Part shown: piece after piece, positions 1 through 64,000 of the stretch
Position numbering within the stretch: the stretch's first letter is position 1
Layout of the letters: every line of letters begins with the position of its first letter
Assembly: GCA_963744145.1 (NCBI GenBank)
Contig: CAVUSO010000001.1
Coordinates: 3,136,001 to 3,200,000, forward strand
Direction of reading: 5' to 3'
From: an uncultured cyanobacterium
GTDB lineage: Bacteria; Cyanobacteriota; Cyanobacteriia; Cyanobacteriales; CAWUOF01
Length of the DNA: 64,000 nucleotides
Program-made: the position numbers and the translations under genes
The notes under the pieces: generated by a model
The model's database searches: none
What the model was told of the DNA's origin: nothing
Seen by the model: the letters and a program-made list of their open reading frames with translations, nothing else

Positions 1-96
1 CAAAGTTGTAGTATGTGTGTAATATATTAGTTATGGAAAGGACACCTAGACCTGGACAACTTAATCAGCAACTAGAAATATAAAATAATAAGTTAA

Positions 97-315
<219 letters not shown>

Positions 316-368
316 TATAATTATCCTCTATACCCAGAGATAAAGCTTACAGATATTGACCAGATTTT

Positions 369-499
369 TCACTTCGCGCCCTGACAAAAAAAGCTTACAT
401 ACTAGCCGAATTGGTACAGGCACTTGAATTCTAAATCAAGCGATTGCAGGTTCAAATCCTGCGTATAAGCAAACAGCTTTTTTAACTTGCGTGAAGTGA
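369..499 (+). ncRNA. tRNA-like structured RNA enclosed in a long closing stem (Y RNA-like candidate)
   Basis: D arm GCC405-407/GGC419-421 with GG loop. Stem CTTGA/TCAAG 423-440 with 8-nt loop. T arm GCAGG-TTCAAAT-CCTGC 446-462. Bulged acceptor GCTTA(CA)TAC/GTATAAGC. Outer stem TCACTTCGCGC 369-379 / GCGTGAAGTGA 489-499, followed by a T-run. Directly upstream of a Ro60-like gene. Confidence 0.7.
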
Positions 500-526
500 T
501 TTTTTTTGGGGTAAAGTGTCAATAAT

Positions 527-615
527 GGCAGTTAAGTCGCACCCTCATCGGTAAAGCTAATCTAGCTTGATCACCAACTTGTGCGGAGATCTATCATTTG
601 TGTGCGAAAACTGCC
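527..615 (+). ncRNA. Second structured RNA candidate (Y RNA-like, or 5' leader of the vWA gene)
   Basis: GGCAGTT 527-533 pairs with AACTGCC 609-615. TCGCAC 537-542 pairs with GTGCGA 602-607. Inner hairpin AAGCTA-ATC-TAGCTT. Confidence 0.45.
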
Positions 616-646
616 TCCTGAAAACTCCACAATCAAGGGGAGGTAG

Positions 647-2086
<1,440 letters not shown>

Positions 2087-2090
2087 ATGT

Positions 2091-2114
2091 TTGGGTGAAA
2101 TTAATTTCACCCAA
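2091..2114. terminator. 24-bp perfect palindrome (hairpin, possible terminator or processing signal)
   Basis: TTGGGTGAAATTAATTTCACCCAA immediately after the vWA stop codon. Confidence 0.45.
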
Positions 2115-2169
2115 CATTATTTTATGATTAGTGCTAGTTATCTCCCTTGGGGGTGCTATAATCATAATT

Positions 2170-2724
2170 ATGGACAATCCTCGGTTAGTAAAAATTAGCA
2201 AATATCTGAGCAAACATCTCCGACATCAACCTGAGCAAATTGGACTGGTCCTAGGAGTAGGTGGTTGGGTTTCTGTCGAAGAACTTCTGAGTGCTTGTGA
2301 AAAACACTCCTTTCCTATTACCCGTTTAGAATTAGATGAAGTAGTTGTAAATAATGATAAAAAACGGTTTTCTTTTGATGCTACTAACACTCAGATTCGC
2401 GCTAACCAAGGTCATAGTATCGAAATTGATTTACAATTAGAGCCAGCTATACCTCCAGCTATATTGTATCATGGTACAAGTGATCAGGTCGTACCATCAA
2501 TTTTAGACCAAGGTATTGGCAAAATGTCGCGCCATCATGTACATTTATCTACAGAAATTTCGATCGCACGAAATGTAGGTGCAAGACACGGTCGTCCGGT
2601 TGTTTTCGCGGTAGATACAGCCAAAATGCACCAAGATGGTTATATATTTTATTGTTCTGACAATGGAGTTTGGTTAGTTGATCACGTACCTGCTGAATAT
2701 TTACAAAAGATTGATCTAATTTAG
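2170..2724 (+). CDS. kptA: RNA 2'-phosphotransferase (Tpt1/KptA)
   Basis: SKYLSKHLRH, DKKRF, IRANQGHS, LYHGT, RHHVHLS, NGVWL motifs. Confidence 0.95.
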   Translation: MDNPRLVKISKYLSKHLRHQPEQIGLVLGVGGWVSVEELLSACEKHSFPITRLELDEVVVNNDKKRFSFDATNTQIRANQGHSIEIDLQLEPAIPPAILYHGTSDQVVPSILDQGIGKMSRHHVHLSTEISIARNVGARHGRPVVFAVDTAKMHQDGYIFYCSDNGVWLVDHVPAEYLQKIDLI

Positions 2725-2767
2725 CAATAAATTTTAAAACTTTTTTCGCAACAAAAAGGATATAATT

Positions 2768-3974
2768 ATGGGTTCAGGATCTTTTTGGAACGATGATTCT
2801 ACCGGACAAAATAATGTCCAAAGTCGAGGTTTACTCGCATCAGGTTGGAGACCATTATCACGACAGATTGATTTATCATTCCTGTTGCATTTAGCTACTA
2901 ACGATACCTGGGAATTAACACAAAAAACTCTAGATTTAGCGAGTGATATTGCAGATGCGATCGGACGTTCGAGATTATACTTGGTGGGCTAACATTTTAA
3001 ATATATTTTCCGAAAATACTCGCTATGAAATAGATGAATTTTGGAATTATATTACTCCCGAACCACCTGCACCTGATGAACAATTTAAAGATGTTTTAAG
3101 TATTGAAACTCCTACTGTGCAAATCGTTAGTCGTGATAGTATTCCGATTGATTATGTTTTGAATCGTCTCCGGGAAATTATTGTCATGAAAGTTCTAGAT
3201 TTATTAGGACGTCCAGAATTAATTACCCAAGACTATCTAGAACGACATTTCTATTATCCCGTCGAACGATTTCTCAATTGGGAAAGAATGGAAGCGATCG
3301 GTACAGTTTACGCTTATTGGTCACAGCATCAAGTTTGGTTGCAAATTAATAGTTCTGGAAGAGGAAGAAGACGTTATACTCTCATCGCTAAGGATATTGC
3401 ACCTTTAGTGAATAAATCAACCTATAATCTAGCAGTCATGTTGAGTGGTTATCAAAGTCGGGTTGGTCAGGTGCAAAGTCAGTTTCCGATTCGGACTTTT
3501 CCTAAAGATATTCAAAATTTTACTGATATTGTTCAACAAGCTATTATTGATCAAAATCAGTTAGCTGTGTTAGTACATGGAGATCCAGGAACAGGAAAAA
3601 CTGCATGGACTCAAGCAGTAGCAAAAGAAATTTTGATGCCCTTAGGATATGTTATTTTTATCTTAGATCATGATGCGGTCGAAAATTTTGTCCCCCAAAA
3701 TTATTTGCAACGGGTTTGTCTGATTATTAATGAAGCAGATAATTTAGCTCAAGATCGATCTACTGAAGTTGCTCAACGTAGTAGTAAAACTGAACATATT
3801 TTGAGTTTGCTAGATGGAACTTTATATCAGAGTGTAGTTGATGAAAATGGGTTACAATCAGAGCAAAGATTAGTAGTATTGATGACTTGTAATACTACAG
3901 AAAGGTTAGATCCAGCAGTTTTACGCAAGGGACGGGTTGATTTGATGTATGAATTTACCGAAAAGTTTATCTAG
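2768..3974 (+). CDS. AAA+ ATPase, split by a 1-nt frameshift near 2968
   Basis: ORFs 2768-2992 and 2943-3974 join (ADAIGR/RDYTWWAN). Walker A GDPGTGKT, Walker B-like IINEAD, SRH TCNTTERLDPAVLRKGRVD. Confidence 0.8.
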
Positions 3975-3995
3975 TTAAGATTGTAGGTAAGCATT

Positions 3996-4832
3996 ATGCT
4001 TAAGATTGAGCAGTTACTTCACCAAATTGCTACCCAAGAAAAAGAATTTTGTGCTACCCAATTTCTAGCTCCATCAGTGGTCGGAGGAAAGGTGCGATCG
4101 CGAGTATCAGGTCTGATCTATACTTTTACAATTAAACCCCAGCAATTTACTGGTTGGGGAATATTTCAACCTCTGAATTCTACCGTAGCTGAGTTGGTTA
4201 CTGAAGCAGATTTACCCCAGATTGCTGAATATATGCAATATATGTCACCCATGCGTTTTTGGTTAGCTTATGCTTTACAAAAAAACACTTGGCTCGCATA
4301 TCCAATTAATGAATCTGATGCTCAACAACGTTTTGGTATTACTAAACCAGTTCCGATCCATTTAGTCAGTAATGGTGCAGTTTTTGAACAAATTATTGCC
4401 CGATGGGATGGAGGTAATTGGTGGTTTGAAGATTATGATCGTCGAGCTGATCCTTTTTTATCAGAAAACCTGACAACCGCTTTAAAAGAAATTACTCTAC
4501 CAGCTAAACTTCGGTTTAAAGGAATGACACCAGAAATGAAAATAGTTTATCAGTTGGTAACCCAGCAACAAGCAGAATTTAAAGCCAAAATGGAGTTACA
4601 AACTGATGCAGAAAAACTTGCTCAAGCATTAAAATTAGGTGGAGGAGAATTACAAAAATTTCGCGATCGCGATGATTACTGGGTCGTAGAGTGGACTACT
4701 GGATATGGAGAACATCATACCAGTGCGATCGCTAAAAGTGACCTAACTGTAATCAGTGCAGGAATTTGTCTAAGTGGACTAGATCGAGATTTTGATTTAT
4801 CATCTTTAGTGGGTGTCGTGGAATCTCGATAG
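3996..4832 (+). CDS. Hypothetical protein with a C-terminal E2/UBC-like GICL cysteine motif
   Basis: 278-aa ORF in the operon. C-terminal SAGICLSGLDRDFDLSSLV. The E2 assignment is an inference. Confidence 0.55.
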   Translation: MLKIEQLLHQIATQEKEFCATQFLAPSVVGGKVRSRVSGLIYTFTIKPQQFTGWGIFQPLNSTVAELVTEADLPQIAEYMQYMSPMRFWLAYALQKNTWLAYPINESDAQQRFGITKPVPIHLVSNGAVFEQIIARWDGGNWWFEDYDRRADPFLSENLTTALKEITLPAKLRFKGMTPEMKIVYQLVTQQQAEFKAKMELQTDAEKLAQALKLGGGELQKFRDRDDYWVVEWTTGYGEHHTSAIAKSDLTVISAGICLSGLDRDFDLSSLVGVVESR

Positions 4833-4844
4833 CTGGTGATCATC

Positions 4845-4978
4845 CAATACGGTTCAGTTAAGGATATTTTGGGAGATCTGGTGAGAAGAAGGGTGAAGCA
4901 TTCGGATATAATATTATTCGTTTAAGTGATAAATTATCGCCCGAATGCTTCACCCCTACAGTTAACTTAACTATATTG
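4845..4978. mobile_element. MITE, 134 bp, with 10-bp target-site duplication
   Basis: TIRs CAATACGGTTCAGTTAA / TTAACTTAACTATATTG. Flanking GGTGATCATC at 4835-4844 and 4979-4988. Internal palindrome GGGTGAAGCATTCGG...CCGAATGCTTCACCC. Confidence 0.85.
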
Positions 4979-5017
4979 GGTGATCATCTGGTTTTGTTCC
5001 CTCAATAATTAAAGTAA

Positions 5018-5653
5018 ATGTCTATATTCTTCCATGAACAACTCTATCGAACTCAACCAGTCATGGTGCAATTAACAAATTTTGCTGTGACTGTTTGTGG
5101 TGCTGGTGCGATCGGAGCTAACCTGACCGAAAGTTTAGCTCGATCGGGTTTAGCAAAATTAAAAGTAATTGATCGCGATCGCATTGAAGAACGTAATTTG
5201 TCAACTCAACCTTATTATCGAGCTGATGTTGGTGCTTGCAAAGCCAAAATATTAGCTCATCATCTTTATCGTGCTTTAGGAGTAAAAATTGAGGGTCAAT
5301 CTCAAGAATTAACTCCTAAAAATGTCAAAGAATTATTAAAAAATAGTGACTTAGTTATTGATTCCTTTGATAATAGTATCGGACGTCAAATAGTTAAAGA
5401 TTATTGTTTAGCAGCAAATCTTCCTTGTTTGCACATCGGATTAGCTAGTGACTATGGGGAAATTATCTGGAACAATTCTTATCGCGTTCCTTCTGGAGCT
5501 AATGATGATATTTGTGATTATCCATTAGCGAGAAATTTAGTCATGCTTACCGTTGCGATCGCAGCTGAAGTAATTATTAAGTTTATTGCTACTGGTAAAC
5601 AAGAGAGTTTTACTATTACCTTAGCAGATTTTGGGATTCAACAGTTTCATTAA
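5018..5653 (+). CDS. ThiF/MoeB/E1-like adenylyltransferase
   Basis: GAGAIG, DRDRIEERNLSTQ, K-A-K, DSFDN motifs. Lacks the CxxC Zn pairs. Single Cys in DDICDY. Confidence 0.9.
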   Translation: MSIFFHEQLYRTQPVMVQLTNFAVTVCGAGAIGANLTESLARSGLAKLKVIDRDRIEERNLSTQPYYRADVGACKAKILAHHLYRALGVKIEGQSQELTPKNVKELLKNSDLVIDSFDNSIGRQIVKDYCLAANLPCLHIGLASDYGEIIWNNSYRVPSGANDDICDYPLARNLVMLTVAIAAEVIIKFIATGKQESFTITLADFGIQQFH

Positions 5654-5916
5654 AAATCCCTAGATAACTTTAGATTAAAATTCAGCCAAATCACGGAAAA
5701 ATTGTAAAATTCTATTGTAGCCGATCGCTCTCCTCTCCTGGTCAAAGATCCCATCAAGTCTCACTGGACTAACTTGCTTTTGACCCTCAGTCCATCTCCA
5801 ACCGATTGGTCTGACCTCAACTAGGATGAATATCCCCAAGAATTACTCTCTCGCGATCGGATCGCGCCTAACAAATGTTATCTTGAGGAAAAGAGAGCTA
5901 TGATGCAGGCAAACTT

Positions 5917-6792
5917 ATGGATGCAGGTAAACAGCAAATTCTAGTTTATTTTATCGAAGAAGCTAAAGAACACCTAGAAACCATTGAACAAGGGTTATTG
6001 AATCTCCAGTCGGTAGTCAGTGATCAAGAGAAGACCAACGAACTATTTAGAGCTGCTCACTCAGTTAAGGGGGGTGCAGCGATGTTGGGATTTGGTAGTA
6101 TTCAAAAAACAGCTCACCAATTGGAAGATTGTTTTAAAATTCTCAAAGAAGAACCAGTAAATGTCGATCAAAAGCTGGAATCCCTATTTTTACAGAGCTT
6201 TGATACACTCCGGGATTTACTCGAACGTCTCCAAGGACCTTTTGGTCTGAGGGATGAAGAAGGTGACCAGATGGTCAAAAAAGCCGAACCAGTGTTTATG
6301 GAACTCCAATCGTACTTGAATAATTTAGCACATCAGGGTGGTGCTACTTCTACCGCAGCTTTTGCTGATCAGGTACTAATAGTTCTCCGCGAAATGTTAC
6401 AATTATTTAAAGAAAAAGAATCTACAAATAATCGTCAACAGCTCCAAGAACTATGTAATCGCTTAGAGCAAATGGATGTTCACACTGACAGTTGGCAACG
6501 TTTAGTTAAAACTGCTAAAGGTGCGATCGCTAACTCAAGTAATTCTTATCTCACCTTAGCTCCATTTGTGATTAAAGAAATCAAACAAGCCAGCGATTTA
6601 ATTACAGCCGGAAAAGCTAGCGAAATAGTTGCGAGTAGAAGTTTACAACTACTCCAATCCAAAGGAACTACTGTGCAAAAATATCTTAGCACCGTAGCGG
6701 AACCAAAAGCAGCAGCAGAAGCATTAATTAAAGCTTTTGATAAAAAACAATTAGCAGAGGTAATTAGTTTATTGCAAAAAGCTAGCAAATAG
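5917..6792 (+). CDS. Hpt (histidine phosphotransfer) domain protein, CheA-P1-like
   Basis: FIEEAKEHL...LFRAAHSVKGGAAMLG...AHQLED. Confidence 0.9.
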   Translation: MDAGKQQILVYFIEEAKEHLETIEQGLLNLQSVVSDQEKTNELFRAAHSVKGGAAMLGFGSIQKTAHQLEDCFKILKEEPVNVDQKLESLFLQSFDTLRDLLERLQGPFGLRDEEGDQMVKKAEPVFMELQSYLNNLAHQGGATSTAAFADQVLIVLREMLQLFKEKESTNNRQQLQELCNRLEQMDVHTDSWQRLVKTAKGAIANSSNSYLTLAPFVIKEIKQASDLITAGKASEIVASRSLQLLQSKGTTVQKYLSTVAEPKAAAEALIKAFDKKQLAEVISLLQKASK

Positions 6793-6801
6793 TTCAGAGT
6801 C

Positions 6802-6856
6802 GGGATAAATATATAGCGATCGCTGGCAAACCAGTAGATATTATTATATTTATCCC
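6802..6856. terminator. Inverted repeat between convergent genes
   Basis: GGGATAAATATA ... TATATTTATCCC. Confidence 0.45.
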
Positions 6857-6897
6857 TGCTTTTTCAGCACTTAGAAAAAATTAACTAAAATTTGAAT

Positions 6898-9426
6898 CTA
6901 TTCATCGTTAAATAGGTGCCCATCTTCCTGCTGACAACGTTCCCAATATATTTTAGCTACGTGATCATGGGGATTAATAACTAGACATTCTTGAAACAAT
7001 TTTGCTGCTTCAGTTAGCTGTTTTTGACTAGCTAATAATACTGCTTGTTCAAAAGTTACTTTAGTCTTTAATTTACCTGTTCTAATTTCTGGTAAGTCAG
7101 CATCAAAAACCTCAAAAATAGAGACATAACCTGATTTACCTTTAACCTGAACTCGATCAATTAGACGAATATTATAATCATTGGGATCTTGCAGAAGTAA
7201 AAAAGTATGATGACTAATTAATAAAGCTACTCCATAATTTTTAGTTAAACCTTCAATTCGAGAAGCTAAATTTACCGCATCACTAATTACTGTTCCATTC
7301 ATCCGGGATGGACTCCCTACCGTACCCAACATCAAAGAACCTGTATTAATCCCAATTCCAATCCTAATTTTGGGACGTCCGGGTCTACCTCTCGTTTCAT
7401 TATATTCATTCAGAGATTTTAACATCGCAATTCCTGCTTTGACTGCATCATCAGCACCACCACTAAATAAAGCCATAATTGCATCACCAATATATTTGTC
7501 AATAAAGCCATTATTTTCGGCGATCGCTGGTTCCATCCGCTGGAGATAAGCATTAATAAATTTAAAATTATCAGCGGGAGTCATTTGTTCCGATAGTTTC
7601 GTAAAATCACGAATATCTGAAAATAAAATTGACATATCTAGTTGCACGTTATCACCTAACTGCACATCCAGAATACTTTCACATCCCAAAAAATGGAGAA
7701 AAGCATGGGGTACGAATCTTTGGTAAGCATCGGTTAATTCTAATTCTGCATCTAGAGATTTTTCTAAGTTCTGATTAAGTTCAAATAATTCTTTAATTAA
7801 TCTTTCTCTTTCGACTTGGGCTTTTTTCCGCTGGGTAATATCTTGAAAAGCTACTAAAGCATAGGAAACATTACCATTTTCATCAAAAATTGGAGTACCA
7901 CTTCCTTCGATCGGGATAATTTTATCTGCTTGGCGGATTTCTAGATCGTCAGCACTATAATATTCTCCATTTAAAGCCCGAATAATCGGTAAATTTTGGT
8001 TTGGATAAAGTTGATTAGTACCCGCAATATATAATTTATGTTGATTAGCTAATTGACTTTTAGTGCTAGTTAATATCTCTTTACCCAGTAAAGATATTGC
8101 TGTCCGATTAGCATAGTAAGTATTACCATTACTATCCATCACCCATACTCCTACGGGCATTGCTTCTAACAATTGAATTAAGGTTTTTTCACTTTGACGC
8201 TGTAATCCTCGACTATAATAACCCGCGATCGCAATCATGGACACCGCAAAACCCATTAACGGTCTGACTACCGGAATCCACCAGCTTCCGAGAAATGCTA
8301 AATAGCAAGTTCCAAATGCTATTCCTCCTGTGATTACAATCCAAATACCGTGAACAATCCAACGTAAAAAAAAATGCTTTTTTAAATAATTTGCTTGGAA
8401 TAAAGTTAAAGTAACTATCCCACCAATAAAAGACCAACCCACAATCCACAAATTTTCCAAATATGCAGGCCAAAATTGGATTTGGGGTCTTCCTTCTAAA
8501 GCACTACTTAAAATTTGACTAGCTAAATTAGCATGAATTAATACTCCTGGTGTGCGTTTGGGACTGCCAAATAGTTTGGTACTATAAGAAGTAAAAAAAA
8601 GATCATTCAGACTTTGTCCGGTCGCACCAATAAAAACTAAGCGATCGCGAATTGCTGCGATTGGAACTCGATCTTCTAAAAGGTCTGTCATCGATATCGT
8701 CTCAAAATTACTTTCTGGACCGCGAAAGTTTAAAATAATCTGATATCCACCCGCATTAGTCCGCACATAACCTCCCTCATTGCCCGTAAAGGGAGTAATA
8801 ACTGCTTTTCCCAACCCGAACTTTTTTTTGACAGGATCGATCATTCTCAGAGTAATCCCCTCAGATTCCAGATACATCATGGCTAAATTAGCGCCTAAAC
8901 TTAACCTGGTTGACTTATTATCTTTAACCGATATTAACCCGCGCCGAATTTTGCCATCCGGATCAATCACCAAATCGGATAAGGCAACTTGATCTAATTT
9001 ACTTAATATCGGTGGAGGCTCAACTCGCTCTCCTGCTACTTTTTCTACTCCGATCAGATTGGGTGTAGACTTAAATACTTCCTCTAATTCTTGATGTCCT
9101 GGCTCGACTGGCAAATTCCGATACAGATCCAAACCGATCGCTTTTGGTTGCTTGACTTTGATTTTTTCGATTAATTTGGCTAGACTTCCATCTGCTAGTG
9201 GCCATTTATTCGCATGACTAATATCAGATTCCCCAATCGTCACAATCACAATCCGGGGATCAGGTGTTTCCAATGGACGCAGACGAAAAAATAAATCTAG
9301 AGTATTTAACTCTAACAGTTGAAATAAACCAGCATAACTGGCAGCCATGACTAATGCAGCTACACTAGGGGCCGTAATCAATACCCCTCGCCATTGCCAA
9401 ATTCTCTTTTTCAGTTTGGGCCACAT
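6898..9426 (-). CDS. CHASE2-PAS-adenylate/guanylate cyclase
   Basis: CHASE2 (DPRIVIVTI, IGLDLYR, DPDGKIRR, PGVLIHA), TM helices, PAS-like domain, cyclase motifs FSDIRDFT, DKYIGDAIM, DAVNLASRIE. Confidence 0.92.
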   Translation of the reverse strand: MWPKLKKRIWQWRGVLITAPSVAALVMAASYAGLFQLLELNTLDLFFRLRPLETPDPRIVIVTIGESDISHANKWPLADGSLAKLIEKIKVKQPKAIGLDLYRNLPVEPGHQELEEVFKSTPNLIGVEKVAGERVEPPPILSKLDQVALSDLVIDPDGKIRRGLISVKDNKSTRLSLGANLAMMYLESEGITLRMIDPVKKKFGLGKAVITPFTGNEGGYVRTNAGGYQIILNFRGPESNFETISMTDLLEDRVPIAAIRDRLVFIGATGQSLNDLFFTSYSTKLFGSPKRTPGVLIHANLASQILSSALEGRPQIQFWPAYLENLWIVGWSFIGGIVTLTLFQANYLKKHFFLRWIVHGIWIVITGGIAFGTCYLAFLGSWWIPVVRPLMGFAVSMIAIAGYYSRGLQRQSEKTLIQLLEAMPVGVWVMDSNGNTYYANRTAISLLGKEILTSTKSQLANQHKLYIAGTNQLYPNQNLPIIRALNGEYYSADDLEIRQADKIIPIEGSGTPIFDENGNVSYALVAFQDITQRKKAQVERERLIKELFELNQNLEKSLDAELELTDAYQRFVPHAFLHFLGCESILDVQLGDNVQLDMSILFSDIRDFTKLSEQMTPADNFKFINAYLQRMEPAIAENNGFIDKYIGDAIMALFSGGADDAVKAGIAMLKSLNEYNETRGRPGRPKIRIGIGINTGSLMLGTVGSPSRMNGTVISDAVNLASRIEGLTKNYGVALLISHHTFLLLQDPNDYNIRLIDRVQVKGKSGYVSIFEVFDADLPEIRTGKLKTKVTFEQAVLLASQKQLTEAAKLFQECLVINPHDHVAKIYWERCQQEDGHLFNDE

Positions 9427-9659
9427 AGATAATTGGCTACCAGAATTAAGCTTGAATGGGTGGGCATTAATTAATCGTGTATTTAATGGTCATTTGATTA
9501 GGCTAAGTACACAATATTAGGATAAGTTACTACAACTTTCTCTAATACTTCTACCGCAAGAAGTTGGGGATTGTCACCTACTACGAATGAGGATATACCT
9601 ACTCAAAACATATCCAGCGTTACTTTTGTACCAGTTTGGGAAAAAGTCTTTCCGATTGC

Positions 9660-9805
9660 AGGTCAAAGTTTTACCCCATCCGATCAGACCCTCAGCAGTC
9701 ACAGAGGTGCTTAACACTACTAACAGTCATATTCGACGATTACAGAAATTTTCCCATGACCAACAACCCGATCCACTTTTGATTTATGATGACAACTACC
9801 AATAA
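9660..9805 (+). pseudogene. Tyrosine recombinase C-terminal remnant
   Basis: LPHPIRPSAVTEVLNTTNSHIRRLQKFSH...LLIYDDN parallels SPHRIRHSSIAAALDSTNGDIRRVQKF...LIYDDNR at 53038-53230. Confidence 0.6.
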
Positions 9806-9963
9806 ATCAGTTGAAAATATCTAGGTTAATTGCTAGATTAGTTTAGGCACCATTAAGCTAGTTTAGTAATAATAATCCGCTCCTATTTATAACCCAGATA
9901 TATTGAGACCTTTAATCAAAGCAGGTATTCCTTTAAATTTAGCGCAAAATATTAAAACTGTTT

Positions 9964-10080
9964 AGTGTAACATTTTGCAAAGTTTTAGAACAATTTAGAC
10001 AATTTATACACTAATTAAACACTTAGTTAAACATCATTTATAATCGAAGTATGTCAGACTAGCTATTGTTAACAAATTAA
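9964..10080 (+). promoter_or_regulatory. Conserved upstream module copy A with HLR1-like repeat
   Basis: AGTGTAAC-AT-TTTGCAAA, then TTATACACTAATTAAAC...GTTAAACA...CGAAGTATGTCAGACT. Homologous to 22665, 37178 and 42099. Confidence 0.65.
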
Positions 10081-10189
10081 CCAAATCAGCGAAATATCAT
10101 AGCTAATAAAGCTTTTTTAAAGACGCTGTCAACTGGGTATCTAGAATCACTACTAATTACTCCAAACTTAACCTACTAGAGGAAGCATC

Positions 10190-10723
10190 ATGAGTACAGC
10201 AATTGATAACTTTAACAAACAACTTCTTGACAATGTAAAAGCAGTTGAAGATCGGGCAATATCGCTGAAGGAAAGCCTTCACTGTGCGACGAAAAAAACT
10301 CAAGATGAAGTTCAATCAAAACTAAACGAAGTGAAAAACAAACTAACCACAAATAAACAAGAATTTGAGCATTATTTGGTAAGTATAAAAACTCAATTCG
10401 AGGAAAAAGAAGCTGAGTTGAAGTCAAATGTCGAAGAATGGAAAGCGAGTCGTGAAGTCAAGAAACTTGAACATCGGGCTGATAAAGCTGAAAACTATGC
10501 AGCGACAGCGATCTTATTCGCAATAGCAGTTCTAGAAGAAGCTGAAAAAGCAACTTTAGAAGCAATTTCTACCAGATTCGATGCAGAAGCAGCAGCGGGA
10601 ACTACTCAGAAGGAAGAGGCAGAATTGGCGGTAGGAACTACTCAGAAGGAAGAGGCAGAATTAGCGGTAGGAACTACTCAGAAGGAAGAGGCAGAATTGG
10701 TGGCAGGAACTACTCAGAAGTAA
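10190..10723 (+). CDS. Hypothetical coiled-coil protein with C-terminal 12-aa repeats
   Basis: RBS GAGG. Heptad-rich. GTTQKEEAELAV repeats. Confidence 0.75.
   Translation: MSTAIDNFNKQLLDNVKAVEDRAISLKESLHCATKKTQDEVQSKLNEVKNKLTTNKQEFEHYLVSIKTQFEEKEAELKSNVEEWKASREVKKLEHRADKAENYAATAILFAIAVLEEAEKATLEAISTRFDAEAAAGTTQKEEAELAVGTTQKEEAELAVGTTQKEEAELVAGTTQK
10598..10720 (+). repeat. 36-bp tandem repeat, about 3.4 copies
   Basis: GGAACTACTCAGAAGGAAGAGGCAGAATT(G/A)G(C/T)GG(T/C)A units starting at 10598, 10634, 10670 and 10706 (partial). Confidence 0.95.
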
Positions 10724-10800
10724 CCAACGATTAAACCAAGCTGGTCGGGCAGTTAGTTGACATCGATACCCATTCCATTTTCTCAAAAGGAAACAAATTC

Positions 10801-11340
10801 ATGGCATATACACATACCATTGTTGCTCATTTCCCCTCCCATACAGAAGCAGAAAGAGTTGTATTGGAACTGCAAAAAGAAGGCTTCGATCTACAAAAGC
10901 TCTCGATCATTGGCAAAGACTACCATTCCACTGAACAGGTGCGTGGATTTCTCACCTGGAAAGATACAGCCAAAGCTGGTGCGATCGGAGGTGGATATTG
11001 GGGTAGCTTCGTCGGAGGTTTATTTGGCATTTTAGCAGGAGCTGGAGTGCTGTTTATTCCCGGAATGGCTCCGATCATTATTGCTGGTCCCATTGCTGGA
11101 ATATTAGCAGGTTGGCTAGAAGGAACGGTTGTTGGTGGTGTTGGTGCTGCTGCTGTAGGAGGACTAGCAGGTGCCTTGGGAGGGTTAGGAATCCCGAAGG
11201 ATGAGGTACTCAAGTATGATACTAAAATCCAAGCAGGTGAGTTCATCATTCTGGTAACAGGTACTGACGAGGATGTCTCTCAGGCAAAGCAAAGTCTAGA
11301 CAAAATCAGTCATAAAGTCAGCCTTTCGATTCCTGTCTAG
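10801..11340 (+). CDS. General stress protein (YflT/17M-like, Gly-rich membrane hairpin)
   Basis: AERVVLELQKEGFDLQKLSIIGKD, Gly-zipper TM segment, GLGIPKDEVLKY. Confidence 0.8.
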   Translation: MAYTHTIVAHFPSHTEAERVVLELQKEGFDLQKLSIIGKDYHSTEQVRGFLTWKDTAKAGAIGGGYWGSFVGGLFGILAGAGVLFIPGMAPIIIAGPIAGILAGWLEGTVVGGVGAAAVGGLAGALGGLGIPKDEVLKYDTKIQAGEFIILVTGTDEDVSQAKQSLDKISHKVSLSIPV

Positions 11341-11522
11341 TGCTTTACCAATGGTAAAAGATTAAACTTGGTTGGTGGGCATTGTTTAATGTGTGAATGA
11401 CGCGACAATCAAGTTATGTTCCAAACGGATTATTTGGTAGAAAATCTGATGGCTCAAATGCTAATTGTTCATGTCATTCACACCGCTAAGTTTCCTTTTT
11501 TTTCGAGTCTGGAACACTTTTT

Positions 11523-11666
11523 AAACAGCTATTTGCATATATTTAACATGAACAGATTTTTCTTTTCACTAGTTACTTTCGAGGGAGAAATTTTGGTGTA
11601 AATCCCTACTTGTAAATTCCAATTCTATTAACATGAGGTAGCTTTTTTAGGCAGTTAGCGATCGCG
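11523..11666 (+). pseudogene. Degraded atpR (N-ATPase) 5' remnant
   Basis: TTTAACATGAACAG...CCAATTCTATTAACAT..GGTAGCTTTTTT..GCAGTTAGCGATCGC matches 42279-42443. Confidence 0.6.
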
Positions 11667-11793
11667 GTTCCTATCTGTAGTCTAACAACACAATTTAGGG
11701 CGATCGCGCTCATCTTCTGTTTGCAGCAAATTTACCTTAGACCTCAATATCGGTGTGCCTTGAACTTGGCTTCAAAAAGGAAAATAGAACCAA

Positions 11794-14207
11794 ATGAAGA
11801 AAAATACACTTTCCCCAGAACTGCTCCACAAAATAGACGCATACTGGCGTGCTGCTAACTATCTGTCGGTTGGGCAAATTTATCTCTACGACAATCCGTT
11901 GCTGAAGGAGCCGCTAAAACTCTCCCATGTCAAACCTTTAGTGGTCGGACATTGGGGCACAACGCCGGGTCAGAACTTCATCTATGTCCACTTGAATCGG
12001 GTGATCAGAAAGTATGACCTGGATATGTTCTATATCTCTGGTCCTGGTCATGGTGGTCCGGCGCTGGTAGGTAATACTTACCTCGAAGGTTCCTACAGTG
12101 AGATTTATCCAAACATCAGCCAAGACGAAGCCGGACTGAAAAAGCTGTTCAAGCAATTCTCATTTCCCGGCGGAATTTCCAGTCATGTTGCGCCAACAAC
12201 ACCAGGGTCAATTCACGAAGGAGGCGAGTTGGGATACTCCCTCAGCCATGCTTTCGGAGCTGCATTTGACAATCCCGATCTGATCGTTAGCTGCATCATT
12301 GGTGATGGTGAAGCGGAGACGGGTCCATTGGCGACCGCATGGCAGTCCAACAAGCTGCTCAACCCGATTACCGACGGTGCCGTTCTACCCATCCTACATC
12401 TGAATGGCTACAAAATCAACAATCCGACGATCCTGGCTCGCATTGAGCATGAGGAGTTAGAGCAATTTCTCCGAGGCTGCGGCTGGACACCTTACTTTGT
12501 AGCAGGCGATGAGCCAGAAAAGATGCACGAACTCATGGCTAGCACTCTAGACCAGGCGATCGAGGACATTCAGCAAATCCGCAGCAATGCCAGGAACAAC
12601 CATAACACCATGCGACCGCGTTGGCCGATGATCGTTCTTAAGTCGCCCAAGGGCTGGACAGGACCGAAATTTGTCGATGGTCTGCCCAACGAAGGTACAT
12701 CGCGATCGCACCAGGTGCCGCTGATTGTGGATGCCCAACATCCAGATCATGTCCAACAGTTAGAAAGCTGGATGAAGAGCTACAAAGCAGAAGAACTATT
12801 CGATCAGGATGGACGGTTGTTGCCGGAATTGGCAGAGTTAGCACCCCAGGGCGATCGACGGATGGGCGCGAACCCCCACACCAATGGCGGTCTGTTGCTG
12901 CGTGATCTGTGTCTGCCAAACTTCTATGACTATGCGGTGTCTGTACCTTCTCCCGGTGCTGTTGATGGTCAGGACACAATGATCCTAGGCAAATTCCTGC
13001 GTGATGTGATCAAGCTGAATCAACAGCAGAGGAATTTCCGCATCTTCGGCCCGATGAAACACTCTCGAATCTTTTGGGCGCGGTGTTTGAAGTCACGAAT
13101 CGTCAGTGGGAAGGACGGGAGGAAAAGAACGATGAGTTTCTCGCGCCTGCCGGACGGGTGGTGGATTCAATGCTCAGTGAACACCAGTGTGAGGGTTGGT
13201 TGGAAGGCTATTTGCTAACTGGGCGACACGGACTATTCAACAGCTATGAAGCCTTTATTCGGATCGTTGATTCGATGTTCAGTCAACATGCCAAATGGCT
13301 GAAAGTCACATCAGAACTACCTTGGCGACAGCCGATCGCCTCGCTGAACTATCTGCTGGCTTCCCACGTCTGGCAACAGGATCACAACGGCTTTACCCAC
13401 CAAGACCCGGGCTTCCTTGATCACGTTATCAATAAAAAAGCCGATATCGTGCGTGTATATCTACCACCTGATGCGAACTGTCTGCTGTCGGTCTTTGATC
13501 ACTGCTTGCGGAGCCGACACTACGTGAATGTAGTCGTGGCTGGTAAACACGCGCTCCCGCAATGGCTAACTATGGATGCAGCGATTACACATTGCACAGA
13601 AGGAATCGGGATCTGGCAATGGGCTAGTAATGATCAGGACGCTGAACCAGACGTAGTGATGGCTTGCTGTGGTGATACACCGACCCTTGAGATTTTGGCT
13701 GCTGTTTCTATCCTGCGTCTGCATCTGCCCGATCTGAAAATTCGGGTGATCAATGTCGTCGATCTGATGAAGTTACAGTCCGCTAGTGAACACCCGCATG
13801 GTCTGAGTGAAAAGGACTACGACTCACTGTTTACAACAGACAAACCCATTATCTTTGGCTTTCATGGCTATCCCTGGCTGGTACACCGACTGACCTATCG
13901 CCGACTCAACAACAACCTTCATGTTCGGGGCTACAAGGAAGAAGGCACGATCACAACAGCCTTTGATATCAGGGTGCAAAATGACCTGGATCGCTTTCAT
14001 CTGGTCCAAGATGTGGTCGATCGTCTGCCCAATTTGGGTACTAAGGGGGCTTATCTCAAGCAAATGATGCAGGACAAGCTGATTGAACACAAACAATACA
14101 TTAACCAGCACGGCGAAGACTTACCAGAAATCCGCAACTGGAAGTGGAGTTCGGAAGCAATGCAGAAAGGAAAACCGTTGGTGGAAAAAATGCCTGTACT
14201 GAACTGA
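11794..14207 (+). CDS. xfp: Phosphoketolase copy 1, 1-nt frameshift at ~13050
   Basis: [24 protein letters not shown]. Near-identical to 23118-25532. GGCCCGAT lacks one C relative to G-P-D-E in copy 2. Confidence 0.9.
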
Positions 14208-14264
14208 AACAATAGCTTTCGCGTACTGTTGGTAAATTTTTTGGAATTTTTCAGGACATCGAAC

Positions 14265-14534
14265 ATGACTACCCAGATTGAAGTTGAAGTTGTAGGTCGG
14301 AACACTCCGTTCACCAGGAATGGGGAATCATTACCAGGATCAAAGGTAGTGGTGCAAAGGACATGGCAGGTCATCCGGTCGAAAAAATCACAGTCGGTCT
14401 GGATGGCTTGCGCGATCGCTACAAAGAATGCCTCAAAGAATATTTTCAAATGGTCGCTTGCTTGGCCAAGTAACCCCAGATGATTACTGTGAGCATCGGA
14501 GCAAATACAATGCCATAATGGCAGGGCAGGGAGC
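14265..14534 (+). pseudogene. Collapsed remnant of the 60-aa ORF and class I aldolase
   Basis: ATGACTACCCAGATTGAAG (as 25578), fba fragment GACATGGCAGGTCATCCGGTCGAAAAAATCAC (as ~26210) and the fba 3' end, with large deletions. Confidence 0.85.
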
Positions 14535-15164
14535 ATGAACGCAAGTATACCCACCCCCCTACACATTTACTTCATTCGGCATGGTGAAACCGAATGGTCG
14601 CTCTCCGGCCAGCACACTGGTCGCACAGACATTCCTTTGACTGCGAACGGTGAGGACGAGGGACGGAAACTGGGTCAGTACCTCCGGGACATCCAATTTG
14701 CCCATGTGCTGACTAGCCCGCTCCATCGCGCCCGACAGACTTGTGCGTTGGTCGGGCTGGAGCAATTCCCAGAAATTGAGGCGGATTTGACCGAATGGGA
14801 CTATGGCGATTACGAAGGACAGCGATCTGTGGATATTCGCCAGGTGCGTCCAGGTTGGAATATTTTTCATGACGGTTGTCCGCAAGGTGAAATGCCTACA
14901 CAAATTTCCGATCGTGCTGATCGGCTCATCAATCGTCTTCGCACAATGGACGGAAATATTGCACTTTTTTCCCACGGTCAGTTCGGTGGTGTTTTAGCTG
15001 TGCGCTGGATTGGATTAGCGGTGGTCAAAGCGCAGCATTTTCCCCTTAGTACGGCGTCGTTGAGCATTTTGGCCTTTGACAACCACCACCCCACAGTGTC
15101 AGTCATTGCCTTGTGGAATAATGTGGCTTCTCACGCCATATTCAACGGTCAAAAGCTTTGGTAA
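14535..15164 (+). CDS. Histidine phosphatase (PGAM family) copy 1
   Basis: RHGETEWS...SPL.RA..T...E.DYG..EG...SHG. Confidence 0.92.
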   Translation: MNASIPTPLHIYFIRHGETEWSLSGQHTGRTDIPLTANGEDEGRKLGQYLRDIQFAHVLTSPLHRARQTCALVGLEQFPEIEADLTEWDYGDYEGQRSVDIRQVRPGWNIFHDGCPQGEMPTQISDRADRLINRLRTMDGNIALFSHGQFGGVLAVRWIGLAVVKAQHFPLSTASLSILAFDNHHPTVSVIALWNNVASHAIFNGQKLW

Positions 15165-15172
15165 ACAACTCA

Positions 15173-16360
15173 ATGAAAAGAGCTAATCCACGCATCCTGA
15201 CGATCAATGGTGGCTCGTCGAGTATCAAGTTCGCCCTATTCGAGTCTGGTGACTCCCTGCAACGGATACTGGAGGGCCAGATTGAACGGATTGGACTACC
15301 AGAAACTACCTGGTGGGTAAAAAGCTTAAACCAAGCAGACAACTTTTCGCAATTAGTGTCCGCACCGGATTACCAAGTGGCGGTGGGCACTCTGATGGAT
15401 TGGATCGAGGAACGCAATAGTCGTGATCCCTTGACGGCGGTGGGGCATCGTGTGGTGCATGGCGGGCCGAAGTATAGCAATCCGCAGTGGATTACTCCGG
15501 AAATGATTGAGGAACTGCACCAGATTAGTCCATTTGACCCTGAGCATCTGCCGGAAGAGATCCTGTTGACCGAGGCATTTCATCGCCGCTTTCCGGATCT
15601 GCCCCAAATAGCCTGTTTCGACACGGCTTTTCACCATGACCTGCCACAAGTAGCCCGGTTGTTGCCAATTCCGCGTCGCTATGAAGCGCAAGGTGTGCGA
15701 CGATACGGGTTTCATGGGTTGTCATATTCGTTCCTTATGGAAGAATTATCTCGTCTGTATGGAACAGAAGCAACACAATGTCGGGCAATTCTCGCTCACA
15801 TCGGGAATGGCACGAGCTTGACTGCGGTGCATCATGGTAAACCAGTAGATACTAGCATGAGTTTCACCCCGACAGCTGGAGTGCCGATGAGTACGCGATC
15901 GGGTGATCTTGATCCGGGATTGCTTTGCTATCTGGCTCGCACTGAAAAAATGAGCGTGAAGCAATTGAATGAGATGGTTAATTTCCAGTCCGGATTGCTC
16001 GGCATATCCGAAACTAGTTCTGATATGCGTGACTTGCTTGATCGGGAGAAACAGGACGAGCGGGCGGCGATCGCGATCGCGGTGTTTTGCTACCAGATCA
16101 AGAAATGGATCGGCGCATTCACCGCAGCATTGGGCGGACTGGATACGCTAGTGTTCGCGGGTGGAATCGGGGAGAATGCACCCATAATCCGCGCCCGAAT
16201 TTGTGATGGACTGGGGTTTCTTGGGATCGAACTTGAAGAAAAGCGCAATGCAGGGAATGAGGGTATAATTTCTGCCCAAACCAGCAGTGTTCCTGTCCGC
16301 GTCATTCGCACAGATGAAGCACTGATGATTGCACGCTTGGTGTGCCACGCACTTGGATAA
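15173..16360 (+). CDS. ackA: Acetate kinase copy 1
   Basis: INGGSSSIK, GHRVVHGG, FDTAFH, RRYGFHG, TRSGDLDP, GGIGEN. Confidence 0.95.
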   Translation: MKRANPRILTINGGSSSIKFALFESGDSLQRILEGQIERIGLPETTWWVKSLNQADNFSQLVSAPDYQVAVGTLMDWIEERNSRDPLTAVGHRVVHGGPKYSNPQWITPEMIEELHQISPFDPEHLPEEILLTEAFHRRFPDLPQIACFDTAFHHDLPQVARLLPIPRRYEAQGVRRYGFHGLSYSFLMEELSRLYGTEATQCRAILAHIGNGTSLTAVHHGKPVDTSMSFTPTAGVPMSTRSGDLDPGLLCYLARTEKMSVKQLNEMVNFQSGLLGISETSSDMRDLLDREKQDERAAIAIAVFCYQIKKWIGAFTAALGGLDTLVFAGGIGENAPIIRARICDGLGFLGIELEEKRNAGNEGIISAQTSSVPVRVIRTDEALMIARLVCHALG

Positions 16361-16484
16361 TAAACTTCTTGCAAAAATAATTAGGACAGGCAAGATGCCT
16401 GTCCCACAACAAAAAAAGACTCTTGTGGGACGGGCATCCTGCCTGTCCAATAAATTGCTCAAAAGTACTTTTGGAAGAGGTCTA
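16361..16484. mobile_element. MITE-like element with internal REP-like palindrome
   Basis: Ends TAAACTTCTTGCAAAA / TTTTGGAAGAGGTCTA. Inner GGACAGGCAAGATGCCTGTCCCACAA...TTGTGGGACGGGCATCCTGCCTGTCC. Confidence 0.7.
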
Positions 16485-18050
16485 ATGATGACTAAACAAA
16501 TTTCTCTCCATACCGCTTCTAAAAATCTATCTAGTCCACAGGATTTACTATCAACTTTGCAAGAACTTCGCCAGACCGTTGCCAGCGAAGGACAAGCTAC
16601 TTTTAATCAGTGGCGATCGCACATTCAGCGTCCTGAGTTTCTTTCCAGTGCTTTGAATTTAGCTGAATATCTAGCTTTACGTCGCCATGATCTACGCTCC
16701 CTCCAAACGGCACTAATCCCTTGGGGATTATCTTCCTTAGGACGGATTGAAGCAAGGGTGATGCCCAATCTTGATGCTGTCATTGCCACTTTGGCAGTCT
16801 TATGTGGCTCTAAATCTGTTGGGCACATCAAGCGTCCACCAATTGAGTCCTTTTTTGAGGGCGATCGCTTACTCCAACAGCACACGGAAGAATTATTTGG
16901 TCAGTCCCCACCCCAGCGTCGGGTCAGGATTATGGTCACCCTACCCAGTGAAGCTGCTACTAACTATGAAATGGTGCGAGAAATGATTCAACGAGGGGCA
17001 ACCTGTCTGCGAATTAACTGTGCCCATGATTCAACTGAATCCTGGAAAAGCATGATCGAGCATATCCGTCAAGCAGAACAGGAAACAGGAACACCTTGTA
17101 AAATCATGATGGACTTAGCTGGTCTGAAAATCCGCACGGGACCAGTATTTGCACCACTTGATCAAAAACGGTTATTTAAAGGAGATCAGATCCTGCTGTT
17201 GCGGTGTGTACCTAAACTTGAAAGTGAAGCAAAAACAGATAAGTCTACACCATCACAGGTAGACCATTTCCAAACTTGCTGTACAGCTCCCGAAATCCTC
17301 GATTTGTTAGGGGTTGACACTCCTGTGTATATCGACGATGGCAAGATTCGGACTCGCGTAGTTGATACCCATTACCCAGTAGGTGATGGAAAACCTGGAC
17401 TTTTACTCCAAGTAACTCATGCGAGCCCCAAAGGAGTCAAACTATTACCTGAAAAGGGTTTGAACTTTCCAGACACGGTTTTGCCACTCAGTCCACTGAC
17501 TGAAAAAGATTTATCTGATTTGGATTTTGTAGCTATCCATGCAGATATTATTGGCTATTCTTTTGTGCAATGTTCTAACGATATTGAATTACTTCAAAAA
17601 GAATTGAATAAGCGCTTAGTTAAACAGAATTTCCAACCAGCGATCGTTGCCAAGATTGAAACCGCGATCGCAGTTTCCAATCTACCAGAATTAATCATCT
17701 ATGCAGCAGGTAAACAATCCTTTGGCGTCATGATTGCTAGAGGTGACTTAGCGGTTGAAATTGGATACCAACGTTTAGCAGAGATCCAAGAAGAAATTCT
17801 CTGGCTATGTGAAGCTGCTCATATTCCTGTTATTTGGGCAACTCAAGTATTGGAAAGTTTAGTAAAAAACGGAACACCTTCGCGGGGAGAGATGACCGAT
17901 GCAGCAATGGCTGAACGCGCTGAGTGTGTGATGTTAAACAAAGGACCGTTTATTGCCGAAGCAATTACCATTCTGGATGACGTTCTTACACGCATGGAAA
18001 CCCATCAATTGAAAAAAACTCCCCAATTGCGGGCACTTCATCTGTGGTAA
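16485..18050 (+). CDS. pyk: Pyruvate kinase (N-terminally extended type)
   Basis: RINCAHD, IDDGKI, KGLNFP, VAKIET, MIARGDLAVE, WATQVLES, ECVMLNKG. Confidence 0.92.
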   Translation: MMTKQISLHTASKNLSSPQDLLSTLQELRQTVASEGQATFNQWRSHIQRPEFLSSALNLAEYLALRRHDLRSLQTALIPWGLSSLGRIEARVMPNLDAVIATLAVLCGSKSVGHIKRPPIESFFEGDRLLQQHTEELFGQSPPQRRVRIMVTLPSEAATNYEMVREMIQRGATCLRINCAHDSTESWKSMIEHIRQAEQETGTPCKIMMDLAGLKIRTGPVFAPLDQKRLFKGDQILLLRCVPKLESEAKTDKSTPSQVDHFQTCCTAPEILDLLGVDTPVYIDDGKIRTRVVDTHYPVGDGKPGLLLQVTHASPKGVKLLPEKGLNFPDTVLPLSPLTEKDLSDLDFVAIHADIIGYSFVQCSNDIELLQKELNKRLVKQNFQPAIVAKIETAIAVSNLPELIIYAAGKQSFGVMIARGDLAVEIGYQRLAEIQEEILWLCEAAHIPVIWATQVLESLVKNGTPSRGEMTDAAMAERAECVMLNKGPFIAEAITILDDVLTRMETHQLKKTPQLRALHLW

Positions 18051-18091
18051 TTCTTTTTACTGGCAATGCCAACTATCCCAAAAGGAATATT

Positions 18092-19201
18092 ATGATTAGT
18101 CATCAATCTCAATCAACGCAGCCCGTCGCACTACCTAACAGCGATCGCGTTGCAGTTTTGCTTGCAGGTTATGGTGAAGTACAATCTTTCCGCGATCTGA
18201 GTCTTTATAACCAAGCTGCAACTAAGTACATCGCGTCTCAGTTCTTACCGATCCCAGACTGGCTATACCCTCTGGCTGGTTGGCTGCTCACACTACAAGA
18301 TTTGTATAGTTTTGGAGTCAAGCATAATAATTTCATTTCACCTGAAAATGAGATTTTTGAAAAGCAACGTCTTGGTATTAAAGAACAGTTGCAAGAGCGA
18401 TGGGGAAATCGTGTAGAAGTATTCAAAGGCTTTTATTTCTGTCAGCCATTTGTGCAAGAAGTTGTAGCTGATATTATTGAGCAAGGTTTTCAGAATTTGC
18501 TGATTTATCCTTTGCTAGTGGTTGATTCTGCATTCACAGGCAAAATAGCTGTAGAGCAAGTCAATGAAGTTATTGCCGCAAATACATCGACCGATGAGCC
18601 GAACTATTCGATCTTCAAGACAATTCGATACATTCCAGCTTTTGCGACTGAGCCTGCTTATATTGATTTGATGGTACGTCAGATTAAGAAAACTCTGAAT
18701 CAGTCCTTTGCAAATCGTTTCTTTGAGTCTCGGATTGGGATTGTATTAACGGTTCATGGTGGTCCAGAAAAAGCCCAAGGATTGTTAACAGGGGTAATTG
18801 ATGGACAAATTCTTTACGATCGCGTGCAAGTACAGTTGCAACATGAATATCCCCTCATCTCGATCGGCTGGGTAAATCATGATATGCCTTTGATCAAATG
18901 GTCGCAACCCAATCTCAAACAAGCAGGAAAAAGCTTAATTGCAGCAGGTGCCCAAATCATTGTATTTAAACCTCTTGGTTGGGTAACAGATAATTATGAA
19001 ACTATTCTTGATGTGGAGGATGCAATTAAATCTTTGCAGCGTCAATATCCAACGGTGACTTATACTCGGTTCGGTTGTGTCAATGACGATCCTGATTTTC
19101 TAAAAATAGTAGCAGAATGGGCAAATCCTGACATTAAAGCCATGCTATCAGTGGCACAACACCATGATCATCAGCAAACTAGAAGAATTGATTTTGACTA
19201 A
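18092..19201 (+). CDS. Divergent ferrochelatase-family chelatase
   Basis: VAVLLAGYG, FCQPF, YPL, LTVHGGP, W.QP, DNYET, CVNDDPDF. No CAB tail. Confidence 0.75.
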   Translation: MISHQSQSTQPVALPNSDRVAVLLAGYGEVQSFRDLSLYNQAATKYIASQFLPIPDWLYPLAGWLLTLQDLYSFGVKHNNFISPENEIFEKQRLGIKEQLQERWGNRVEVFKGFYFCQPFVQEVVADIIEQGFQNLLIYPLLVVDSAFTGKIAVEQVNEVIAANTSTDEPNYSIFKTIRYIPAFATEPAYIDLMVRQIKKTLNQSFANRFFESRIGIVLTVHGGPEKAQGLLTGVIDGQILYDRVQVQLQHEYPLISIGWVNHDMPLIKWSQPNLKQAGKSLIAAGAQIIVFKPLGWVTDNYETILDVEDAIKSLQRQYPTVTYTRFGCVNDDPDFLKIVAEWANPDIKAMLSVAQHHDHQQTRRIDFD

Positions 19202-19241
19202 ACTTTTTGGCAATGTATTTTTTCAGATTAGAATATTTAAA

Positions 19242-20309
19242 ATGATTCGTTTAAAAAAGGAGTTACAACAATCCAGAGTAATTTTGTATCGGTTGTCTGT
19301 AGTCGTTGTTTCTGCAACTGCTATTAGCTTAGGAAGTTGTTCGTCAAATGCACCTTCAACTAATTCAGGTTCTCCTCAAATTCAATCTGCTGCGAATCGA
19401 AAAGAATTGCAGATTGTGACAACCTTTATTCCAATTACAGATTTTACCAAAGCAGTCGCAGGCGATCGCGCCCAAGTAACACAACTACTTCCCACCAATG
19501 CTGACCCCCATGACTTTCAGGCAAAACCGATCGACGATCAGAAACTAGCTAAAGCTGATGTGTTAGTTGAAAACGGACTGGGGATGGAGACATTTCTGGG
19601 GAACATGGTCAAAAATGTAGGAAATGCCAACCTGAAAGTGATTGATTCGAGTCAAGGAGTGCAGAGGATTACAACCGCATCCGTTGGAATAGGTAAACAG
19701 CAGCAAGAAACTGGAAACAATCAAGAAGAGTTCAACCCGCACATCTGGCTTGATCCCAAGCGAGCCATTCGTCAAGTAGAAAACATTCGGGATGGGTTAA
19801 TTGCTGCTGATTCCGGAGGAAAAGATGTTTACAGCAATAATGCTGCTACCTATATTCAAAGGTTGCGAGAACTCGATCAGGAAGCCACAAAAATGCTTCA
19901 GCCCTTTGCGGGTAAAACCTTTGTTGTTTTCCACGACTTTGCACCCTACTTTGCTCAGAGCTACAACTTGAAAGCCATTTTTCTGGTGGATGTACCAGAA
20001 GGTAATCCATCTCCCAAAGATGTTAAGCGAATCATGGATATGGTTAAGGTAAGCAAGCTCAAAACGCTCCTAGCGGAACCTGAGATGGGAAAAGACGCAT
20101 TTGCAGCAATAGCAAAGGATTTGCACGTTCAAGTCACTACGTTTTACTCGATGGAAACTGGTGGATCTGAAGCTCTGCAACCAGATTACTACATGACTAC
20201 TATGCGACAGAATATTAAAACTCTAGTAATAGCATTCACTGGTCAATCGACTCAATCTTTCCTGCGGTTTCCGAAGGAGTTAGAGCGAAGGTTGAGGATG
20301 TTTACTTGA
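19242..20309 (+). CDS. Zn/Mn ABC transporter substrate-binding lipoprotein (ZnuA-like)
   Basis: Lipobox LGSC. DPHDF, NGLGME, NPHIWLDP, FHD. Confidence 0.9.
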   Translation: MIRLKKELQQSRVILYRLSVVVVSATAISLGSCSSNAPSTNSGSPQIQSAANRKELQIVTTFIPITDFTKAVAGDRAQVTQLLPTNADPHDFQAKPIDDQKLAKADVLVENGLGMETFLGNMVKNVGNANLKVIDSSQGVQRITTASVGIGKQQQETGNNQEEFNPHIWLDPKRAIRQVENIRDGLIAADSGGKDVYSNNAATYIQRLRELDQEATKMLQPFAGKTFVVFHDFAPYFAQSYNLKAIFLVDVPEGNPSPKDVKRIMDMVKVSKLKTLLAEPEMGKDAFAAIAKDLHVQVTTFYSMETGGSEALQPDYYMTTMRQNIKTLVIAFTGQSTQSFLRFPKELERRLRMFT

Positions 20310-21070
20310 AGGAAATTGTACTATCAGTTGATCAACTAACCGTTTATCGGGAAAGCTACGCAGCGGTGCAAGATGTTTCTTTCTCCCTAGAATCAGGAAC
20401 AGATACATCAATCGTCGGTCCCAACGGGGGTGGTAAAACGACATTGGTTCAAGCCATTTTGGGAATTTTGCCTAGACATTCAGGTAAAATATCCATCCTG
20501 GGTCAAACCCTCACTCCTAAAGGATTTCTCCCATCACATATCCGTCAGCAAATCGCTTATTTACCACAGAACTTTCTGGTTGATCGTCGCATTCCTATCA
20601 CGGTAGAAGAACTGGTAGGTTTAGGTTGGGATAAGTTGGGGTTTCAGCTACCCTGGGTTAATCACAAAAAACGGAATCATGCTGTTCAAGATGCTTTGAC
20701 AAGGGTTAATGCAATCCGTCTCCGACATCAACTAATTGGTGGGCTTTCAGGGGGTGAAACTAAGCGGATGTTACTGGCATATTGTTTAGTTTACCCGCGT
20801 CGATTACTGATTCTTGATGAAGCTCCTGCTGGGTTAGATATGCTTGCTGAGTCAGAGTTTTATCAACTGTTATATCAACTCAAGCAAGAACAGGGTTGGA
20901 CAATTTTGCAGATTTCCCACGATCTGGATATGGTACGACAACATTGCGATCGCGTCCTCTGTATAAATCGCACCTTACGCTGTCAAGGACCCCCAGGAGT
21001 GACTCTCTCTCCCGATAATCTTTCTGCTACCTACGGAAAAGACTTTGTTCAATACCACCATTCCCATTAA
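20306..21070 (+). CDS. Zn/Mn ABC transporter ATPase (ZnuC-like)
   Basis: GPNGGGKTT, YLPQ, LSGGE, ILDE, SHD, C-terminal HHSH. Confidence 0.92.
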   Translation: MKEIVLSVDQLTVYRESYAAVQDVSFSLESGTDTSIVGPNGGGKTTLVQAILGILPRHSGKISILGQTLTPKGFLPSHIRQQIAYLPQNFLVDRRIPITVEELVGLGWDKLGFQLPWVNHKKRNHAVQDALTRVNAIRLRHQLIGGLSGGETKRMLLAYCLVYPRRLLILDEAPAGLDMLAESEFYQLLYQLKQEQGWTILQISHDLDMVRQHCDRVLCINRTLRCQGPPGVTLSPDNLSATYGKDFVQYHHSH

Positions 21071-21081
21071 CATTATTCCTC

Positions 21082-21921
21082 ATGTTTCTTCAAACAGAAC
21101 TCACTCAAATTGTTGAACTATTTCAACTACCCTTTATGCAACGGGCATTGATCGGCGGTATCCTGACTGGGTTACTAGGTGGGATTTTGGGAAGTTTTAC
21201 TATTTTAAGGCAGTTGTCTTTCTTCAGTGATGCCCTAGGACATTCAGCTTTATTAGGTCTTAGTATCGGATTTTTATTACAACTTAATCCCTCTCTGGTG
21301 TTACTTCCCTTCGCAGTTGTCTTTGCTTTAGCAGTGTCTTATTTGTTGGAACATACCCGTTTATGGACTGATGCGTTACTCAATATTATCTCTTCCTCAT
21401 CAATGGCGATCGCCATTATTACTCTCAGTTTTGTCGGGCAGTACAAAGGTGGAATAAATAACCTTTTGTTTGGAGATATTTTGGCAGTCCAAGAAGTAGA
21501 TTTAGTCTTCAGCGGTTTGCTATTAATTGTCTGCATTATGTTTATTGGGCTAACCTTGCGAACCCAAATGTTACTGACCGTAGATGAATCCTTGGCTCTT
21601 TCTCGTGGGGTATCAGTATCAACTCATCGCATGATATTTATTGTGCTACTGTCGTTAGTGGTGGGAATTTCCATTAAGTCGATCGGTGTGTTATTAGTTA
21701 GTGCATTTATAGTGATTCCAGCTTGTGCAGCCGAACTGCTTAGTCGCACATTCACACATTACCTATCGTTAGCAGTAGGATTAGGAGCATTAAGTGCTGT
21801 GTTCGGAATGGTGATTTCAGCTTGGTTTAATTTACCATCCGGTCCTAGTATTGTGGCGACGCAATTAGCAATCTTTCTAACTGCAATGGCTTTACCTCGT
21901 CTTCGCTCATTGACTCATTAG
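21082..21921 (+). CDS. Zn/Mn ABC transporter permease (ZnuB-like)
   Basis: FMQRAL, DALGHSAL, LFGDIL, PSGPSIV. Confidence 0.92.
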   Translation: MFLQTELTQIVELFQLPFMQRALIGGILTGLLGGILGSFTILRQLSFFSDALGHSALLGLSIGFLLQLNPSLVLLPFAVVFALAVSYLLEHTRLWTDALLNIISSSSMAIAIITLSFVGQYKGGINNLLFGDILAVQEVDLVFSGLLLIVCIMFIGLTLRTQMLLTVDESLALSRGVSVSTHRMIFIVLLSLVVGISIKSIGVLLVSAFIVIPACAAELLSRTFTHYLSLAVGLGALSAVFGMVISAWFNLPSGPSIVATQLAIFLTAMALPRLRSLTH

Positions 21922-21983
21922 CATCAAAATTGACCACTCATGCTGCGATGATATATTAAATAATTCTATTACGAGCTTTATAA

Positions 21984-22556
21984 ATGTTAACAGTTAAACC
22001 TCGATTTACAACCTTTGAAGAATACCTAACATACAATGACAATTCTGATCGGATCTGTGAATTATTTAATGGAGAATTGATTGAAGTGCCGACCGAGTCA
22101 GGGTTAAATATCCAAATCACCAATCGTCTTTTTTTGATTTTTGCTTTGATGCTGGGAACTGATCGAGTCAGAGGACAAGGATTAGAACTAGAAGTCAGAG
22201 GTGAACCCAAAAACCGTTATCCCGATCTAACTATTATTCGAGAAGAACATATTCAACAATTATCAAAGCGTAATACTATTCGCCTTTCAATGTCACCTCC
22301 GATCTTAGTGATTGAAGTAGTTAGTCCCGGAGAAATACAAAGAGATCGAGACTACATCGCAAAGAAAATGCAATATCAGGATTGTGGTATTCCTGAATAC
22401 TGGATTGTTGACCCCCAAACTAAAACTATCCTAGTCTTAAAACTTATGGGAGATGCTTATAAAGAAGTAGGTAGTTTTAGTAATGACGATTTACTGCAAT
22501 CTCCCGAATTTAGAGAACTAAATTTAAAGGTTTCCGAAGTATTTAACCCAAATTAA
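21984..22556 (+). CDS. Uma2 family endonuclease
   Basis: ELFNGEL, RYPDL, LVIEVVSPG, DY..K..Y...GIPEYWIVDP. Confidence 0.92.
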   Translation: MLTVKPRFTTFEEYLTYNDNSDRICELFNGELIEVPTESGLNIQITNRLFLIFALMLGTDRVRGQGLELEVRGEPKNRYPDLTIIREEHIQQLSKRNTIRLSMSPPILVIEVVSPGEIQRDRDYIAKKMQYQDCGIPEYWIVDPQTKTILVLKLMGDAYKEVGSFSNDDLLQSPEFRELNLKVSEVFNPN

Positions 22557-22664
22557 AAAACTGGTCTAATGTTGTAGTTCCCTCCAAGATTACATCAGGT
22601 ATTGTTTTCTAGTTTGTCATCTTTCCTTCCGAGATCCAATTAATAGTGCAATCTATCGATAAAA

Positions 22665-22780
22665 TTTGTAAAGATTTGAAAACTTTTAGTACTAAATATA
22701 CAAATTATACACTAATTAAACCTTTGGTTAAACATTATTTCTAACCGAAGTGTGTCAGACTAATATTATTAATAAATTCA
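22665..22780 (+). promoter_or_regulatory. Conserved upstream module copy B with HLR1-like repeat
   Basis: TTTGTAAA-GA-TTTGAAAA...TATACAAATTATACAC...GTTAAACA...CGAAGTGTGTCAGACT. Confidence 0.7.
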
Positions 22781-22861
22781 GACTAAATTGACCGCTTTAA
22801 ATTTTGCTTGCAGCAGTGAAATAAGGACACTTTCTCAACCAGCTATCTTAAGAGATTTAAC

Positions 22862-23053
22862 ATGAACAGCCTCTCCTTTTTATCTGCTTCTTTAGTGTTA
22901 GGAATTTTGCTGAGAAATCTCTACTTGCATGGCTTGTGGATGACGGTACAGAAATTAACTACAATCCAAACCCCAATTCTATTAACATTAGGCAGCTTTT
23001 TTGAGCAGTCCGCGATCGCTATTCCTGTCTCAATCTATAAATCGAAACCATAA
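22862..23053 (+). pseudogene. Truncated atpR copy
   Basis: MNSLSFL...LWMTVQKLTTIQTPILLTLGSFF vs LWMTIQKLPTTQSPILLTLGSFF at 42285. Diverges after the HIP1 site. Confidence 0.8.
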
Positions 23054-23117
23054 ATAACGGCTAGTAGCAAACAGAAAACAGCACTTGGACTTAGCCGAAC
23101 TAAGGAGAATTGAACCC

Positions 23118-25532
23118 ATGAAGACAACGACACTTTCCCCAGAACTGCTCCACAAAATAGATGCCTACTGGCGTGCTGCCAACTATCTGTCAGTTGGGCA
23201 GATTTATCTCTACGACAATCCATTACTGAAGGAGCCACTAAAACTCTCCCACATCAAACCTCTAGTAGTCGGACACTGGGGCACGACACCGGGTCAGAAC
23301 TTCATCTATGTCCACTTGAACCAGGTGATCAGAAAGTATGACCTGGATATGTTCTACATCTCCGGTCCCGGTCATGGTGGTCCGGCGCTAGTAGGTAATA
23401 CTTACCTCGAAGGTTCCTACAGTGAGATTTATCCGAACATCAGCCAGGACGAAGCCGGAATGAAAAAGCTGTTCAAGCAGTTCTCATTTCCTGGCGGAAT
23501 TTCCAGCCATGTTGCGCCGACAACACCAGGGTCAATTCACGAAGGAGGTGAGTTGGGATACTCCCTCAGCCATGCTTTCGGAGCTGCGTTCGACAATCCC
23601 AATCTGATCGTTGCCTGCATTATTGGCGACGGTGAAGCGGAGACGGGTCCATTGGCGACCGCATGGCAGTCCAACAAGCTGCTCAACCCAATTACCGACG
23701 GTACAGTTCTCCCAATCCTGCACCTGAATGGCTACAAGATCAATAATCCGACGATCCTGGCTCGGATTGAGCATGAGGAGCTAGAGCAATTTCTCCAAGG
23801 CTGCGGCTGGACACCTTACTTTGTGGCAGGCGATGAGCCAGAAAAGATGCACGAACTCATGGCTAGCACTCTAGACCAGGCGATCGAGGACATTCAGCAA
23901 ATCCGCAGCAATGCTAGGAACAACCATAACACCATGCGACCGCGTTGGCCGATGATCGTTCTTAAGTCGCCCAAGGGCTGGACAGGACCGAAATTTGTCG
24001 ATGGTCTGCCCAACGAAGGTACATCGCGATCGCACCAAGTACCTCTCATTGTGGATGCCGAACATCCCGATCATCTCCAGCAGTTAGAAAGCTGGATGAA
24101 GAGCTACAAAGCCGAAGAACTTTTCGATGAAAATGGCCGACTTCTACCCGAATTAGCAGAGCTGGCACCGAAAGGCGATCGACGGATGGGCGCGAACCCC
24201 CACGCTAATGGCGGTCTGTTGCTACGTGATTTGCGGATACCGGACTTCAGCGACCATGCGGTATCTGTGCCAACCCCTGGTGCCGTTGACGGTCAGGACA
24301 CACTTGTATTGGGCAAGTTCCTGCGTGATGTAGTCAAGCTAAATCAGGAGCAACGGAATTTCCGCATCTTCGGTCCCGATGAAACACTCTCTAATCTTTT
24401 GGGCGCAGTATTTGAAGTTACGAATCGTCAGTGGGAAGCACGGGAGGAAAACAATGATGAGTTCCTCGCGCCCGGTGGACGAGTGGTGGACTCGATGCTT
24501 AGTGAACACCAGTGTGAGGGGTGGTTAGAAGGCTATTTACTAACTGGGCGACACGGACTGTTCAACAGCTATGAAGCATTTATTCGCATCGTTGATTCCA
24601 TGTTCAGCCAGCACGCCAAATGGCTGAAAGTCACATCAGAACTACCCTGGCGACAGCCGATCGCATCACTGAACTATCTGCTCGCTTCCCACGTCTGGCA
24701 ACAAGATCACAACGGTTTCACCCACCAAGACCCTGGTTTCATTGACCACGTTATCAATAAGAAAGCCGATATTGTGCGTGTTTATCTGCCACCTGACGCG
24801 AACTGTCTGCTGTCGGTCTTTGATCACTGTCTGCGTAGCCGACACTACGTGAATGTAGTGGTGGCTGGCAAACACGCACTTCCGCAATGGCTGACTATCG
24901 ATGCAGCGATCGCGCATTGCACAGAAGGAATCGGCATCTGGCAATGGGCGAGCAATGACCAGGACTCTGAACCGGATGTGGTGATGGCTTGCTGTGGCGA
25001 TACACCGACCCTAGAGATTTTGGCTGCCGTTTCTATTCTGCGCCAGCATCTACCTGATCTAAAAATTCGAGTGATTAATGTCGTTGATCTGATGAAATTG
25101 CAGTCCGCCAGTGAACACCCGCACGGTTTGAACGAAACGGACTACGACTCACTGTTTACGACAGACAAGCCGATCATCTTTGGCTTTCATGGCTATCCCT
25201 GGCTAGTCCACCGACTGACTTACCGTCGCATTAATCGCAACCTCCACGTGCGGGGCTACAAGGAAGAAGGCACGATCACGACAGCCTTTGACATTAGGGT
25301 GCAAAATGACCTAGATCGCTTTCATCTGGTGCAAGATGTAGTTGATCGCCTACCCCATTTGGGTGCTAAGGGAGCTTACCTAAAGCAGATGATGCAGGAC
25401 AAGCTGATTGAACACAAGCAATACATTGACCAGCACGGCGAAGATTTGCCAGAAATCCGCAACTGGAAGTGGAGTTCAGATGCAACGCAGAAAGGGAAAC
25501 CGTTGGTGGAAAAAACGTTTGTACTGAGCTGA
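23118..25532 (+). CDS. xfp: Phosphoketolase copy 2 (intact)
   Basis: Full-length 804 aa, RBS AAGGAG, all XFP motifs. Confidence 0.96.
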
Positions 25533-25577
25533 AACTAAGCTTTCTAAATTTTTTGGACTTTTTTAAGGAGATCGAAC

Positions 25578-25760
25578 ATGACTACCCAGATTGAAGTTGA
25601 AGTTGAAGGTCAAAAAACTCCGTTTACGCTGGATTGGGAAGAGTGGCGTTGGCAATCTTTAAAGGAGCAGCAGGAGTCTGAATTCCCGGTGATCACAGTT
25701 ATAGATGGGAAGCGCTACGAGCTGTATTCAGATAATACGTTCGCCGAGGTGGAGCGGTGA
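25578..25760 (+). CDS. Small hypothetical protein (60 aa)
   Basis: RBS AAGGAG. Decayed paralog at 14265. Confidence 0.6.
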   Translation: MTTQIEVEVEGQKTPFTLDWEEWRWQSLKEQQESEFPVITVIDGKRYELYSDNTFAEVER

Positions 25761-25767
25761 GTGAAAG

Positions 25768-25879
25768 GGCTTCTTGCAAAAATATGTTTGTAGTAGGAAC
25801 TTTAGTCCCCTAATGCTCAATAATCGAGGGCTAAAGCCCTTACTACAAACAAATATTTTTGACTTTTGCAAGAGGTCTA
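25768..25879. mobile_element. MITE-like element, same end family as 16361
   Basis: CTTCTTGCAAAA ... TTTTGCAAGAGGTCTA. Inner TGTTTGTAGTA..CTTTAG.CCC / GGGCTAAAG..TACTACAAACA. Confidence 0.7.
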
Positions 25880-25902
25880 AAGGCACAAAACGGAGAGATG
25901 AC

Positions 25903-26931
25903 ATGAGTTCAGATCAGCTTATAGCCACTGCTAAGGCAATAGTCGCCAGGGACAAAGGTCTGTTGGCAATGGATGAAAGTAACCCAACTTGCAACAAACG
26001 ATTTGCCAAGCTAGGGATTCCCCAAACCCAGGAAGCCCGACGTGCCTATCGGGAGTTGATTATAACCACGTCCGGTCTTGATGAATATATTAGTGGCGTG
26101 ATCCTCTATGACGAGACAATCCGTCAGCAGCAAAAAGATGGTACTTCCTTTCTTCAAGTTCTTAGCAATGCGGGGATTATTCCCGGTATCAAAGTTGATA
26201 CTGGGGCTAAGGACATGGCGGGTCATCCGGTCGAAAAAATCACAGTTGGTCTGGACGGATTGCGCGATCGCCTCAAGGAATATTTTCAAATGGGCGCTCG
26301 TTTCGCCAAGTGGCGCGCCGTGATTACGATCGGCAAGGACATTCCCAGCCGGGGTTGTATCGAGGCCAACGCCCAGACCTTGGCTCGCTATGCTGCATTG
26401 TGTCAGGAAGCCGGACTGGTTCCTATTGTCGAGCCAGAAGTACTCATGGACGGCGAGCATACCGGGGTGCGGTGCGGTGAGGTAACCGAAGAAGTCCTAC
26501 GAACCGTCTTCAACCAACTCTACACACAACGGGTAATCCTGGAGGGTTTGATCTTGAAACCCAACATGGTACTTCCCGGATTGACCTGCCCCCAGCAAGG
26601 AACTGTGGATGAGGTGGCCGACGCCACGGTGAACTGTTTCTTGCGAGCAGTCCCTGCTGCCGTTCCGGGGATTGCATTCTTGTCGGGCGGACAATCTGGT
26701 GAACTGGCCTCAGCCCGTTTGAATGCCATGAATGTTAGATTCAAATCGCGTTTGCCTTGGGCCTTGGCGTTTTCCTTTGCCCGCGCCATCCAGCAAACAG
26801 CTTTAGAGCTTTGGCAAGGCAAAGAGACTAATGTACTAGAGGCCCAAAAAGCTCTACTACATCGAGCGAAATGCAATTGGGCAGCGCGTCGGGGCGAATA
26901 CAATGCCGCTATGGAAGGGACGGGAGCATGA
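25903..26931 (+). CDS. Fructose-bisphosphate aldolase, class I (eukaryote-like family)
   Basis: KGLLAMDES, GIKVDTG, FAKWR, PIVEPE, LKPNM, FLSGGQ, FSFARA. Confidence 0.95.
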   Translation: MSSDQLIATAKAIVARDKGLLAMDESNPTCNKRFAKLGIPQTQEARRAYRELIITTSGLDEYISGVILYDETIRQQQKDGTSFLQVLSNAGIIPGIKVDTGAKDMAGHPVEKITVGLDGLRDRLKEYFQMGARFAKWRAVITIGKDIPSRGCIEANAQTLARYAALCQEAGLVPIVEPEVLMDGEHTGVRCGEVTEEVLRTVFNQLYTQRVILEGLILKPNMVLPGLTCPQQGTVDEVADATVNCFLRAVPAAVPGIAFLSGGQSGELASARLNAMNVRFKSRLPWALAFSFARAIQQTALELWQGKETNVLEAQKALLHRAKCNWAARRGEYNAAMEGTGA

Positions 26932-27554
26932 GCACAAGCATACCCACTCCCCTACGCATTTACTTCATTCGGCATGGGGAAACTGAGTGGTCGCTCTCTG
27001 GCCAGCACACTGGTCGCACGGACATTCCCTTAACTGCGAATGGTGAGGATGAGGGACGGGAACTTGGTAAACATCTCCGGGACATCCAGTTTGCCCATGT
27101 GCTAACCAGCCCGCTCCAACGTGCCCGACAAACCTGTGCCTTCGTCGGGCTGGATCAGGTCCCGGAAATTGAAACAGACCTGATGGAACGGGACTATGGC
27201 GATTACGAAGGGCAGCGATCCGTTGATATTCGCAAGGTGCGCCCAGACTGGAATATTTTTCGAGATGGTTGTCCGCACGGTGAAACGCCTGCACAAATTT
27301 CTGATCGTGCTGATCGACTTATTAATCGTCTTCATACACTGCACGGAAATATCGCGCTTTTTTCCCACGGTCAGTTCGGCGGTGTTCTAGCTGTGCGCTG
27401 GATCGGATTAGCGGTGGTTAAAGCGCAGCATTTCCCGCTTAGTACGGCGTCCTTGAGCATTTTCGCCTTCGACACCCACCACCCCACAGTGTCCGTCATC
27501 GCTTTGTGGAATGCTAGCTCTCACGAAATATTCAACAGCCAAAAGCTTTCTTAA
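26928..27554 (+). CDS. Histidine phosphatase (PGAM family) copy 2
   Basis: RHGETEWS. Paralog of 14535. ATGA overlap with the aldolase gene. Confidence 0.92.
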   Translation: MSTSIPTPLRIYFIRHGETEWSLSGQHTGRTDIPLTANGEDEGRELGKHLRDIQFAHVLTSPLQRARQTCAFVGLDQVPEIETDLMERDYGDYEGQRSVDIRKVRPDWNIFRDGCPHGETPAQISDRADRLINRLHTLHGNIALFSHGQFGGVLAVRWIGLAVVKAQHFPLSTASLSIFAFDTHHPTVSVIALWNASSHEIFNSQKLS

Positions 27555-27600
27555 ACAATCAAGGGAATGGGACAGGAAAACGCGCATACAGAAAAAGAAG

Positions 27601-29757
27601 ATGAAAAAGTCCCTAGATGATCTCCACCATTATATCTCGAATATTTCCGCACATTCTGATGTGTGGGTAGGATCTCCTTTGCCTTTTGGGACCCAGGAAA
27701 CTGGAGGAGGGGTGAATTTCGCCATTTTCAGCCGTGATGCCAGCCGCATTCGACTAGAGTTATTCGACCATCCCGAAGATGCAATACCTGCCCGGTCTAT
27801 CGATCTGGATTCAGCGTGCCATCGGACTGGCGATGTATGGCATGTTTGGGTGAAGGGAATAGGTTCCGGTCAATTCTATGCTTACCGCGTGGACGGTCCT
27901 TACGAACCCAGCAAAGGACATCGTTTTAATTTTAACCGTCTTCTCCTCGATCCCTGTGCGACTGCGATTTCGCAACTGCCCCCCTGGGATTTCGGATCAG
28001 CACGCGGATATGACCCATTGGCACCAGAGCAAGACTTATCTTTCTCGAAGAAGGACAATGCCAGGTCGATGCCAAAATGCTTATTTGTCAACGATTCCTT
28101 CGAGTGGAATGGAGATCAGCCACTCCGACATCCGTGGTCGAAGACCATTATTTACGAAGTGCATATTCGTGGCTTTACTATTCATCCCAAGTCAGGTGTG
28201 GATCATCCGGGCACCTACCGAGGTCTGATAGAAAAAATTCCCTATCTCAAAACCCTGGGCGTGACCGCCGTGGAACTGATGCCCGTGCAAGAGTTCAATG
28301 ACACTCCAATGTCATACAGGAATCCGCAAACCAATCAACCACTCAAGAATTATTGGGGATACGATCCGGTGGCTTTCTTTGCACCCAAAGCTTCCTACAG
28401 CAGTTCAGGTGGTTTAGGACAGCAGAAGCTAGAGTTCAAGGAAATGGTCATGGCTCTTCACAATGCCGATATCGAAGTGATCCTGGATGTAGTGTTCAAT
28501 CACACGGCGGAGGGTAACGAACTGGGTCCAACGCTCTGTTTTCGCGGGATAGATAACACGATTATCTATACCCTGGAAGGTGATAAACGTTACTACAAAA
28601 ACTATACTGGTACAGGCAACACCATCAACGCCAACCATCCTGTGGTGCGTGACTACATCTTGGCCGCCCTTCGTTATTGGATGGTTGAGATGCATGTAGA
28701 TGGATTCCGGTTTGACTTGGCATCGGTTCTCAGCCGGGATGGTGATGGTAATTTGCTAGCTAATGCACCGCTGCTTGAACGGATTGCTGAAGACCCGATC
28801 TTGAGGGACGTGAAAATCATTGCCGAGGCGTGGGACGCTGCTGGGGCCTATGAGGTGGGTAGTTTTTCCGAGCGGCGGTGGGCGGAATGGAACGGCAGGT
28901 ATAGAGATGATGTCCGGCGTTTTTGGCGTGGTGATGAGGGGATGCTCGGTTTGTTTGCTAGCCGGATCTGTGGCAGTGCCGACATCTATACTAAGTCCGG
29001 CAAAGGTCCCGAAAGCAGCATCAATTTTGTCACATGCCACGATGGTTTTACTCTGAACGATCTGGTGAGCTATCGCTACAAGCACAATGAAGCAAACGGA
29101 GAGAACAACCAGGACGGGAGTAACGCCAATTTTAGCGATCACTACGGAGTTGAAGGTGAAACAACAGATCCCGCGATCGCATCCATTAGGAAACGCCAGA
29201 TTAAGAATTTCCTGCTCACTCTCCTAATCTCACGGGGCGTGCCGATGCTCCTCGGTGGGGACGAATTTCGTCGCACACAAATCGGTAATAACAACCCCTA
29301 CTGCCAGGACAACGCAACGAGCTGGTATGACTGGAACTGTCTGGAACAGCACAGGGAGATTTTTCGCTTCACCTGTGGCATGATCGCCTTTCGGTGTGCC
29401 CATCCCGTTCTGAGTAAGGAACAATTCTACAGGGATAGTGAGATCCAGTGGTTTAGTCCGCAAGGAGGATTGCCTAACTGGGCTGACCCGAAAGCAAAAC
29501 AGTTTGCCTGTCTAATCTATGAAAATGAGCGGCACGTACTTTGCCTGATGTTCAATGCTGGTAACGATGCAGTCGATTTCAGGTTGCCTCCTTTACCCGG
29601 ATTTCAGTGGCATCTAGCGGTCGATACCTCTCGCGAAGCACCAGAATATCTGTTTGCTGTAACTGAGGAGCCGCTTTGCGAAGATCCACACACTTACCAT
29701 TTGAGATCCCGATCAAGCGTCATCCTTCTAGCTCGATGTACAGATGAGGAAAAGTAG
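27601..29757 (+). CDS. glgX: Glycogen debranching enzyme
   Basis: NYWGYDP, DVVFNHT, GFRFDLAS, IAEAWD, TCHDGFTL, NNNPYCQDN. Confidence 0.96.
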   Translation: MKKSLDDLHHYISNISAHSDVWVGSPLPFGTQETGGGVNFAIFSRDASRIRLELFDHPEDAIPARSIDLDSACHRTGDVWHVWVKGIGSGQFYAYRVDGPYEPSKGHRFNFNRLLLDPCATAISQLPPWDFGSARGYDPLAPEQDLSFSKKDNARSMPKCLFVNDSFEWNGDQPLRHPWSKTIIYEVHIRGFTIHPKSGVDHPGTYRGLIEKIPYLKTLGVTAVELMPVQEFNDTPMSYRNPQTNQPLKNYWGYDPVAFFAPKASYSSSGGLGQQKLEFKEMVMALHNADIEVILDVVFNHTAEGNELGPTLCFRGIDNTIIYTLEGDKRYYKNYTGTGNTINANHPVVRDYILAALRYWMVEMHVDGFRFDLASVLSRDGDGNLLANAPLLERIAEDPILRDVKIIAEAWDAAGAYEVGSFSERRWAEWNGRYRDDVRRFWRGDEGMLGLFASRICGSADIYTKSGKGPESSINFVTCHDGFTLNDLVSYRYKHNEANGENNQDGSNANFSDHYGVEGETTDPAIASIRKRQIKNFLLTLLISRGVPMLLGGDEFRRTQIGNNNPYCQDNATSWYDWNCLEQHREIFRFTCGMIAFRCAHPVLSKEQFYRDSEIQWFSPQGGLPNWADPKAKQFACLIYENERHVLCLMFNAGNDAVDFRLPPLPGFQWHLAVDTSREAPEYLFAVTEEPLCEDPHTYHLRSRSSVILLARCTDEEK

Positions 29758-29780
29758 CAGACAGTTTTAACGGAGGACAA

Positions 29781-30974
29781 TTGAAAAAAGCTAATCCACG
29801 CATCTTGACGATTAATGGCGGCTCATCGAGCATCAAATTCGCACTATTCGAGTCTGGTGACTCTCTCAGACGGATACTGGAGGGCGAGATTGAGCGGATT
29901 GGAATGCCAGAATCCACCTTGCGGGTAAAAGGATTGAACCAGGCGGACAATTTTTCGCGGTTATTGTTGGCACCAGATCACACCGTGGCGGTGGGCAATC
30001 TGATGGATTGGATCGAGGAACGCAGCAGTCGGGAGGCATTAACTGCGGTGGGGCATCGGGTGGTGCATGGCGGACCGAAGTATAGCAATCCGCAGCGAAT
30101 CACTCCAGAAATGATTGAGGAACTACACCAGATTAGTCCATTTGATCCTGAGCATCTCCCGGAAGAGATCCTGTTAACCGAGGCATTTCATCACCGCTTT
30201 CCGGATTTGCCCCAAGTGGCTTGTTTCGACACAGCTTTTCACCATGACCTGCCACAGGTAGCTCGGTTGTTGCCGATTCCGCGCCGCTACGAAGCGCAGG
30301 GCGTGCGACGATATGGTTTTCACGGGTTGTCATATTCGTTCCTGATGGGAGAACTGTCCCGCCTGTACGGAACAGAAGCAGCACAAGGTCGGACTATCCT
30401 TGCTCACATCGGGAATGGTGCGAGCCTATCCGCGGTGCATAACGGCAAGCCCGTGGATACTAGCATGAGTTTTACTCCGACAGCAGGGGTGCCGATGAGT
30501 ACGCGCTCCGGTGATCTCGACCCGGGACTGCTTTGGTATCTAGCTCGCACTGAAAAAATGAGCGCGAAGCAATTCAACGAGATGGTTAATTTTCAGTCTG
30601 GGTTGCTCGGAATATCGGAAACCAGTTCTGATATGCGTGACTTGCTGAAGATTGAGACACAGGACGAGCGGGCAGCGATCGCGATCGCGTTGTTTTGCTA
30701 CCAGATCAAGAAATGGATCGGCGCATTTGCAGCAGCATTGGGCGGAGTGGATACGTTAGTCTTCGCGGGTGGCATTGGAGAGAACGCCCCTATAGTCCGC
30801 GCCCGGATTTGCGATGGGCTGGGTTTTCTTGGCATCGAACTCGAAGAAAAGCGAAATGCGGCGAATGATGGGGTGATTTCTGCGGAGACTAGCAGAGTTC
30901 CCGTCCATGTGATTCACACAGATGAAGCACTGATGATTGCACGTTTGGTGTGCCACACACTTGGACTTAGCTGA
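29781..30974 (+). CDS. ackA: Acetate kinase copy 2
   Basis: Same motifs as copy 1. TTG start after GGAGG. Confidence 0.95.
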   Translation: MKKANPRILTINGGSSSIKFALFESGDSLRRILEGEIERIGMPESTLRVKGLNQADNFSRLLLAPDHTVAVGNLMDWIEERSSREALTAVGHRVVHGGPKYSNPQRITPEMIEELHQISPFDPEHLPEEILLTEAFHHRFPDLPQVACFDTAFHHDLPQVARLLPIPRRYEAQGVRRYGFHGLSYSFLMGELSRLYGTEAAQGRTILAHIGNGASLSAVHNGKPVDTSMSFTPTAGVPMSTRSGDLDPGLLWYLARTEKMSAKQFNEMVNFQSGLLGISETSSDMRDLLKIETQDERAAIAIALFCYQIKKWIGAFAAALGGVDTLVFAGGIGENAPIVRARICDGLGFLGIELEEKRNAANDGVISAETSRVPVHVIHTDEALMIARLVCHTLGLS

Positions 30975-31044
30975 AAAAAGGGGGATCAGCAAGCGATGCA
31001 CATTTGCTCAAAAGCACCTGCTAGTGGTTGAATGTGCCATACTA

Positions 31045-32040
31045 TCAAGGCTCTACAGCCACGCCGCCATTAACTGTTTGATTGCTTCCGATCACGCTTT
31101 CCAGGTCTTTCTGCTTATGCTCCTGTCCCAACCCCATCGTCAAGGCTGTCATCCCGGCAAGACCCCCTAGCTCCATGCTTTCCACTGCCGTGCTAGGTAC
31201 AATGACGATCGTGGCGTTCTCCTTCAACCCCTCGTAAAGCATATTCATTGCTCTCAAATGGAGTGCGACAGGATTGTTGATATAAGTCTTGGCTGCTTCC
31301 CCAAACTTTTCCGCTACCTGTCGCTCGGAATCACCCAGAATCACCCGTGCTTGACGTTCTCTTTCCGCTTGAGCCTGCATTGACATCGCATCTTCTAAGG
31401 CAGCAGGAATCAGGACATCCTTTACTTCCACCGAAATCACATTAATGCCCCACGGCTCGGTGCGCTCATCAATGATCTTCTGCAATTCCTTGCTGATCTT
31501 CTCCCTGCCTTCCAGCAGATCCGACAGCATGGTTTTGCCAATCACATCCCGCAGCGCCGTTTGGGATGCCCAACTAATAGCACTTTTATAGTCGGCGACT
31601 TTCAGAGCTGCCTTTTGGGGGTCTAAAACCTGCCAAAAGAGGACGGCATCAACATCCACTGGCACCGTATCTTTGGTCAGGGTCTTCTCTGCCTTAAACG
31701 CAGACGTGATCACGCGGGTATCAATCCAGTAAGGAATCGTATCGATGATCGGAATAATGAAAACGAGTCCCGGTCCCTTGAGAGCGAGGAATTTTCCTAA
31801 CCGCAATACCACCAATCTCTCCCACTCATTTGCCACTTTAATGGCTTTGGAAAGAGTTACAGCTAACACACCTACAACGCCAAAAATTATGATTAAAAGA
31901 AGTAATGGGCTAGCAGTGTCAGGCGGGACGGAGTTTTCCACAGGCAAGGACGAATCTCCTGTGCTTTGGGACGTAATCGCTATAGGCTTTCCCGATTGAA
32001 TTTGATAGCTAAATGATGGATAAGAGTTGATTGTTTTCAT
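31045..32040 (-). CDS. SPFH/stomatin (slipin) family protein
   Basis: TM helix, then EWERLVVLRLG, GPGL, TKDTVPV, QTALRDVIG, PWGI.V..VE.KD, QAQAERE. Confidence 0.92.
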   Translation of the reverse strand: MKTINSYPSFSYQIQSGKPIAITSQSTGDSSLPVENSVPPDTASPLLLLIIIFGVVGVLAVTLSKAIKVANEWERLVVLRLGKFLALKGPGLVFIIPIIDTIPYWIDTRVITSAFKAEKTLTKDTVPVDVDAVLFWQVLDPQKAALKVADYKSAISWASQTALRDVIGKTMLSDLLEGREKISKELQKIIDERTEPWGINVISVEVKDVLIPAALEDAMSMQAQAERERQARVILGDSERQVAEKFGEAAKTYINNPVALHLRAMNMLYEGLKENATIVIVPSTAVESMELGGLAGMTALTMGLGQEHKQKDLESVIGSNQTVNGGVAVEP

Positions 32041-32135
32041 TTTAATTACCTCAATGAGCTAGACGCTTGAATTTGATAACCATGATTTTTTTCTGAACTA
32101 GCTTTTCAATTTGCAATCCTCTATTCAAAAATTAA

Positions 32136-34692
32136 TCATCGCTGCCAAAGGATGCGTGTGTCTTCCAACGGGAGCGTCATGCCGTTATAGTGCGGTAGGA
32201 TGCGTGCCGTATAGTCCGTGGCTGGGCGTGTGGTGGGCACCTGTGCGCTAAAGCTGTAACCGTTTACCCAACCGTTGACCTTGTCCAATGGCTGATCGCG
32301 TTTCATCGCCCGCAGTTCCGTCTCGCTGTTGTTTACTCCATTGGCGTATAGTTCTACCCGTACACTCGTGGGGTCAAGGCTGCCGCAAGAGACCTCGACT
32401 GTGAATGTGTGCATCTCTGCGTCGCTCACCACCGTCATGGCGCCGAAACGCAGTGTATTCCATTGCTGTTCCAGCTTGTGCTGCCAGGTGGCGATTTGCT
32501 TGCCCACTGCGCCGTTGTTCGCCGCGCGATCGCGGTAGGTCGTTGCCGCTGGAAGGTAGTATTGCTCCGTATATGCCTGCACCGTGCGATTGGCGGAGAA
32601 GCGGGGTGTCAATTGCGCCATGCTGGCTCGCATCCGCTTGACCCAGGCAATGGGGATACCACTATCGTCACGGGTATAAAACTCCGGAATCACTTCCTGC
32701 TCTAGCAAGTCGTAGAGCGCATTGGCTTCCACCGCGTCCCAGGCAGGATCGTCGCCATGTTCCTGACCGTCACCCAACGCCCAGCCCACATCAGAACTGT
32801 AGGCTTCCGCCCACCAGCCATCCAACTCAGAGATATTGATGCCGCCATTGACGAGCACCTTCATACCACTCGTACCGCAAGCTTCCCAGGGTCGTCGTGG
32901 CGTGTTAATCCAGACATCTACCCCCTGCACCAGATGCTCGGTCAAAAGCATGTCATAATCACTGAGAAAGATTGCATGGGGGCGCATCCTGGGCTGCCGG
33001 ATGAACTGTACCCACTCCTGAATTAGGGCTTGCCCCGCCTGGTCTGCCGGGTGCGCCTTGCCAGCGATGATCAATTGTACTGGGCGCTCCGGATTGCTCA
33101 AGAGACGCAACAGGCGATCGCGATCGTGCAGCAGCAGGTTTGGTCTTTTGTAGGTCGCAAAGCGGCGGGCAAAGCCCAGTGTTAAGGCATTGGGATCAAA
33201 GAGATGCCTCGCCTGCTCAATCGTCTCAGGCAACTCACCCGCAGCAGCATAGTGCTGGGCTAAACGCTGGCGCGCATATACTACTAGAGACTTGCTAGCA
33301 GCAAGGCGAAATTGCCAAAGGGTGTTGTCGGAAACGCAACGCATATCCTGTTCGAGGGTTTCCGTCATGCCCAGCCAGCGGTCTTTGCCACAGAACTGAG
33401 TCCAGAGATCATCGGACGCAGACGAGTCCCACGTCGGCATGTGGACTCCGTTGGTCACATAACCAATGGGCACTTCGGACTCCGGCCAGCGGGGAAAAAG
33501 CGGCTCAAAAAGTTGCCGACTGACTTTTCCATGCAAGCGACTCACGCCATTCACTGCCCCGCTGCCACGGATTGCCAGATAAGCCATGTTGAAAGGCTCC
33601 GACGAATCATGCGGATTCTGGCGACCCAGAGCCAGCAAGTTGTGGACTGTAATGCCTAGCTTGTCTTGGGCATAACTACCGAGGTATTGTTTGATGATGG
33701 CTGGATCGAAGCGGTCAAAGCCAGCTGCCACTGCCGTGTGGGTGGTGAACAGGTTCCCCGATCTCGTGGCAGACAGTGCCACGTCAAACGGCTGCGCGTT
33801 TGCTTGCATGAAGCAATGGGCACGTTCCAAAATGGCGAAAGCCGCGTGTCCTTCATTGAGATGGCAGACTTCTGGCTGGATGTCGAGTGCGGCGAGCAAT
33901 CGCCAGCCACCAATGCCAAGCAGCATTTCCTGCTTGAGGCGTAACTCTGATCCGCCACCATACAGCTCGCTGGTAATGCCTCGATGGGCGGGAAAGTTGG
34001 CCGCGTCATTGCTGTCTAGCAGATAAAGTTTGACTCTGCCGACCTGAACCTGCCAGGTGCGTAGCCAAACCGAGTAACCGGGCAAGACGATCTCCAACCG
34101 CAACCACTCGCCGTTTGGGTGGCGTAACGGTGAAATTGGCAACTGTCCTGGGTCATTGTAGGGATAGAGGGCTTGCTGTGCGCCGTCCTTGTCAATCACC
34201 TGACGAAAATAGCCCTGCTGGTAGAGCAACCCTACACCAACCACTGGCACGCCCAGGTCACTAGCGGCTTTGAGCTGATCGCCAGCAACATTGCCGAGTC
34301 CGCCTGAGTAAATGGGTAACGCTTCACTCAGCATGAATTCCATACTGAAATACGCGACACATTTCAAGGGAGACTGCGGATATCGCAGCTGAAACCAGGC
34401 AGGTGCCGCTGCCCTTCTGATGCCTGATAAGTAACAGATCATCTACCTGCTTACGGAAGGCTGGATTGGCTAACAGACGCTGGAGTTTAGCCCTTGAGAC
34501 AGTCTGTAAGACTGCCCAAGGGTTTTTAGTGTACTCCCAAAGCACAGCATCAAGCTGCCGCCATACTTCATCGGTGGCATGATTCCACGCCCAGCGCAGA
34601 TCCAATGCCAGTTCAGCCAGGGCATCGAACCCCTCGCTTTCTGTAGGTAGAAGATTGTCAATGGGGTGGCTCCCACGATGATGACTGCTCAT
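32136..34692 (-). CDS. glgP: Alpha-glucan (glycogen) phosphorylase, 1-nt frameshift at ~34413
   Basis: LRWAWN N-terminus in 34324-34692. YFSMEF, YSGGLG, NEGH, RRFATYKR, EACGTSGMK in 32136-34442. Extra G in a GGG run. Confidence 0.92.
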
Positions 34693-34794
34693 GTTTTCTC
34701 CTTGGGTTAGCGATTGGACAGAATCTCCAGCTACTGCGGATATATCAAGCCCATTAGTGGCTCATTGCCTGTGACCGGATGCTGCTCCAATGTT

Positions 34795-36506
34795 TCAGGC
34801 TGGTTGCCTGTTGGCACCTTCTTTCTCCTTGCGGTTTGGCTCGGAGGCGATCCCTGCCTTATGTGGTGCTGCTAACGTAGCCATGACGATCGTTTGTGCT
34901 GCCTCAAGGATTTGGCGCAGATGCTCTGCTCCCTGGAAGCTCTCCGCATAGATTTTGTAAATCGGCTCGGTGCCTGACGGACGCGCTGCGAACCAGCCGC
35001 TTTCGGTCACTACTTTCAATCCACCAATGGGAGCACCATTACCTGGTGCATGGGTGAGTATCGTCTGGATTTTTTCGCCCGCTAGTTCGGTGATCGTCAC
35101 CTGGTGTGGTGAGAGGTTTGCCAACCGTTTCTTTTCCTCTGGCGTAGCAGGTGCCTGAACGCGATCATAGGCAGGCTCGCCAAACTCCTGCGTGAGTTTG
35201 CGGTAACTTTCGCCGAGATCGTGATCCGTCCGCGCTGTGATTTCCGCTGCCAGCAAACAGGGAACAAAGCCATCCTTGTCCGTTGTCCAGACGCTGCCAT
35301 CCAGACGAATAAACACCGAACCCGCACTCTCTTCGCCCGCAAAGCCCAGCGAGCCATCCAGCAAGCCTTCCACGAACCACTTAAAGCCAACTGGCACCTC
35401 AAAGAGCTTCCTGCCAAGCTTGACTACAAGTCGGTCAATCATCTGGCTGCTCACGATCGTTTTGCCGATCGCCACTGATTCGTGCCACTGCGGTCTGTTT
35501 TGAAAAAGATAGAAAATCGCCGCACAGAGGTCGTGATTAGGCGGCAGCAAGCCCTCGCTTTTGGTCACAATCCCATGCCGATCGTGGTCGGTATCGCAGG
35601 CGAAGGACAGATCAAAACGATCCTTCATCCCAAGCAGTCGTTGCATCGCATCGGGCGAAGAGGGTCGATCCGAATCTGACCATCCCAATCCACCGTCATA
35701 AAACGAAAGGTGGGATCGATCGTTTCATTGACAACCGTTAGGTTCAAACCATAGCGCTCCGCGATTCGCGCCCAGTAGTGGACACCAGCACCGCCAAGTG
35801 GATCAACGCCGAGATGGATCTTTGCACTGCGAATACTGTCCATGTCGATCACATTGCCCAGGTCGTTGACGTAGGCGGTCACATAGTCGTGTCGATGCGT
35901 CGTGGCATTACGCAGAGCCCGCTCGTAGGGAATACGTTTCACTCCCTGGAGTCGGGCTTCGAGCAGCACATTTGCCGTCGCTTCAATCCAACCAGTGATG
36001 CTAGTGTCGGCTGGTCCGCCACTGGGTGGGTTGTATTTGAAGCCACCGTCATGGGGCGGATTGTGGGAGGGGGTGATCACAATCCCATCGGCGCATCCGC
36101 TTCTTCGCTGGCGGTTGTAGGTCAGGATCGCATGGGAAATCACTGGAGTTGGGGTGTATTCATCGCCTTCAGCAAGCATCACTTCGACGCCATTTGCCGC
36201 CAGTACCTCAAGGGCAGTGGCACAAGCCGGAACGGAAAGTGCGTGCGTATCAATGCCGAGATACAGCGGTCCAGTGATTTTTTGTCGCATACGATAGAGA
36301 CAAATCGCCTGGGTAATCGCGAGAATGTGCCATTCGTTGAAAGTCTGCTGGAACGATGAGCCACGATGTCCTGATGTGCCAAACGCCACTCGTTGTTCTG
36401 GTAGGGATGGGTCAGGGACTTCAGTGTAGTAGGCGGTGATGAGCCGTGGCACATCGACTAATATTTCCAGTGGCGCAGGCTTTCCGGCCAGGGAACTGAT
36501 TTTCAT
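34795..36506 (-). CDS. pgm: Phosphoglucomutase, 1-nt frameshift at ~35663
   Basis: [34 protein letters not shown] across two frames. One C missing in GACCC(C)TCT. Confidence 0.92.
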
Positions 36507-36886
36507 GATGCTTTCCTCAAAGTCCGTGATGACCGCTCATATCCTGGGTGTCGGCGTGGCTATCGGCGATCGCCTACTCGAAGGTGGATGGATTCGATGT
36601 CATCCCCCACCCGCTATCCTTCACAATTAAACGCCGCTTGCTCCCTTCTCCTTGGGGGAGAAATGCTGGGGATGAGAGCAAAGTTAGCAACTTACGAAAG
36701 TGATATGCTCCCGTGAAAATGCTTGCTGCTATCTACTTAAAAGATGCTGGGTGAATAGGAATTATCCTGACATTTATTTCTCATTTCCATTGTTTGATTT
36801 GTTTGATTTGCTTAATATCTTGATTTTTATTGATATTAGAAATCAAGGATTCACACTCTAGGCAGAAAGTCCATTAAACATTAGTC

Positions 36887-37140
36887 CAGGACTTACGCAA
36901 CTGGCACAAATCAAATCGGTTAATAAAAGGAAAGTGAAGGTGGAATTGACATTAAAATGAAAGTATAGTAAAGTAGCCGGCCTATTTAGAAAAAAAACTA
37001 TCCATCCAGGTTGAAACGGAAATGAAATTTAGCAAATTAGATTACTGCCGCCAATATTTAATCAGTAGCCAAATCAACTATACCTTAACTGACCTAGCTG
37101 AACACTTAGAAAATATTAGCTATGACAAAATTAACCGCTA
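36887..37140 (+). mobile_element. Truncated IS 5' end (probably IS701 family)
   Basis: CAGGACTTACGCAACTGGCAC end. ORF MKFSKLDYC.QYLISSQINYTLTDLAEHL..ISYDKINRY resembles cyanobacterial IS701 transposase N-termini, then breaks off. Confidence 0.6.
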
Positions 37141-37177
37141 TATCAATACTTTGATGTGGATAATCGACAAAAAAAAG

Positions 37178-37270
37178 TTTGTAACGATTTGCAAGTTTTT
37201 AGAACTAAATATACAAATTATACGCTGAACAAACTATTAGTTAAACACGACTTCTAATCGAAGCATGTTA
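37178..37270 (+). promoter_or_regulatory. Conserved upstream module copy C with HLR1-like repeat
   Basis: TTTGTAAC-GA-TTTGCAAG...TATACAAATTATAC...GTTAAACA...CGAAGCATGT. Confidence 0.65.
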
Positions 37271-37401
37271 TTACTTTAACAAGTAGTTATTAGATATAAC
37301 GGAAGTTTTACGTTGAATGGAAACAATAAATAAAAGTGGTTGGCATGATTGGCAAAACTTTGTAGTTGAGCGAAAAGTAGAAGAAAGTGGGTTTTTAGAT
37401 A

Positions 37402-37627
37402 AACCCTCGAAAAGGGGGAATAGGGAAAATGTAGGCTCATGCCTTGGTAAACAGACAGATAATAGCATCCACATAACCAGTCTCAAAAAGTTTACTTTCT
37501 GAGACTCACCCAAATCATGTCTCTTTTCATATCTCAAAATAGAATTCTCTCAAAGTCTAAGGAATTATGAGACATGAATCCACCACTTTTTAGCCATAAA
37601 ACTCTTAATCCCCCTTTTCGAGGGGTT
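37402..37627. mobile_element. MITE or internally deleted IS
   Basis: Inverted ends AACCCTCGAAAAGGGGGA (37402-37419) / TCCCCCTTTTCGAGGGGTT (37609-37627). Confidence 0.55.
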
Positions 37628-37633
37628 ATGCAA

Positions 37634-37719
37634 ACAACCCCAACCCCAGTGATTCCCCATCCGATCCTAACCTACAACCGCCAGCGAAGAAACGGATGCG
37701 CCGATGGGATTGCGATCAC
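37634..37719 (+). pseudogene. Inverted fragment of pgm
   Basis: [28 protein letters not shown] vs [28 protein letters not shown] in pgm (~36075-36157, minus strand). Confidence 0.85.
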
Positions 37720-37916
37720 GCGCTTCAGGGCGAGTACAAGGGCGCGATCGCCTCTCCAAGATGACAATACCGAAAAAACAAGAGACGCAATAAAGACAAT
37801 CCTCTAAAACAATTGGGAACCCTCGGCTTGGGATGAAAAAGCAGCCTTGAACCACAGTGACTAAAATCTATTCCCCCTAACCGTTCTATTAAAAAAATGC
37901 CAAAGGAATACCCATT

Positions 37917-40427
37917 ATGAAACCCGTTGCCGATCGACCCAAAGCTACCAAAGCAAGTCCTGATCCGAAGGACGATCTGAAAACCCTGCCTATAGAACAA
38001 CTAAAGGCAAAACTGGAATCGTCGCCAGAGGGACTCAGTCAAGACGAGGCGAGTAAACGGCTGAAGCACTATAGCCCCAACGAGATAAAAGAAGAGAAAA
38101 CCAATCCATACCTGAAATTCCTCAGCTATTTTTGGGGACCCATTCCATGGATGATCGAGGTAGCGGTGATTCTGTCAGGTGTGGTTCGGCACTGGCCGGA
38201 TTTTTTCATCATTCTGGTGTTGCTGGTTTCCAATGCCGTGGTCGGCTTCTGGGAAGAACACGAAGCAGGGAATGCGATCGCCGCACTGAAGGCCAAGCTG
38301 TCCGTCAAGGCGCGGGTGAAACGGGATGGTAAGTGGATCACCCCGCCATCCCGTGAATTGGTACCGGGCGACGTGATCCGCTTGCGCTTGGGTGACATTG
38401 TGCCGGCAGATGCCCGCCTGTTGGAGGGTGACTCGGTAGAGGTAGATCAGTCGGCACTTACGGGCGAATCCCTGCCTGCCACTCGTAAACCAGGCGAGGC
38501 TGTCTTTTCTGGTTCAATCATTCGTCAGGGTGAAATTGATGCGCTCGTCTATGCTACGGGCACGCATACCTACTTCGGTAAGACGGCACAACTGGTGCAG
38601 ACGGCACACACCGTCAGCCATTTTCAAAAGGCGGTTTTGAAGATTGGTAATTACCTGATTCTCCTAGCTCTGGCGCTGGTGACGTTAATTATGACTGTCG
38701 CGATTTCCCGAGGAGATCCGATCCTCACCACCTTGCAGTTCGCTCTGGTGTTGACCGTGGCTGCGATTCCGGTGGCAATGCCAACGGTGCTATCGGTGAC
38801 GATGGCAGTGGGTGCGCGACTACTCGCAAAGAAACAAGCGATAGTGAGCAAGTTAGTGGCGATCGAAGAATTGGCAGGCGTGGATATGCTATGCGCGGAC
38901 AAGACGGGCACGCTGACCCAAAATAAGCTGACCCTGGGCGATCCGTTTTGCGTGAACAATATTTCCGCCGAGCAAGTAATTCTCAATGGCGCGTTGGCAT
39001 CGCGCAGTGCCAACAACGACACCATTGATCTGGCAGTTATCGGTGGACTAAAGAGTAAAGACGCGTTGCAGGGCTATCAGATTGAACATTTTCAGCCCTT
39101 CGATCCGGTGCATAAACGCACTGAGGCCACCATCAAGAGCAAGGATGGCAAAGAATTCAAAGTGACGAAGGGTGCGCCGCAGGTGATTCTGGCTCTGGAC
39201 GATAATGCAGGGCAGGTGAAGTCCGTTGTCGAAAAGGCGGTCAACGACTTCGCTGCGCGTGGCTTTCGGTCGTTGGGCGTGGCGCGAGCTGAGGGTGACG
39301 GTTCATGGCAGTTTGTGGGTGTATTGCCATTGTTTGATCCGCCCCGGGACGATGCCAAGTCAACCATTGCCACCGCCGACAAGATAGGCGTTCAGATCAA
39401 GATGGTAACGGGGGATGCCCTCGCGATCGCGCATGAAACGGCTACAAAACTGGGGATGGGTGCAAACATCCTGGATGCTAGCAGCCTAGGTGACGTTAAG
39501 CAACAGGAGACGGCTGAGTCTACGGAGTTGATCGAGAAAGCAGATGGTTTCGCCCAGGTGTTCCCCGAACACAAGTTCCACATTGTAGACGTCCTGCAAA
39601 AGCAAGGACACATTGTCGGCATGACGGGTGATGGTGTGAATGATGCTCCGGCGCTGAAGCAAGCCGATTGCGGCATTGCCGTTTCAGACGCGACCGATGC
39701 AGCGCGGGCAGCGGCAGACATCGTCTTGATGACACCGGGACTGTCGGTGATTATTGACGCGATCAAGGAGAGCCGCCGCATTTTCCAACGCATGAACAGC
39801 TATGCGATCTACCGCATCGCCGAGACACTGCGCGTGCTGTTCTTCATGACGCTGGCGATTCTGGTCTTCAATTTTTATCCCTTGACGGCAGTGATGATTG
39901 TCATGCTGGCGTTGCTCAACGACGCTGCCATCCTGTCCATCGCCTATGACAATGTTCATTACCGGGATAAGCCCGAGACATGGAATATGCGCTTGGTGCT
40001 GGGGATCGCTACGGTGCTGGGCGTCGTCGGTCCCATCGCTGCATTTGGCCTCTTCTATCTCGGTGACCAGGTTTTCCACCTTGATCGTCCCCATATTCAG
40101 ACACTGATGTATCTCATGCTGTCCGTGGCAGGACATCTGACGATCTTTCAGGCACGTACACGCGGCCCTTTCTGGTCTGTCTGTCCGGCACGGATTCTGT
40201 GGGTTGCGGTAATTGGCACGCAGATGCTAGCGACATTAATTGCGGTTTATGGGCTTTTTATGACACCGCTTGGTTGGGGCTGGGCGCTGTTCGTCTGGGG
40301 CTATGCCGTGGTTTGGTTTCTGGTGACTGACCGCGTGAAACTGCTCGCTTATTGGCTTTTGAGTGCGTCACGATCAAGACGCCAGCGTTCTCTAAAAGCA
40401 ACTTCAGTCTTCGATATTGGACTGTGA
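37917..40427 (+). CDS. Plasma-membrane-type proton-efflux P-type ATPase (P3A)
   Basis: FWGPIPWMIE, TGES, AIPVAMP, DKTGTLT, PFDPVHKRT, KGAPQ, TGDGVND, ALLND. Confidence 0.93.
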   Translation: MKPVADRPKATKASPDPKDDLKTLPIEQLKAKLESSPEGLSQDEASKRLKHYSPNEIKEEKTNPYLKFLSYFWGPIPWMIEVAVILSGVVRHWPDFFIILVLLVSNAVVGFWEEHEAGNAIAALKAKLSVKARVKRDGKWITPPSRELVPGDVIRLRLGDIVPADARLLEGDSVEVDQSALTGESLPATRKPGEAVFSGSIIRQGEIDALVYATGTHTYFGKTAQLVQTAHTVSHFQKAVLKIGNYLILLALALVTLIMTVAISRGDPILTTLQFALVLTVAAIPVAMPTVLSVTMAVGARLLAKKQAIVSKLVAIEELAGVDMLCADKTGTLTQNKLTLGDPFCVNNISAEQVILNGALASRSANNDTIDLAVIGGLKSKDALQGYQIEHFQPFDPVHKRTEATIKSKDGKEFKVTKGAPQVILALDDNAGQVKSVVEKAVNDFAARGFRSLGVARAEGDGSWQFVGVLPLFDPPRDDAKSTIATADKIGVQIKMVTGDALAIAHETATKLGMGANILDASSLGDVKQQETAESTELIEKADGFAQVFPEHKFHIVDVLQKQGHIVGMTGDGVNDAPALKQADCGIAVSDATDAARAAADIVLMTPGLSVIIDAIKESRRIFQRMNSYAIYRIAETLRVLFFMTLAILVFNFYPLTAVMIVMLALLNDAAILSIAYDNVHYRDKPETWNMRLVLGIATVLGVVGPIAAFGLFYLGDQVFHLDRPHIQTLMYLMLSVAGHLTIFQARTRGPFWSVCPARILWVAVIGTQMLATLIAVYGLFMTPLGWGWALFVWGYAVVWFLVTDRVKLLAYWLLSASRSRRQRSLKATSVFDIGL

Positions 40428-40545
40428 ACGGGAGCAAGGCACTGAAAAGCCCTTCCAGACAAGTAGAACATCATCTTCGAGTCCCGCTAGAACAAAGCCC
40501 TGCTGACAATGCTTTCACTATCACCACTTTGGAGCGCAATACTTT

Positions 40546-41112
40546 ATGTCTCACTACCTGGAAGCAAATGCTCATCCTTCAGACCAACAGCAAGCCGCTA
40601 AGTTACTGCGATGGCTGGGCTGGGCTGGTTTTTGGCTACAGCTTGTTTTAACCGTTGTTTCTGGACTGATTTTAGGGTTTGCGGTGCTAGATCCAAATCT
40701 CAACCTCAACCTCAAATCGGGCATCGGTTTGCTGTCCGTGCTTGGGGGCATAGCGGCGTTAGGCTTCAGCCTCTACTGGTGCTTTCGCTATGTTCGCCTT
40801 GGGCGGCAATTGGATGCAACAGAGCCTGCTTTACATCCTGGTCGCAAGGAAACCATTCAAGTGTTGCAGCTCGGTGTTTTAGTCAACTTGATAGCGATGT
40901 TATTGACGTTAGTCAGTATTGAAACGATTGTTGGCAGCCTGCTGCTCAAAACGCTATCGTTGCCACAAGGTGCGGCTGTCTATCGCACAGGGCAACTGAT
41001 TGAGCCGATCGATATTTTTGTTGTCCAGGCAAATATCAGCATGATTATGGCTCAATTTGTGGGCATCAGCATTCCCTTTTGGTTGGCAAGCCGTGTGGAA
41101 CACCGCTTATAG
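40546..41112 (+). CDS. DUF3611 (Tic21-like) membrane protein
   Basis: GW.GFWLQLVL...DIFVVQAN pattern. Confidence 0.75.
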   Translation: MSHYLEANAHPSDQQQAAKLLRWLGWAGFWLQLVLTVVSGLILGFAVLDPNLNLNLKSGIGLLSVLGGIAALGFSLYWCFRYVRLGRQLDATEPALHPGRKETIQVLQLGVLVNLIAMLLTLVSIETIVGSLLLKTLSLPQGAAVYRTGQLIEPIDIFVVQANISMIMAQFVGISIPFWLASRVEHRL

Positions 41113-41274
41113 CGATCGCTATGAGCGCTTTAATCGTGATTGCGTTGAATAATTTTCTAAGGTACTCCCTGACTGAATATAAACTATGCAACAGAGAGTA
41201 CTGTAGGATTGATTGATAAGTTATCTTAATGGCTTCATCAAGGTAGTTGAGGGGCACCACCGATATTTACCGTT

Positions 41275-41823
41275 TTAATTTGATGGTTGAGAATGAGTTT
41301 TAGGCTGTTGTTCATGTTCTTGTTTTTGTTCAGGTGTTAAGATTGCATTAAGTTGGCTTTTTTCATTTTCGTAAATTGTTTTGAGTTCTGATTTTTGGGC
41401 ACTCGTAAGAGTTAGATTAGCCTTGCGATGTTGTTTTCTAGCAATCTGAAGCTGTGTTTTTTGTTCAGCAGTAAGAACAACTGCTATTTTTTCGTGAATA
41501 GACTCATGAATTGATTTTACTTGTGATTTCTGATCATCACTCAAGTTGAGGTCAAATTTTTGTTCTGGTTCTACTATAGGTTCAAGCTGTGCTTTTTGTT
41601 CAGCAGTGAGAACAGCATCCATTTGTTGCCGAGTAGACTGATAAATTGATTTGATTTGTGATTTTTGATCGTCGCTCAGATTCAGATTTTTGAATTCATC
41701 AGCTTGTTCATCTATATGAGCTGATTCTACAATAGCAAACTCAGTGAAAGAAAAAATCACAGGTACAGCAGTAATATTTAAATCAATTACACTGGGTAAT
41801 AGAAAATAAGTTTCAAGTTGCAT
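41275..41823 (-). CDS. Spy/CpxP-like (LTxxQ) repeat protein
   Basis: LNLSDDQKSQ(I/V)KSI twice, LTAEQK twice, LTPEQK. Confidence 0.75.
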   Translation of the reverse strand: MQLETYFLLPSVIDLNITAVPVIFSFTEFAIVESAHIDEQADEFKNLNLSDDQKSQIKSIYQSTRQQMDAVLTAEQKAQLEPIVEPEQKFDLNLSDDQKSQVKSIHESIHEKIAVVLTAEQKTQLQIARKQHRKANLTLTSAQKSELKTIYENEKSQLNAILTPEQKQEHEQQPKTHSQPSN

Positions 41824-42098
41824 GGTAAAAATCCTAATATCTTTAACCTACTTTATATGATAGTTGTTTAAATCTTTAAGCAACAGATTAAAAAGTAATT
41901 ACTTCAATAAGTAGAAAGGTCATATCTAATAGTAATAATGCAATATTTTGTACTAAATATATAGCGGGTTTACATTCTAACAATGTCAAGAAAGAGTTTA
42001 GTTATTGGGATTAAAATAATCGGAGGAAGAGGGCAGATTCTCTGGCTACAATATTCTAGCCCATCAATGGATTACACAATTGTAATTCATTGATCAAG

Positions 42099-42215
42099 TT
42101 TGTAACGATTTGTAAGCTTTTAATACTAAGTATACAAATTATACACTCATCAAACGTTTTGTTAAACATTATTTATAACAGAAGTGTGTTAGACTGATAT
42201 TCTATTAATAAATTG
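42099..42215 (+). promoter_or_regulatory. Conserved upstream module copy D with near-perfect HLR1 repeat
   Basis: TTTGTAAC-GA-TTTGTAAG is the reverse complement of (G/T)TTACA(T/A)(T/A)-N2-(G/T)TTACA(T/A)(T/A) with 1 mismatch. Confidence 0.72.
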
Positions 42216-42284
42216 ATCAGACCTATTTTGTTTGTAGCAGTGCAAAAATATCCTTGCTCAAACAGCCATCTTAAGAGTTTTAAC

Positions 42285-42590
42285 ATGAACAGTCTCTTTT
42301 TTTTACCAGTTACTTTAGGATTAGGAATTTTAATAGGAAATTTTTTCTTTCGTAGTTTGTGGATGACCATCCAGAAATTACCTACAACCCAAAGCCCAAT
42401 TTTATTAACATTAGGCAGCTTTTTTGGACGGTTAGCGATCGCGATCGCTGGATTTATTTTAGTGCTAGTGATCGCTCAAGAAAACGCACTTTGGCATCTT
42501 CTCGTTTGTTTAGGTGCGTTCATTTGGGTACGCAATCACACTATTGAAAAGTTGCAGCGGAAATGGTCAAGGAGACTCAATGCAGATTAG
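42285..42590 (+). CDS. atpR: N-ATPase subunit AtpR
   Basis: Hydrophobic ~101 aa, LWMTIQKL...SFFGRL. Overlaps the atpB start. Confidence 0.8.
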   Translation: MNSLFFLPVTLGLGILIGNFFFRSLWMTIQKLPTTQSPILLTLGSFFGRLAIAIAGFILVLVIAQENALWHLLVCLGAFIWVRNHTIEKLQRKWSRRLNAD

Positions 42591-43257
42591 TCCGGATCAG
42601 ATCGTATTTTACCAGCAGGGATTTGTGTCGATTAATGCCACTCTGGTTTTTACATGGATGATCATGCTGCTGTTAGGTGTTGGTGCTTGGTTAGTGACGC
42701 GCAAACTCTCGACAGACACACAGATATCCCACTGGCAAAACCTCCTGGAAGTCTTAGTGATCAACTTACGCGATCAAATTCAGCAAACCAGTGGACAAAA
42801 TCCCGATCGCTATTTGCCCTTTGTCGGAACCCTGTTTGTTTTTATTGCTACCTCCAATCTATTAGCGATCGTTCCTGGTTATCAGGCACCTACTGCTTCA
42901 CTCTCCACCACTGCTGCTCTCGCAATCTGTGTATTTTTTTCCGTTCCTGTTTTTGGAATTAGTCAGCAAGGAATCTGGAAATATCTGCACCACTATATAG
43001 AGCCAATCCCCATCTTATTTCCCTTTTATCTAATTAGTGAACTCTCACGGACCTTAGCTTTAGCAGTACGGTTGTTTGGGAATGTGATGAGTGAAGGGAT
43101 GATTGGAGCGATTTTACTATCAATAGCGCCATTCTTCTTTCCAGTCATTATGAAGGCTTTAGGCTTATTGACAGGTTTAGTTCAAGCATATATTTTCGCA
43201 ATTTTAGCAGTTGTTTATATTGGTTCTGCCAGGAGTGAAGAAGATGGCTCAAAGTGA
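42580..43257 (+). CDS. atpB: N-ATPase subunit a
   Basis: APTASLST, SRTLALAVRLFGN, QAYIF. Confidence 0.95.
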   Translation: MQISPDQIVFYQQGFVSINATLVFTWMIMLLLGVGAWLVTRKLSTDTQISHWQNLLEVLVINLRDQIQQTSGQNPDRYLPFVGTLFVFIATSNLLAIVPGYQAPTASLSTTAALAICVFFSVPVFGISQQGIWKYLHHYIEPIPILFPFYLISELSRTLALAVRLFGNVMSEGMIGAILLSIAPFFFPVIMKALGLLTGLVQAYIFAILAVVYIGSARSEEDGSK

Positions 43258-43552
43258 ATCACTATCTCTGATATTGGGAATTATTGGCCCCGTATCAATC
43301 TTAACCGCAGGACTGACTATGGCGATCGGATCAATCGGTCCAGCTCTCGGTGAAGGTAAATCCGTTGCTCAAGCCCTCAGTTCGATCGCTCAACAACCCG
43401 ACGAAGTAAATACCATTACCCGCACCTTATTTGTGGGATTAGCTTTTATCGAATCCGTCGCGATTTATTGCTTTGTCATCGCGTTAATTATTCTGTTTGC
43501 TAATCCATTCTGGAGCTATGTGGTCGCAGCGATCGCTAAAGCAGGAGCGTGA
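43244..43552 (+). CDS. atpE: N-ATPase subunit c
   Basis: GPALGEG, QQPD, FIESVAIY, FANPF. Confidence 0.95.
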   Translation: MAQSESLSLILGIIGPVSILTAGLTMAIGSIGPALGEGKSVAQALSSIAQQPDEVNTITRTLFVGLAFIESVAIYCFVIALIILFANPFWSYVVAAIAKAGA

Positions 43553-43556
43553 GCAA

Positions 43557-44360
43557 GTGGAGATTAACTGGTTTACCTTCTTCGCGCAAATCCTCAACTT
43601 TTTTGTGTTGATCTTTGTGCTGCAACGTTTCCTATATAAACCGATTACCCAGGCAATGGCACGCCGCGAGAAGACCATTCGCGATCGCTTGTCATCAGCA
43701 GCTCAACAACAAGAAGAAGCTGAAAAAGAGGTCAAGCATAATCAGGAAATACAACAGAAATTCGCAGATCAAAAGACCGAATTGCTAACTCAAGCAAAAT
43801 CAGAAGTGGAGAAAACCCGCCAAAATTTGTTGAAAGAAATGCACGAGTCAGTAGCTAAAGAGCGATCGCAATGGCAAACCAATTTACAACAGCAAAAAGA
43901 TGCTTTTTTGCGCGAGGTGGGCGATCGCACGATGCAGGAATTACAGACAACTGTGCGACGAGTATTAACAGACTTAGCAGAGTCAGACCTAGAAACACAG
44001 ATTGCTAGGGTATTTTTGCAGAAGTTGCGCGATCTGACGGAAACAGAACGTGCCGATCTGACGACGGCTTTAACTACTTCGACAAAAGACAGCATTCCGT
44101 TGATATTAGTTAGTACATTTACCCTACCAACGGATATTGGTGCAGCGATCGCTCCTGTTTTGCAAGATTACTTCAACGCAGTAGGTTCAGCCAAAATCGA
44201 GCTAACTTATGAAATCCAATCTAGTCTAATTTGTGGGATCGAAATACGCGGTACAGGATACAAATTAGCGTGGAGTATAGACACTTACTTAAATACCATC
44301 ACCGAAAATTTAGTTACAGTTTTTGCTCAAGAAACGAATCAGAAATTAGAGGAAGCATGA
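43557..44360 (+). CDS. atpF: N-ATPase subunit b (extended, delta-like C-terminus)
   Basis: [25 protein letters not shown]...WSIDTYL. Confidence 0.92.
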
Positions 44361-44361
44361 G

Positions 44362-45891
44362 GTGGAAAAAGAAGAAGCTTTACAAACAGTTTTACAAGAT
44401 ACTTTTGAAATTTATGATCGAGTTCTCGATCAGTATAAAGCGAAATTGCGATCGCAGGAGATCGGGATTGTCCAATCGATTGGGCAAGGAATTGCTCAAA
44501 TTATCGGTTTGCCCCATGTACAGTCAGAGGAAATTGTCCGTTTTACTGGTGGTAGCCTAGGATTAGTGTTTAACCTCGATCCTGAAGAAGTTGGGGTAGT
44601 TTTGCTCGATTCTAGCCAGCACCTCCAATCAGGTACGGAAGTGCAACGCACGGGTAAAATTCTTGATGTACCTGTAGGTGATGCACTGTTAGGAAGGGTG
44701 ATCGATCCTCTCGGTCGTCCCCTTGACGGCAAAGGCATAGTGCGAACCTCACAACGCTATCCCGCTGAACGTAATGCTCCTGCGATCATGGATCGTGCAT
44801 CCGTAAATGTACCATTGCAAACTGGAATTAAAGCGATCGATGCCTTAATTCCAATTGGACGCGGACAAAGAGAATTAATTTTAGGCGATCGCCAAACGGG
44901 TAAAAGCGGTCTTGCTCTTGATACAATCATCAATCAAAAAGGTAAAAATATTCTCTGTATCTATTGCGCGATCGGACAGCGTAGTGCAGCTGTTGCCAAG
45001 CTAATTGCCGACCTCAAGGAACATGAAGCAATGGCATACACAACAGTTGTGATGGCAGCAGGAGAAGAGGCACCAGGATTACAGTATATTGCTCCTTATG
45101 CTGCTACGGCAATGGCAGAATATTTTACAGATCAAGGGCGCGATGTACTAATAGTTTACGATGACCTCACCAACCATGCTCGCACCTACCGAGAAATCTC
45201 TCTCTTAATGCGTCGTCCACCTGGACGGGAAGCCTATCCAGGGGATATTTTTTATATTCACTCGCGCTTACTTGAACGCTCTACCCATTTCAACGCAAAA
45301 CGAGGTGGTGGTTCCTTAACTGCGCTACCAATTATCGAAACAGAAGCACAAAATATTGCTGCATATATCCCAACTAATCTAATTTCAATTACCGATGGAC
45401 AGATTTATCTTTCACCCAGTCTGTTTCAAAAGGGAGTATTACCTGCAATTGATGTTGGTAAGTCGGTTTCGCGGGTGGGTGGCAAAACCCAACTCCCTTC
45501 CTATCGCAGTGTTTCAGGGGATTTACGTCTTTCCTATTCTCAATTTGAAGAGCTAGAGTCTTTCTCTCGCTTTGGTACGCGCTTAGAAGAATCAACTCGG
45601 ATTACTTTAGAACGCGGACGAAGGGTGCGCGAGATTCTCAAACAAAAGCAATATGTACCCATGTCGGCTGCTGTACAAATAGCTGTGTTGCTTTCGGTGA
45701 CAACAGGGTTACTCGATCCCGTGCCGATCGCTAAAATTTCCCTAGCTGAACAAGCGATCGCCAAAGCCATATCTACTCAGTTAGCCGATCTTTGTTTGCA
45801 AATCGAAAGTGGAGTTGTATTGAATGATGCCGATCGCGATACCTTACTGAAAATTGCCAAAACAGCGATCGCTACCGTGATCAAGGAGTAG
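44362..45891 (+). CDS. atpA: N-ATPase subunit alpha
   Basis: [33 protein letters not shown]. Confidence 0.96.
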
Positions 45892-45893
45892 CT

Positions 45894-46904
45894 ATGTCAT
45901 CCATTGAGCTTCTCCAACATCAAATCCATACTGCCCAAGACCTCCAATCTGTGGTGAAAATGATGAAAGTATTAGCGGCGTTAAATATCCACCAATATGA
46001 ACAAGCAGTTACATCTCTTGCTGAGTATAATCATACTATCGAAATGGGTTTGCACGTTGTCCTAAAAGCAGCACATAATTATGATGCTTCTACTCAAGAT
46101 GTTAACAATAATCGCTTCACAACCTATCCACAATCCCTTGCAACGGATCTTGGTCGTTGCGGTGTAATTATCTTTGGCTCTGAGCAAGGGATGTGTGGTC
46201 AATTTAATGAACAGATTAGCCACTATGCGATCGCTGAATTAGAAAAATTGAAGATATCACCCGAAAATCTAGCGATTTTCGCCATCGGAGCGAGACTTAT
46301 CCCCCATTTAGAAACCACAGGCTATGCGATCGAGCAAACTTTCAATATGCCTAGTTCATTAACTGGAATCACGTCAATGGTTCAAGAGATTTTACTGCAC
46401 ATTGACACCTGGCGCGATCGCGGTTCGACTCCGCTCACCGACCGCGGTTCGACTCCGCTCACCGACCACGGTTCGACTCCGCTCACCGACCACGGTTCGA
46501 CTCCGCTCACCGATCGCCAGCAAATTACCCAAATTCTTTTGTTTTACAACCAATTACATTCCAATACGTTATCTGATCCGTACAAACTGCAACTGTTGCC
46601 ACTTGATCACATATGGTTAGAACATATTGAAAATCTAGCATTGAAATCGCGGACTCTACCCACTTTTACAACGCCGAGGGATGTTTTAGTTGCGTCTCTA
46701 TTACAACAATATTTCTTTATCTCGCTCTATCGCGCTTTTGGTGAGTCCCTTGCTAGTGAAAATGCTAGTCGTCTTGCTTCTATGCAAGTAGCCGAAAAAA
46801 ACATCGAAGATCGGATCACAGAGTTTACTGGTCAATTTCAGCAACAACGCCAAACTGCAATTACAGATGAATTGTTAGAAATTATTTCAGCATTTGAGCT
46901 GTAG
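45894..46904 (+). CDS. atpG: N-ATPase subunit gamma with in-frame 32-aa repeat insertion
   Basis: GSEQGMCGQFN, SENASRL..M, RQTAITDEL. Confidence 0.93.
   Translation: MSSIELLQHQIHTAQDLQSVVKMMKVLAALNIHQYEQAVTSLAEYNHTIEMGLHVVLKAAHNYDASTQDVNNNRFTTYPQSLATDLGRCGVIIFGSEQGMCGQFNEQISHYAIAELEKLKISPENLAIFAIGARLIPHLETTGYAIEQTFNMPSSLTGITSMVQEILLHIDTWRDRGSTPLTDRGSTPLTDHGSTPLTDHGSTPLTDRQQITQILLFYNQLHSNTLSDPYKLQLLPLDHIWLEHIENLALKSRTLPTFTTPRDVLVASLLQQYFFISLYRAFGESLASENASRLASMQVAEKNIEDRITEFTGQFQQQRQTAITDELLEIISAFEL
46414..46517 (+). repeat. 4 x 24-bp tandem repeat inserted at a HIP1 site
   Basis: C(G/A)CGGTTCGACTCCGCTCACCGA(C/T) x4 between GCGATCGC (46414) and CGATCGC (46511). Confidence 0.92.
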
Positions 46905-46915
46905 ATGATTGATCT

Positions 46916-47095
46916 GTGGGTGGGGGCGGGTTTTTAGAATTAGTTGCTAGAGCTGCAAGTTACTGGTGAACCCGTCCCTACCATGATGGCCAAATTGAAG
47001 ATCAAATTAATCCTCACATAGTTGATCAAATTTGTAGGGGCAGGTTCACCGATAAATTTGGTTACCAACAGATAACTATTATAAACCTGCCCCGG
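46916..47095. repeat. REP-like (GTAG-type) palindromic repeats
   Basis: GGGGCGGGTT...AACCCGTCCCTAC and GTAGGGGCAGGTT...AACCTGCCCC. Close copy at ~50647-50715. Confidence 0.7.
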
Positions 47096-47254
47096 CCTCA
47101 CAGATCAGACTCAAATTAACTGCAATTTCATAGTTAATTGGGATAACTGAGATATAAAAATCGATAATTTATATATAACTCTGTGCTTCTGCGGTTCGTT
47201 CAAAAAATCCTGTTCACAAACAAAATATACTCGCTATACATAGGTCAACTTTAA

Positions 47255-49094
<1,840 letters not shown>

Positions 49095-49095
<1 letters not shown>

Positions 49096-49466
49096 TGAAA
49101 ACTCCACTCTCTCCCTCCCGTAAGTCGCGATTACAAACGGATCGCTTTCAATTGGCGATCGCTAATAAAGAACGTCGCAAACTTTATGCTCGTCAAGCAA
49201 AACCTTATGGTGGTGTTTGGTTTGGTTTGGGTTTTGCAGGTTTAATCGGTTGGTCAGTTGTCGTACCTACTTTGTTAGGAATGGCACTAGGGATCTGGAT
49301 CGATTCCCAATTTCCCAGTCAGTTCTCATGGACATTAGCTCTAATTCTGGCAGGTTTAACCATTGGTTGTTTGATTGCATGGGAATGGGTATCGCAGGAA
49401 CAGCAACGCATGGCAAAAGCTCAACCACCCAATGATTCCTCTGAATCTCCAACTATTAAGAAGTAG
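49095..49466 (+). CDS. atpQ: N-ATPase AtpQ (AtpZ/AtpI-like)
   Basis: GLIGWSVVVPTLLG...G.WID...GC..AW.W. Confidence 0.85.
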
Positions 49467-49563
49467 TCATTTTTATAAATTAGTCTTGTCATGAGTAGGC
49501 GATCGCATCCTGATGCTCAACTTGATGATAAAATTCGATGAAATATCAGGTGCTAAAATCTCA

Positions 49564-50497
49564 ATGACACGACAGCCTCACGACCAATTTGCCAAACAGT
49601 ATTTAGCCGAACTACTTGCACCATTAGGGGAGGTTAACATCAGCCGCGAAGTCAGTGGCGAAGTTCGCCAAATCGATGTCTGGTTTGCCCCCGCATCCCC
49701 ACCTACTGCTGATCAAAAAATCTTAGGATTACTAGGTAGAATAGTCACAACGCCCTGTTTGTTGGAACCTTTTCGCAATCAACCCAGCAAAACAGAGATT
49801 CGCAACTGTATCCTCAAACTATTTTCCCTACAAAGCGAATTGCAGTCGGCAAGCTAGACGAGTGGAAGATCCGGTGATGGAAAATGAGTTACCTCAATTG
49901 TGGATTTTGGCAACTTCGGCTTCAACTACCCTACTCGATAGTTTTCGATTTAAACTAGAGTCAGATAATTGGTGTTCAGGAGTTTACTTTCTAGGGGAGG
50001 CAATGAAAACCGCAATTGTGGCGATTAACCAATTGCCAACTACACCAGATACCCTATGGCTGAGAATGCTTGGCAAAGGGACAACTCAGCAGCAAGCGAT
50101 TGAAGAAATTATTGCACTCCCAGAAACAAATCCCTTACGCACTAATATTTTGGCCCTGGTTTCTACCTGGCGAGTTAATCTACAAACCAAACAAGATTTA
50201 ACCGAAGAAGATCGGGAGTTAATTATGAATTTAACACCAGCATATATCCAATGGCGAGAAGAAACTCTGCTACAAGGACGGCAGGAAGGACGGCAGGAAG
50301 GACGCTTTGAAGAACGGCGGATTCTTGTAGAAAATTTGTTAATAGCCAAATTCGGCTCTATTGATGAGCGACTGTCAGAAGTGATTCAACCAATAATTGA
50401 ATTACCGCCACAAGAATTAACTCGAATCATGCTTAACTTATCAAATCTATCTCACGCAGATTTGTTAGCTAGGTTTGAAAATAGGGAGCATCAATAA
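49564..50497 (+). CDS. Cyanobacterial PD-(D/E)XK/Rpn-like hypothetical protein, frameshift at ~49846
   Basis: HDQFAKQYL, IDVWF, LEPFR, TLWLRMLG, QEGRQEG, KFG motifs across two frames. Confidence 0.7.
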
Positions 50498-50948
50498 TCA
50501 ATAGTAAAGTACACCCATTCCCCAGGACAGGGCAATGCCATGTCCCTACTTTACACCTTAATTTTACCTCGGTAAATCTATTGGCCGATCGCCATCAATC
50601 CTCATTATATCGTTAAATATAAGATGGAACTGTTGACGATTGATATGTGGGTGGGGGCGGGCTTTTCTAATTAGTTGGTAAAGCCGCGAGTTACTGATGA
50701 CCCCGTCCCTACCATGAAGATCAAATTCATCCGAAAATATGTCATCAAAAAAGAGAATTATGCTAATACTTGTAATTATTACGACAGATAGTCTATATAT
50801 GAGGTGTAGTGCCAATTTATGAAACTGATATTTTTCTCCAAAAAAGATTAGAAAAATATATTGGTGCTATTTGATATTTTATCCACCAGTATAATTATTA
50901 TCTAGCAGTATAAGCTAAACAATAGGTAATTTGTGTATTTTTAACATT

Positions 50949-52365
50949 TTAGAGAATACCATGACGTGCAAATAGTTTTTCAAAGAAATCGACAATAGTT
51001 GTACTAATAGTATCTTTTGTAAACTCTTCACCTCCAAAACGATATATTTCATAACCGAGAAGTCTAATTCTTCGATCCTCAGCAACCATTTTAGCATAGA
51101 GTTCTGGTGAAGCAAATTTGTTTTTAGAATAATGATGAATGCCATCAATTTCTATAATAACTCGACTTCTATTGCGAAGAAGTATGAGAAAATCCAGCCG
51201 TTGTCTAAAAAGTATTGGTTCTGTGCGATCCTTCTGATTAATGGGATCATAATGTAGGTAAATCTGTGGCAATAATGCTGGGAGGTTATCGTGCAAACGT
51301 CGAAAAAAATTATGAAAATAGGTAGAAAAAAACAATTGTTCAGGGGTTTTTTTGTCTTCTTGTTCAGAATCTTGTTTTGCGAGAGAATCATACAATCGCA
51401 TTCCAAGCTCATTCCTCATCTCCTGATCTATGGAGTTTAGTCCTTTAAGTCTACGCTCACCACTCTAAAAGCATTCCCCAAGTAAGATCATCATTAGTCG
51501 GAGGCTGATCATAAACTAGACTATCCCTATTATTATTATCGGCAAAACTAATATCCATATTCACTGTATCAGTAATTAAAATATCAGGTTTAAGTCCAGT
51601 GGATGCAAAAATTATGTATTTGGGTGTCCCCGATACTCCTGTTGATCTTTTCCGGACTTTATATATAGGAAGTCCTCCTTGTTTACCTTCTTCACATAAT
51701 TCAAAGTCATTCTGTTTAAGCAACGCATTAATTAGTGTTATAAGATGTTGTTGGTCTGATGATGTTTGAATTTCTGGATGGACGATACGCTCAATTAATA
51801 AGCAAAAGCGTTGGTCTGGCCATTCAGATAAATTTAGTAGATTAAAAAGTTCTGTAACTGATAGTATTTTCCTTGAGGTATATGATTCTTGATATATATT
51901 TCCATCAGAATCAGTCTTCATATTGTAATATAAACTTGTATTAGGAATAACCAAATTAAAAATATCTCTAAGTGTTGATCTTCCCCAAAATTTAACTCCT
52001 TTTAAATTTTCCACAATCCTGATTCGCGTAACATTGTCAATATGCCGAACACCCTTATTTTCTATCCACCAAAGATTATCTTGAATATCTTGGATATCAT
52101 TGTCTGATAATTTATTACTCTTGATGCTTGGATAAGATTCAATCATTTTTTTAGCAGCATTAATGATAACTTCATTACTAGCATTATTTGTTATTTTAGT
52201 AAGGTATTTCTGTTTGCCCAAATTGCCTTTTTCGACATCTGGTAATCCAAGAGCATTTTTGACATTATCAAGAGTATTCCAAGTTTCTAAATTTGAAATA
52301 ATCATAACAATTTTGGAACGGAGATTATCAAATGCTTGCTGTATATCAACCATAGATATAACCAA
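50949..52365 (-). CDS. AbiJ-N-terminal-domain-like protein with C-terminal Vsr/DUF559-like nuclease, frameshift at ~51458
   Basis: ERIVHPE, PKYIIFASTG.KP, LTW..L..W, then LLPQIYLHYDP, RQRLDFL, IEIDG.HHY, EDRRIRL.GYEIYRFGG. Confidence 0.65.
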
Positions 52366-52691
52366 TTTGCGACTAGAAAAATGAAATCAAAAACAAAAGC
52401 ATTATAGCTCAAATCTTAAGTATCTGGTTATGACTGTTTTTCAGCCCTTTTTCTAGCTCTATACTCGCGTTATTTTGCGGCTAGATAGGATTTTCACACG
52501 TCAGTATAACGGTTAGTAGCTCTAAGGGCTTTTAAGATACTTATCCGGTTGATTAGTTTTGTAAGACTCTTCAGACTAAATCAGCAAGTCTAGCAAGTAG
52601 GGAGAATGCAAAATATTTCCCTACTCTGGATACCAGACAAGAAGTTTCCATTTAGCTAATTGCCCAGGTTGATAGGATAATCAGCTTATGA

Positions 52692-52901
52692 CTAGGTATT
52701 AACCTCAGAAACAATCCAATCTTCGGGGACTGAAATTTGCCCTCTACCATCATCAGAAAGTAATAAATAGGTATAGCCATTGCCATTAGGGATGTGGTGG
52801 ACTATTTTCCCATATTGTAGTTTTTTATCTGGATCAGTAGCGTCGATATAGGATATCAGGCTATATTCAGCGAATTTTGGTTGCATTTGAGGCATTCTCA
52901 A
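52692..52901 (-). CDS. Small hypothetical protein
   Basis: 69-aa ORF, beta-rich pattern, no recognisable motif. Confidence 0.35.
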   Translation of the reverse strand: MRMPQMQPKFAEYSLISYIDATDPDKKLQYGKIVHHIPNGNGYTYLLLSDDGRGQISVPEDWIVSEVNT

Positions 52902-53037
52902 ATAAATGAATAATTTATTATATAATACAGCCGCACGATCAACATACTACAGTCAAGAAAAATGATTTGCTGGCGATCACATGACCAATTAGTCCAGCTT
53001 AGTTTTTGCACTGTCCAGATAACGACTACGCGATCAC

Positions 53038-53420
53038 CTAAACCAAACCAGCAATTAACCCAGATATCTCAAGCTGGTGCTGTTGCCGATTGTCATCATA
53101 AATTAGCAATGTGTCTGTCTGTTTATGTCGTGAAAAATTTCTGGACTCTGCGAATATCACCATTAGTAGAATCGAGTGCAGCGGCGATAGATGAGTGTCT
53201 GATTCTGTGTGGACTCATCAGTTTCTTAATCCCAGCTTTCCCACAGCATTTCAACATAATTAATCATAGACTCACCGTAATCTCAGGGTTGCATGGTCGC
53301 GTTTACCTGCTAGAGTATCGCAATCGCAAATCGCAACAACCAGCAAGAACTTTCTTGAAACGTTCAACATCGATGCCAGTCGGATCTCGGTAACGCTCTA
53401 CTTTCTCACTGGCGATCGCA
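53038..53420 (-). pseudogene. Tyrosine recombinase remnant
   Basis: EKVERYRDPTGI ... KAGIKKLMSPHRIRHSSIAAALDSTNGDIRRVQKF ... LIYDDNRQQHQ, with deletions. Confidence 0.8.
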
Positions 53421-53506
53421 GTAAAAATTAGTTGATGATTCTCATAGCACATTTTATAGATATAAATTGTAATTAATGGGATCACTTATCAATCAACAAC
53501 GTTGAG
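53414..53506. repeat. 93-bp direct repeat copy 1 (copy 2 at 57092-57184)
   Basis: GATCGCAGTAAAAATTAG...ATTAATGGGATCACTTATCAATCAACAA.GTTGAG, 3 mismatches. Confidence 0.92.
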
Positions 53507-53606
53507 GTATAACTTCCCCAATACACTGGACTCAAATAACCTTTTACAAATCGATTACAAGTTGGATACATTCTGGGATATTAAGATTGTTAGGCGTCAT
53601 GATTAT

Positions 53607-55088
53607 TCAAGGTAGTATCTTAATGCAGTCACCAATGATCTTGTTCATCTGACTAGCCTTTGAGAAGTATTCCAATCTATGATTTCGACTAATTTTAGTT
53701 GCTCCACGAGTCCCTACTGCCGCTGCCCACGCCAGCCAATCTGATTTACCATTACGAAGATGTTCATCTCGTAATTCAATCATGCCAAATCTTTTTTCAG
53801 GTATCTCTAAAATTTTGGCACGAGATATTAAAGTTGCATTTGAATGCTCATAAAGCTCGAGCAAAATATTTGGGTAATAATGGATATCAGAGAGATAATC
53901 TTCTGCAAGTTTAGCCATCCAGAAAAGCTGATATTCAGTGATATTCTGACCATTTTTAATAAAATCGAGAATTAGAAATGCAAGGGATTCTTTATCATCC
54001 ACATATCGGGAAAAATGGTATATGTTCTTACTTAAACTTGGAAATCGGTTCAGAAAAATCTGCATTTGCTCGAGAACCTGAGTTCCATTGTCTCGAAGTA
54101 GTACCAGAATCAATTCTGCATCCGATTCATCAATATCAGGGTCTTTGAGTAGATTTAGTAAGTACTCAATTTGTTCAGGAGTCAGATTATCGTAATATTC
54201 TTCTTGCGGAAAGTTAATTTCTCCATAGGTTTCAACAATTGTTCGCCGAATCCTCAGTAAATCAGCCTTTATTTTGACAACTTCCTTTGCTACATCAATT
54301 TCATTCACCTTACCAATGATGGTCTTTGTAGGGTTTAATGAAAGTCCTTTGTCACCAAGTAACCGTTGAATAGTAAGAAAATCATCAATTAGCACACTTT
54401 CTTCATCGGAAAAGAGATAGAAATCATCCATAAATCGAAGCAGTAAGCTACATCGTAGTTTCATAGAGTTATCAATAAATTTCAAAAATTCTGCACCGAT
54501 CATCTTACAAGAATGAATACCTTGAGGTAAACAATCTATTGAAATTCCTGCATTTGCTTGTCTAAGAAATTGTCCAAGATAGCTAACATCATTTTCCGGT
54601 GCATCAATGTCACTGAACCAACTAACAATATCATGATGATATAATGAGTTGAAATAGGTAGCTATATCAAATTTAAGAGCAAATTTATATCTTTTTTTTG
54701 CAGAAGCAATATGTTTTTTGAAATCTTCATAGCTTCTAGATGAAGGTATGGGTTTTCCCTTCTCAAATTGATAACCAAAGCTACGCCGAGTCTTTTGAAA
54801 ATCTTTTCTAAAGAGGTTTCGATTTCTATAAATAATATCGTAAATAAATAACTCAGCAATAGGATCAAGTTTTACTGTTCGACGCAAATGAAAGCCCTGC
54901 TTTGAAGCATAACACCTAGTTTGTGATAAAAAAGAGTGTTGAGTATTTTTTATATCTAGCACTTTTTCATAGACATATTGAAGAGTTTCTTTTCCATGAT
55001 TCTCTGCAATCACTTTTGTAGTTGAGAGTGGAAATAGAGTTTTAGGATAGTCGTCTATAATATACTGAATACTTGTATAGTTGTTCAT
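53607..55088 (-). CDS. Defence-associated reverse transcriptase, DRT5 (UG16)-like
   Basis: KFDIATYFNSL, LPQG, LRFMDDF, GLSLNPTKT, helical C-terminus, HLRRTVKLDP N-terminal motif, 493 aa. Subtype recalled, not searched. Confidence 0.8.
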   Translation of the reverse strand: MNNYTSIQYIIDDYPKTLFPLSTTKVIAENHGKETLQYVYEKVLDIKNTQHSFLSQTRCYASKQGFHLRRTVKLDPIAELFIYDIIYRNRNLFRKDFQKTRRSFGYQFEKGKPIPSSRSYEDFKKHIASAKKRYKFALKFDIATYFNSLYHHDIVSWFSDIDAPENDVSYLGQFLRQANAGISIDCLPQGIHSCKMIGAEFLKFIDNSMKLRCSLLLRFMDDFYLFSDEESVLIDDFLTIQRLLGDKGLSLNPTKTIIGKVNEIDVAKEVVKIKADLLRIRRTIVETYGEINFPQEEYYDNLTPEQIEYLLNLLKDPDIDESDAELILVLLRDNGTQVLEQMQIFLNRFPSLSKNIYHFSRYVDDKESLAFLILDFIKNGQNITEYQLFWMAKLAEDYLSDIHYYPNILLELYEHSNATLISRAKILEIPEKRFGMIELRDEHLRNGKSDWLAWAAAVGTRGATKISRNHRLEYFSKASQMNKIIGDCIKILP

Positions 55089-55144
55089 GTTTCAGAATAT
55101 AAAAGTAAAATCTGTTGTCCTTGAGGAACTGGCTAGGCAGCATC

Positions 55145-55360
55145 TCAGTTTTGCAAAAACACTGCATAGGGAAAACTACGCAAGTTTGGTACTAAATAAG
55201 CACGACTACGACCAATCTTGGGATTGATAGCTAGTTTTTCCATACACCCATGTAAATTTCTGATCAATGTGATCGCTCGCTCAAAATTATCCACAGCGAT
55301 GTAGTCAAAAATATCAGTCAGGTCGGTAAAAGCCTGTGGTCTAATAATTACCTTGACCAT
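55145..55360 (-). pseudogene. ParE/RelE toxin, C-terminally truncated
   Basis: AFTDLTDIFDYIA.DN...P.IGRSR..L..NLRSFP, stops at 71 aa. Confidence 0.8.
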
Positions 55361-55620
55361 TTAATTAGCCTTTGTCTGTTGAGTATAGCGTTGTCTGCCT
55401 CGCTCAATAAAATCTTCAACATCAAAAGGCTGAGGTTCACCGCTGTCAATACCAGCTTGGACCTGCACTCGTAATTCATTCAGGCGGATCTGCTTTAAAG
55501 CATCGTGATCTTTCAGAAGCCTTAGCCCTTCTCGGATGACTTCACTAGCGGAGTTATAATATCCGCTTGCTACCTTGTCGGCTATATACTTTTCTAATTC
55601 TGGTTGAGTGAAACATTCAT
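55361..55620 (-). pseudogene. ParD-type (RHH, CC2985-like) antitoxin with 1-nt deletion at codon 6
   Basis: MNVSL-/PELEKYIADKVASGYYNSASEVIREGLRLL...QAGIDSGEP; not in the ORF track. Confidence 0.82.
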
Positions 55621-55962
55621 AGATTCTTGCTCCTGTGCATCTACTTTTATTTTACATTGAATAACCAGAAATAGCAATATTTGTTATTCTCCTAAACCGA
55701 CTCAGCAATCAAACTATTTTTATATTGCAACACTGCCGCGATCGCGGCAGTGTTGATTCAAGGCTCAGAACCGAGCGATCGCTTCACTCCTGGGGTCACC
55801 ACTTTCTACCCGTCTGCGGACTCGTGCGATCACAACTATCCCCAACATCCAGATAACCACTTTTCAAGAAATCAAGTAATTCCAAATATCCAGACCAAAA
55901 CTGGATAGCATAGGTCACCATCAGCCTACTCTGAACACTTATCAACCGGATAAAATTGAGCC

Positions 55963-56361
55963 ATGACTAAAATCAATAAAAATACTATAGATTCGGTTCG
56001 TGATCTATTTATTAGAGGGACTCGATATATTAGTGGTATAAAATTAAAAGTAGCGCAATTAGTCTCTGGTATTGAAACACAGCGACTAGCCCGCAATTAT
56101 CAAGTAGAACGGGTGTTGCGTTGGTATGAAAAACAGGGTGACGCGCTAGTTGGCGAAAAAGTGTTGAGTAACATAGAATTGTCCGAACTTCAACAACTAT
56201 TTGATCAACCATTAGATAATTTGATGTATGAGTGTTATTTGGTGACAGACGAGCAAGTGAATTATCTTCAGGAAAGGCTAAACCAAACCTTTGATCTGCA
56301 ATCCTATGAATATTTTGTAGACTGTGATGTAGTATGCGAGCTAAACCAACCCAGCAATTAA
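55963..56361 (+). CDS. Hypothetical protein resembling colicin E3/cloacin immunity protein
   Basis: LRWYEK..D.LVGE...CYLV...V.YLQ......D....EYFV pattern. Confidence 0.5.
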   Translation: MTKINKNTIDSVRDLFIRGTRYISGIKLKVAQLVSGIETQRLARNYQVERVLRWYEKQGDALVGEKVLSNIELSELQQLFDQPLDNLMYECYLVTDEQVNYLQERLNQTFDLQSYEYFVDCDVVCELNQPSN

Positions 56362-56630
56362 CCCAGATATCTCAAGGCCATTAATTCCGAGCTCGATAAT
56401 TTTGAGCTTTCAGAAATTGAGCCAATGAAGCTAATCGAGGCAGCAATTCACCCTAGCAATCACATCCTAGTCCTAACGCTAATGTTCTAGCCCAAAGTAG
56501 GATCAGGATCGCATAGTTCTGTTTACCTACAACTCGATCGCGATCACACCATCCAAGCACTTTCTTGAAACGTTCAACATCAATGCCAGTCGGATCTCGG
56601 TAACGCTCTACTTTCTCACTGGCGATCGGA
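56341..56630 (-). pseudogene. Second tyrosine recombinase remnant
   Basis: Shares 53349-53417 and 53038-53073 nearly exactly. EKVERYRDPTGIDVERFKKVL...NYAILILLW. Confidence 0.78.
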
Positions 56631-57091
56631 TCACCTCTAATCGCCGAATATATGGACAAATGTGGACTCTTGCGATCTTAATCAAAAAAAAAGAACACCT
56701 TTGCGCCTCAAAAGTGGTGATTCTCTCTGGCAGATCTGCTGGCATTACAGATAGAAGCTACGATATTGTTCTTTTCAGACCCGCCTCGACGTGGCGTTTA
56801 AAACTCTGATTGCTCAGGCTGACCGTGAGCGTAGTCGAATGGTAATTGTTTCCTCGTCAATGTTACTTAGGCTTGTTCGGTTCAGTTCACTTTCTTGAGC
56901 TTTATAGGAATGTTTAAAACTGAACGGCAGAGCTACAAGCTGGAAAGCACTCGCAGGTTTACCCTGAGCGGAGTCGAAGGGTGCCATGACCTAAATAACG
57001 TAGCAGGGGCGTATAGCAATACGCCCCTACATAGACTGGCCATCTCTACACTTTATGTACTGGTTGTCCAGATATGAAAGCGTGTTTAGCG

Positions 57092-57184
57092 GATCGCAGT
57101 AAAAATTAGTTGATGATTCTCATAGCACATTTGATAGGTATAAATTGTAATTAATGGGATCACTTATCAATCAACAAGGTTGAG
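57092..57184. repeat. 93-bp direct repeat copy 2
   Basis: Matches 53414-53506. Confidence 0.92.
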
Positions 57185-57210
57185 AATCTGAAAATTTTTT
57201 CCAAAACCAC

Positions 57211-57240
57211 TAGACAAATAATTTTTGATATTGTTATAAT
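57211..57240 (+). promoter_or_regulatory. Sigma70-type promoter of tRNA-His
   Basis: TAGACA-N18-TATAAT with extended TG. Confidence 0.7.
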
Positions 57241-57252
57241 GGATAACGCGAT

Positions 57253-57326
57253 GGCGAGCGTAGCCAAGTGGTTAAGGCAGTGGATTGTGGTTCCACCACT
57301 CGCGGGTTCGAGTCCCGTCGTTCGCC
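57253..57326 (+). tRNA. trnH: tRNA-His(GTG)
   Basis: G-1, acceptor GCGAGCG/CGTTCGC, anticodon loop TTGTGGT, GGTTCGAGTCC, C discriminator, CCA not encoded. Confidence 0.96.
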
Positions 57327-57350
57327 CTTATTAATGGGGATCATCTTTTT

Positions 57351-58658
57351 TTAGTGGATCGCATCTGGTAACTCTTGTTCAATCAGTTGTAAACGTGGGT
57401 TTTGAAAACCTTTGATGGCGATCGCAACTGTTCCCATCCCCATTAAGATCAAAAGAAAGGCAATTCCTCGTCCTGGACCGACTCCGACTAGATGTCCAAT
57501 CGTACCAGCTAACCAACCATTTTGGGCTAATAGGGGTTCAAAAATTAAATCGGCTAATGGACCAGCAAGAAAATAAGCGATCGGTACAGGTATCCAAGTT
57601 ACCATCCAACGGACCGAAAAGACTCTTCCCTGGACATCAGCAGGAATTTTACTTTGCCAAATGGCATTATTGGAGCCAATAATAAAGGGAGCACTAAATA
57701 ATCCGACAAAGCAAAAAAAGGCAATCCAACCCACGGAACGACTTAAACCCACAGCAATAATTGATAATCCTAATAATAATTCAAACCCCAGAATCCCATA
57801 GACTCGTTTTTTTGGCCCGCCCCAGGTACTCATAATGATTAGTCCGCTCATCATGGCAATTCCTGCTGCTGTAAAAACTATACTAAGTTCTTTAGTAGTA
57901 GCAAAACTTAAGATCATGGGCACCATTAATACTTGAGAAATGCTAACCATAAAATTAGTTAAGGCTAATAAAATTACTAATGCTAATAAACCAGGGTATT
58001 TGGCAATATAAGTCCAACCATAAACTGCATCTTTTAAGATCGAACTCTGCTCATGTTGACCTGAAGAAGTTTTTTCATGTTTGCTAAATCTCGCTAGTAA
58101 TAAAGTCACCACAGAAAACATAAAGCTGGCTAAATCCAGCACTAAAATTCCTTTAATTTTAATTTGTGCAACTAAGAGACTGGCTAAAATTGGTGCTATT
58201 AATTTTTCTGCTGCGTAGGGAACTTGAATCATTCCACTCACTCGACCAAAATGTTTTTTTGGCACCATTTGGGTGATCGCGGCACAATATGCGGGCCATT
58301 GGAACCCTTTAAAAATAGAAGTGGTAGCAGCAGCAATATAGATGGGCCATATTTCATGGCGATCGCCTAAAATTAGGGCAATAATTAGCAAAGAGCCAAA
58401 AGCTGCGCCAATTTCACTGACAATCATAATAGTACGACGGTTAGCACGATCAGCCAATGCTCCTGCAAAGGGCGATATTAATATTCCTGGTAATTCACTG
58501 AATACATAAATCAGGGTAAATTCGGTAACAACTCCAGTAGTTTGATAGATCCAGATCCCCATCGCAAAACCAGTTAGACCAGAGCCAAGTAAGGAAACTA
58601 CTTGACCCAACCAAACCAAAGCAAACATTTCCATCCCTTTGGCTATGGGGCGTTGCAT
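57351..58658 (-). CDS. MFS transporter (macrolide-efflux-like)
   Basis: W.GQ.VS..GS, GALADRANRR, QGRVFS, 12 TM. Confidence 0.9.
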   Translation of the reverse strand: MQRPIAKGMEMFALVWLGQVVSLLGSGLTGFAMGIWIYQTTGVVTEFTLIYVFSELPGILISPFAGALADRANRRTIMIVSEIGAAFGSLLIIALILGDRHEIWPIYIAAATTSIFKGFQWPAYCAAITQMVPKKHFGRVSGMIQVPYAAEKLIAPILASLLVAQIKIKGILVLDLASFMFSVVTLLLARFSKHEKTSSGQHEQSSILKDAVYGWTYIAKYPGLLALVILLALTNFMVSISQVLMVPMILSFATTKELSIVFTAAGIAMMSGLIIMSTWGGPKKRVYGILGFELLLGLSIIAVGLSRSVGWIAFFCFVGLFSAPFIIGSNNAIWQSKIPADVQGRVFSVRWMVTWIPVPIAYFLAGPLADLIFEPLLAQNGWLAGTIGHLVGVGPGRGIAFLLILMGMGTVAIAIKGFQNPRLQLIEQELPDAIH

Positions 58659-58676
58659 ATTTTCCTTTTTCCTAAA

Positions 58677-59588
58677 CTATGAAACTTTCCCAATTTTACT
58701 GAGTGCTTGAACATGAACTTCGATCTGATCTGCTGAATCTGTAATTAAATCTTCATCAAAAACGATCGCACCTGGTTCAAATAGTAATACTACGGTAGAC
58801 CCTCCAAATTTAAAATAACCTTTTTCTTGTCCTTTTTTCACCTGACCAGGAGTAAATGTTTGGATAATGCTACCAACGCAAATAGCACCTACTTCTATAT
58901 AAGCAATTTTTCCGAAATTTTGAGAATCAAACTCAGTCACACTACGTTTATTGCGACAAAATACATCCGGGATCTTAGTTAAAGCGATCGGATTGACTGA
59001 ATGATATTCTCCTTTAATATTTTGAGTGGGTTGAGCTAACCCATCATCAGGAAAATGAAACCGATGATAATCATAAGGAGCAAGACGAACTATCAATGCT
59101 GATCCATGATGATAGGGTTTGGCTAATTCGGTTGATGCTAATAATGATTCAATGGTAATTGTAGCTGTTTTTACTGGTAAATGGGTGGCGGTGGTTAATC
59201 TTGGATAAACTAATACTTTCCCTTCTGCTGGAGCGCAAAATATAGATGAGTCTTGGGGAATTGGTCTAGCTTCGGGTTTGAGTTGGCGATAGAAAAAAGC
59301 ATTATAATGGGGATAGTCAGCGATCGCTAATTCTGCTTCTTCCATCTTAATTTGATATTTAGCCACAAAATCGGGGATTTTTTTGCGACTACTGGGTAGT
59401 TCTTGTAATTTTCCATATAACCAGCAAAACACTTGGTGATTGAGGAAATACTGAAAAACTTGAAACCCGAGAGAATCTTCATACAACCAGCGTAAAGTAT
59501 TTTCAGCAAAAATATTTTCAGTAATCAGTTTACGAGTTTGGCGATCGCGATAAATAACTGCTGTCTGGGGATTAGCAATAAGAGTCAT
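58677..59588 (-). CDS. psd: Phosphatidylserine decarboxylase
   Basis: FFYRQLKPEARP, RLAPYDYHRFHFP, HSVNP, FKFGGSTVV (GST cleavage motif). Confidence 0.93.
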   Translation of the reverse strand: MTLIANPQTAVIYRDRQTRKLITENIFAENTLRWLYEDSLGFQVFQYFLNHQVFCWLYGKLQELPSSRKKIPDFVAKYQIKMEEAELAIADYPHYNAFFYRQLKPEARPIPQDSSIFCAPAEGKVLVYPRLTTATHLPVKTATITIESLLASTELAKPYHHGSALIVRLAPYDYHRFHFPDDGLAQPTQNIKGEYHSVNPIALTKIPDVFCRNKRSVTEFDSQNFGKIAYIEVGAICVGSIIQTFTPGQVKKGQEKGYFKFGGSTVVLLFEPGAIVFDEDLITDSADQIEVHVQALSKIGKVS

Positions 59589-59617
59589 TCAATCCTCTCT
59601 CCTCCAACTGATTTAGA

Positions 59618-60256
59618 CTAAAAAATCTCTACTCTACCAAGTATAGCCCAAATATAAATACCTGTCAGCCCTAATGCTCCCAATCCAAATAACCCGTACC
59701 AGATCCCCCGGATTTTCACCATTTGAAAATTAGCTACCATCGCTATAGCTAAGATGAAATATATCCCAGCTAAAACCCATTTCATTATTTCCACTGGTAA
59801 CACAAAACTTGCTGTAAATGTCAAGGGGATGAATAAAGCTGCATAAGTTACAGGTAATCCCGTAAAATACTCATTATTGCCAGTTGTAGTTAAACCTGTA
59901 CTATTAAAATAAGCTAACCGCAATACATTCGCACTAATATAGATCATCAATAAAGCGATCGAGAATAGATCTTGTAATCCATAACAATAAGCAACGATCG
60001 CTGGACTGAAACCAAAAGAGCATATATCGGCTAAACTGTCAAGATGTTTCCCGACCTCAGCTTGCAATTCAGTCCGTTGCATTTTGCGAGCAATAAATCC
60101 ATCAAATAAATCAATTATACCTGCATAAATCAGACAAATCATTGCCGCATAAAAATTTTGTTCGATCGCAAATATTACACTCAAAAAACTTAATATTAAT
60201 CCAGTTAAAGTCAGAGCATTCGGGAAATCAAGTTGACGAATAATAGGACTGAGCAT
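59618..60256 (-). CDS. pssA: CDP-diacylglycerol--serine O-phosphatidyltransferase (class II)
   Basis: PNALT, DLFDGFIAR...GKHLDSLAD..SFG..PA, RLAYFN, FTGLP. Confidence 0.85.
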   Translation of the reverse strand: MLSPIIRQLDFPNALTLTGLILSFLSVIFAIEQNFYAAMICLIYAGIIDLFDGFIARKMQRTELQAEVGKHLDSLADICSFGFSPAIVAYCYGLQDLFSIALLMIYISANVLRLAYFNSTGLTTTGNNEYFTGLPVTYAALFIPLTFTASFVLPVEIMKWVLAGIYFILAIAMVANFQMVKIRGIWYGLFGLGALGLTGIYIWAILGRVEIF

Positions 60257-60263
60257 AGTTATT

Positions 60264-61136
60264 TTAGGGGATAGCTAAATTAGTGCTATGTTGAGTGATT
60301 ACGATGGGATTTTTCGATAAAATTTGCAGAATTATATCAAACATCTCTTGTTGAATATAAGCATCTTGGTAAATAGCATTTTTACCCGCGTGGGTGATAA
60401 TTTGGGGTTGATTAGGATATTTTAAAATCGGTGATCCATCAGCATTGTATCTATAGGATTGCTCTTTTTGATTAGAATAGCTAGCAGGATAAACTGCTGT
60501 TATTTCTCCACTATCTTGGGGGTTCATTGGAGCTCCAATATAATACCCAGTTCCAGGTATGGGTAATGCTGGAATTCCTCCCGGAAGAGATGAATATTTT
60601 GTCCAACGATTATAAAAATAGCCGATATTTTCCGCAACTGCTTCAGTAGTTCTGCGGTATTTTTGGTTAACTCCATCTAATACTGCTAAAAAAGTAATTT
60701 GACGTGAACCGATTTGGTGAGCTAGTTTGAGCAGAGCATTTCCTCCAAAACTATGTCCGATTAAAATTATTGGTCTACTGGGTGCGATCGCGGGGATCAC
60801 TTCCTCTACCATTTGACGAATAAATTTCCGATCGTCTAAATCTGAATATGCTGATCTCCGTCTGATATAAATATTATTCCAGTCTAAATCATAAACCGCT
60901 ATCTTTTTTTCCCTTAACTTTTTTTTAAGTTCAGGGGTCATACAAGGAGCACAACCACCGAATCCATTGACTAAAAAAACTATTGGTCCATCACTGGTTT
61001 TGATTTCTTCCCAGTTAATACTGGTCCCACTTGGATCAATTTTACCACAATTGCCACCCAATATGCTAAATCCACTAGATATTACGGCGATCGCGAAGTT
61101 TTTTGTCCAAGCTGTAACTAAATTTCCTAGTTTCAT
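60264..61136 (-). CDS. Alpha/beta hydrolase (lipase/esterase-like)
   Basis: LVNGFGG, IGHSFGG, VLDGV, late TH. Confidence 0.8.
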   Translation of the reverse strand: MKLGNLVTAWTKNFAIAVISSGFSILGGNCGKIDPSGTSINWEEIKTSDGPIVFLVNGFGGCAPCMTPELKKKLREKKIAVYDLDWNNIYIRRRSAYSDLDDRKFIRQMVEEVIPAIAPSRPIILIGHSFGGNALLKLAHQIGSRQITFLAVLDGVNQKYRRTTEAVAENIGYFYNRWTKYSSLPGGIPALPIPGTGYYIGAPMNPQDSGEITAVYPASYSNQKEQSYRYNADGSPILKYPNQPQIITHAGKNAIYQDAYIQQEMFDIILQILSKNPIVITQHSTNLAIP

Positions 61137-61147
61137 GGTGCTAACAT

Positions 61148-62014
61148 TTAACTAATATTAATTAAATTATGGATGAAAAGTAAGTAGATAATCGGGGAAG
61201 TAAAGAGAAAATTATCAAATCGATCTAATATACCCCCATGACCAGGTAATAAATTACTAAAGTCCTTAATTCCTAACTTTCTTTTTAATGAAGACAGTAA
61301 CAAATCTCCAGCATTACCAAAAAACAAAATCGCGCTAAATAGCAGAAAGTCTTGATAGATATTATTTGCACTTAAAACTGGAAGATATGTATGTAAAATC
61401 ATGATCCCTAAAATAATCCCTACTCCTCCAAATAAATAACCTTCCAGGGTTTTCGACGGACTAATTTTTTTAAATAAATGGATTTTCCCAAAAGCTTTCC
61501 CAAATAAATAGCCAAAAGCATCATTCAGTTGTAAAAGTAATAGTAGCATTACGATTGTTTCTGGTTGGATTTCCATTAATTCCACCAAAAAATTTGCGGA
61601 AGGAATCAGAAAAAATAAGGAAAATGCTAATAAATATCCGGGTTGCCTGATTAATTTAGAATTACCGAGGAAAGTGACTAAACAAATACAAGTAAATAGG
61701 GGAATTGTAAAGATGATCAATTGACTATTCAAAAGTAAATAGACAAAAAACATGATTTGCGAAATTCCAAATAAACTTAATAAAGTTTGATTAATCGCAT
61801 AATTCTTAGCTACTTCATATAACGCGAATAAAAAAATAAAAGACGCTAAGATTGTAAAGGACATAGTACCATTGACGATCGCGAAACAAATAATATGTAA
61901 TAACATTACTAATGTTATTGATCTAATTATAGTTTCTTTCTTTTTCTGGAAAATAGAAATTCCTAAGACTGTCAAAATTAGAGCTAGGGATAAACAATAA
62001 AAAAGAGTTAACAT
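61148..62014 (-). CDS. cdsA: Phosphatidate cytidylyltransferase
   Basis: ISPSKTLEG, GDL..S.LKR..GIKDFS..LPGHGGILDRFD. Confidence 0.92.
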   Translation of the reverse strand: MLTLFYCLSLALILTVLGISIFQKKKETIIRSITLVMLLHIICFAIVNGTMSFTILASFIFLFALYEVAKNYAINQTLLSLFGISQIMFFVYLLLNSQLIIFTIPLFTCICLVTFLGNSKLIRQPGYLLAFSLFFLIPSANFLVELMEIQPETIVMLLLLLQLNDAFGYLFGKAFGKIHLFKKISPSKTLEGYLFGGVGIILGIMILHTYLPVLSANNIYQDFLLFSAILFFGNAGDLLLSSLKRKLGIKDFSNLLPGHGGILDRFDNFLFTSPIIYLLFIHNLINIS

Positions 62015-62112
62015 TGTTAATGATTTGTTAATAATTTTGGACTGATGACGATCTGTCTGTTTTGGTAACAGCTTGAAGGAAATTTAATTGTCAAGGAAAA
62101 ATAACGACCTAT

Positions 62113-62877
62113 CTAGATTTTTTTCGTCAATAGGATAGTACCCCTAAACTCATCTTCTAAGGGGAAAATTCCTGGAGTCTGAGAAATAGTATCAATTTGT
62201 GCTTGGGTAAGAACTGAGAAATATTGAGTTAACCATCCTGATTTAAGTCCCCAATTATATAATTCTGAGAAATCAGCAAATCGCACTTTTTCCTGAAGAG
62301 TTACATGATCAAGAATTTCCAAACCTACCATTTTTAAAAGATTTTTTAAAGCTGTGGGAGTTGCTGGAACTTGAGCCATTTTCTTAATATCTTCGATCGA
62401 CATAAAATTTTGGGCTAAAGATTGCATGACTTGAAAGCTTTCATAGGTAGATGTAGCAATAGAACATAATCCACCTGGGTGCAAAATTTTAGCAGCATCA
62501 GTAAGAATTTTTTCTGGCTCGACATAACTCAAGATAAAATGAATCAATACTAAATCAATCCGATTTGGTTCGATGTAATTAAGGACATTATTCACATCAT
62601 CATGAAAGGTAGTAATTGCCATTTTCTTTTTGGCAATTTCAATCATATTTTTGGAGATATCAATCCCATATAAATCCGCATCAGGATATAATTCTTTTAT
62701 TTCTAAAAGTATTTCTCCCGTACCTAGAGCCATGTCTAAAATGCTATGAATCGATCCAGTCACAGATTGATTTTTTAATTGGCTCACAACTAGATGACGA
62801 GATTTACTTAATAACTCAAATTGGTCATAATCGTAAGACTCGGCAATTAATTCATCATACATATTCGCAATATTCAC
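62113..62877 (-). CDS. Class I SAM-dependent methyltransferase
   Basis: ILDMALGTG, GIDIS..M, L.PGG. Confidence 0.9.
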   Translation of the reverse strand: MNIANMYDELIAESYDYDQFELLSKSRHLVVSQLKNQSVTGSIHSILDMALGTGEILLEIKELYPDADLYGIDISKNMIEIAKKKMAITTFHDDVNNVLNYIEPNRIDLVLIHFILSYVEPEKILTDAAKILHPGGLCSIATSTYESFQVMQSLAQNFMSIEDIKKMAQVPATPTALKNLLKMVGLEILDHVTLQEKVRFADFSELYNWGLKSGWLTQYFSVLTQAQIDTISQTPGIFPLEDEFRGTILLTKKI

Positions 62878-62928
62878 AATTTCATCTCCTGATTGACTAA
62901 AAAAACTATTTACCGTTAACCTCTTTGC

Positions 62929-63999
62929 TCAATTTCCTAAATTTTCCACTGCTTCTCTTAGACATTGAGTGAGTTGATTTTCAGCAGCCCAACCTTCTAC
63001 TCCCGAAGGAGGTAAAATTGGTACACCAAAGACAATCCGCAACTTTTGACGTTGAAATTTAATCTGACTAAATAGGTTGGGGATACGTCGATGAGCAGGA
63101 AAAATTGAGTAAGCACCAATAATTCGGACTGGAATTAAGGGAGCACCTGTCGCTAAAGCTAGTTTAGCTGGACCACGACGAAACGGTAAAAGTTCTCCTG
63201 TCCGAGTACGTGTTCCTTCTGGATGAATTAAGAGAGGACGACCAGCACATAAAGCTTTATGTCCAGCACGAATCGCTGGTAAAACATCCCCCTGACGATC
63301 GATGGGAATACCACCAGCAATACTAGCAAATAAACGGGTAGAAAGGTGATCGAAATGTTCCCGTTTAGCAAAACTGCATAAATTACGTCGGACAGAAGGA
63401 TGTAAACAAGCAGCAATCCAAAAAACATCTAGATGAGATTCATGGTTAGGACAAAGAATAAATGGTCCTGTTGCTGGTAAATGTTCTAATCCACTTACTT
63501 CTAATCCCCATACCATCTGAGAAATTAGACGAAAATAAGATAAAGTTAAACGAGTCAAAAAACCCCGTGGTGGGGGGACTTTTTCCATCCGATCACCACC
63601 TAAAAGATCCTCTGCTAAGGATGATTTTACGATCGGAGTATTTTTACTTGTTAATGCTTGACGGACTGCTGCGACCAAATCACCAACACTGTGAAAAATT
63701 GGGAGATTTTGTTCATCTATTTTAATCCCAAATGCCCTTTCTAACTTAGCAGCTAATTCCACTACTCCCAGGGAATCAAGTCCGAGATTAGATTGCAAAG
63801 TTGAATTGAGATTAATCTGAGAACATCCTCCGATCTCCTGCATTGCTTCATTCAAGATTGTGATTACACCGATCGCAATTTCATCTTGATTTTTATCCGT
63901 CGTCGCGATCGCTGGTAAAACAGATGTTTCTCCCCTCTCGATCGCCCGCGCTAGACCACTAGTAAAAACCACATCTAAACTTTGTTGCAAAAATCCAGT
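62929..63999 (-). CDS. ACP-PlsC (acyltransferase) fusion, 5' part beyond window edge
   Basis: LGLDSL phosphopantetheine motif, NHESHLD, AKRE, HPEGTR. Frame stays open to the window end. Confidence 0.88.
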   Translation of the reverse strand, partial: TGFLQQSLDVVFTSGLARAIERGETSVLPAIATTDKNQDEIAIGVITILNEAMQEIGGCSQINLNSTLQSNLGLDSLGVVELAAKLERAFGIKIDEQNLPIFHSVGDLVAAVRQALTSKNTPIVKSSLAEDLLGGDRMEKVPPPRGFLTRLTLSYFRLISQMVWGLEVSGLEHLPATGPFILCPNHESHLDVFWIAACLHPSVRRNLCSFAKREHFDHLSTRLFASIAGGIPIDRQGDVLPAIRAGHKALCAGRPLLIHPEGTRTRTGELLPFRRGPAKLALATGAPLIPVRIIGAYSIFPAHRRIPNLFSQIKFQRQKLRIVFGVPILPPSGVEGWAAENQLTQCLREAVENLGN

Positions 64000-64000
64000 T

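What the first reader, a model, noticed from the sequence alone, without database searches (positions are those of the whole stretch)
369..499. tRNA mimic with non-canonical acceptor and 8-nt loop nested in a long closing stem upstream of the Ro60-like gene
Seen: canonical U8-A9, D arm and T arm (GGTTCAAATCC) in normal tRNA order. The acceptor pairs only with a 2-nt bulge (GCTTA-CA-TAC/GTATAAGC). The anticodon loop is ATTCTAAA, which reads CUA (amber) if A428 is bulged. The whole is enclosed by an 11-bp stem (369-379/489-499), and an alternative AAAAAAGCT/AGCTTTTTT pairing competes with the acceptor. Established: bacterial Y RNAs lie next to Ro genes and YrlA mimics tRNA, as I recall in a permuted arm order. 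Inference: this is a different Y-RNA-like architecture, possibly a decoy or sensor for anticodon nucleases or a substrate for KptA.
Basis: partly seen in the sequence, partly recalled or inferred. Interest (0 to 1): 0.85.

Follow-up and report, generated by a model that had tools for sequence, protein, structure and literature searches.

The report
Stem-clamped tRNA mimic beside Ro60-like gene
A tRNA-shaped RNA held in a conserved two-part closing stem sits just upstream of a divergent Ro60-like gene in many filamentous cyanobacteria, and it is probably a new kind of bacterial Y RNA that is switched on when translation is under stress.

Summary
Window 369-499 (+) is a tRNA-shaped core (ARAGORN tRNA-???, 4-nt anticodon; Rfam tRNA 38.9 bits) inside an 11-bp outer stem.

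It is not a strain-specific decayed tRNA. 105 of 120 ARAGORN hits upstream of the orthologous gene in 80 cyanobacterial loci share the same 5' start. 109 distinct copies share one architecture:
- P1;
- an internal loop, CCCUAAC on one strand and (R)ACUU on the other;
- P2;
- the tRNA-like core.

93% of cells are paired, 19 of 41 pairs show compensatory changes, and slid controls give 35-52%. The bulged acceptor is window-specific.

The 477-aa vWA protein downstream has a predicted Ro60 fold (Foldseek E ~1e-11). A TrcR-type tandem operator lies at window 6-25.

The same stem ("handle") also encloses other cargo, and a mini-copy sits in the Ro60-like gene's leader (window 529-594). U33 is fixed while anticodon positions 34-36 vary about as fast as synonymous sites or faster.

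Best reading, at about 0.5: a Y-RNA analogue of a translational-stress regulon. It is not a YrlA member: arm order and the Ro-binding motif both fail. The KptA link is weak (10 of 80 loci). Ro binding, the transcript and the decoy idea are untested.

The parts
6..25 (+). Tandem 9-nt repeats, TTGTAGTAT then gt then GTGTAATAT: candidate TrcR operator overlapping a TAGTAT -10 box. Likely promoter of the whole cluster.
   Evidence: Sequence. TGTAGTAT is the footprinted TrcR site of the trn operon (PMC10272220 section 9). Tandem repeats over the -10 box and TSS confer translational-stress induction (PMC8421152 section 22). In the 80 loci the 8-mer lies almost only on the + strand, often as pairs 11 nt apart, upstream of the first RNA module.
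115..315 (+). Small conserved ORF of 66 aa ending ...RPEAVYG. Predicted beta-grasp (ubiquitin-like) fold.
   Evidence: tblastn finds it in 67 of 80 loci, always upstream on the same strand. 55 distinct sequences. AF2 pLDDT 88.8 with b-b-a-b-b topology. The top Foldseek hits are ubiquitin-like domains, but only at E 0.3-1.
369..379 (+). P1, 5' strand of the outer stem (the handle).
   Evidence: Pairs with 489-499. 7 of 11 pairs show double-sided changes across 109 copies.
380..386 (+). 5' side of the conserved internal loop: CCCUAAC-type, CCUGACA in the window.
   Evidence: C380, C381 and A384 are invariant in A2. The loop recurs in modules with other cargo.
387..395 (+). P2, 5' strand (AAAAAAGCU).
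   Evidence: Pairs with 475-483. 98% of cells are paired and 4 of 9 pairs have double-sided changes.
396..470 (+). tRNA-like core: acceptor-like stem 396-402/463-469 (5 of 7 pair here), U8-A9, D arm, anticodon arm, 5-nt variable region, T arm.
   Evidence: ARAGORN, Rfam tRNA and CM R1 at 136.4 bits. The D, anticodon and T stems have 2, 3 and 3 pairs with compensatory changes.
428..435 (+). 8-nt anticodon-like loop AUUCUAAA. Most relatives have 7 nt.
   Evidence: In close relatives U33 never differs, while positions 34-36 differ at 27-57% of comparisons.
475..483 (+). P2, 3' strand (AGCUUUUUU).
484..488 (+). 3' side of the internal loop (AACUU).
   Evidence: A485, C486 and U487 are invariant in A2. 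This is partly imposed by the pattern used to pick the copies.
489..499 (+). P1, 3' strand.
500..507 (+). T8 run after P1. Possible 3'-end or terminator signal, specific to this copy.
   Evidence: Sequence. Only 9 of 109 copies have a T run of 5 or more within 12 nt after P1. The terminator scan finds none because the loop is too large.
529..594 (+). Mini-module: the same handle (P1 537-542/581-586, CCCUCAU loop, P2 about 550-558/564-572) capped by a 5-nt loop, with no tRNA core.
   Evidence: CM R1 gives 11.9 bits, E 0.51 in the window, which is weak. Orthologous modules of about 90 nt at 19-43 bits lie 55-110 nt upstream of the vWA start in other loci.
599..642 (+). Leader elements. 599-614 can pair with 528-541, using the same bases as the mini-module's P1 5' strand. 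Anti-SD CUCCU (615-619) pairs with the SD region (638-642).
   Evidence: RNAalifold consensus on 22 leaders. The two alternatives are 96.5% and 97.7% paired, with 5 and 9 pairs showing double-sided changes.
653..2086 (+). Ro60-like protein: a helical-repeat ring followed by a vWA domain, 477 aa.
   Evidence: Pfam finds only a weak VWA_2 match. PDB sequence search gives TROVE proteins at E 0.087. AF2 pLDDT is 75.6. Foldseek ranks 1-11 are all Ro60/Rsr/TROVE entries, E 1e-11 to 9e-10, TM 0.54-0.64, 484-544 aligned columns.
2131..2724 (+). KptA/Tpt1 RNA 2'-phosphotransferase, an accessory gene that is not a constant partner.
   Evidence: Pfam PTS_2-RNA 2.6e-52 and NCBIfam equivalog 271 bits. Present in 10 of 80 loci.
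3996..5653 (+). Conserved pair: a 278-aa protein of unknown family (3996-4832) and a ThiF/E1-like adenylyltransferase (5018-5653).
   Evidence: Found in 63 and 58 of 80 loci, downstream. ThiF 5e-27. PADLOC E1-E2 models match at the domain level only. The protein atlas gives no usable hit for the 278-aa protein.

Best explanation
Window 369-499 encodes a structured non-coding RNA of a family that is conserved across filamentous cyanobacteria. I found no Rfam family for it and no description in print.

The RNA has two parts.
- A 'handle': P1, a conserved asymmetric internal loop (CCCUAAC on the 5' side, (R)ACUU on the 3' side) and P2.
- A 'head': a nearly complete tRNA in normal arm order. P2 stacks directly under the acceptor-like stem, so the place of the CCA end is a 5-7-nt bulge.

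Proposed mechanism:
1. When translation is impaired, the repressor TrcR leaves the tandem operator at window 6-25. The cluster is then transcribed: small ubiquitin-like ORF, RNA, Ro60-like gene and downstream genes.
2. The handle is the docking site for the co-encoded Ro60-like ring protein, playing the role of a Y-RNA stem.
3. The tRNA-like head presents a tRNA shape, with a free anticodon arm, to tRNA-recognising partners such as repair enzymes, nucleases or the ribosome. The particle would thereby be directed to damaged tRNA or rRNA.
4. A head-less copy of the handle in the Ro60-like gene's own leader lets the protein feed back on its own translation.

Shown: the structure, its conservation and covariation, strand and position linkage to the Ro60-like gene, the operator motif, and the modularity of the handle.

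Inferred: transcription and RNA ends, binding by the Ro60-like protein, the partners of the head, and autoregulation.
For: tRNA-like core.

Family:
- ARAGORN finds 120 tRNA-type hits within 3.5 kb upstream of the orthologous gene in 80 loci, all on its strand. 105 of the 120 begin TAC[AG]TA[CT]T.
- 68 of the 74 loci with more than 700 nt of upstream sequence have at least one.

Architecture and covariation, from 109 distinct copies:
- 93.2% of cells are paired. 19 of 41 pairs have double-sided changes. 0 of 500 shuffles reach this, and slid controls give 34.8-52.5%.
- G-U pairs are frequent in P1 (for example 28, 26 and 26 copies at three pairs), which fits RNA-level pairing on the + strand.

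The handle is a unit of its own:
- CM R1 gives 396 hits at E<=0.01 in 82 loci, and the 300 listed are all on the + strand. About 117 are full tRNA-like members above 95 bits.
- Many hits of 66-235 nt match both ends of the model around other cargo.
- A strict pattern-plus-pairing scan finds 152 modules on the forward strand and 0 on the reverse in 945 kb.

Ro60-like partner. The gene is present in all 80 loci by construction, and the RNA lies 183 nt upstream in the window.

Handle in the partner's leader.

Stress regulon:
- The TGTAGTAT operator is at window 7-14, with a second near-repeat 11 nt on. The same motif sits on the + strand upstream of the modules in most loci.
- Its function is shown experimentally in Anabaena (PMC10272220 sections 7-9; PMC8421152 section 22).
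- Some ~206-nt handle modules start 23-27 nt after a TGTAGTAT box, as expected for primary transcripts that begin at P1.

Precedent: bacterial Y RNAs are encoded within 4 kb of Ro60 orthologues on the same strand and carry tRNA-like domains (PMC4201824, passages).
Against: - No binding, transcript or RNA-end data exist for this family in anything I could search.
- The Ro-binding motif of known bacterial Y RNAs (GNCGAAN0-1G near the 5' end) is absent: 0 of 109 copies have it in the first 40 nt.
- Rfam Y-RNA-type models give no match, even at E<=10.
- The partner is called Ro60-like only from a predicted model of moderate confidence (pLDDT 75.6). Pfam TROVE does not match.
- 10 of the 12 plasmid records with the RNA carry it inside long tRNA arrays, with no Ro60-like gene on the same plasmid at E<=1e-20. 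The RNA is therefore not strictly tied in cis to the protein and could be processed like its tRNA neighbours.
- The handle could equally be a processing or stability signal.
- Alignment A2 was collected with a pattern that fixes parts of P2, the acceptor start and the 3' loop side. Invariance there is partly by construction.
- The copies are related, so the counts are not independent events.
Confidence: 0.5

Rival explanations
1. It is a precursor of a working tRNA, an 'operonic' tRNA of the stress-induced L-array type. The handle is a leader-trailer duplex that serves only for excision or stability. After RNase P cleavage, 3' trimming and CCA addition, the RNA is charged and decodes. In this copy it would perhaps decode UAG, or a 4-base codon through the 8-nt loop.
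For: - The core passes ARAGORN and the Rfam tRNA threshold.
- Tertiary-interaction positions (U8, A14, G18G19, the T-loop UUCAAAU, A15/U48) are present in the sequence.
- U33 never varies and position 37 stays a purine in the 7-nt loops.
- Many copies have a full 7-bp acceptor stem.
- The Nostoc PCC 7524 plasmid copy sits between genuine tRNA genes of an L-array.
- 21 distinct Nostocales subtype-1 copies keep a CUCUAAA (CUA) loop.
- 23 of 26 trn-operon tRNAs of Anabaena are charged in vivo (PMC8421152, passage).
Against: - Anticodon loops of 4, 6, 7 and 8 nt occur within the family.
- Positions 34-36 change between near-identical copies at 0.39 per site, against 0.19 at 4-fold sites of the neighbouring gene. 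This does not fit a fixed decoding identity.
- The same handle encloses cargo that is not tRNA-like, and it also sits in an mRNA leader.
- P2 abuts position 1 with no single-stranded leader.
- Position 1 is U paired with G or A.
- The window copy pairs only 5 of 7 acceptor positions.
- True tRNAs in the same arrays lack a convincing handle.
Confidence: 0.15
2. The head is a bait or decoy for anticodon nucleases, which is the reader's idea and a special case of the main model. Stress-induced or invading tRNases such as VapC-type enzymes would bind or cut the exposed anticodon loop. That would either spare the real tRNAs or produce a cleaved RNA that signals to the repair genes. Different copies would offer different anticodons.
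For: - Among 117 close pairs of subtype-2 copies, loop positions 32 and 34-38 differ at 27-57% of comparisons and U33 at 0%. Other unpaired sites differ at 0.7%.
- Positions 34-36 diverge about twice as fast as 4-fold degenerate sites of the adjacent gene: 0.390 against 0.191.
- Loci carry one to three full tRNA-like copies, usually one or two, and these can differ in anticodon.
- In Anabaena, VapC genes are induced late in translational stress, and operonic but not housekeeping tRNAs are cleaved (PMC8421152 section 24).
- A decoy role has been proposed for YrlA (PMC7790460, passage).
Against: - In subtype 1 the excess over synonymous sites is small (0.266 against 0.206).
- The sequence pairs are phylogenetically dependent, and 4-fold sites may be constrained. 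Neutral drift of an unconstrained triplet is therefore not excluded.
- Two copies have a 4-nt loop (L065, L066).
- No nuclease is linked to the locus.
- PADLOC finds no known defence system.
- There is no match in the phage collection.
Confidence: 0.15
3. The functional unit is only the handle. It would be a repeated cis element, such as a processing site for a double-strand- or loop-specific RNase, a stabiliser, or a protein operator. The tRNA-like insert would be a passenger derived from array tRNAs with no role of its own.
For: - The handle occurs around many different cargos, and without any cargo in the vWA leader.
- Several modules stand in tandem within one locus, for example six in L006.
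- The window copy has a weakened acceptor stem and an odd 8-nt loop.
Against: - The tRNA core is kept from Nostocales to Oscillatoriales. Compensatory changes are seen in the D, anticodon and T stems (2 of 4, 3 of 5 and 3 of 5 pairs).
- Among close relatives only 0.7% of comparisons differ at unpaired sites outside the anticodon loop. That is purifying selection on the head itself.
- The 5' acceptor strand UACAUAC is near-invariant even in ARAGORN hits that were collected without any pattern.
Confidence: 0.12
4. It is a substrate or guide for the neighbouring KptA/Tpt1 RNA 2'-phosphotransferase.
For: KptA lies two genes downstream in the window. From general knowledge, not tested here, Tpt1 acts on the 2'-phosphate left at the splice junction in the tRNA anticodon loop.
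Against: KptA, with a 74-aa ORF and an AAA ATPase, is present in only 10, 9 and 9 of the 80 loci. It appears as an insert between the Ro60-like gene and the conserved 278-aa/ThiF pair. The RNA family is present in 70 of 74 loci with enough upstream sequence.
Confidence: 0.05

Closest known systems
YrlA-type bacterial Y RNAs (Salmonella, Mycobacterium; Chen et al. 2014, PMC4201824)
   Same: Encoded close to a Ro60-type gene and on the same strand. The 5' and 3' ends form a long stem. The rest mimics tRNA, with D and T arms and elbow contacts. There are several paralogous RNAs per locus, some lacking the full tRNA-like part (compare YrlB). The operon is linked to RNA repair and tRNA damage.
   Different: The arm order is normal here (acceptor, D, anticodon, T), not T, acceptor-like loop, D. 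A complete anticodon arm is present. The GNCGAAN0-1G motif is absent (0 of 109 copies). There is no Rfam match apart from tRNA. The handle has its own conserved internal loop. The protein partner is so divergent that Pfam TROVE misses it. Regulation is by a TrcR-type operator rather than RtcR.
Deinococcus radiodurans Yrn1 (as described in PMC4201824)
   Same: By that paper's text, the T-like and D-like elements have the orientation opposite to YrlA. A 5-bp 'anticodon arm' with a 6-nt loop lies between them, and the Ro-binding stem is formed by the RNA ends. That is the same topology as here.
   Different: Per the paper, Yrn1 lacks a clear D arm and a variable region. Here the whole cloverleaf is kept and scores as tRNA. 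I made no sequence comparison with Yrn1, because no copy was at hand and Rfam gave no hit.
Operonic tRNAs of cyanobacterial L-arrays (trn operon; PMC8421152, PMC10272220)
   Same: The same operator motif and the same genomic neighbourhood. Some family members lie inside L-arrays on plasmids. The subtypes look derived from array tRNAs. A few subtype-2 copies still carry a long variable arm.
   Different: The RNA is enclosed by the handle and has a conserved non-G 5' start. Anticodon loop length and sequence are variable. Genuine array tRNAs show no convincing handle.
tmRNA and other tRNA-like domains (general knowledge)
   Same: An acceptor/T-arm mimic embedded in a larger RNA.
   Different: tmRNA lacks an anticodon arm and has a free, chargeable CCA end. 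Here the anticodon arm is present and the acceptor end is closed by P2. ARAGORN reports no tmRNA.

Membership tests
tRNA (Rfam RF00005) | Cloverleaf scoring at or above the curated gathering score | tested here: met
   38.9 bits against a gathering score of 29, model positions 4-67 of 71. ARAGORN also detects it.
tRNA (Rfam RF00005) | 7-nt anticodon loop with a 3-nt anticodon | tested here: not met
   The window copy has an 8-nt loop and ARAGORN gives a 4-nt anticodon, tcta. Relatives have loops of 4, 6, 7 or 8 nt.
tRNA (Rfam RF00005) | 7-bp acceptor stem with a free 3' end for CCA and charging | tested here: inconclusive
   5 of 7 positions pair in the window, and many relatives pair all 7. 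The 5' end continues directly into P2, and the 3' side is a 5-7-nt bulge before P2. Processing and charging cannot be tested with these tools.
YrlA-type Y RNA | Match to curated Y-RNA or YrlA covariance models | tested here: not met
   cmscan of window 1-3500 against all 4227 Rfam families at E<=10 lists only tRNA and four chance-level hits.
YrlA-type Y RNA | Encoded within 4 kb of the Ro60 orthologue on the same strand (criterion used in PMC4201824) | tested here: met
   The RNA lies 183 nt upstream on the same strand. All 120 ARAGORN hits within 3.5 kb upstream in the 80 loci are on the same strand.
YrlA-type Y RNA | GNCGAAN0-1G motif near the 5' end (proposed Ro contact) | tested here: not met
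   0 of 109 copies have it in the first 40 nt. 17 of 109 have a chance match in the D arm.
YrlA-type Y RNA | Permuted order: T arm, acceptor-like stem-loop, D arm | tested here: not met
   The order here is normal. The YrlA order is taken from PMC4201824.
Y RNA (functional class) | Long stem formed by the 5' and 3' ends, plus a separate effector module | tested here: met
   P1 and P2 with covariation, enclosing the tRNA-like module.
Y RNA (functional class) | Bound by a Ro60 protein | not testable with these tools
   Needs RIP, CLIP or EMSA. The complex predictor offered takes no RNA.
Ro60/TROVE proteins (for the neighbouring gene) | TROVE helical-repeat ring followed by a vWA domain | tested here: inconclusive
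   The predicted fold matches Ro60/Rsr over the full length (E 1e-11, TM about 0.6). Pfam TROVE does not match, and the best PDB sequence E-value is 0.087.
TrcR / translational-stress regulon (Anabaena) | Tandem 9-nt repeats containing TGTAGTAT over the -10 box and TSS | tested here: met
   Window 6-25. The motif is enriched on the + strand upstream of the modules in the loci. This is motif evidence only. In the window the 8-mer also occurs at three other places.
Intrinsic terminator | Short GC-rich hairpin followed by a U run | tested here: not met
   The scan finds none in 1-700. The 'loop' would be 109 nt. A T run of 5 or more follows P1 in only 9 of 109 copies.

The most novel reading that the evidence does not exclude
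The handle is a portable docking module for a divergent Ro60-like ring protein. Filamentous cyanobacteria would use it to display a small, fast-evolving repertoire of tRNA anticodon arms, and other tRNA fragments, during translational stress. These would act as baits or decoys for anticodon nucleases, or as selectors that bring particular damaged tRNAs to repair. The same handle in the protein's own leader would set the dose. That would be an RNA-display arm of a stress or defence response with no described counterpart.
Probability: 0.15. Interest if true: 0.88.

Novelty: new variant of a known kind. Interest (0 to 1): 0.75.

Why it matters
Bacterial Y RNAs are known from few experimental systems, and their tRNA-like domains have no established partner. 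This family offers a second, independently evolved design.
- It keeps a whole tRNA, anticodon arm included, on a conserved handle.
- It sits beside a Ro60-like protein that current annotation calls only 'vWA domain-containing'.

It also ties the Ro/Y-RNA theme to an experimentally tractable regulon: the TrcR-controlled translational-stress response and the long tRNA arrays of cyanobacteria. Inducing conditions, mutants and tRNA-cleavage phenotypes already exist there.

The modular handle is a clean target for binding and structure work. It appears with a full tRNA-like head, with partial heads, with no head, and in the partner gene's leader. That range could show what a Ro-type ring recognises and what the tRNA mimic is for.

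Tried and rejected
- **Rfam at a permissive threshold**: nothing but tRNA. The reverse-strand Plastid-ycf2 hit (24.6 bits against a gathering score of 65.7) is the tRNA seen backwards.
- **Terminator and promoter scans of 1-700**: no terminator. The two promoter-like sites are no more than shuffles give.
- **PADLOC**: only generic E1 and AAA domain matches, and no defence system.
- **Protein atlas for the 278-aa protein**: no usable hit.
- **Phage collection**: no match to the RNA.
- **Handles around genuine tRNAs**: CM hits that seemed to show this (L081 8815-8933, L056 1637-1769) turned out to be forced global alignments with many non-pairs. I rejected them.
- **MITE-like DNA inverted repeat**: rejected because of the strict strand bias (152 against 0), the frequent G-U pairs and the compensatory changes.
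- **Archaeal-type bulge-helix-bulge splice site**: rejected. The handle has one asymmetric internal loop, not two 3-nt bulges 4 bp apart.
- **Is Anabaena all4315 the Ro60-like gene?** PMC8421152 reports all4315 as a repeat-bearing, stress-induced gene linked to arrays. The cluster look-up showed no PCC 7120 member, so this stays open.
- **My first 3'-end pattern was wrong** (too long by 1-2 nt). I corrected it.
- **Paper searches for a prior description** and the supplement of PMC8421152 gave none.
- **Recalled papers**: Burroughs and Aravind's 2016 survey of RNA repair systems and Puerto-Galan and Vioque's 2012 paper on the Anabaena tRNA cluster are recalled only. They were not in the library listings, so they may hold relevant remarks that I could not see.
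Full report
**1. What is in the window**

Positions 396-470 (+) are called a tRNA of undetermined identity with a 4-base anticodon (tcta) by ARAGORN. Rfam's tRNA model matches 399-466 at 38.9 bits, above its gathering score of 29. The alignment places:
- U8-A9 at 403-404;
- the D stem at 405-408/418-421;
- the anticodon stem at 423-427/436-440, with the 8-nt loop AUUCUAAA;
- a 5-nt variable region;
- the T arm at 446-450/458-462, with the loop UUCAAAU.

The outer stem 369-379/489-499 has 11 pairs, one of them G-U, and is followed by eight T. The 151-nt stretch folds with z = -4.38 against dinucleotide shuffles, and 0 of 200 shuffles fold as well. A permissive Rfam search of 1-3500 (E<=10) shows no Y-RNA family, only tRNA.

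**2. The neighbours**

| Window | Product | Evidence |
|---|---|---|
| 653-2086 | 477-aa protein, only a weak vWA match | |
| 2131-2724 | KptA/Tpt1 | |
| 2768-2992 | 74-aa ORF | |
| 2943-3974 | AAA ATPase | |
| 3996-4832 | 278-aa protein, no family | |
| 5018-5653 | ThiF/E1-like protein | |

The 477-aa protein has thousands of relatives. 3135 proteins reach E<=0.001 among 8000 scored candidates. The best 120 are 71-77% identical, and those that carry a name are cyanobacterial and are annotated only as 'vWA domain-containing' or 'hypothetical'.

Sequence search of the PDB gives only E 0.087, to two 'TROVE domain' chains. An AlphaFold model built on 24 homologues (pLDDT 75.6) is matched by Foldseek first to Ro60/TROVE entries. 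These include Xenopus Ro, D. radiodurans Rsr, human Ro60 and a Thermus phage Ro60. All of ranks 1-11 are such entries, at E 1.1e-11 to 9e-10, TM 0.54-0.64 and 484-544 aligned columns. vWA-only hits follow from E 1.8e-5. 'Ro60-like' is thus supported by predicted fold, not by sequence families.

**3. It is a family, not a decayed local tRNA**

80 loci were kept.
- ARAGORN on these loci finds 191 tRNA-type genes, none on the opposite strand.
- 120 lie within 3.5 kb upstream of the Ro60-like gene, and 105 of those begin TAC[AG]TA[CT]T, like the window's copy.
- 68 of the 74 loci with more than 700 nt of upstream sequence have at least one.

Two subtypes exist, with a D arm of class-I type or of Leu-like type. 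The window's copy is subtype 2. A few subtype-2 copies still carry a long variable arm.

Reading the flanks shows that every copy has the same surroundings:
- P1;
- the 5' loop side CCCUAAC;
- P2, ending in AAGCU;
- the core, starting UACAUAC;
- a 5-7-nt bulge;
- P2', starting AGCUU;
- the 3' loop side (R)ACUU;
- P1'.

**4. Covariation**

109 distinct copies were aligned as A2. 112 had been collected, three were exact duplicates, and one locus copy was skipped for lack of the 3' pattern.

For the six-helix structure:
- 93.2% of 4330 cells are standard pairs;
- 19 of 41 pairs show changes on both sides;
- no shuffle of 500 reaches the observed values;
- sliding the 3' partners by 1-3 columns drops pairing to 34.8-52.5%.

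| Helix | Pairs with double-sided changes |
|---|---|
| P1 | 7 of 11 |
| P2 | 4 of 9 |
| D stem | 2 of 4 |
| Anticodon stem | 3 of 5 |
| T stem | 3 of 5 |
| Acceptor | 0 of 7 (the 5' strand hardly varies) |

Caveats:
- The copies were collected with a pattern that fixes part of P2, the acceptor start and ACUUG. Invariance there is partly imposed.
- The copies are related, so cells are not independent events.
- About 30 Nostocales subtype-1 rows are shifted by one base in P1 in the MAFFT alignment, which lowers the apparent pairing.

The bulged acceptor has no counterpart in the other copies.

**5. The handle is modular**

A covariance model of A2 (R1) finds the window copy at 136.4 bits, the window's real tRNA-His through its core only, and a weak full-length match at 529-594 (11.9 bits, E 0.51). 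In that last match the 77 core positions are replaced by a 5-nt loop.

Over 82 loci it gives 396 hits at E<=0.01, and the 300 listed are all on the + strand. About 117 are full members above 95 bits. Many hits of 66-235 nt align to both ends of the model around different cargo: an anticodon arm plus T arm without a D arm, T-arm-like pieces, and inserts of about 128, 146, 158 or 200 nt. Up to six modules stand in tandem, as in L006.

A separate scan needs the two loop motifs, at least 8 P1 pairs and at least 6 P2 pairs. It finds 152 modules on the forward strand and none on the reverse in 945 kb. Apparent handles around genuine array tRNAs are alignment artefacts.

**6. A handle in the partner's leader**

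A mini-module of about 90 nt lies 55-110 nt before the start codon of the Ro60-like gene in nearly all loci. It consists of the handle plus a short UACAUAA...UUAUA hairpin. It is present even in loci with less than 400 nt of upstream sequence, at 19-43 bits. L033, with 193 nt upstream, shows none. The window's 529-594 is the orthologous, more reduced copy.

In 22 aligned leaders RNAalifold predicts two things:
- a long-range helix that uses the 5' strand of the mini-module's P1 (window 528-541 with 599-614);
- an anti-SD/SD hairpin (615-619 with 638-642).

Both the P1 state and the long-range state are compatible with the sequences. They are 96.5% and 97.7% paired, with 5 and 9 pairs showing double-sided changes (coordinates). 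This looks like a switch. The set is small and closely related, so I rate it as suggestive only.

**7. Regulation and context**

The window starts with TTGTAGTAT, then gt, then GTGTAATAT (6-25). TGTAGTAT is the footprinted TrcR site that overlaps the -10 box of the Anabaena trn operon (PMC10272220, sections 7-9 read). Two tandem 9-nt repeats over the -10 box and TSS are sufficient for translational-stress induction (PMC8421152, section 22 read).

In the loci the 8-mer occurs 168 times. It lies overwhelmingly on the + strand, often as pairs 11 or 41 nt apart, upstream of the first module. Some ~206-nt modules begin 23-27 nt after a box. In the window the 8-mer also occurs at 56328 (+) and at 3892 and 52944 (-), so a single match is not significant by itself.

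Synteny over the 80 loci:

| Gene | Loci with a hit |
|---|---|
| 66-aa ORF | 67 |
| 278-aa protein | 63 |
| ThiF-like protein | 58 |
| 241-aa protein | 47 |
| 153-aa protein | 35 |
| GNAT | 32 |
| L7/L12 paralogue | 18 |
| DUF6847 | 18 |
| KptA | 10 |
| AAA ATPase | 9 |
| 74-aa ORF | 9 |

Several loci are cut by contig ends, so these are lower bounds.

On plasmids the RNA matches 12 cyanobacterial records.
- In two of them, Kovacikia and Dolichospermum, the Ro60-like gene follows the RNA.
- The other ten match the query only over its inner part. In the one I opened (Nostoc PCC 7524), the copy sits inside an L-array, after tRNA-Asp, Glu, Met and Trp and behind an HNH gene and operator-like repeats. 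It has a different but complementary P1.

No phage record matches.

**8. The anticodon loop**

Loop lengths are 4 nt (two copies), 6, 7 (most) and 8 (the window). The table gives the fraction of comparisons that differ among 117 close pairs of subtype-2 copies, defined as at most 6 differences outside the anticodon arm.

| Site class | Fraction differing |
|---|---|
| Paired sites | 0.036 |
| Unpaired sites elsewhere | 0.007 |
| Position 33 | 0 |
| Position 32 | 0.27 |
| Position 34 | 0.57 |
| Position 35 | 0.33 |
| Position 36 | 0.27 |
| Position 37 | 0.27 |
| Position 38 | 0.38 |

For the same locus pairs, positions 34-36 differ at 0.390 per site against 0.191 at 4-fold sites of the Ro60-like gene. 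In subtype 1 the figures are 0.266 against 0.206. The triplet is therefore unconstrained or diversifying, while the U-turn nucleotide is fixed and the rest of the head is under strong constraint. 21 distinct subtype-1 copies, those of the Nostocales-type loci, keep a CUA loop. The pairs are not independent, so I do not claim positive selection.

**9. How it most likely works**

Shown:
- a conserved, strand-specific, covarying RNA made of a handle and a tRNA-like head;
- tight linkage to a gene whose predicted fold is Ro60;
- the handle alone in that gene's leader;
- an operator motif of the translational-stress regulon.

Inferred:
- TrcR derepression transcribes the cluster.
- The Ro60-like ring binds the handle, as Ro60 binds the Y-RNA stem.
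- The head recruits the particle to tRNA-recognising partners, or competes with tRNAs for them.
- The leader handle gives feedback.

I put this at about 0.5. The rivals are a real tRNA precursor (0.15), a nuclease bait or decoy as the specific role of the head (0.15), a handle-only cis element with a passenger tRNA (0.12) and a KptA substrate (0.05). Their tests are listed in the respective fields.

**10. Comparison with what is known**

It works like a bacterial Y RNA but is not a YrlA member.
- The arm order is normal rather than permuted (PMC4201824, passages).
- The GNCGAAN0-1G motif is absent (0 of 109).
- Rfam gives no hit.

Its topology resembles what that paper describes for D. radiodurans Yrn1, but with a complete cloverleaf. 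It shares operator and neighbourhood with operonic L-array tRNAs but differs from them by the handle.

Eight paper searches and the supplement of PMC8421152 gave no description of this RNA, nor of the protein as Ro60-like. Figures of PMC8421152 (Fig. 6A, B) could show these genes but are not held as text.

**11. Limits**

- Only 80 of at least 575 loci were examined.
- The window is cut 368 nt upstream of the RNA, so further modules upstream cannot be excluded. The operator at 6-25 does suggest that the cluster starts there.
- No expression or binding data were available.

**Verdict**

A real, conserved and apparently undescribed RNA family. It is most likely a new architectural variant of the Ro/Y-RNA system, wired into the cyanobacterial translational-stress response.

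Noticed in passing
window 6-25: Tandem 9-nt repeats, TTGTAGTAT then gt then GTGTAATAT. They match the TrcR operator and -10 box described for the Anabaena trn operon, and they place this cluster in the translational-stress regulon by motif.
   Followed up: yes
window 115-315: A 66-aa ORF, highly conserved (29 invariant residues in 25 sequences), always ending RPEAVYG. Its predicted beta-grasp fold, together with the ThiF/E1-like gene downstream, hints at a ubiquitin-like conjugation module. Fold matches to ubiquitin-like domains are weak (E 0.3-1).
   Followed up: partly
window 526-655: The leader of the Ro60-like gene holds a head-less copy of the handle, a mutually exclusive long-range helix and an anti-SD/SD hairpin. 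This is a possible protein-responsive translational switch.
   Followed up: partly
window 2131-3974: KptA, a 74-aa ORF and an AAA ATPase form an insert between the Ro60-like gene and the 278-aa/ThiF pair. The insert is found in only 9-10 of 80 related loci.
   Followed up: yes
window 3996-5653; for example L024 9076-10565: A 278-aa protein of no known family always travels with a short ThiF/E1-like protein (63 and 58 of 80 loci). In several loci the pair is preceded by a TGTAGTAT box followed directly by a ~206-nt handle module (for example L015 9618 then 9641-9845).
   Followed up: partly
L016 5340-5732, L012 4613-4999: A paralogue of ribosomal protein L7/L12 lies between the tRNA-like RNA and the Ro60-like gene in 18 of 80 loci. 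A GNAT acetyltransferase lies upstream in 32 of 80 loci. A GNAT gene (all0768) is the most derepressed gene in the Anabaena trcR mutant, but I did not compare the two.
   Followed up: partly
L024 about 3888-3930, and the same place in other Nostocales loci: Directly after the subtype-1 RNA comes a conserved hairpin (GTGTGAGTGTAACTCTCAC...) followed by AGGGAGGGTATCGGTTCAAT. It has no explanation so far.
   Followed up: no
L023, L035, L042, L049, L062 (first 1.7 kb); L081 6682-9336: Long arrays of ordinary tRNA genes (7-20 genes) lie upstream of, or around, the handle RNAs on the same strand. This links the locus to the horizontally spread L-arrays.
   Followed up: partly
L019, L020, L047, L052, L055, L070, L076 leaders (the last ~100 nt before the vWA start): Runs of AATC(C/T)AAAAT-type heptamer-like repeats are inserted between the anti-SD and the SD in some Nostoc leaders. 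They lengthen the loop of the SD hairpin.
   Followed up: no
window 56316-56335 (+) and 52944-52951 (-): Further TGTAGTAT words. The first has a related TGTAGACT 12 nt upstream, inside or at the end of a 132-aa ORF. These may be chance matches or further operator sites.
   Followed up: no
window 57254-57327: An ordinary tRNA-His (GUG) at 59.5 bits in Rfam, with no handle.
   Followed up: yes

Follow-up and report, generated by a model that had tools for sequence, protein, structure and literature searches.

X278, a protein of 278 residues encoded in the window (the whole 64,000-nucleotide stretch of cyanobacterial DNA that was analysed), bears an invariant cysteine and forms the fourth core member of a conserved module. 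The other core members are a ubiquitin-like protein (Ubl), a Ro60-like protein and a minimal ThiF-type E1, and a JAB protein is added in many lineages. The X278 family comprises more than 700 sequence clusters and is annotated everywhere as 'hypothetical protein'. We tentatively favour a reading in which X278 serves as a thiol relay, E2-like in function, and as the RNA-binding adaptor of a Ubl module on a Ro60/tRNA-like RNP. The gene order in the window is Ubl, tRNA-like RNA, Ro60-like protein, KptA, AAA+ ATPase, X278, palindrome, ThiF (Table 1).

Table 1. Coordinates of X278, its parts and the neighbouring features, as positions in the window.
Feature	Position (nt)	Strand	Basis and remarks
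Ubl-like protein (~66 aa)	100-315	+	ORF listed from TTG at 100; likely start ATG at 115 (MVHIRFEG...)
tRNA-like RNA	396-470	+	Between the Ubl and Ro60-like genes; Rfam tRNA 38.9 bits, E 1.2e-5
Ro60-like protein, TROVE-type helical repeats and vWA domain	653-2086	+	Weak VWA_2 match; profile against PDB
KptA/Tpt1 RNA 2'-phosphotransferase	2131-2724	+	Pfam PTS_2-RNA 2.6e-52; NCBIfam NF002014 271 bits, above cut-off
AAA+ ATPase with ~200-aa N-terminal region of no recognised kind	2943-3974	+	Pfam AAA 2.5e-13
X278 (target, 278 aa)	3996-4832	+	ATG start, ORF listing
X278 OB-like barrel 1 (residues ~23-70)	4062-4205	+	Five strands, AlphaFold2 model
X278 OB-like barrel 2 (residues ~82-150)	4239-4445	+	AlphaFold2 model; strand region 84-147
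X278 Cys domain (~85 aa, residues 193-278)	4572-4829	+	AlphaFold2 model
X278 Cys258 codon	4767-4769	+	Within X278
Long nested inverted repeat, ~155 nt	4835-4988	.	Fills the X278-ThiF gap
Minimal ThiF/MoeB-type E1 (211 aa, adenylation domain only)	5018-5653	+	Pfam ThiF 5e-27

Conservation and predicted structure of X278

X278 was without a match in Pfam, NCBIfam, PADLOC and PHROGs. PDB sequences were searched by sequence and by profile and gave nothing below an E value of about 1, and the ESM Atlas gave no usable match. In the ORF listing of the window, no ORF of 60 or more residues lies opposite the gene on the other strand. Relatives at E ≤ 1e-3 numbered 1,020 proteins (90% clusters), and the sole name given to them at source was 'hypothetical protein'. 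At 50% identity the family formed 733 representative clusters, 166 of them at E ≤ 1e-30.

The core alignment comprised 91 diverse full-length homologues with 28-67% identity to the query. Only P26, G53 and C258 were invariant columns; G256, L259, D263, F266 and D267 were conserved in 87-90 of the 91 sequences. The Cys258 column held cysteine in every full-length homologue (91/91) and in 257 of the 258 segments that covered it among 270 fetched homologues, the sole exception being a fragment with Phe. The first-pass annotation had taken this residue for an E2-like active site that stood or fell with its conservation, and on that point it held up. No histidine was conserved, the nearest to Cys258 (H241, 17 residues before it) being kept in 58/91, and with neither a His nor a second Cys invariant, the alignment gave no hint of a protease dyad, a metal site or a disulfide. 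Because no His is conserved, a reading of X278 as a papain-like or other thiol protease was rejected.

An AlphaFold2 model was built on the 91 homologues (mean pLDDT 95.9, pTM 0.82). It comprised an N-terminal helix (residues 2-19), the two OB-like barrels, a linker of helices across residues 153-214 and the Cys domain. The long helix 193-214 precedes the C-terminal sheet, whose strands were placed at residues 218-225, 228-234 (YWVVEWT), 240-246 (HHTSAIA) and 251-254 (TVIS). The GICLSG loop with Cys258 sits between the last of these strands and the helix 268-277 (LSSLVGVVES), and three residues separate that strand from the cysteine. The C-terminal strands, the GICLSG stretch and the final helix that had earlier been read from the sequence were all recovered in the model, together with one strand that had not been listed. 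The extra N-terminal domain, supposed at first to be a targeting domain, was likewise real and was modelled as the pair of OB-like barrels. In the model the topology of the Cys domain is UBC-like: helix, four-strand meander, Cys loop, helix.

This order of secondary-structure elements matches that of the UBC core. Foldseek searches with the whole model against PDB and BFVD returned nothing at E ≤ 1e-3 and only low-TM matches of OB type, with RNase II, exosome cap proteins and S1 in the top rows. Residues 190-278 modelled alone (pLDDT 94.0) also gave nothing at E ≤ 1e-3, with values within the tool's stated noise range. The proposed kinship to UBC folds agrees with the order of elements and is tentative as a fold assignment. 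E2 families were absent from the 25 listed Pfam families (of 50 matched at E ≤ 10 by the 91 members), each of which was matched by one member only. A comparison of X278 with two Cap2-type E2-E1 proteins in hhalign gave a probability of 0.15%, from a thin profile that has little power because only two Cap2-type sequences were in it. PF14461 was found in only 2/201 cyanobacterial genomes, and a word-based search from one PF14461 protein returned itself only.

In the PROSITE E2 signature, G-x-[LIV]-C-[LIV], the Gly precedes the Cys by three residues. In the A-G-I-C-L motif of X278 the Gly stands two residues before Cys, so the spacing is off by one. X278 was also without HPN, as had been noted at the outset, and residues 248-257 hold no conserved His or Asn in the 91-member alignment that could serve as an equivalent. 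Resemblance to UBC-fold E2s (UQ_con, the Prok-E2 families and the E2 domain of CBASS Cap2) lies in the small alpha/beta domain with its helix-meander-Cys loop-helix order, in the I-C-L motif, and in the neighbours, which are an E1, a Gly-terminated Ubl and often a JAB. What remains of the E2-like motif that the first-pass annotation had called is the invariant Cys, the I-C-L and the helix that follows; the position of the Gly does not agree. Its suggestion of a minimal or divergent E2 agrees with the UBC-like order of elements and the Ubl/E1 context, and is at odds with the missing HPN and the lack of E2 profile similarity. As both HPN and profile similarity are lacking, X278 cannot be filed under UBC. 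Membership in UBC has no support from sequence, and X278 may be an independent invention that works like an E2 or an E2/E3 hybrid.

Module partners, RNA elements and distribution

The ThiF protein and the small Ubl-like gene named by the earlier annotation are both present (Table 1). The Ubl of the window ends in RPEAVYG right before the stop codon, as was found in 6/6 cyanobacterial copies, and all 29 homologues end in [YF]G-stop; the protein would therefore be ready for adenylation without processing. Residues H8, R10, G13, S15, R65, P66, A68 and G71 were invariant in the 29 homologues, and G71 was conserved in 37/37. No Pfam match was obtained, and the ESM Atlas returned only unnamed clusters, one of them commonest in Uroviricota. 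A beta-grasp fold is suggested by the predicted strand-strand-helix-strand-strand pattern.

In the E1, the GxGxxG motif, D52, D118 and R123 were invariant, as were three cysteines, Cys27, Cys137 and Cys166 (57 and 35 sequences). Cys166 lies in a conserved DxCDYPLARN stretch, and its invariance makes a two-cysteine relay possible. The E1 profile was about equally close to Uba1, TcdA, MoeB, Uba4 and MccB (1e-17 to 1e-14).

Unassigned ORFs of at least 90 residues (2,394 ORFs from 93 loci, 74 bacterial and 19 viral) were clustered. The large clusters were the JAB and two clusters of shadow ORFs, examples of which were antisense to X278 and the Ro60-like gene; besides these, no cluster occurred in more than six non-Microcoleus loci. 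The JAB, which came to light when the unassigned ORFs inside the modules were clustered, is a Prok-JAB protein of 116-230 residues (PF14464, about 1e-8) with an intact motif (JAMM, E...HxHP...PSxxD), and its gene lies between X278 and ThiF. By HMM it was found in 27/93 loci (11/74 bacterial, 16/19 viral) and was not found in the window, in the 12 other cyanobacterial loci (L013-L024) or in the window's genome. The Ubl needs no trimming in JAB loci either, so the JAB fits deconjugation. Canonical E2 or Prok-E2 proteins, rhodaneses and desulfurases were absent from the conserved ORF clusters of the 93 loci.

The Ro60-like protein was assigned with a 30-sequence profile, for which the five best PDB matches were all Ro60/TROVE/Rsr proteins (including 9nen at E 3.7e-6, 9l5y at 1.2e-4, 1yvp at 2e-3 and 2nvo at 0.053). 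The MIDAS DxSxS residues D300, S302 and S304 were invariant. A TROVE and vWA protein with MIDAS beside a tRNA-like ncRNA is the arrangement of Ro60/TROVE-Y RNA systems. Bacterial Ro60 (Rsr)-Y RNA (YrlA) RNPs are alike in placing a TROVE and vWA gene beside an ncRNA with a tRNA-like domain, and RNA-repair neighbours (KptA, RNase T-like exonuclease, NADAR and EndoV) occur in X278 loci also. Known rsr operons pair with RtcB/RtcA. In the literature searched, no Ubl, E1, JAB or X278 partner of bacterial Ro60/Rsr was found.

The tRNA-like RNA has a degenerate, weak acceptor stem and a 4-base 'anticodon', and was reported by ARAGORN as tRNA-???. A further 17 loci, belonging to Cyanobacteria and Pyrinomonadaceae, have homologous elements in the corresponding place. 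The 5' end TACATAC was common to 17 of the 18 RNAs, and compensatory changes were seen in 10 of 14 predicted pairs. The 'anticodon' varied freely (Leu, Asn, Ser, Phe, Lys, Ile, Pro and two stop-reading types, with odd loop sizes). The element seems to be a tRNA-like RNA dedicated to the module and not one that decodes. Its motif was present in 22/166 fetched loci, one of them viral. Ten loci without an ARAGORN tRNA had none by Rfam at the gathering threshold either; the RNA is therefore frequent and not universal, or has diverged beyond the tRNA model. For positions 1-6000 of the window no RNA holder was listed. A dedicated tRNA-like RNA fits a review passage (PMC7824862) that presents Ro/TROVE proteins with 'a tRNA-like partner' as a platform for RNA repair.

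In L035, L036, L041, L078 and L097, the Ubl gene is immediately preceded by a co-directional array of 20-25 tRNA genes, and shorter runs of 4-7 tRNA genes occur in L023, L062, L083, L101 and L104. At least one tRNA gene was present in 26 of the 74 listed bacterial loci and in 15 of the 19 viral loci. In the window's genome, the 10.4 kb upstream of the window held no tRNA gene or array. Santamaria-Gomez et al. 2021 (PMC8421152) report that the long tRNA arrays of cyanobacteria have RNA-processing genes as neighbours and respond to translational stress by induction. The text of that paper contains none of the words ThiF, vWA, TROVE and ubiquitin; genes near such arrays are listed in its Figure 6B and supplements.

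By profile search, X278 was present in 32/301 cyanobacterial genomes and 17/134 genera, so its distribution is patchy. Among 12 cyanobacterial X278 loci, ThiF followed X278 in 10, a Ro60-like gene was present in 7 and a Ubl in 5. The four core genes are directly adjacent in L023, which has neither KptA nor the AAA protein. Variable inserts between core genes of the cyanobacterial loci comprise toxin-antitoxin pairs, DUF433, Uma2 and a transposase, and those of L017 and L019 are RNA enzymes (EndoV, KptA, GNAT, NADAR and RNase T-like exonuclease).

A wider set of loci was collected from GTDB genomes with a degenerate DNA pattern for AGICLxxxDxxFDL, which gave at least 120 matching stretches. Flanking DNA was taken for 80 of these, and X278 was encoded in 74 of the 80. 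By the names of their records, the X278 loci among the listed matches belong to Cyanobacteria, Obscuribacterales/Melainabacteria, Planctomycetota, Chloroflexota, Acidobacteriota, Rhodothermaceae, Chitinophagales, Desulfobacteraceae, Burkholderiales, Parabeggiatoa, Xenobia and Vulcanimicrobiota; at least eight bacterial phyla among these matches carry X278 with module partners. ThiF lay on the same strand within 4 kb in 59 of the 74 listed bacterial loci, the Ro60-like gene in 49 and the Ubl in 36. For the 46 listed bacterial loci with full flanks the counts were 41 (ThiF), 35 (Ro60-like) and 28 (Ubl), and 25 of these loci carry the complete set of four genes. In IMG/VR, the pattern matched 19 viral contigs, five of them of 340-467 kb. 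X278 and the Ro60-like gene were present in 19/19 of these contigs, ThiF in 17/19 and the Ubl in 15/19. X278 (33% identity, E 3e-41) was also found in a 595-kb record of an uncultured phage. The gap between X278 and ThiF measured 30 nt or less in 19 of 76 other loci and more than 200 nt in 40 of 76.

Candidate functions and related systems

In the thiol relay that we favour, the C-terminal Gly of the Ubl would be adenylated by the E1, as is expected from knowledge of the family. The activated Ubl would pass to Cys258 of X278 as a thioester, possibly via Cys166 of the E1. The two OB-like barrels would hold an RNA or RNP (the tRNA-like RNA, tRNAs or the Ro60-like particle), so that the Ubl would be delivered to a target in that complex, and where a JAB is present it would remove the Ubl. 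An E2-like role is supported by the lone invariant Cys258 in a conserved loop that leads from a four-strand sheet to a helix, by fixed synteny with a Gly-ending Ubl and a minimal E1, by the JAB of other lineages and by the lack of a canonical E2 in the 93 loci. The set of Ubl, E1 and JAB is a signature of prokaryotic Ubl systems, and in the conjugating operon types described by Iyer et al. 2006 an E2-like protein completes the set as fourth member. X278 stands in the place of that member, and no further conserved protein of the module has an invariant nucleophile; a thioester relay is favoured for this reason. Against it count the lack of HPN and of any sequence or profile link to E2 families, the short spacing of only three residues between the fourth strand and Cys258, the JAB missing from the window, the 12 other cyanobacterial loci and the window's genome, and, as weak evidence, the finding of no fused X278-E1 form (>488 residues). 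E2-independent Ubl conjugation also exists, in archaeal SAMPs and Thermus TtuB, and counts against an E2-like relay as well.

A JAB and an E1 also occur together in sulfur-carrier operons (table rows 4b and 4c of Iyer et al. 2006), which speaks against the E2-like relay and for a relay of sulfur. The Ubl would then be a carrier of the ThiS/MoaD/TtuB type, a persulfide on Cys258 would turn its acyl-adenylate into a thiocarboxylate, and the OB barrels would bring this chemistry to a tRNA or the tRNA-like RNA, so that RNA is thiolated. We consider this unlikely, although the E1 profile lies no nearer to Uba1 than to MoeB, ThiF, Uba4 and TcdA, the small Ubl requires no processing, and the module is tied to a tRNA-like RNA and to tRNA arrays. 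The JAB is moreover dispensable in cyanobacteria, and a single invariant Cys without His would suit a persulfide carrier equally with a thioester carrier. The persulfide role for ThiS is played by ThiI or a rhodanese. A Pfam scan of about 67 neighbour ORFs found no rhodanese, cysteine desulfurase, PP-loop ATPase or sulfur-accepting synthase, the conserved clusters held none either, and the Ubl ends in [YF]G and not in the GG typical of sulfur carriers. Two further points tell against sulfur transfer: the GICLSG loop is not known to resemble any persulfide-carrier motif, and no link between the Ro60-like partner and sulfur chemistry is known.

Less likely again is a non-catalytic role, in which X278 would bind RNA or the Ubl as a scaffold of the Ro60-like RNP, the Cys would be structural or a redox sensor, and the E1 would conjugate the Ubl without an E2, as for SAMP or TtuB. 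The OB-like barrels are the dominant part of X278, E2 homology is not detectable, E2-free conjugation has these precedents in prokaryotes, and the X278-ThiF gap is variable. A lone Cys kept in 257/258 segments across phyla and phages, within a strict G-I-C-L loop, would be unusual for a structural residue of a cytosolic protein, and neither a Cys nor a His is available as its partner in a metal site or disulfide. Least probable of all is that the C-terminal domain is a thiol peptidase or deacylase, removing Ubl, or an aminoacyl or peptidyl group, from protein or tRNA. The invariant Cys and the tRNA context would suit such a cysteine hydrolase, and cyanobacteria, in which the JAB is absent, might require a further de-conjugating activity. 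A dyad or triad would have no invariant His, Asn or Gln to draw on, the listed rows of the fold searches showed no papain-like, OTU, YbaK or other thiol-hydrolase match, and X278 co-occurs with the JAB instead of replacing it.

A bolder version, which we regard as highly improbable, is that the tag goes onto RNA itself, or onto protein provided that a specific RNA is bound. The Cys258 thioester would pass the Ubl Gly onto RNA, either by an aminoacylation-like ester bond to the 3' end or by an amide bond to a modified base, and the OB barrels of X278 would dock the tRNA-like RNA or damaged or array tRNA. The conjugate would be read by the Ro60-like protein and erased by the JAB. X278 would then be an independently evolved, non-UBC class of E2, carried on huge phages and bacterial tRNA-array islands.

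The sulfur-carrier systems ThiS-ThiF-ThiI and TtuB-TtuC share with the module a minimal ThiF-type E1, a small unprocessed Ubl, a connection to tRNA and a Cys protein with an RNA-binding module, which in their case is ThiI. The X278 module differs in having no rhodanese, PP-loop or desulfurase, in the [YF]G end of its Ubl and in its Ro60-like partner. The N-domains of proteasomal AAA ATPases (PAN, and Mpa with its double OB) are also among the closest known systems to X278. The same logic of parts, a Gly-ending Ubl with an E1, a JAB-type peptidase and a Cys protein, is found in prokaryotic Ubl-E1-E2-JAB operons (types 6a-e of Iyer, Burroughs and Aravind 2006), Bil, type II CBASS and Bub. Like these, the module is patchy and mobile and occurs in phage genomes. 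Unlike them, it includes a Ro60-like protein and a tRNA-like RNA of its own and is linked to tRNA arrays, its JAB is optional, and its E1 is a bare 211-aa adenylation domain. Bub uses oxyester intermediates. The words TROVE and vWA are absent from the text of Iyer et al. 2006, where no operon type involves either. In the full-text literature searched, no link of TROVE/Ro60 or tRNA arrays with ThiF/E1, Ubl or JAB was found; an earlier mention is possible, likeliest in Burroughs and Aravind 2016 (NAR, RNA repair systems).

Were X278 a thiol carrier, the Ro60-like RNP, the dedicated tRNA-like RNA and the arrays of 20-25 tRNA genes seen in some loci would point to a pathway of tRNA or RNA quality control and not to one aimed at a phage structural protein. 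The presence of the module on IMG/VR contigs of up to 467 kb and in the 595-kb phage record would suggest a role in a contest over the tRNA pool during infection. In that case the module would join type II CBASS, Bil and Bub as a further ubiquitin-like pathway of bacteria and phages. Its carrier would have no detectable UBC homology and would be fused to RNA-binding-type barrels, and a family annotated only as hypothetical would gain a testable function.

Accessory genes and the inverted repeat

KptA lies near X278 in few loci only (L017, L019, L047, L069 and L073), and KptA and the AAA+ ATPase lie together between the Ro60-like gene and X278 only in the window, L047 and L069. Both are accessory inserts and not part of the core. 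The inverted repeat downstream of X278 folds at -60.2 kcal/mol (z -5.3), and none of 200 shuffles was as stable. It matches a hairpin model on both strands and is probably an inserted palindromic element.

tRNA-like RNAs and tRNA arrays

The module (a small Gly-terminated Ubl, a Ro60-like protein, X278, which is the 278-aa target protein, and a minimal ThiF-type E1) contains a tRNA-like RNA gene in the window. Members of this RNA family, placed between the Ubl and Ro60-like genes, were also found in related loci (L013, L016, L020, L023, L024, L031, L039, L041, L071, L072, L074, L082, L085, L097, L099 and L100). The TACATAC 5' end and the T-arm are kept across members, and the 'anticodons' vary freely, two being of stop-codon-reading types. 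The family looks like a dedicated Y-RNA-like partner and not a decoder. A conserved 240-aa ORF with no Pfam match lies in the same interval in some Oscillatoriales (L013, L016, L024), where it is flanked by two copies of the RNA.

Arrays of 20-25 tRNA genes were located immediately upstream of the module, in the same direction, in five loci from Planctomycetota, Acidobacteriota and one uncultured bacterium. Shorter runs of tRNA genes were present in five additional loci.

Inserted and accompanying genes

In three loci (the window, L047 and L069), the Ro60-like gene is separated from X278 by a joint insert of KptA/Tpt1 and an AAA+ ATPase. L017 and L019 both have KptA, a GNAT gene and an RNase T-like exonuclease as inserts; to these L017 adds EndoV and L019 adds NADAR. 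The inverted repeat downstream of X278 (-60 kcal/mol, z -5.3) is probably an inserted palindromic element dividing an otherwise tight X278-ThiF pair.

In 27 of the 93 loci, the interval separating X278 from ThiF encodes a small peptidase of the Prok-JAB/JAMM kind, its metal motif intact; the window and its genome lack this gene. A stand-alone second vWA protein of 259 aa adjoins the Ro60-like gene in five loci.

Viral contigs and the remainder of the window

Viral-classed contigs, very large ones included, carry the whole module. Among the 19 IMG/VR contigs, JAB accompanies it in 16 and tRNA genes are present in 15.

Coordinates of features in the window and related loci
Feature	Locus	Position	Strand	Remark
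tRNA-like RNA	window	396-470	+	between Ubl and Ro60-like genes
KptA/Tpt1	window	2131-2724		
AAA+ ATPase	window	2943-3974		200-aa N-terminal region of unknown kind
Nested inverted repeat	window	4835-4988		~155 nt; fills X278-ThiF spacer
240-aa ORF	L013	14780-15502	-	between Ubl and Ro60-like genes
240-aa ORF	L016	13153-13878	-	between Ubl and Ro60-like genes
240-aa ORF	L024	11991-12713	-	between Ubl and Ro60-like genes
tRNA array	L035	13182-15998		
tRNA array	L036	87-3904		
tRNA array	L041	7001-9586		
tRNA array	L078	3349-6542		
tRNA array	L097	1956-4030		
JAB peptidase	L034	8114-8518	+	example
JAB peptidase	L035	7479-7913	-	example
JAB peptidase	L158	8102-8482	+	example
Stand-alone vWA protein	L035	10718-11497	-	homologues in L067, L095, L159, L165
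Viral-classed carriers	L147-L165			IMG/VR contigs, of which five span 340-467 kb
Viral-classed carrier	LR756511.1	283932-284729		

The ORF at 11794-13218 (+) of the window, the start of which we take to be phosphoketolase-like, stops after 474 aa with an odd tail, which suggests a frameshift. From this ORF onward the GC content is 0.50-0.52, versus 0.35-0.40 in the module. A 13-aa unit (AGTTQKEEAELAV-like), present three times in tandem, closes the ORF at 10190-10723 (+).

Follow-up and report, generated by a model that had tools for sequence, protein, structure and literature searches.

How does a cyanobacterium bring acquired metabolic genes under its own control? The question is raised by a 64,000-nucleotide stretch of DNA from an uncultured cyanobacterium (the window), in which genes for sugar fermentation and ion pumping stand behind four similar upstream blocks. 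An earlier note on this DNA proposed that the blocks carry an HLR1-like site for the regulator RpaB and that duplication of a promoter cassette had wired foreign genes into one light/redox regulon of the host. The sequence comparisons reported here suggest that the blocks are quite likely composite promoters of a family shared among cyanobacteria, with regulator-bound boxes through which the operons behind them would be switched together and by which foreign genes would have been captured.

The four homologous blocks, c1 to c4, are indeed present at 9964, 22665, 37178 and 42099, all on the + strand, and every one opens with the box (A/T)(G/T)TGTAA(C/A)-NN-TTTG(T/C/A)AA. Of the internal sequence described before, TATACAAATTATAC is found exactly in c2 to c4 and as TAGACAATTTATAC in c1, GTTAAACA and GAAG(T/C)(A/G)TGT occur in all four blocks, and the upstream TTAAAC holds for c1 and c2 but not for c3 and c4, which read CAAAC. 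Aligned with each other, the copies are 66-87% identical in pairs over the module. A search of the 7.7-Mb genome with c2 as query returned six matches with E-values from 5e-55 to 2e-14 and a next-best match of only 0.064, and the blocks are therefore homologous and not alike by chance. The two additional copies lie beyond the window on the - strand (C1:3274686-3274794 and C1:3259624-3259722), and in a tree of copies five of the six genome copies form one clade (support 0.76).

Module c1 (9964..10079, + strand) heads the unit of a 177-aa protein, YflT and xfp1; its HLR1-like box at 9964-9981 (+) reads AGTGTAAC-AT-TTTGCAAA and is followed by a AAACATCATTT box (10029-10039, +) and an extended -10 element TGT-CAGACT (10052-10060, +), which places the predicted start near 10067. 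The same arrangement is seen in c2 (22665..22778, +), which heads the xfp2 unit, with TTTGTAAA-GA-TTTGAAAA as HLR1-like box (22665-22682, +), a AAACATTATTT box (22730-22740, +), TGT-CAGACT (22753-22761, +) and a predicted start near 22768, and in c4 (42099..42215, +) at the head of the N-ATPase genes, with TTTGTAAC-GA-TTTGTAAG (42099-42116, +), a AAACATTATTT box (42164-42174, +), TGT-TAGACT (42187-42195, +) and a predicted start near 42202. The most diverged copy is c3 (37178..37275, +); it has the boxes TTTGTAAC-GA-TTTGCAAG (37178-37195, +) and AAACACGACTT (37243-37253, +) and then a TG (37266-37267, +) before the hexamer TATTAC, which lacks the final T and makes a weak -10.

The units behind the blocks match, by Pfam and TIGR profiles, the stress-protein/xfp1, xfp2, H+-ATPase and N-ATPase units described before. 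Unit 1 (10190..21921, +, assigned by Pfam), behind c1, encodes a 177-aa unknown protein, a YflT-domain protein, xfp1, a His_Phos_1 protein, acetate kinase, a pyruvate-kinase-like protein, a ferrochelatase-like protein and ZnuA/ABC/ABC-3, with xfp1 split in two (11794-13218 and 13074-14207, +). Unit 2 (23118..30974, +, GC about 51%), behind c2, holds xfp2, a class I fructose-bisphosphate aldolase, a His_Phos_1 protein, an isoamylase-type debranching enzyme and acetate kinase. Behind c3 follow a type IIIA H+-efflux P-type ATPase (37917-40427, +; TIGR01647, 1054 bits; GC 54%) and a DUF3611 protein (40546-41112, +), a pair that spans 37917..41112. The N-ATPase genes (42285..49466, +) run atpR, a, c, b, alpha, gamma, a gap, beta, epsilon and AtpQ-like, and their beta subunit is of the alternate F1F0 type (TIGR03305, 779 bits). 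The distance between c3 and the H+-ATPase gene is about 640 nt, which, together with the poor -10 TATTAC, counts against the promoter model for this copy. Contigs assembled from one metatranscriptome run, in which 12% of the sampled words were found, are 90-99% alike to this DNA and come from a relative; they allow neither starts nor strand to be read, and the one that spans 37469-37945 reaches 29 letters into the ATPase gene, too few for bridging.

Is the module particular to this genome? The earlier note took it for a cassette duplicated here, and the module instead proves to be a family spread through cyanobacteria. A strict 22-base pattern matched 61 stretches in 185,579 species genomes, 57 of them in cyanobacterially named records. 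Scytonema sp. HK-05, Calothrix sp. NIES-2100 and Tolypothrix tenuis PCC 7101 are among the strains that carry the module. Altogether 78 distinct instances were collected, on which the promoter-element counts are based, and 70 rows entered the family alignment. The genes most commonly found behind family modules encode fasciclin, small zinc-ribbon-like proteins, the N-ATPase, CsbD and P-type ATPases, and orthologous fasciclin genes across orders have the same module upstream. The hexamer lies 36-49 nt from the start codon of fasciclin genes (n=29), 30-42 nt from that of genes for small NKALLT proteins (n=11) and 33 nt from that of DUF4360 genes (n=2). In other genomes the module heads clusters of fasciclin, a receiver protein and the orange carotenoid protein, and PRC-barrel (AvaK-domain) genes adjoin it in nine loci. 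Neighbourhood clustering of the module loci revealed no recurrent DNA-binding regulator gene next to the module.

At its 3' end the module can be read as a promoter element of the extended -10 type, TGT-CATACT. The TG is present in 71 of the 78 instances and a hexamer of the form nAnnnT in 68, most often as CATACT (33), CATGCT (14) or CAGACT (5); all 70 rows of the alignment agree on both letters of the TG and on the A at hexamer position 2. In the window TG one base 5' of the hexamer, A at its second and T at its sixth position are found throughout, except for the final T of c3. A good -35 hexamer is absent, and conservation peaks at -63, -49, -33 and -12 relative to the inferred start. Three boxes are near-invariant, AAACATnATTT from -38 to -28, TCAAACGCTTG from -52 to -42 and TACAAnTTATACG from -69 to -57, and two are looser, from -83 to -73 and from -103 to -86, the latter being the HLR1-like one. 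Each block would accordingly constitute a composite promoter some 115 bp long, reaching from about -103 to +15, in which RNA polymerase with a sigma-70-type factor would read the extended -10 (TG-n-CATACT/CAGACT) and start about 7 nt past the hexamer, all positions being taken from the sequence pattern. The boxes would be occupied by one or more DNA-binding regulators that decide whether the promoter fires, and as a consequence all module-bearing operons would be switched together. Two further promoter candidates were dropped. TATAAT at 10039-10044 in c1, also the choice of a promoter scanner, was rejected as -10 because most family members read TCTAAC at that place, where the second position, essential in a -10, is C, and a - strand promoter TTAACA-16-TATAAT that the scanner placed in c4 was rejected since its would-be final T varies between A, T, C and G and genes always lie behind the other end.

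Could the conserved DNA act in another way? The extended -10, the start codons 30-49 nt further on and the lack of RNA structure argue for a composite promoter and against the 5'UTR RNA that the earlier note had considered for the conserved 3' part, which is instead core promoter. It is very improbable that the module is transcribed as a whole and works as a cis-regulatory RNA, be it as a small RNA or as a leader of the riboswitch type: it is long, highly conserved and immediately 5' of genes, and conservation continues for about 15 nt beyond the inferred start (TTGTTAAC), but RNAalifold predicted 0 pairs for 70 sequences, the sole, hand-picked hairpin candidate pairs in 59.6% of cells as compared to 58.7% in shuffles, Rfam gave no match at gathering or E-value thresholds (best E 9.7, to a microRNA family), and the family alignment contains no conserved promoter upstream of the module. 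Just as little is to be said for a small MITE-like mobile element that tends to land 5' of genes. Several copies do lie inside 130 kb, transposase and Uma2 genes are found near modules, and c4 is flanked by a 15-nt inverted repeat (80% complementary), yet c4 is the only one of three copies examined with such terminal repeats, the modules keep a constant orientation and spacing relative to the start codon that follows, the same module precedes the orthologous fasciclin genes of different orders, and c2 moved within a larger segment that includes coding sequence. An alternative sigma factor of group 2 or 3, for which the box from -38 to -28 and TGT-CATACT would be dedicated -35 and -10 elements, is somewhat less improbable, albeit still unlikely. 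The 11-mer in the -35 region is near-invariant and unlike TTGACA, and CsbD and YflT proteins are among the cargo. Both are general-stress proteins of the Bacillus SigB regulon. On the other hand, primary-type sigma factors ordinarily use just such a TG-n-hexamer as extended -10, and this reading gives no reason why -69 to -42 is so strongly conserved. A close known case is the J-Box of SigJ in Nostoc punctiforme, where, according to the accessible part of the report, it is likewise chiefly a conserved extended -10, next to a weak -35, that marks out the regulon, and the aAtacT part of the box resembles the cAtacT hexamer of the module (PMC6495340). However, the J-Box (GGGaAtacT) has an absolutely conserved GGG where the module has TGT, as (A/G)TGTCATACT, and the module adds about 90 bp of conserved upstream sequence; AAACATGATTT and TGTCATACT are both absent from the readable supplements of that paper (PMC6495340).

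That RpaB binds the distal box as a genuine HLR1, tying the operons to the light/redox regulon, is also unlikely, though of these alternatives it has the most in its favor. In this genome the resemblance is real: compared with KTTACAWWNNKTTACAWW on the - strand, the six copies have 1, 1, 2, 2, 2 and 3 mismatches in 16 specified positions, and sites with 0, 1 and 2 mismatches number only 15, 82 and 513 genome-wide. The core promoter of an hli gene in the same genome is overlain by a one-mismatch site that points the same way, an RpaB equivalog is encoded (398 bits against a cut-off of 330), and the fasciclin, receiver protein and orange carotenoid protein clusters of other genomes are module-headed. 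Moreover, such an element has been reported at atpT, a gene connected with energy state and ATPase activity, whose promoter carries an HLR1-like site bound by RpaB in vitro, as given in the accessible part of PMC9241938. As a family-conserved site, however, HLR1 does not hold up among the 70 aligned modules. Only 18 of 70 members have two or fewer mismatches (by downstream gene, 12 of 29 for fasciclin, 3 of 5 for AtpR, 1 of 11 for NKALLT, 0 of 2 each for CsbD and DUF4360, and 2 of 21 for others), the second half-site is weak, with 0-1 mismatch in 22 of 70, whole clades have unrelated sequence in its place, and the best-conserved boxes of the module are not HLR1-like. The module shares with HLR1/RpaB promoters, as far as these are described in the accessible part of PMC6525291, a pair of TTACA-type octamers that lie 10 bp apart in AT-rich promoter DNA. 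It differs from them in that the box is only one of five conserved boxes, is poorly kept across the family and would be centered far upstream, near -94 if the predicted start is right; in Synechocystis, functional sites are concentrated around -51 for activation and -5 for repression (PMC6525291, accessible part). Since no other part of the module varies as much as this box, which would also lie outside these positions, control by light through RpaB is unproven, and the light/redox regulon, for which the HLR1-like box was the single ground, is not borne out as the earlier note put it.

How did foreign genes come to stand behind such composite promoters? That they are compositionally foreign is well supported: the GC content is 50-54% in xfp1, all of unit 2 (xfp2 included) and the H+-ATPase gene, where the genome averages 39.4 +/- 2.5%, while the modules with their leaders have 27-40%; the GC maximum of the genome falls into the 32-36 kb stretch of the window. 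Because the boundary between native AT-rich promoter DNA and GC-rich cargo can still be made out, the locus offers a clear case of foreign metabolic genes becoming host-regulated. About 380 nt of the c2 region are homologous, at about 80%, to the beginning of the N-ATPase operon at c4 and comprise the module, the leader and the first approximately 55 codons of atpR, including a truncated atpR-like ORF (22862..23053, +), and the homology stops close to a GCGATCGC site. Since c2 thus carries the N-ATPase leader and part of atpR, it must have been born by duplication of the 5' end of that operon, so that the proposed cassette duplication stands at least for c2. For xfp1 a cassette of its own does not stand, as xfp1 apparently ended up downstream of two genes that a module already drove; a 58-nt atpR fragment (11619..11676, +; 84% identity by blastn to the unit-2 atpR remnant 22973-23030) sits between the YflT gene and xfp1, stranded there as a marker of recombination. 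Foreign genes would therefore have gained control by recombining with, or inserting behind, existing module-bearing 5' regions. Promoter elements that put foreign genes under host control are also described for Acaryochloris, where, in the accessible part of PMC11633204, acquired genes joined the ancestral RpaB network; here, in contrast, a whole 115-bp promoter moved with a gene fragment.

What would such a common switch be for? The imported sugar-fermentation and ion-pump genes are probably under one control, as their shared upstream sequence suggests. The genes headed by modules in this genome cover glycogen breakdown, ATP-making fermentation by phosphoketolase and acetate kinase, two ATP-driven ion pumps (the H+ P-type ATPase and the N-ATPase) and the small stress proteins CsbD and YflT. 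Such a programme would serve to energise the membrane at the expense of stored glycogen whenever neither photosynthesis nor respiration is available, e.g. in darkness, anoxia or drying. A wider reading, tentative and held at less than even confidence, is that the module defines a regulon spread among cyanobacteria for survival of low energy or drying, comprising the fasciclin/orange carotenoid protein clusters, CsbD, ATP-driven H+/Na+ pumps and, in the present genome, phosphoketolase fermentation, in which a portable 115-bp promoter, travelling with 5' gene fragments, captures acquired operons and would be read at TC(A/T)AAC repeats with a 12-bp spacing between about -50 and -25. Should the functional guess hold, phosphoketolase fermentation and ATP-driven ion pumps form one survival programme. 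A literature search by sequence strings and keywords found no published description of such a regulon. The module provides a sequence-defined handle on it that predicts co-controlled genes in dozens of terrestrial and symbiotic cyanobacteria and can serve as bait for the regulator, and the joins of module and cargo are a system for studying regulation of foreign metabolic genes in a new host.

Two known regulators were considered. The OrrA salt/dehydration regulon of Anabaena PCC 7120 is likewise a stress regulon of terrestrial-type cyanobacteria, as the accessible parts of the report indicate (PMC9804601), and the PRC-barrel (AvaK-domain) genes that adjoin modules in nine loci invite the comparison. 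OrrA was nevertheless dropped as regulator and its link to the module is a lead only: the text parts and Table S1 of PMC9804601 give no binding motif, and Anabaena xfp and ackA do not respond to salt or drying there, which is relevant only if that strain carries the module. FurC (PerR), for which Anabaena fas1 is reported as a direct target in the accessible part of PMC10406281, was set aside too, its 19-nt consensus sharing only the 7-mer AAATCAT with the module in a hand alignment.

Some copies depart from the common arrangement. All six genome copies were counted as pointing at downstream genes, and this includes C1:3274686-3274794, which has only a 16-codon ORF behind it and is directed towards the 3' end of a PPK2 gene that runs convergently; for this reason it may be a relic or drive an antisense RNA. 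Elsewhere the module is carried by five Nostoc/Aulosira plasmids, and in Stigonema (L092) it adjoins an xfp of 90% identity but points away from it, with IS-type genes beside.

The four blocks of a repeated module of about 115 bp, placed by the earlier note at 9964, 22665, 37178 and 42099 (c1 to c4), are indeed found at these positions on the + strand and contain the motifs listed for them with small deviations, namely TAGACAATTTATAC in c1, and CAAAC in c3 and c4 versus TTAAAC in c1 and c2. A search of the whole 7.7-Mb genome with c2 yielded six matches (E 5e-55 to 2e-14), the next one having an E value of 0.064, and a profile made from 70 family members recovered the identical six copies (E 9e-28 to 3e-17). 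This profile also found a weak, diverged module-like site at C1:663377-663470 (contig coordinates; E 4e-4), which has its own TGGCATAAT extended -10 and is followed by an ORF beginning about 230 nt downstream. The two copies outside the window are located on the - strand. One (C1:3259624-3259722) heads CsbD, DUF5670, CsbD and CsbD genes. Behind the other (C1:3274686-3274794) lies nothing but a 16-codon ORF, a remnant reading MANKALF..., before a convergent PPK2 gene is reached at its 3′ end; this copy abuts the PPK2 stop codon (C1:3274626-3274806; 12558-12820, - strand, in locus L023) and, if active, would yield antisense RNA to ppk2. Further along its strand are DnaJ, a MerR-type gene and a Mg-type P-type ATPase. 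The six copies share 60-87% identity in pairwise comparison, and c4 alone is flanked by a 15-nt inverted repeat (42091-42105 and 42205-42219, 80% complementary). The 130 kb spanned by the six copies do not constitute one island; housekeeping genes such as pgk, accA, psaK, ppa and ftsW intervene.

Other cyanobacteria carry the module as well, and together the copies make up a family. Among 400 further genomes of this order, a DNA search that scored no more than two candidates in each detected it in at least 13. A strict pattern in which 22 bases are fixed matched 61 stretches when run on 185,579 species, each represented by one genome; 57 of the stretches lie in records bearing cyanobacterial names (Nostoc, Scytonema, Calothrix, Tolypothrix, Rivularia, Stigonema, Brasilonema, Pelatocladus, Richelia, Pleurocapsa, Waterburya, Microcoleus, Microseira, Symplocastrum and Plectonema, as well as Chroococcales and Nostocales MAGs), three in records labelled 'uncultured bacterium' and one in a MAG labelled Acetobacteraceae, where module and downstream gene are of Nostoc type. 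The module also occurs on five Nostoc/Aulosira plasmids. Strict-pattern and order-level loci together gave 78 distinct instances, of which 70 were aligned; eight lacking the 3′ half were left out (L077_2600, L095_2450, L095_1544, L029_2858, L052, L072, L077_602 and L076). Within literature searches by sequence string and keyword the family appears to be undescribed.

Columns that are invariant or nearly so in the alignment of 70 instances form four boxes, CAAnnTATAC, AAAC, TnAAACATnATTT and TGTCAnnCT, the last of which is built like an extended -10. The TG is kept in 71 of the 78 instances and a hexamer of the form nAnnnT in 68 (CATACT 33, CATGCT 14, CAGACT 5); in the 70 aligned rows neither the two bases of TG nor the A at the second hexamer position ever varies. 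If +1 is placed 7 nt downstream of the hexamer, the maxima of conservation fall at -69 to -57 (TACAAnTTATACG), -52 to -42 (TCAAACGCTTG), -38 to -28 (AAACATGATTT) and -15 to -7, with weaker conservation at -103 to -86, -83 to -73 and +1 to +13 (TTGTTAAC). By eye, TC(A/T)AAC recurs three times between -52 and -22 at 12-bp spacing, and no TTGACA-like -35 is present in the module. The hexamer is separated from the start codon by 36-49 nt in fasciclin genes, 30-42 nt in genes for small proteins starting with M(L/T/A)NKALLT, 33 nt in DUF4360 genes, 43 and 65 nt in CsbD genes and 89-227 nt in atpR. Two other candidate promoter elements, TATAAT in c1 and a reverse-strand TTAACA-16-TATAAT in c4, were rejected because their essential bases are not conserved in the 70 rows. 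As judged from sequence, the conserved 3′ part is thus the core promoter and not, as had also been considered, a 5′UTR RNA: RNAalifold predicted no base pair for the 70 sequences, and the one plausible hairpin (CTAACAnC/GnTGTTAG around the -10 element) has standard pairs in 59.6% of cells versus 58.7 ± 0.9% in shuffles. Rfam gave no match at gathering threshold in the window, and its best hit around c4 reached only E 9.7.

The distal box was proposed to be an HLR1 site bound by RpaB. HLR1 consists of two (G/T)TTACA(T/A)(T/A) repeats 2 nt apart (PMC6525291, available excerpt), and at the corresponding alignment position, read on the - strand, c2 and c4 deviate from it at 1 of 16 positions, c1, c3 and the copy at C1:3274686 at 2 and the CsbD copy at 3. 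The resemblance is fair, as such sites are rare in the genome (15 with no, 82 with one and 513 with two mismatches), a control hli gene has a one-mismatch site across its core promoter, and an RpaB equivalog is encoded. However, across the family the box is poorly kept: only 18 of 70 members have at most two mismatches, the half-sites are unequal (0-1 mismatch in 22/70 versus 44/70), and whole clades have unrelated sequence at this place. Moreover, its centre lies at about -94 from the inferred start, outside the peaks at -51 and -5 described for functional Synechocystis sites in the same excerpt (PMC6525291). Binding by RpaB is therefore a putative, unproven label. Nor does the module match the SigJ J-Box, since the GGG of GGGaAtacT, the form given in the accessible part of PMC6495340, is missing. 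OrrA, a salt and dehydration regulator of Anabaena according to an excerpt of PMC9804601, is a candidate regulator only.

At the level of sequence, a common promoter heads these operons, and we infer that they are co-regulated. Among the 78 instances, with Pfam run on representatives, the downstream gene encodes a fasciclin domain in 29, the M(L/T/A)NKALLT protein in 11, AtpR of an N-ATPase in five, CsbD and DUF4360 in two each and a receiver domain in one. The other 28, eight truncated copies among them, include single cases of Pyridox_ox_2, a 6-phosphogluconate-dehydrogenase-like gene, a GMC oxidoreductase, rhodanese and a P-type ATPase fragment, and two of DUF1816. The order module, fasciclin gene, receiver-only protein of about 170 residues and orange carotenoid protein (OCP) forms a conserved cluster in Scytonema, Microseira, Calothrix, Tolypothrix and Nostoc spongiaeforme (loci L079 2450-5039, L041, L051, L083, L065, L067, L098 and L049). 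AstaP, a fasciclin protein from a microalga, binds carotenoids (PMC10147662, in the part available), so the cyanobacterial fasciclin may by analogy handle carotenoids for OCP. The module is absent upstream of the fasciclin gene of the present genome (C1:7511360), so that membership of the set varies between genomes; CCCCCTT..AAGGGGG hairpin repeats fill the space there (C1:7511100-7511360).

That a duplicated promoter module precedes foreign genes had been read correctly. The genome has 39.4% GC (SD 2.5% for 4-kb windows), and GC content is 50.4% in xfp1, 51.1% in xfp2, 51.0% in the rest of the xfp2 unit, 54.0% in the P-type H+-ATPase behind c3, about 43% in the N-ATPase genes and 54.6%, the genome maximum, at 32-36 kb of the window. 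It is 29.6%, 39.5% and 27.4% in c1, c3 and c4 with their leaders and 34.4% in c2 with its atpR remnant. No xfp gene was found elsewhere in the genome outside the module region; those of thirty relatives are only 59-71% identical and that of Stigonema 90%. Over about 380 nt c2 and c4 align with about 80% identity, a stretch that contains the module, the leader and some 55 codons from the start of atpR and ends near a GCGATCGC site; the xfp2 unit therefore follows a duplicate of the N-ATPase operon's 5′ end. The xfp1 and xfp2 units are in turn copies of one another (identity 89% over xfp and 85-86% over His_Phos_1 and ackA), and relics of an aldolase (14316-14471, 156 nt) and atpR (11619-11676, 58 nt) in the xfp1 unit show its derivation by deletion from an ancestor resembling the xfp2 unit. 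Since the identity of c1 and c2 is no more than 80% (77% in the alignment behind the pairwise comparison) and a 177-aa gene and a YflT gene come first behind c1, we infer that a copy of the xfp unit lacking a module of its own was inserted downstream of a gene pair that a module already drove. A maximum-likelihood tree of the module, built on a short alignment and with modest supports, unites c1 to c4 and the copy at C1:3274686 in one clade (0.76) adjoining Nostoc N-ATPase modules (0.77) and places the CsbD copy with fasciclin-type modules from other genomes. xfp1 consists of two overlapping ORFs (11794-13218 and 13074-14207; protein 94% identical to xfp2), a frameshift or assembly error. The N-ATPase genes (42285-49466) are ordered atpR, a, c, b, alpha, gamma, a 350-nt gap, beta, epsilon and AtpQ-like; set against the canonical order, which has beta-epsilon-Q first, the operon looks rotated, with the module at its new 5′ end.

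Cyanobacterial phosphoketolase has been linked to dark and anaerobic formation of ATP and acetate. The cargo of phosphoketolase with acetate kinase, H+ pump, N-ATPase and CsbD and YflT proteins, with glycogen phosphorylase, debranching enzyme and phosphoglucomutase close by, suggests that ATP from substrate-level phosphorylation would drive ion pumps when energy is limiting. Many module-bearing records are, by their titles, from lichen or plant symbionts or subaerial genera, habitats that fit a drying and rewetting programme but prove nothing. The phosphoglucomutase gene (34795-36506, - strand) is split into two ORFs, and a metatranscriptome contig of a close relative has one extra G after 35661, within the ORF overlap. 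A cluster of four genes with adenylate/guanylate cyclase domains is situated around the modules (6898-9426 of the window, - strand, and C1:3203960-3215028), one of them a CHASE2-PAS cyclase divergent from c1 and adjoining an Hpt-domain gene. Just downstream of the N-ATPase, a gene with an AbiJ N-terminal domain and a reverse-transcriptase gene (51457-55088) look like a small defence patch.
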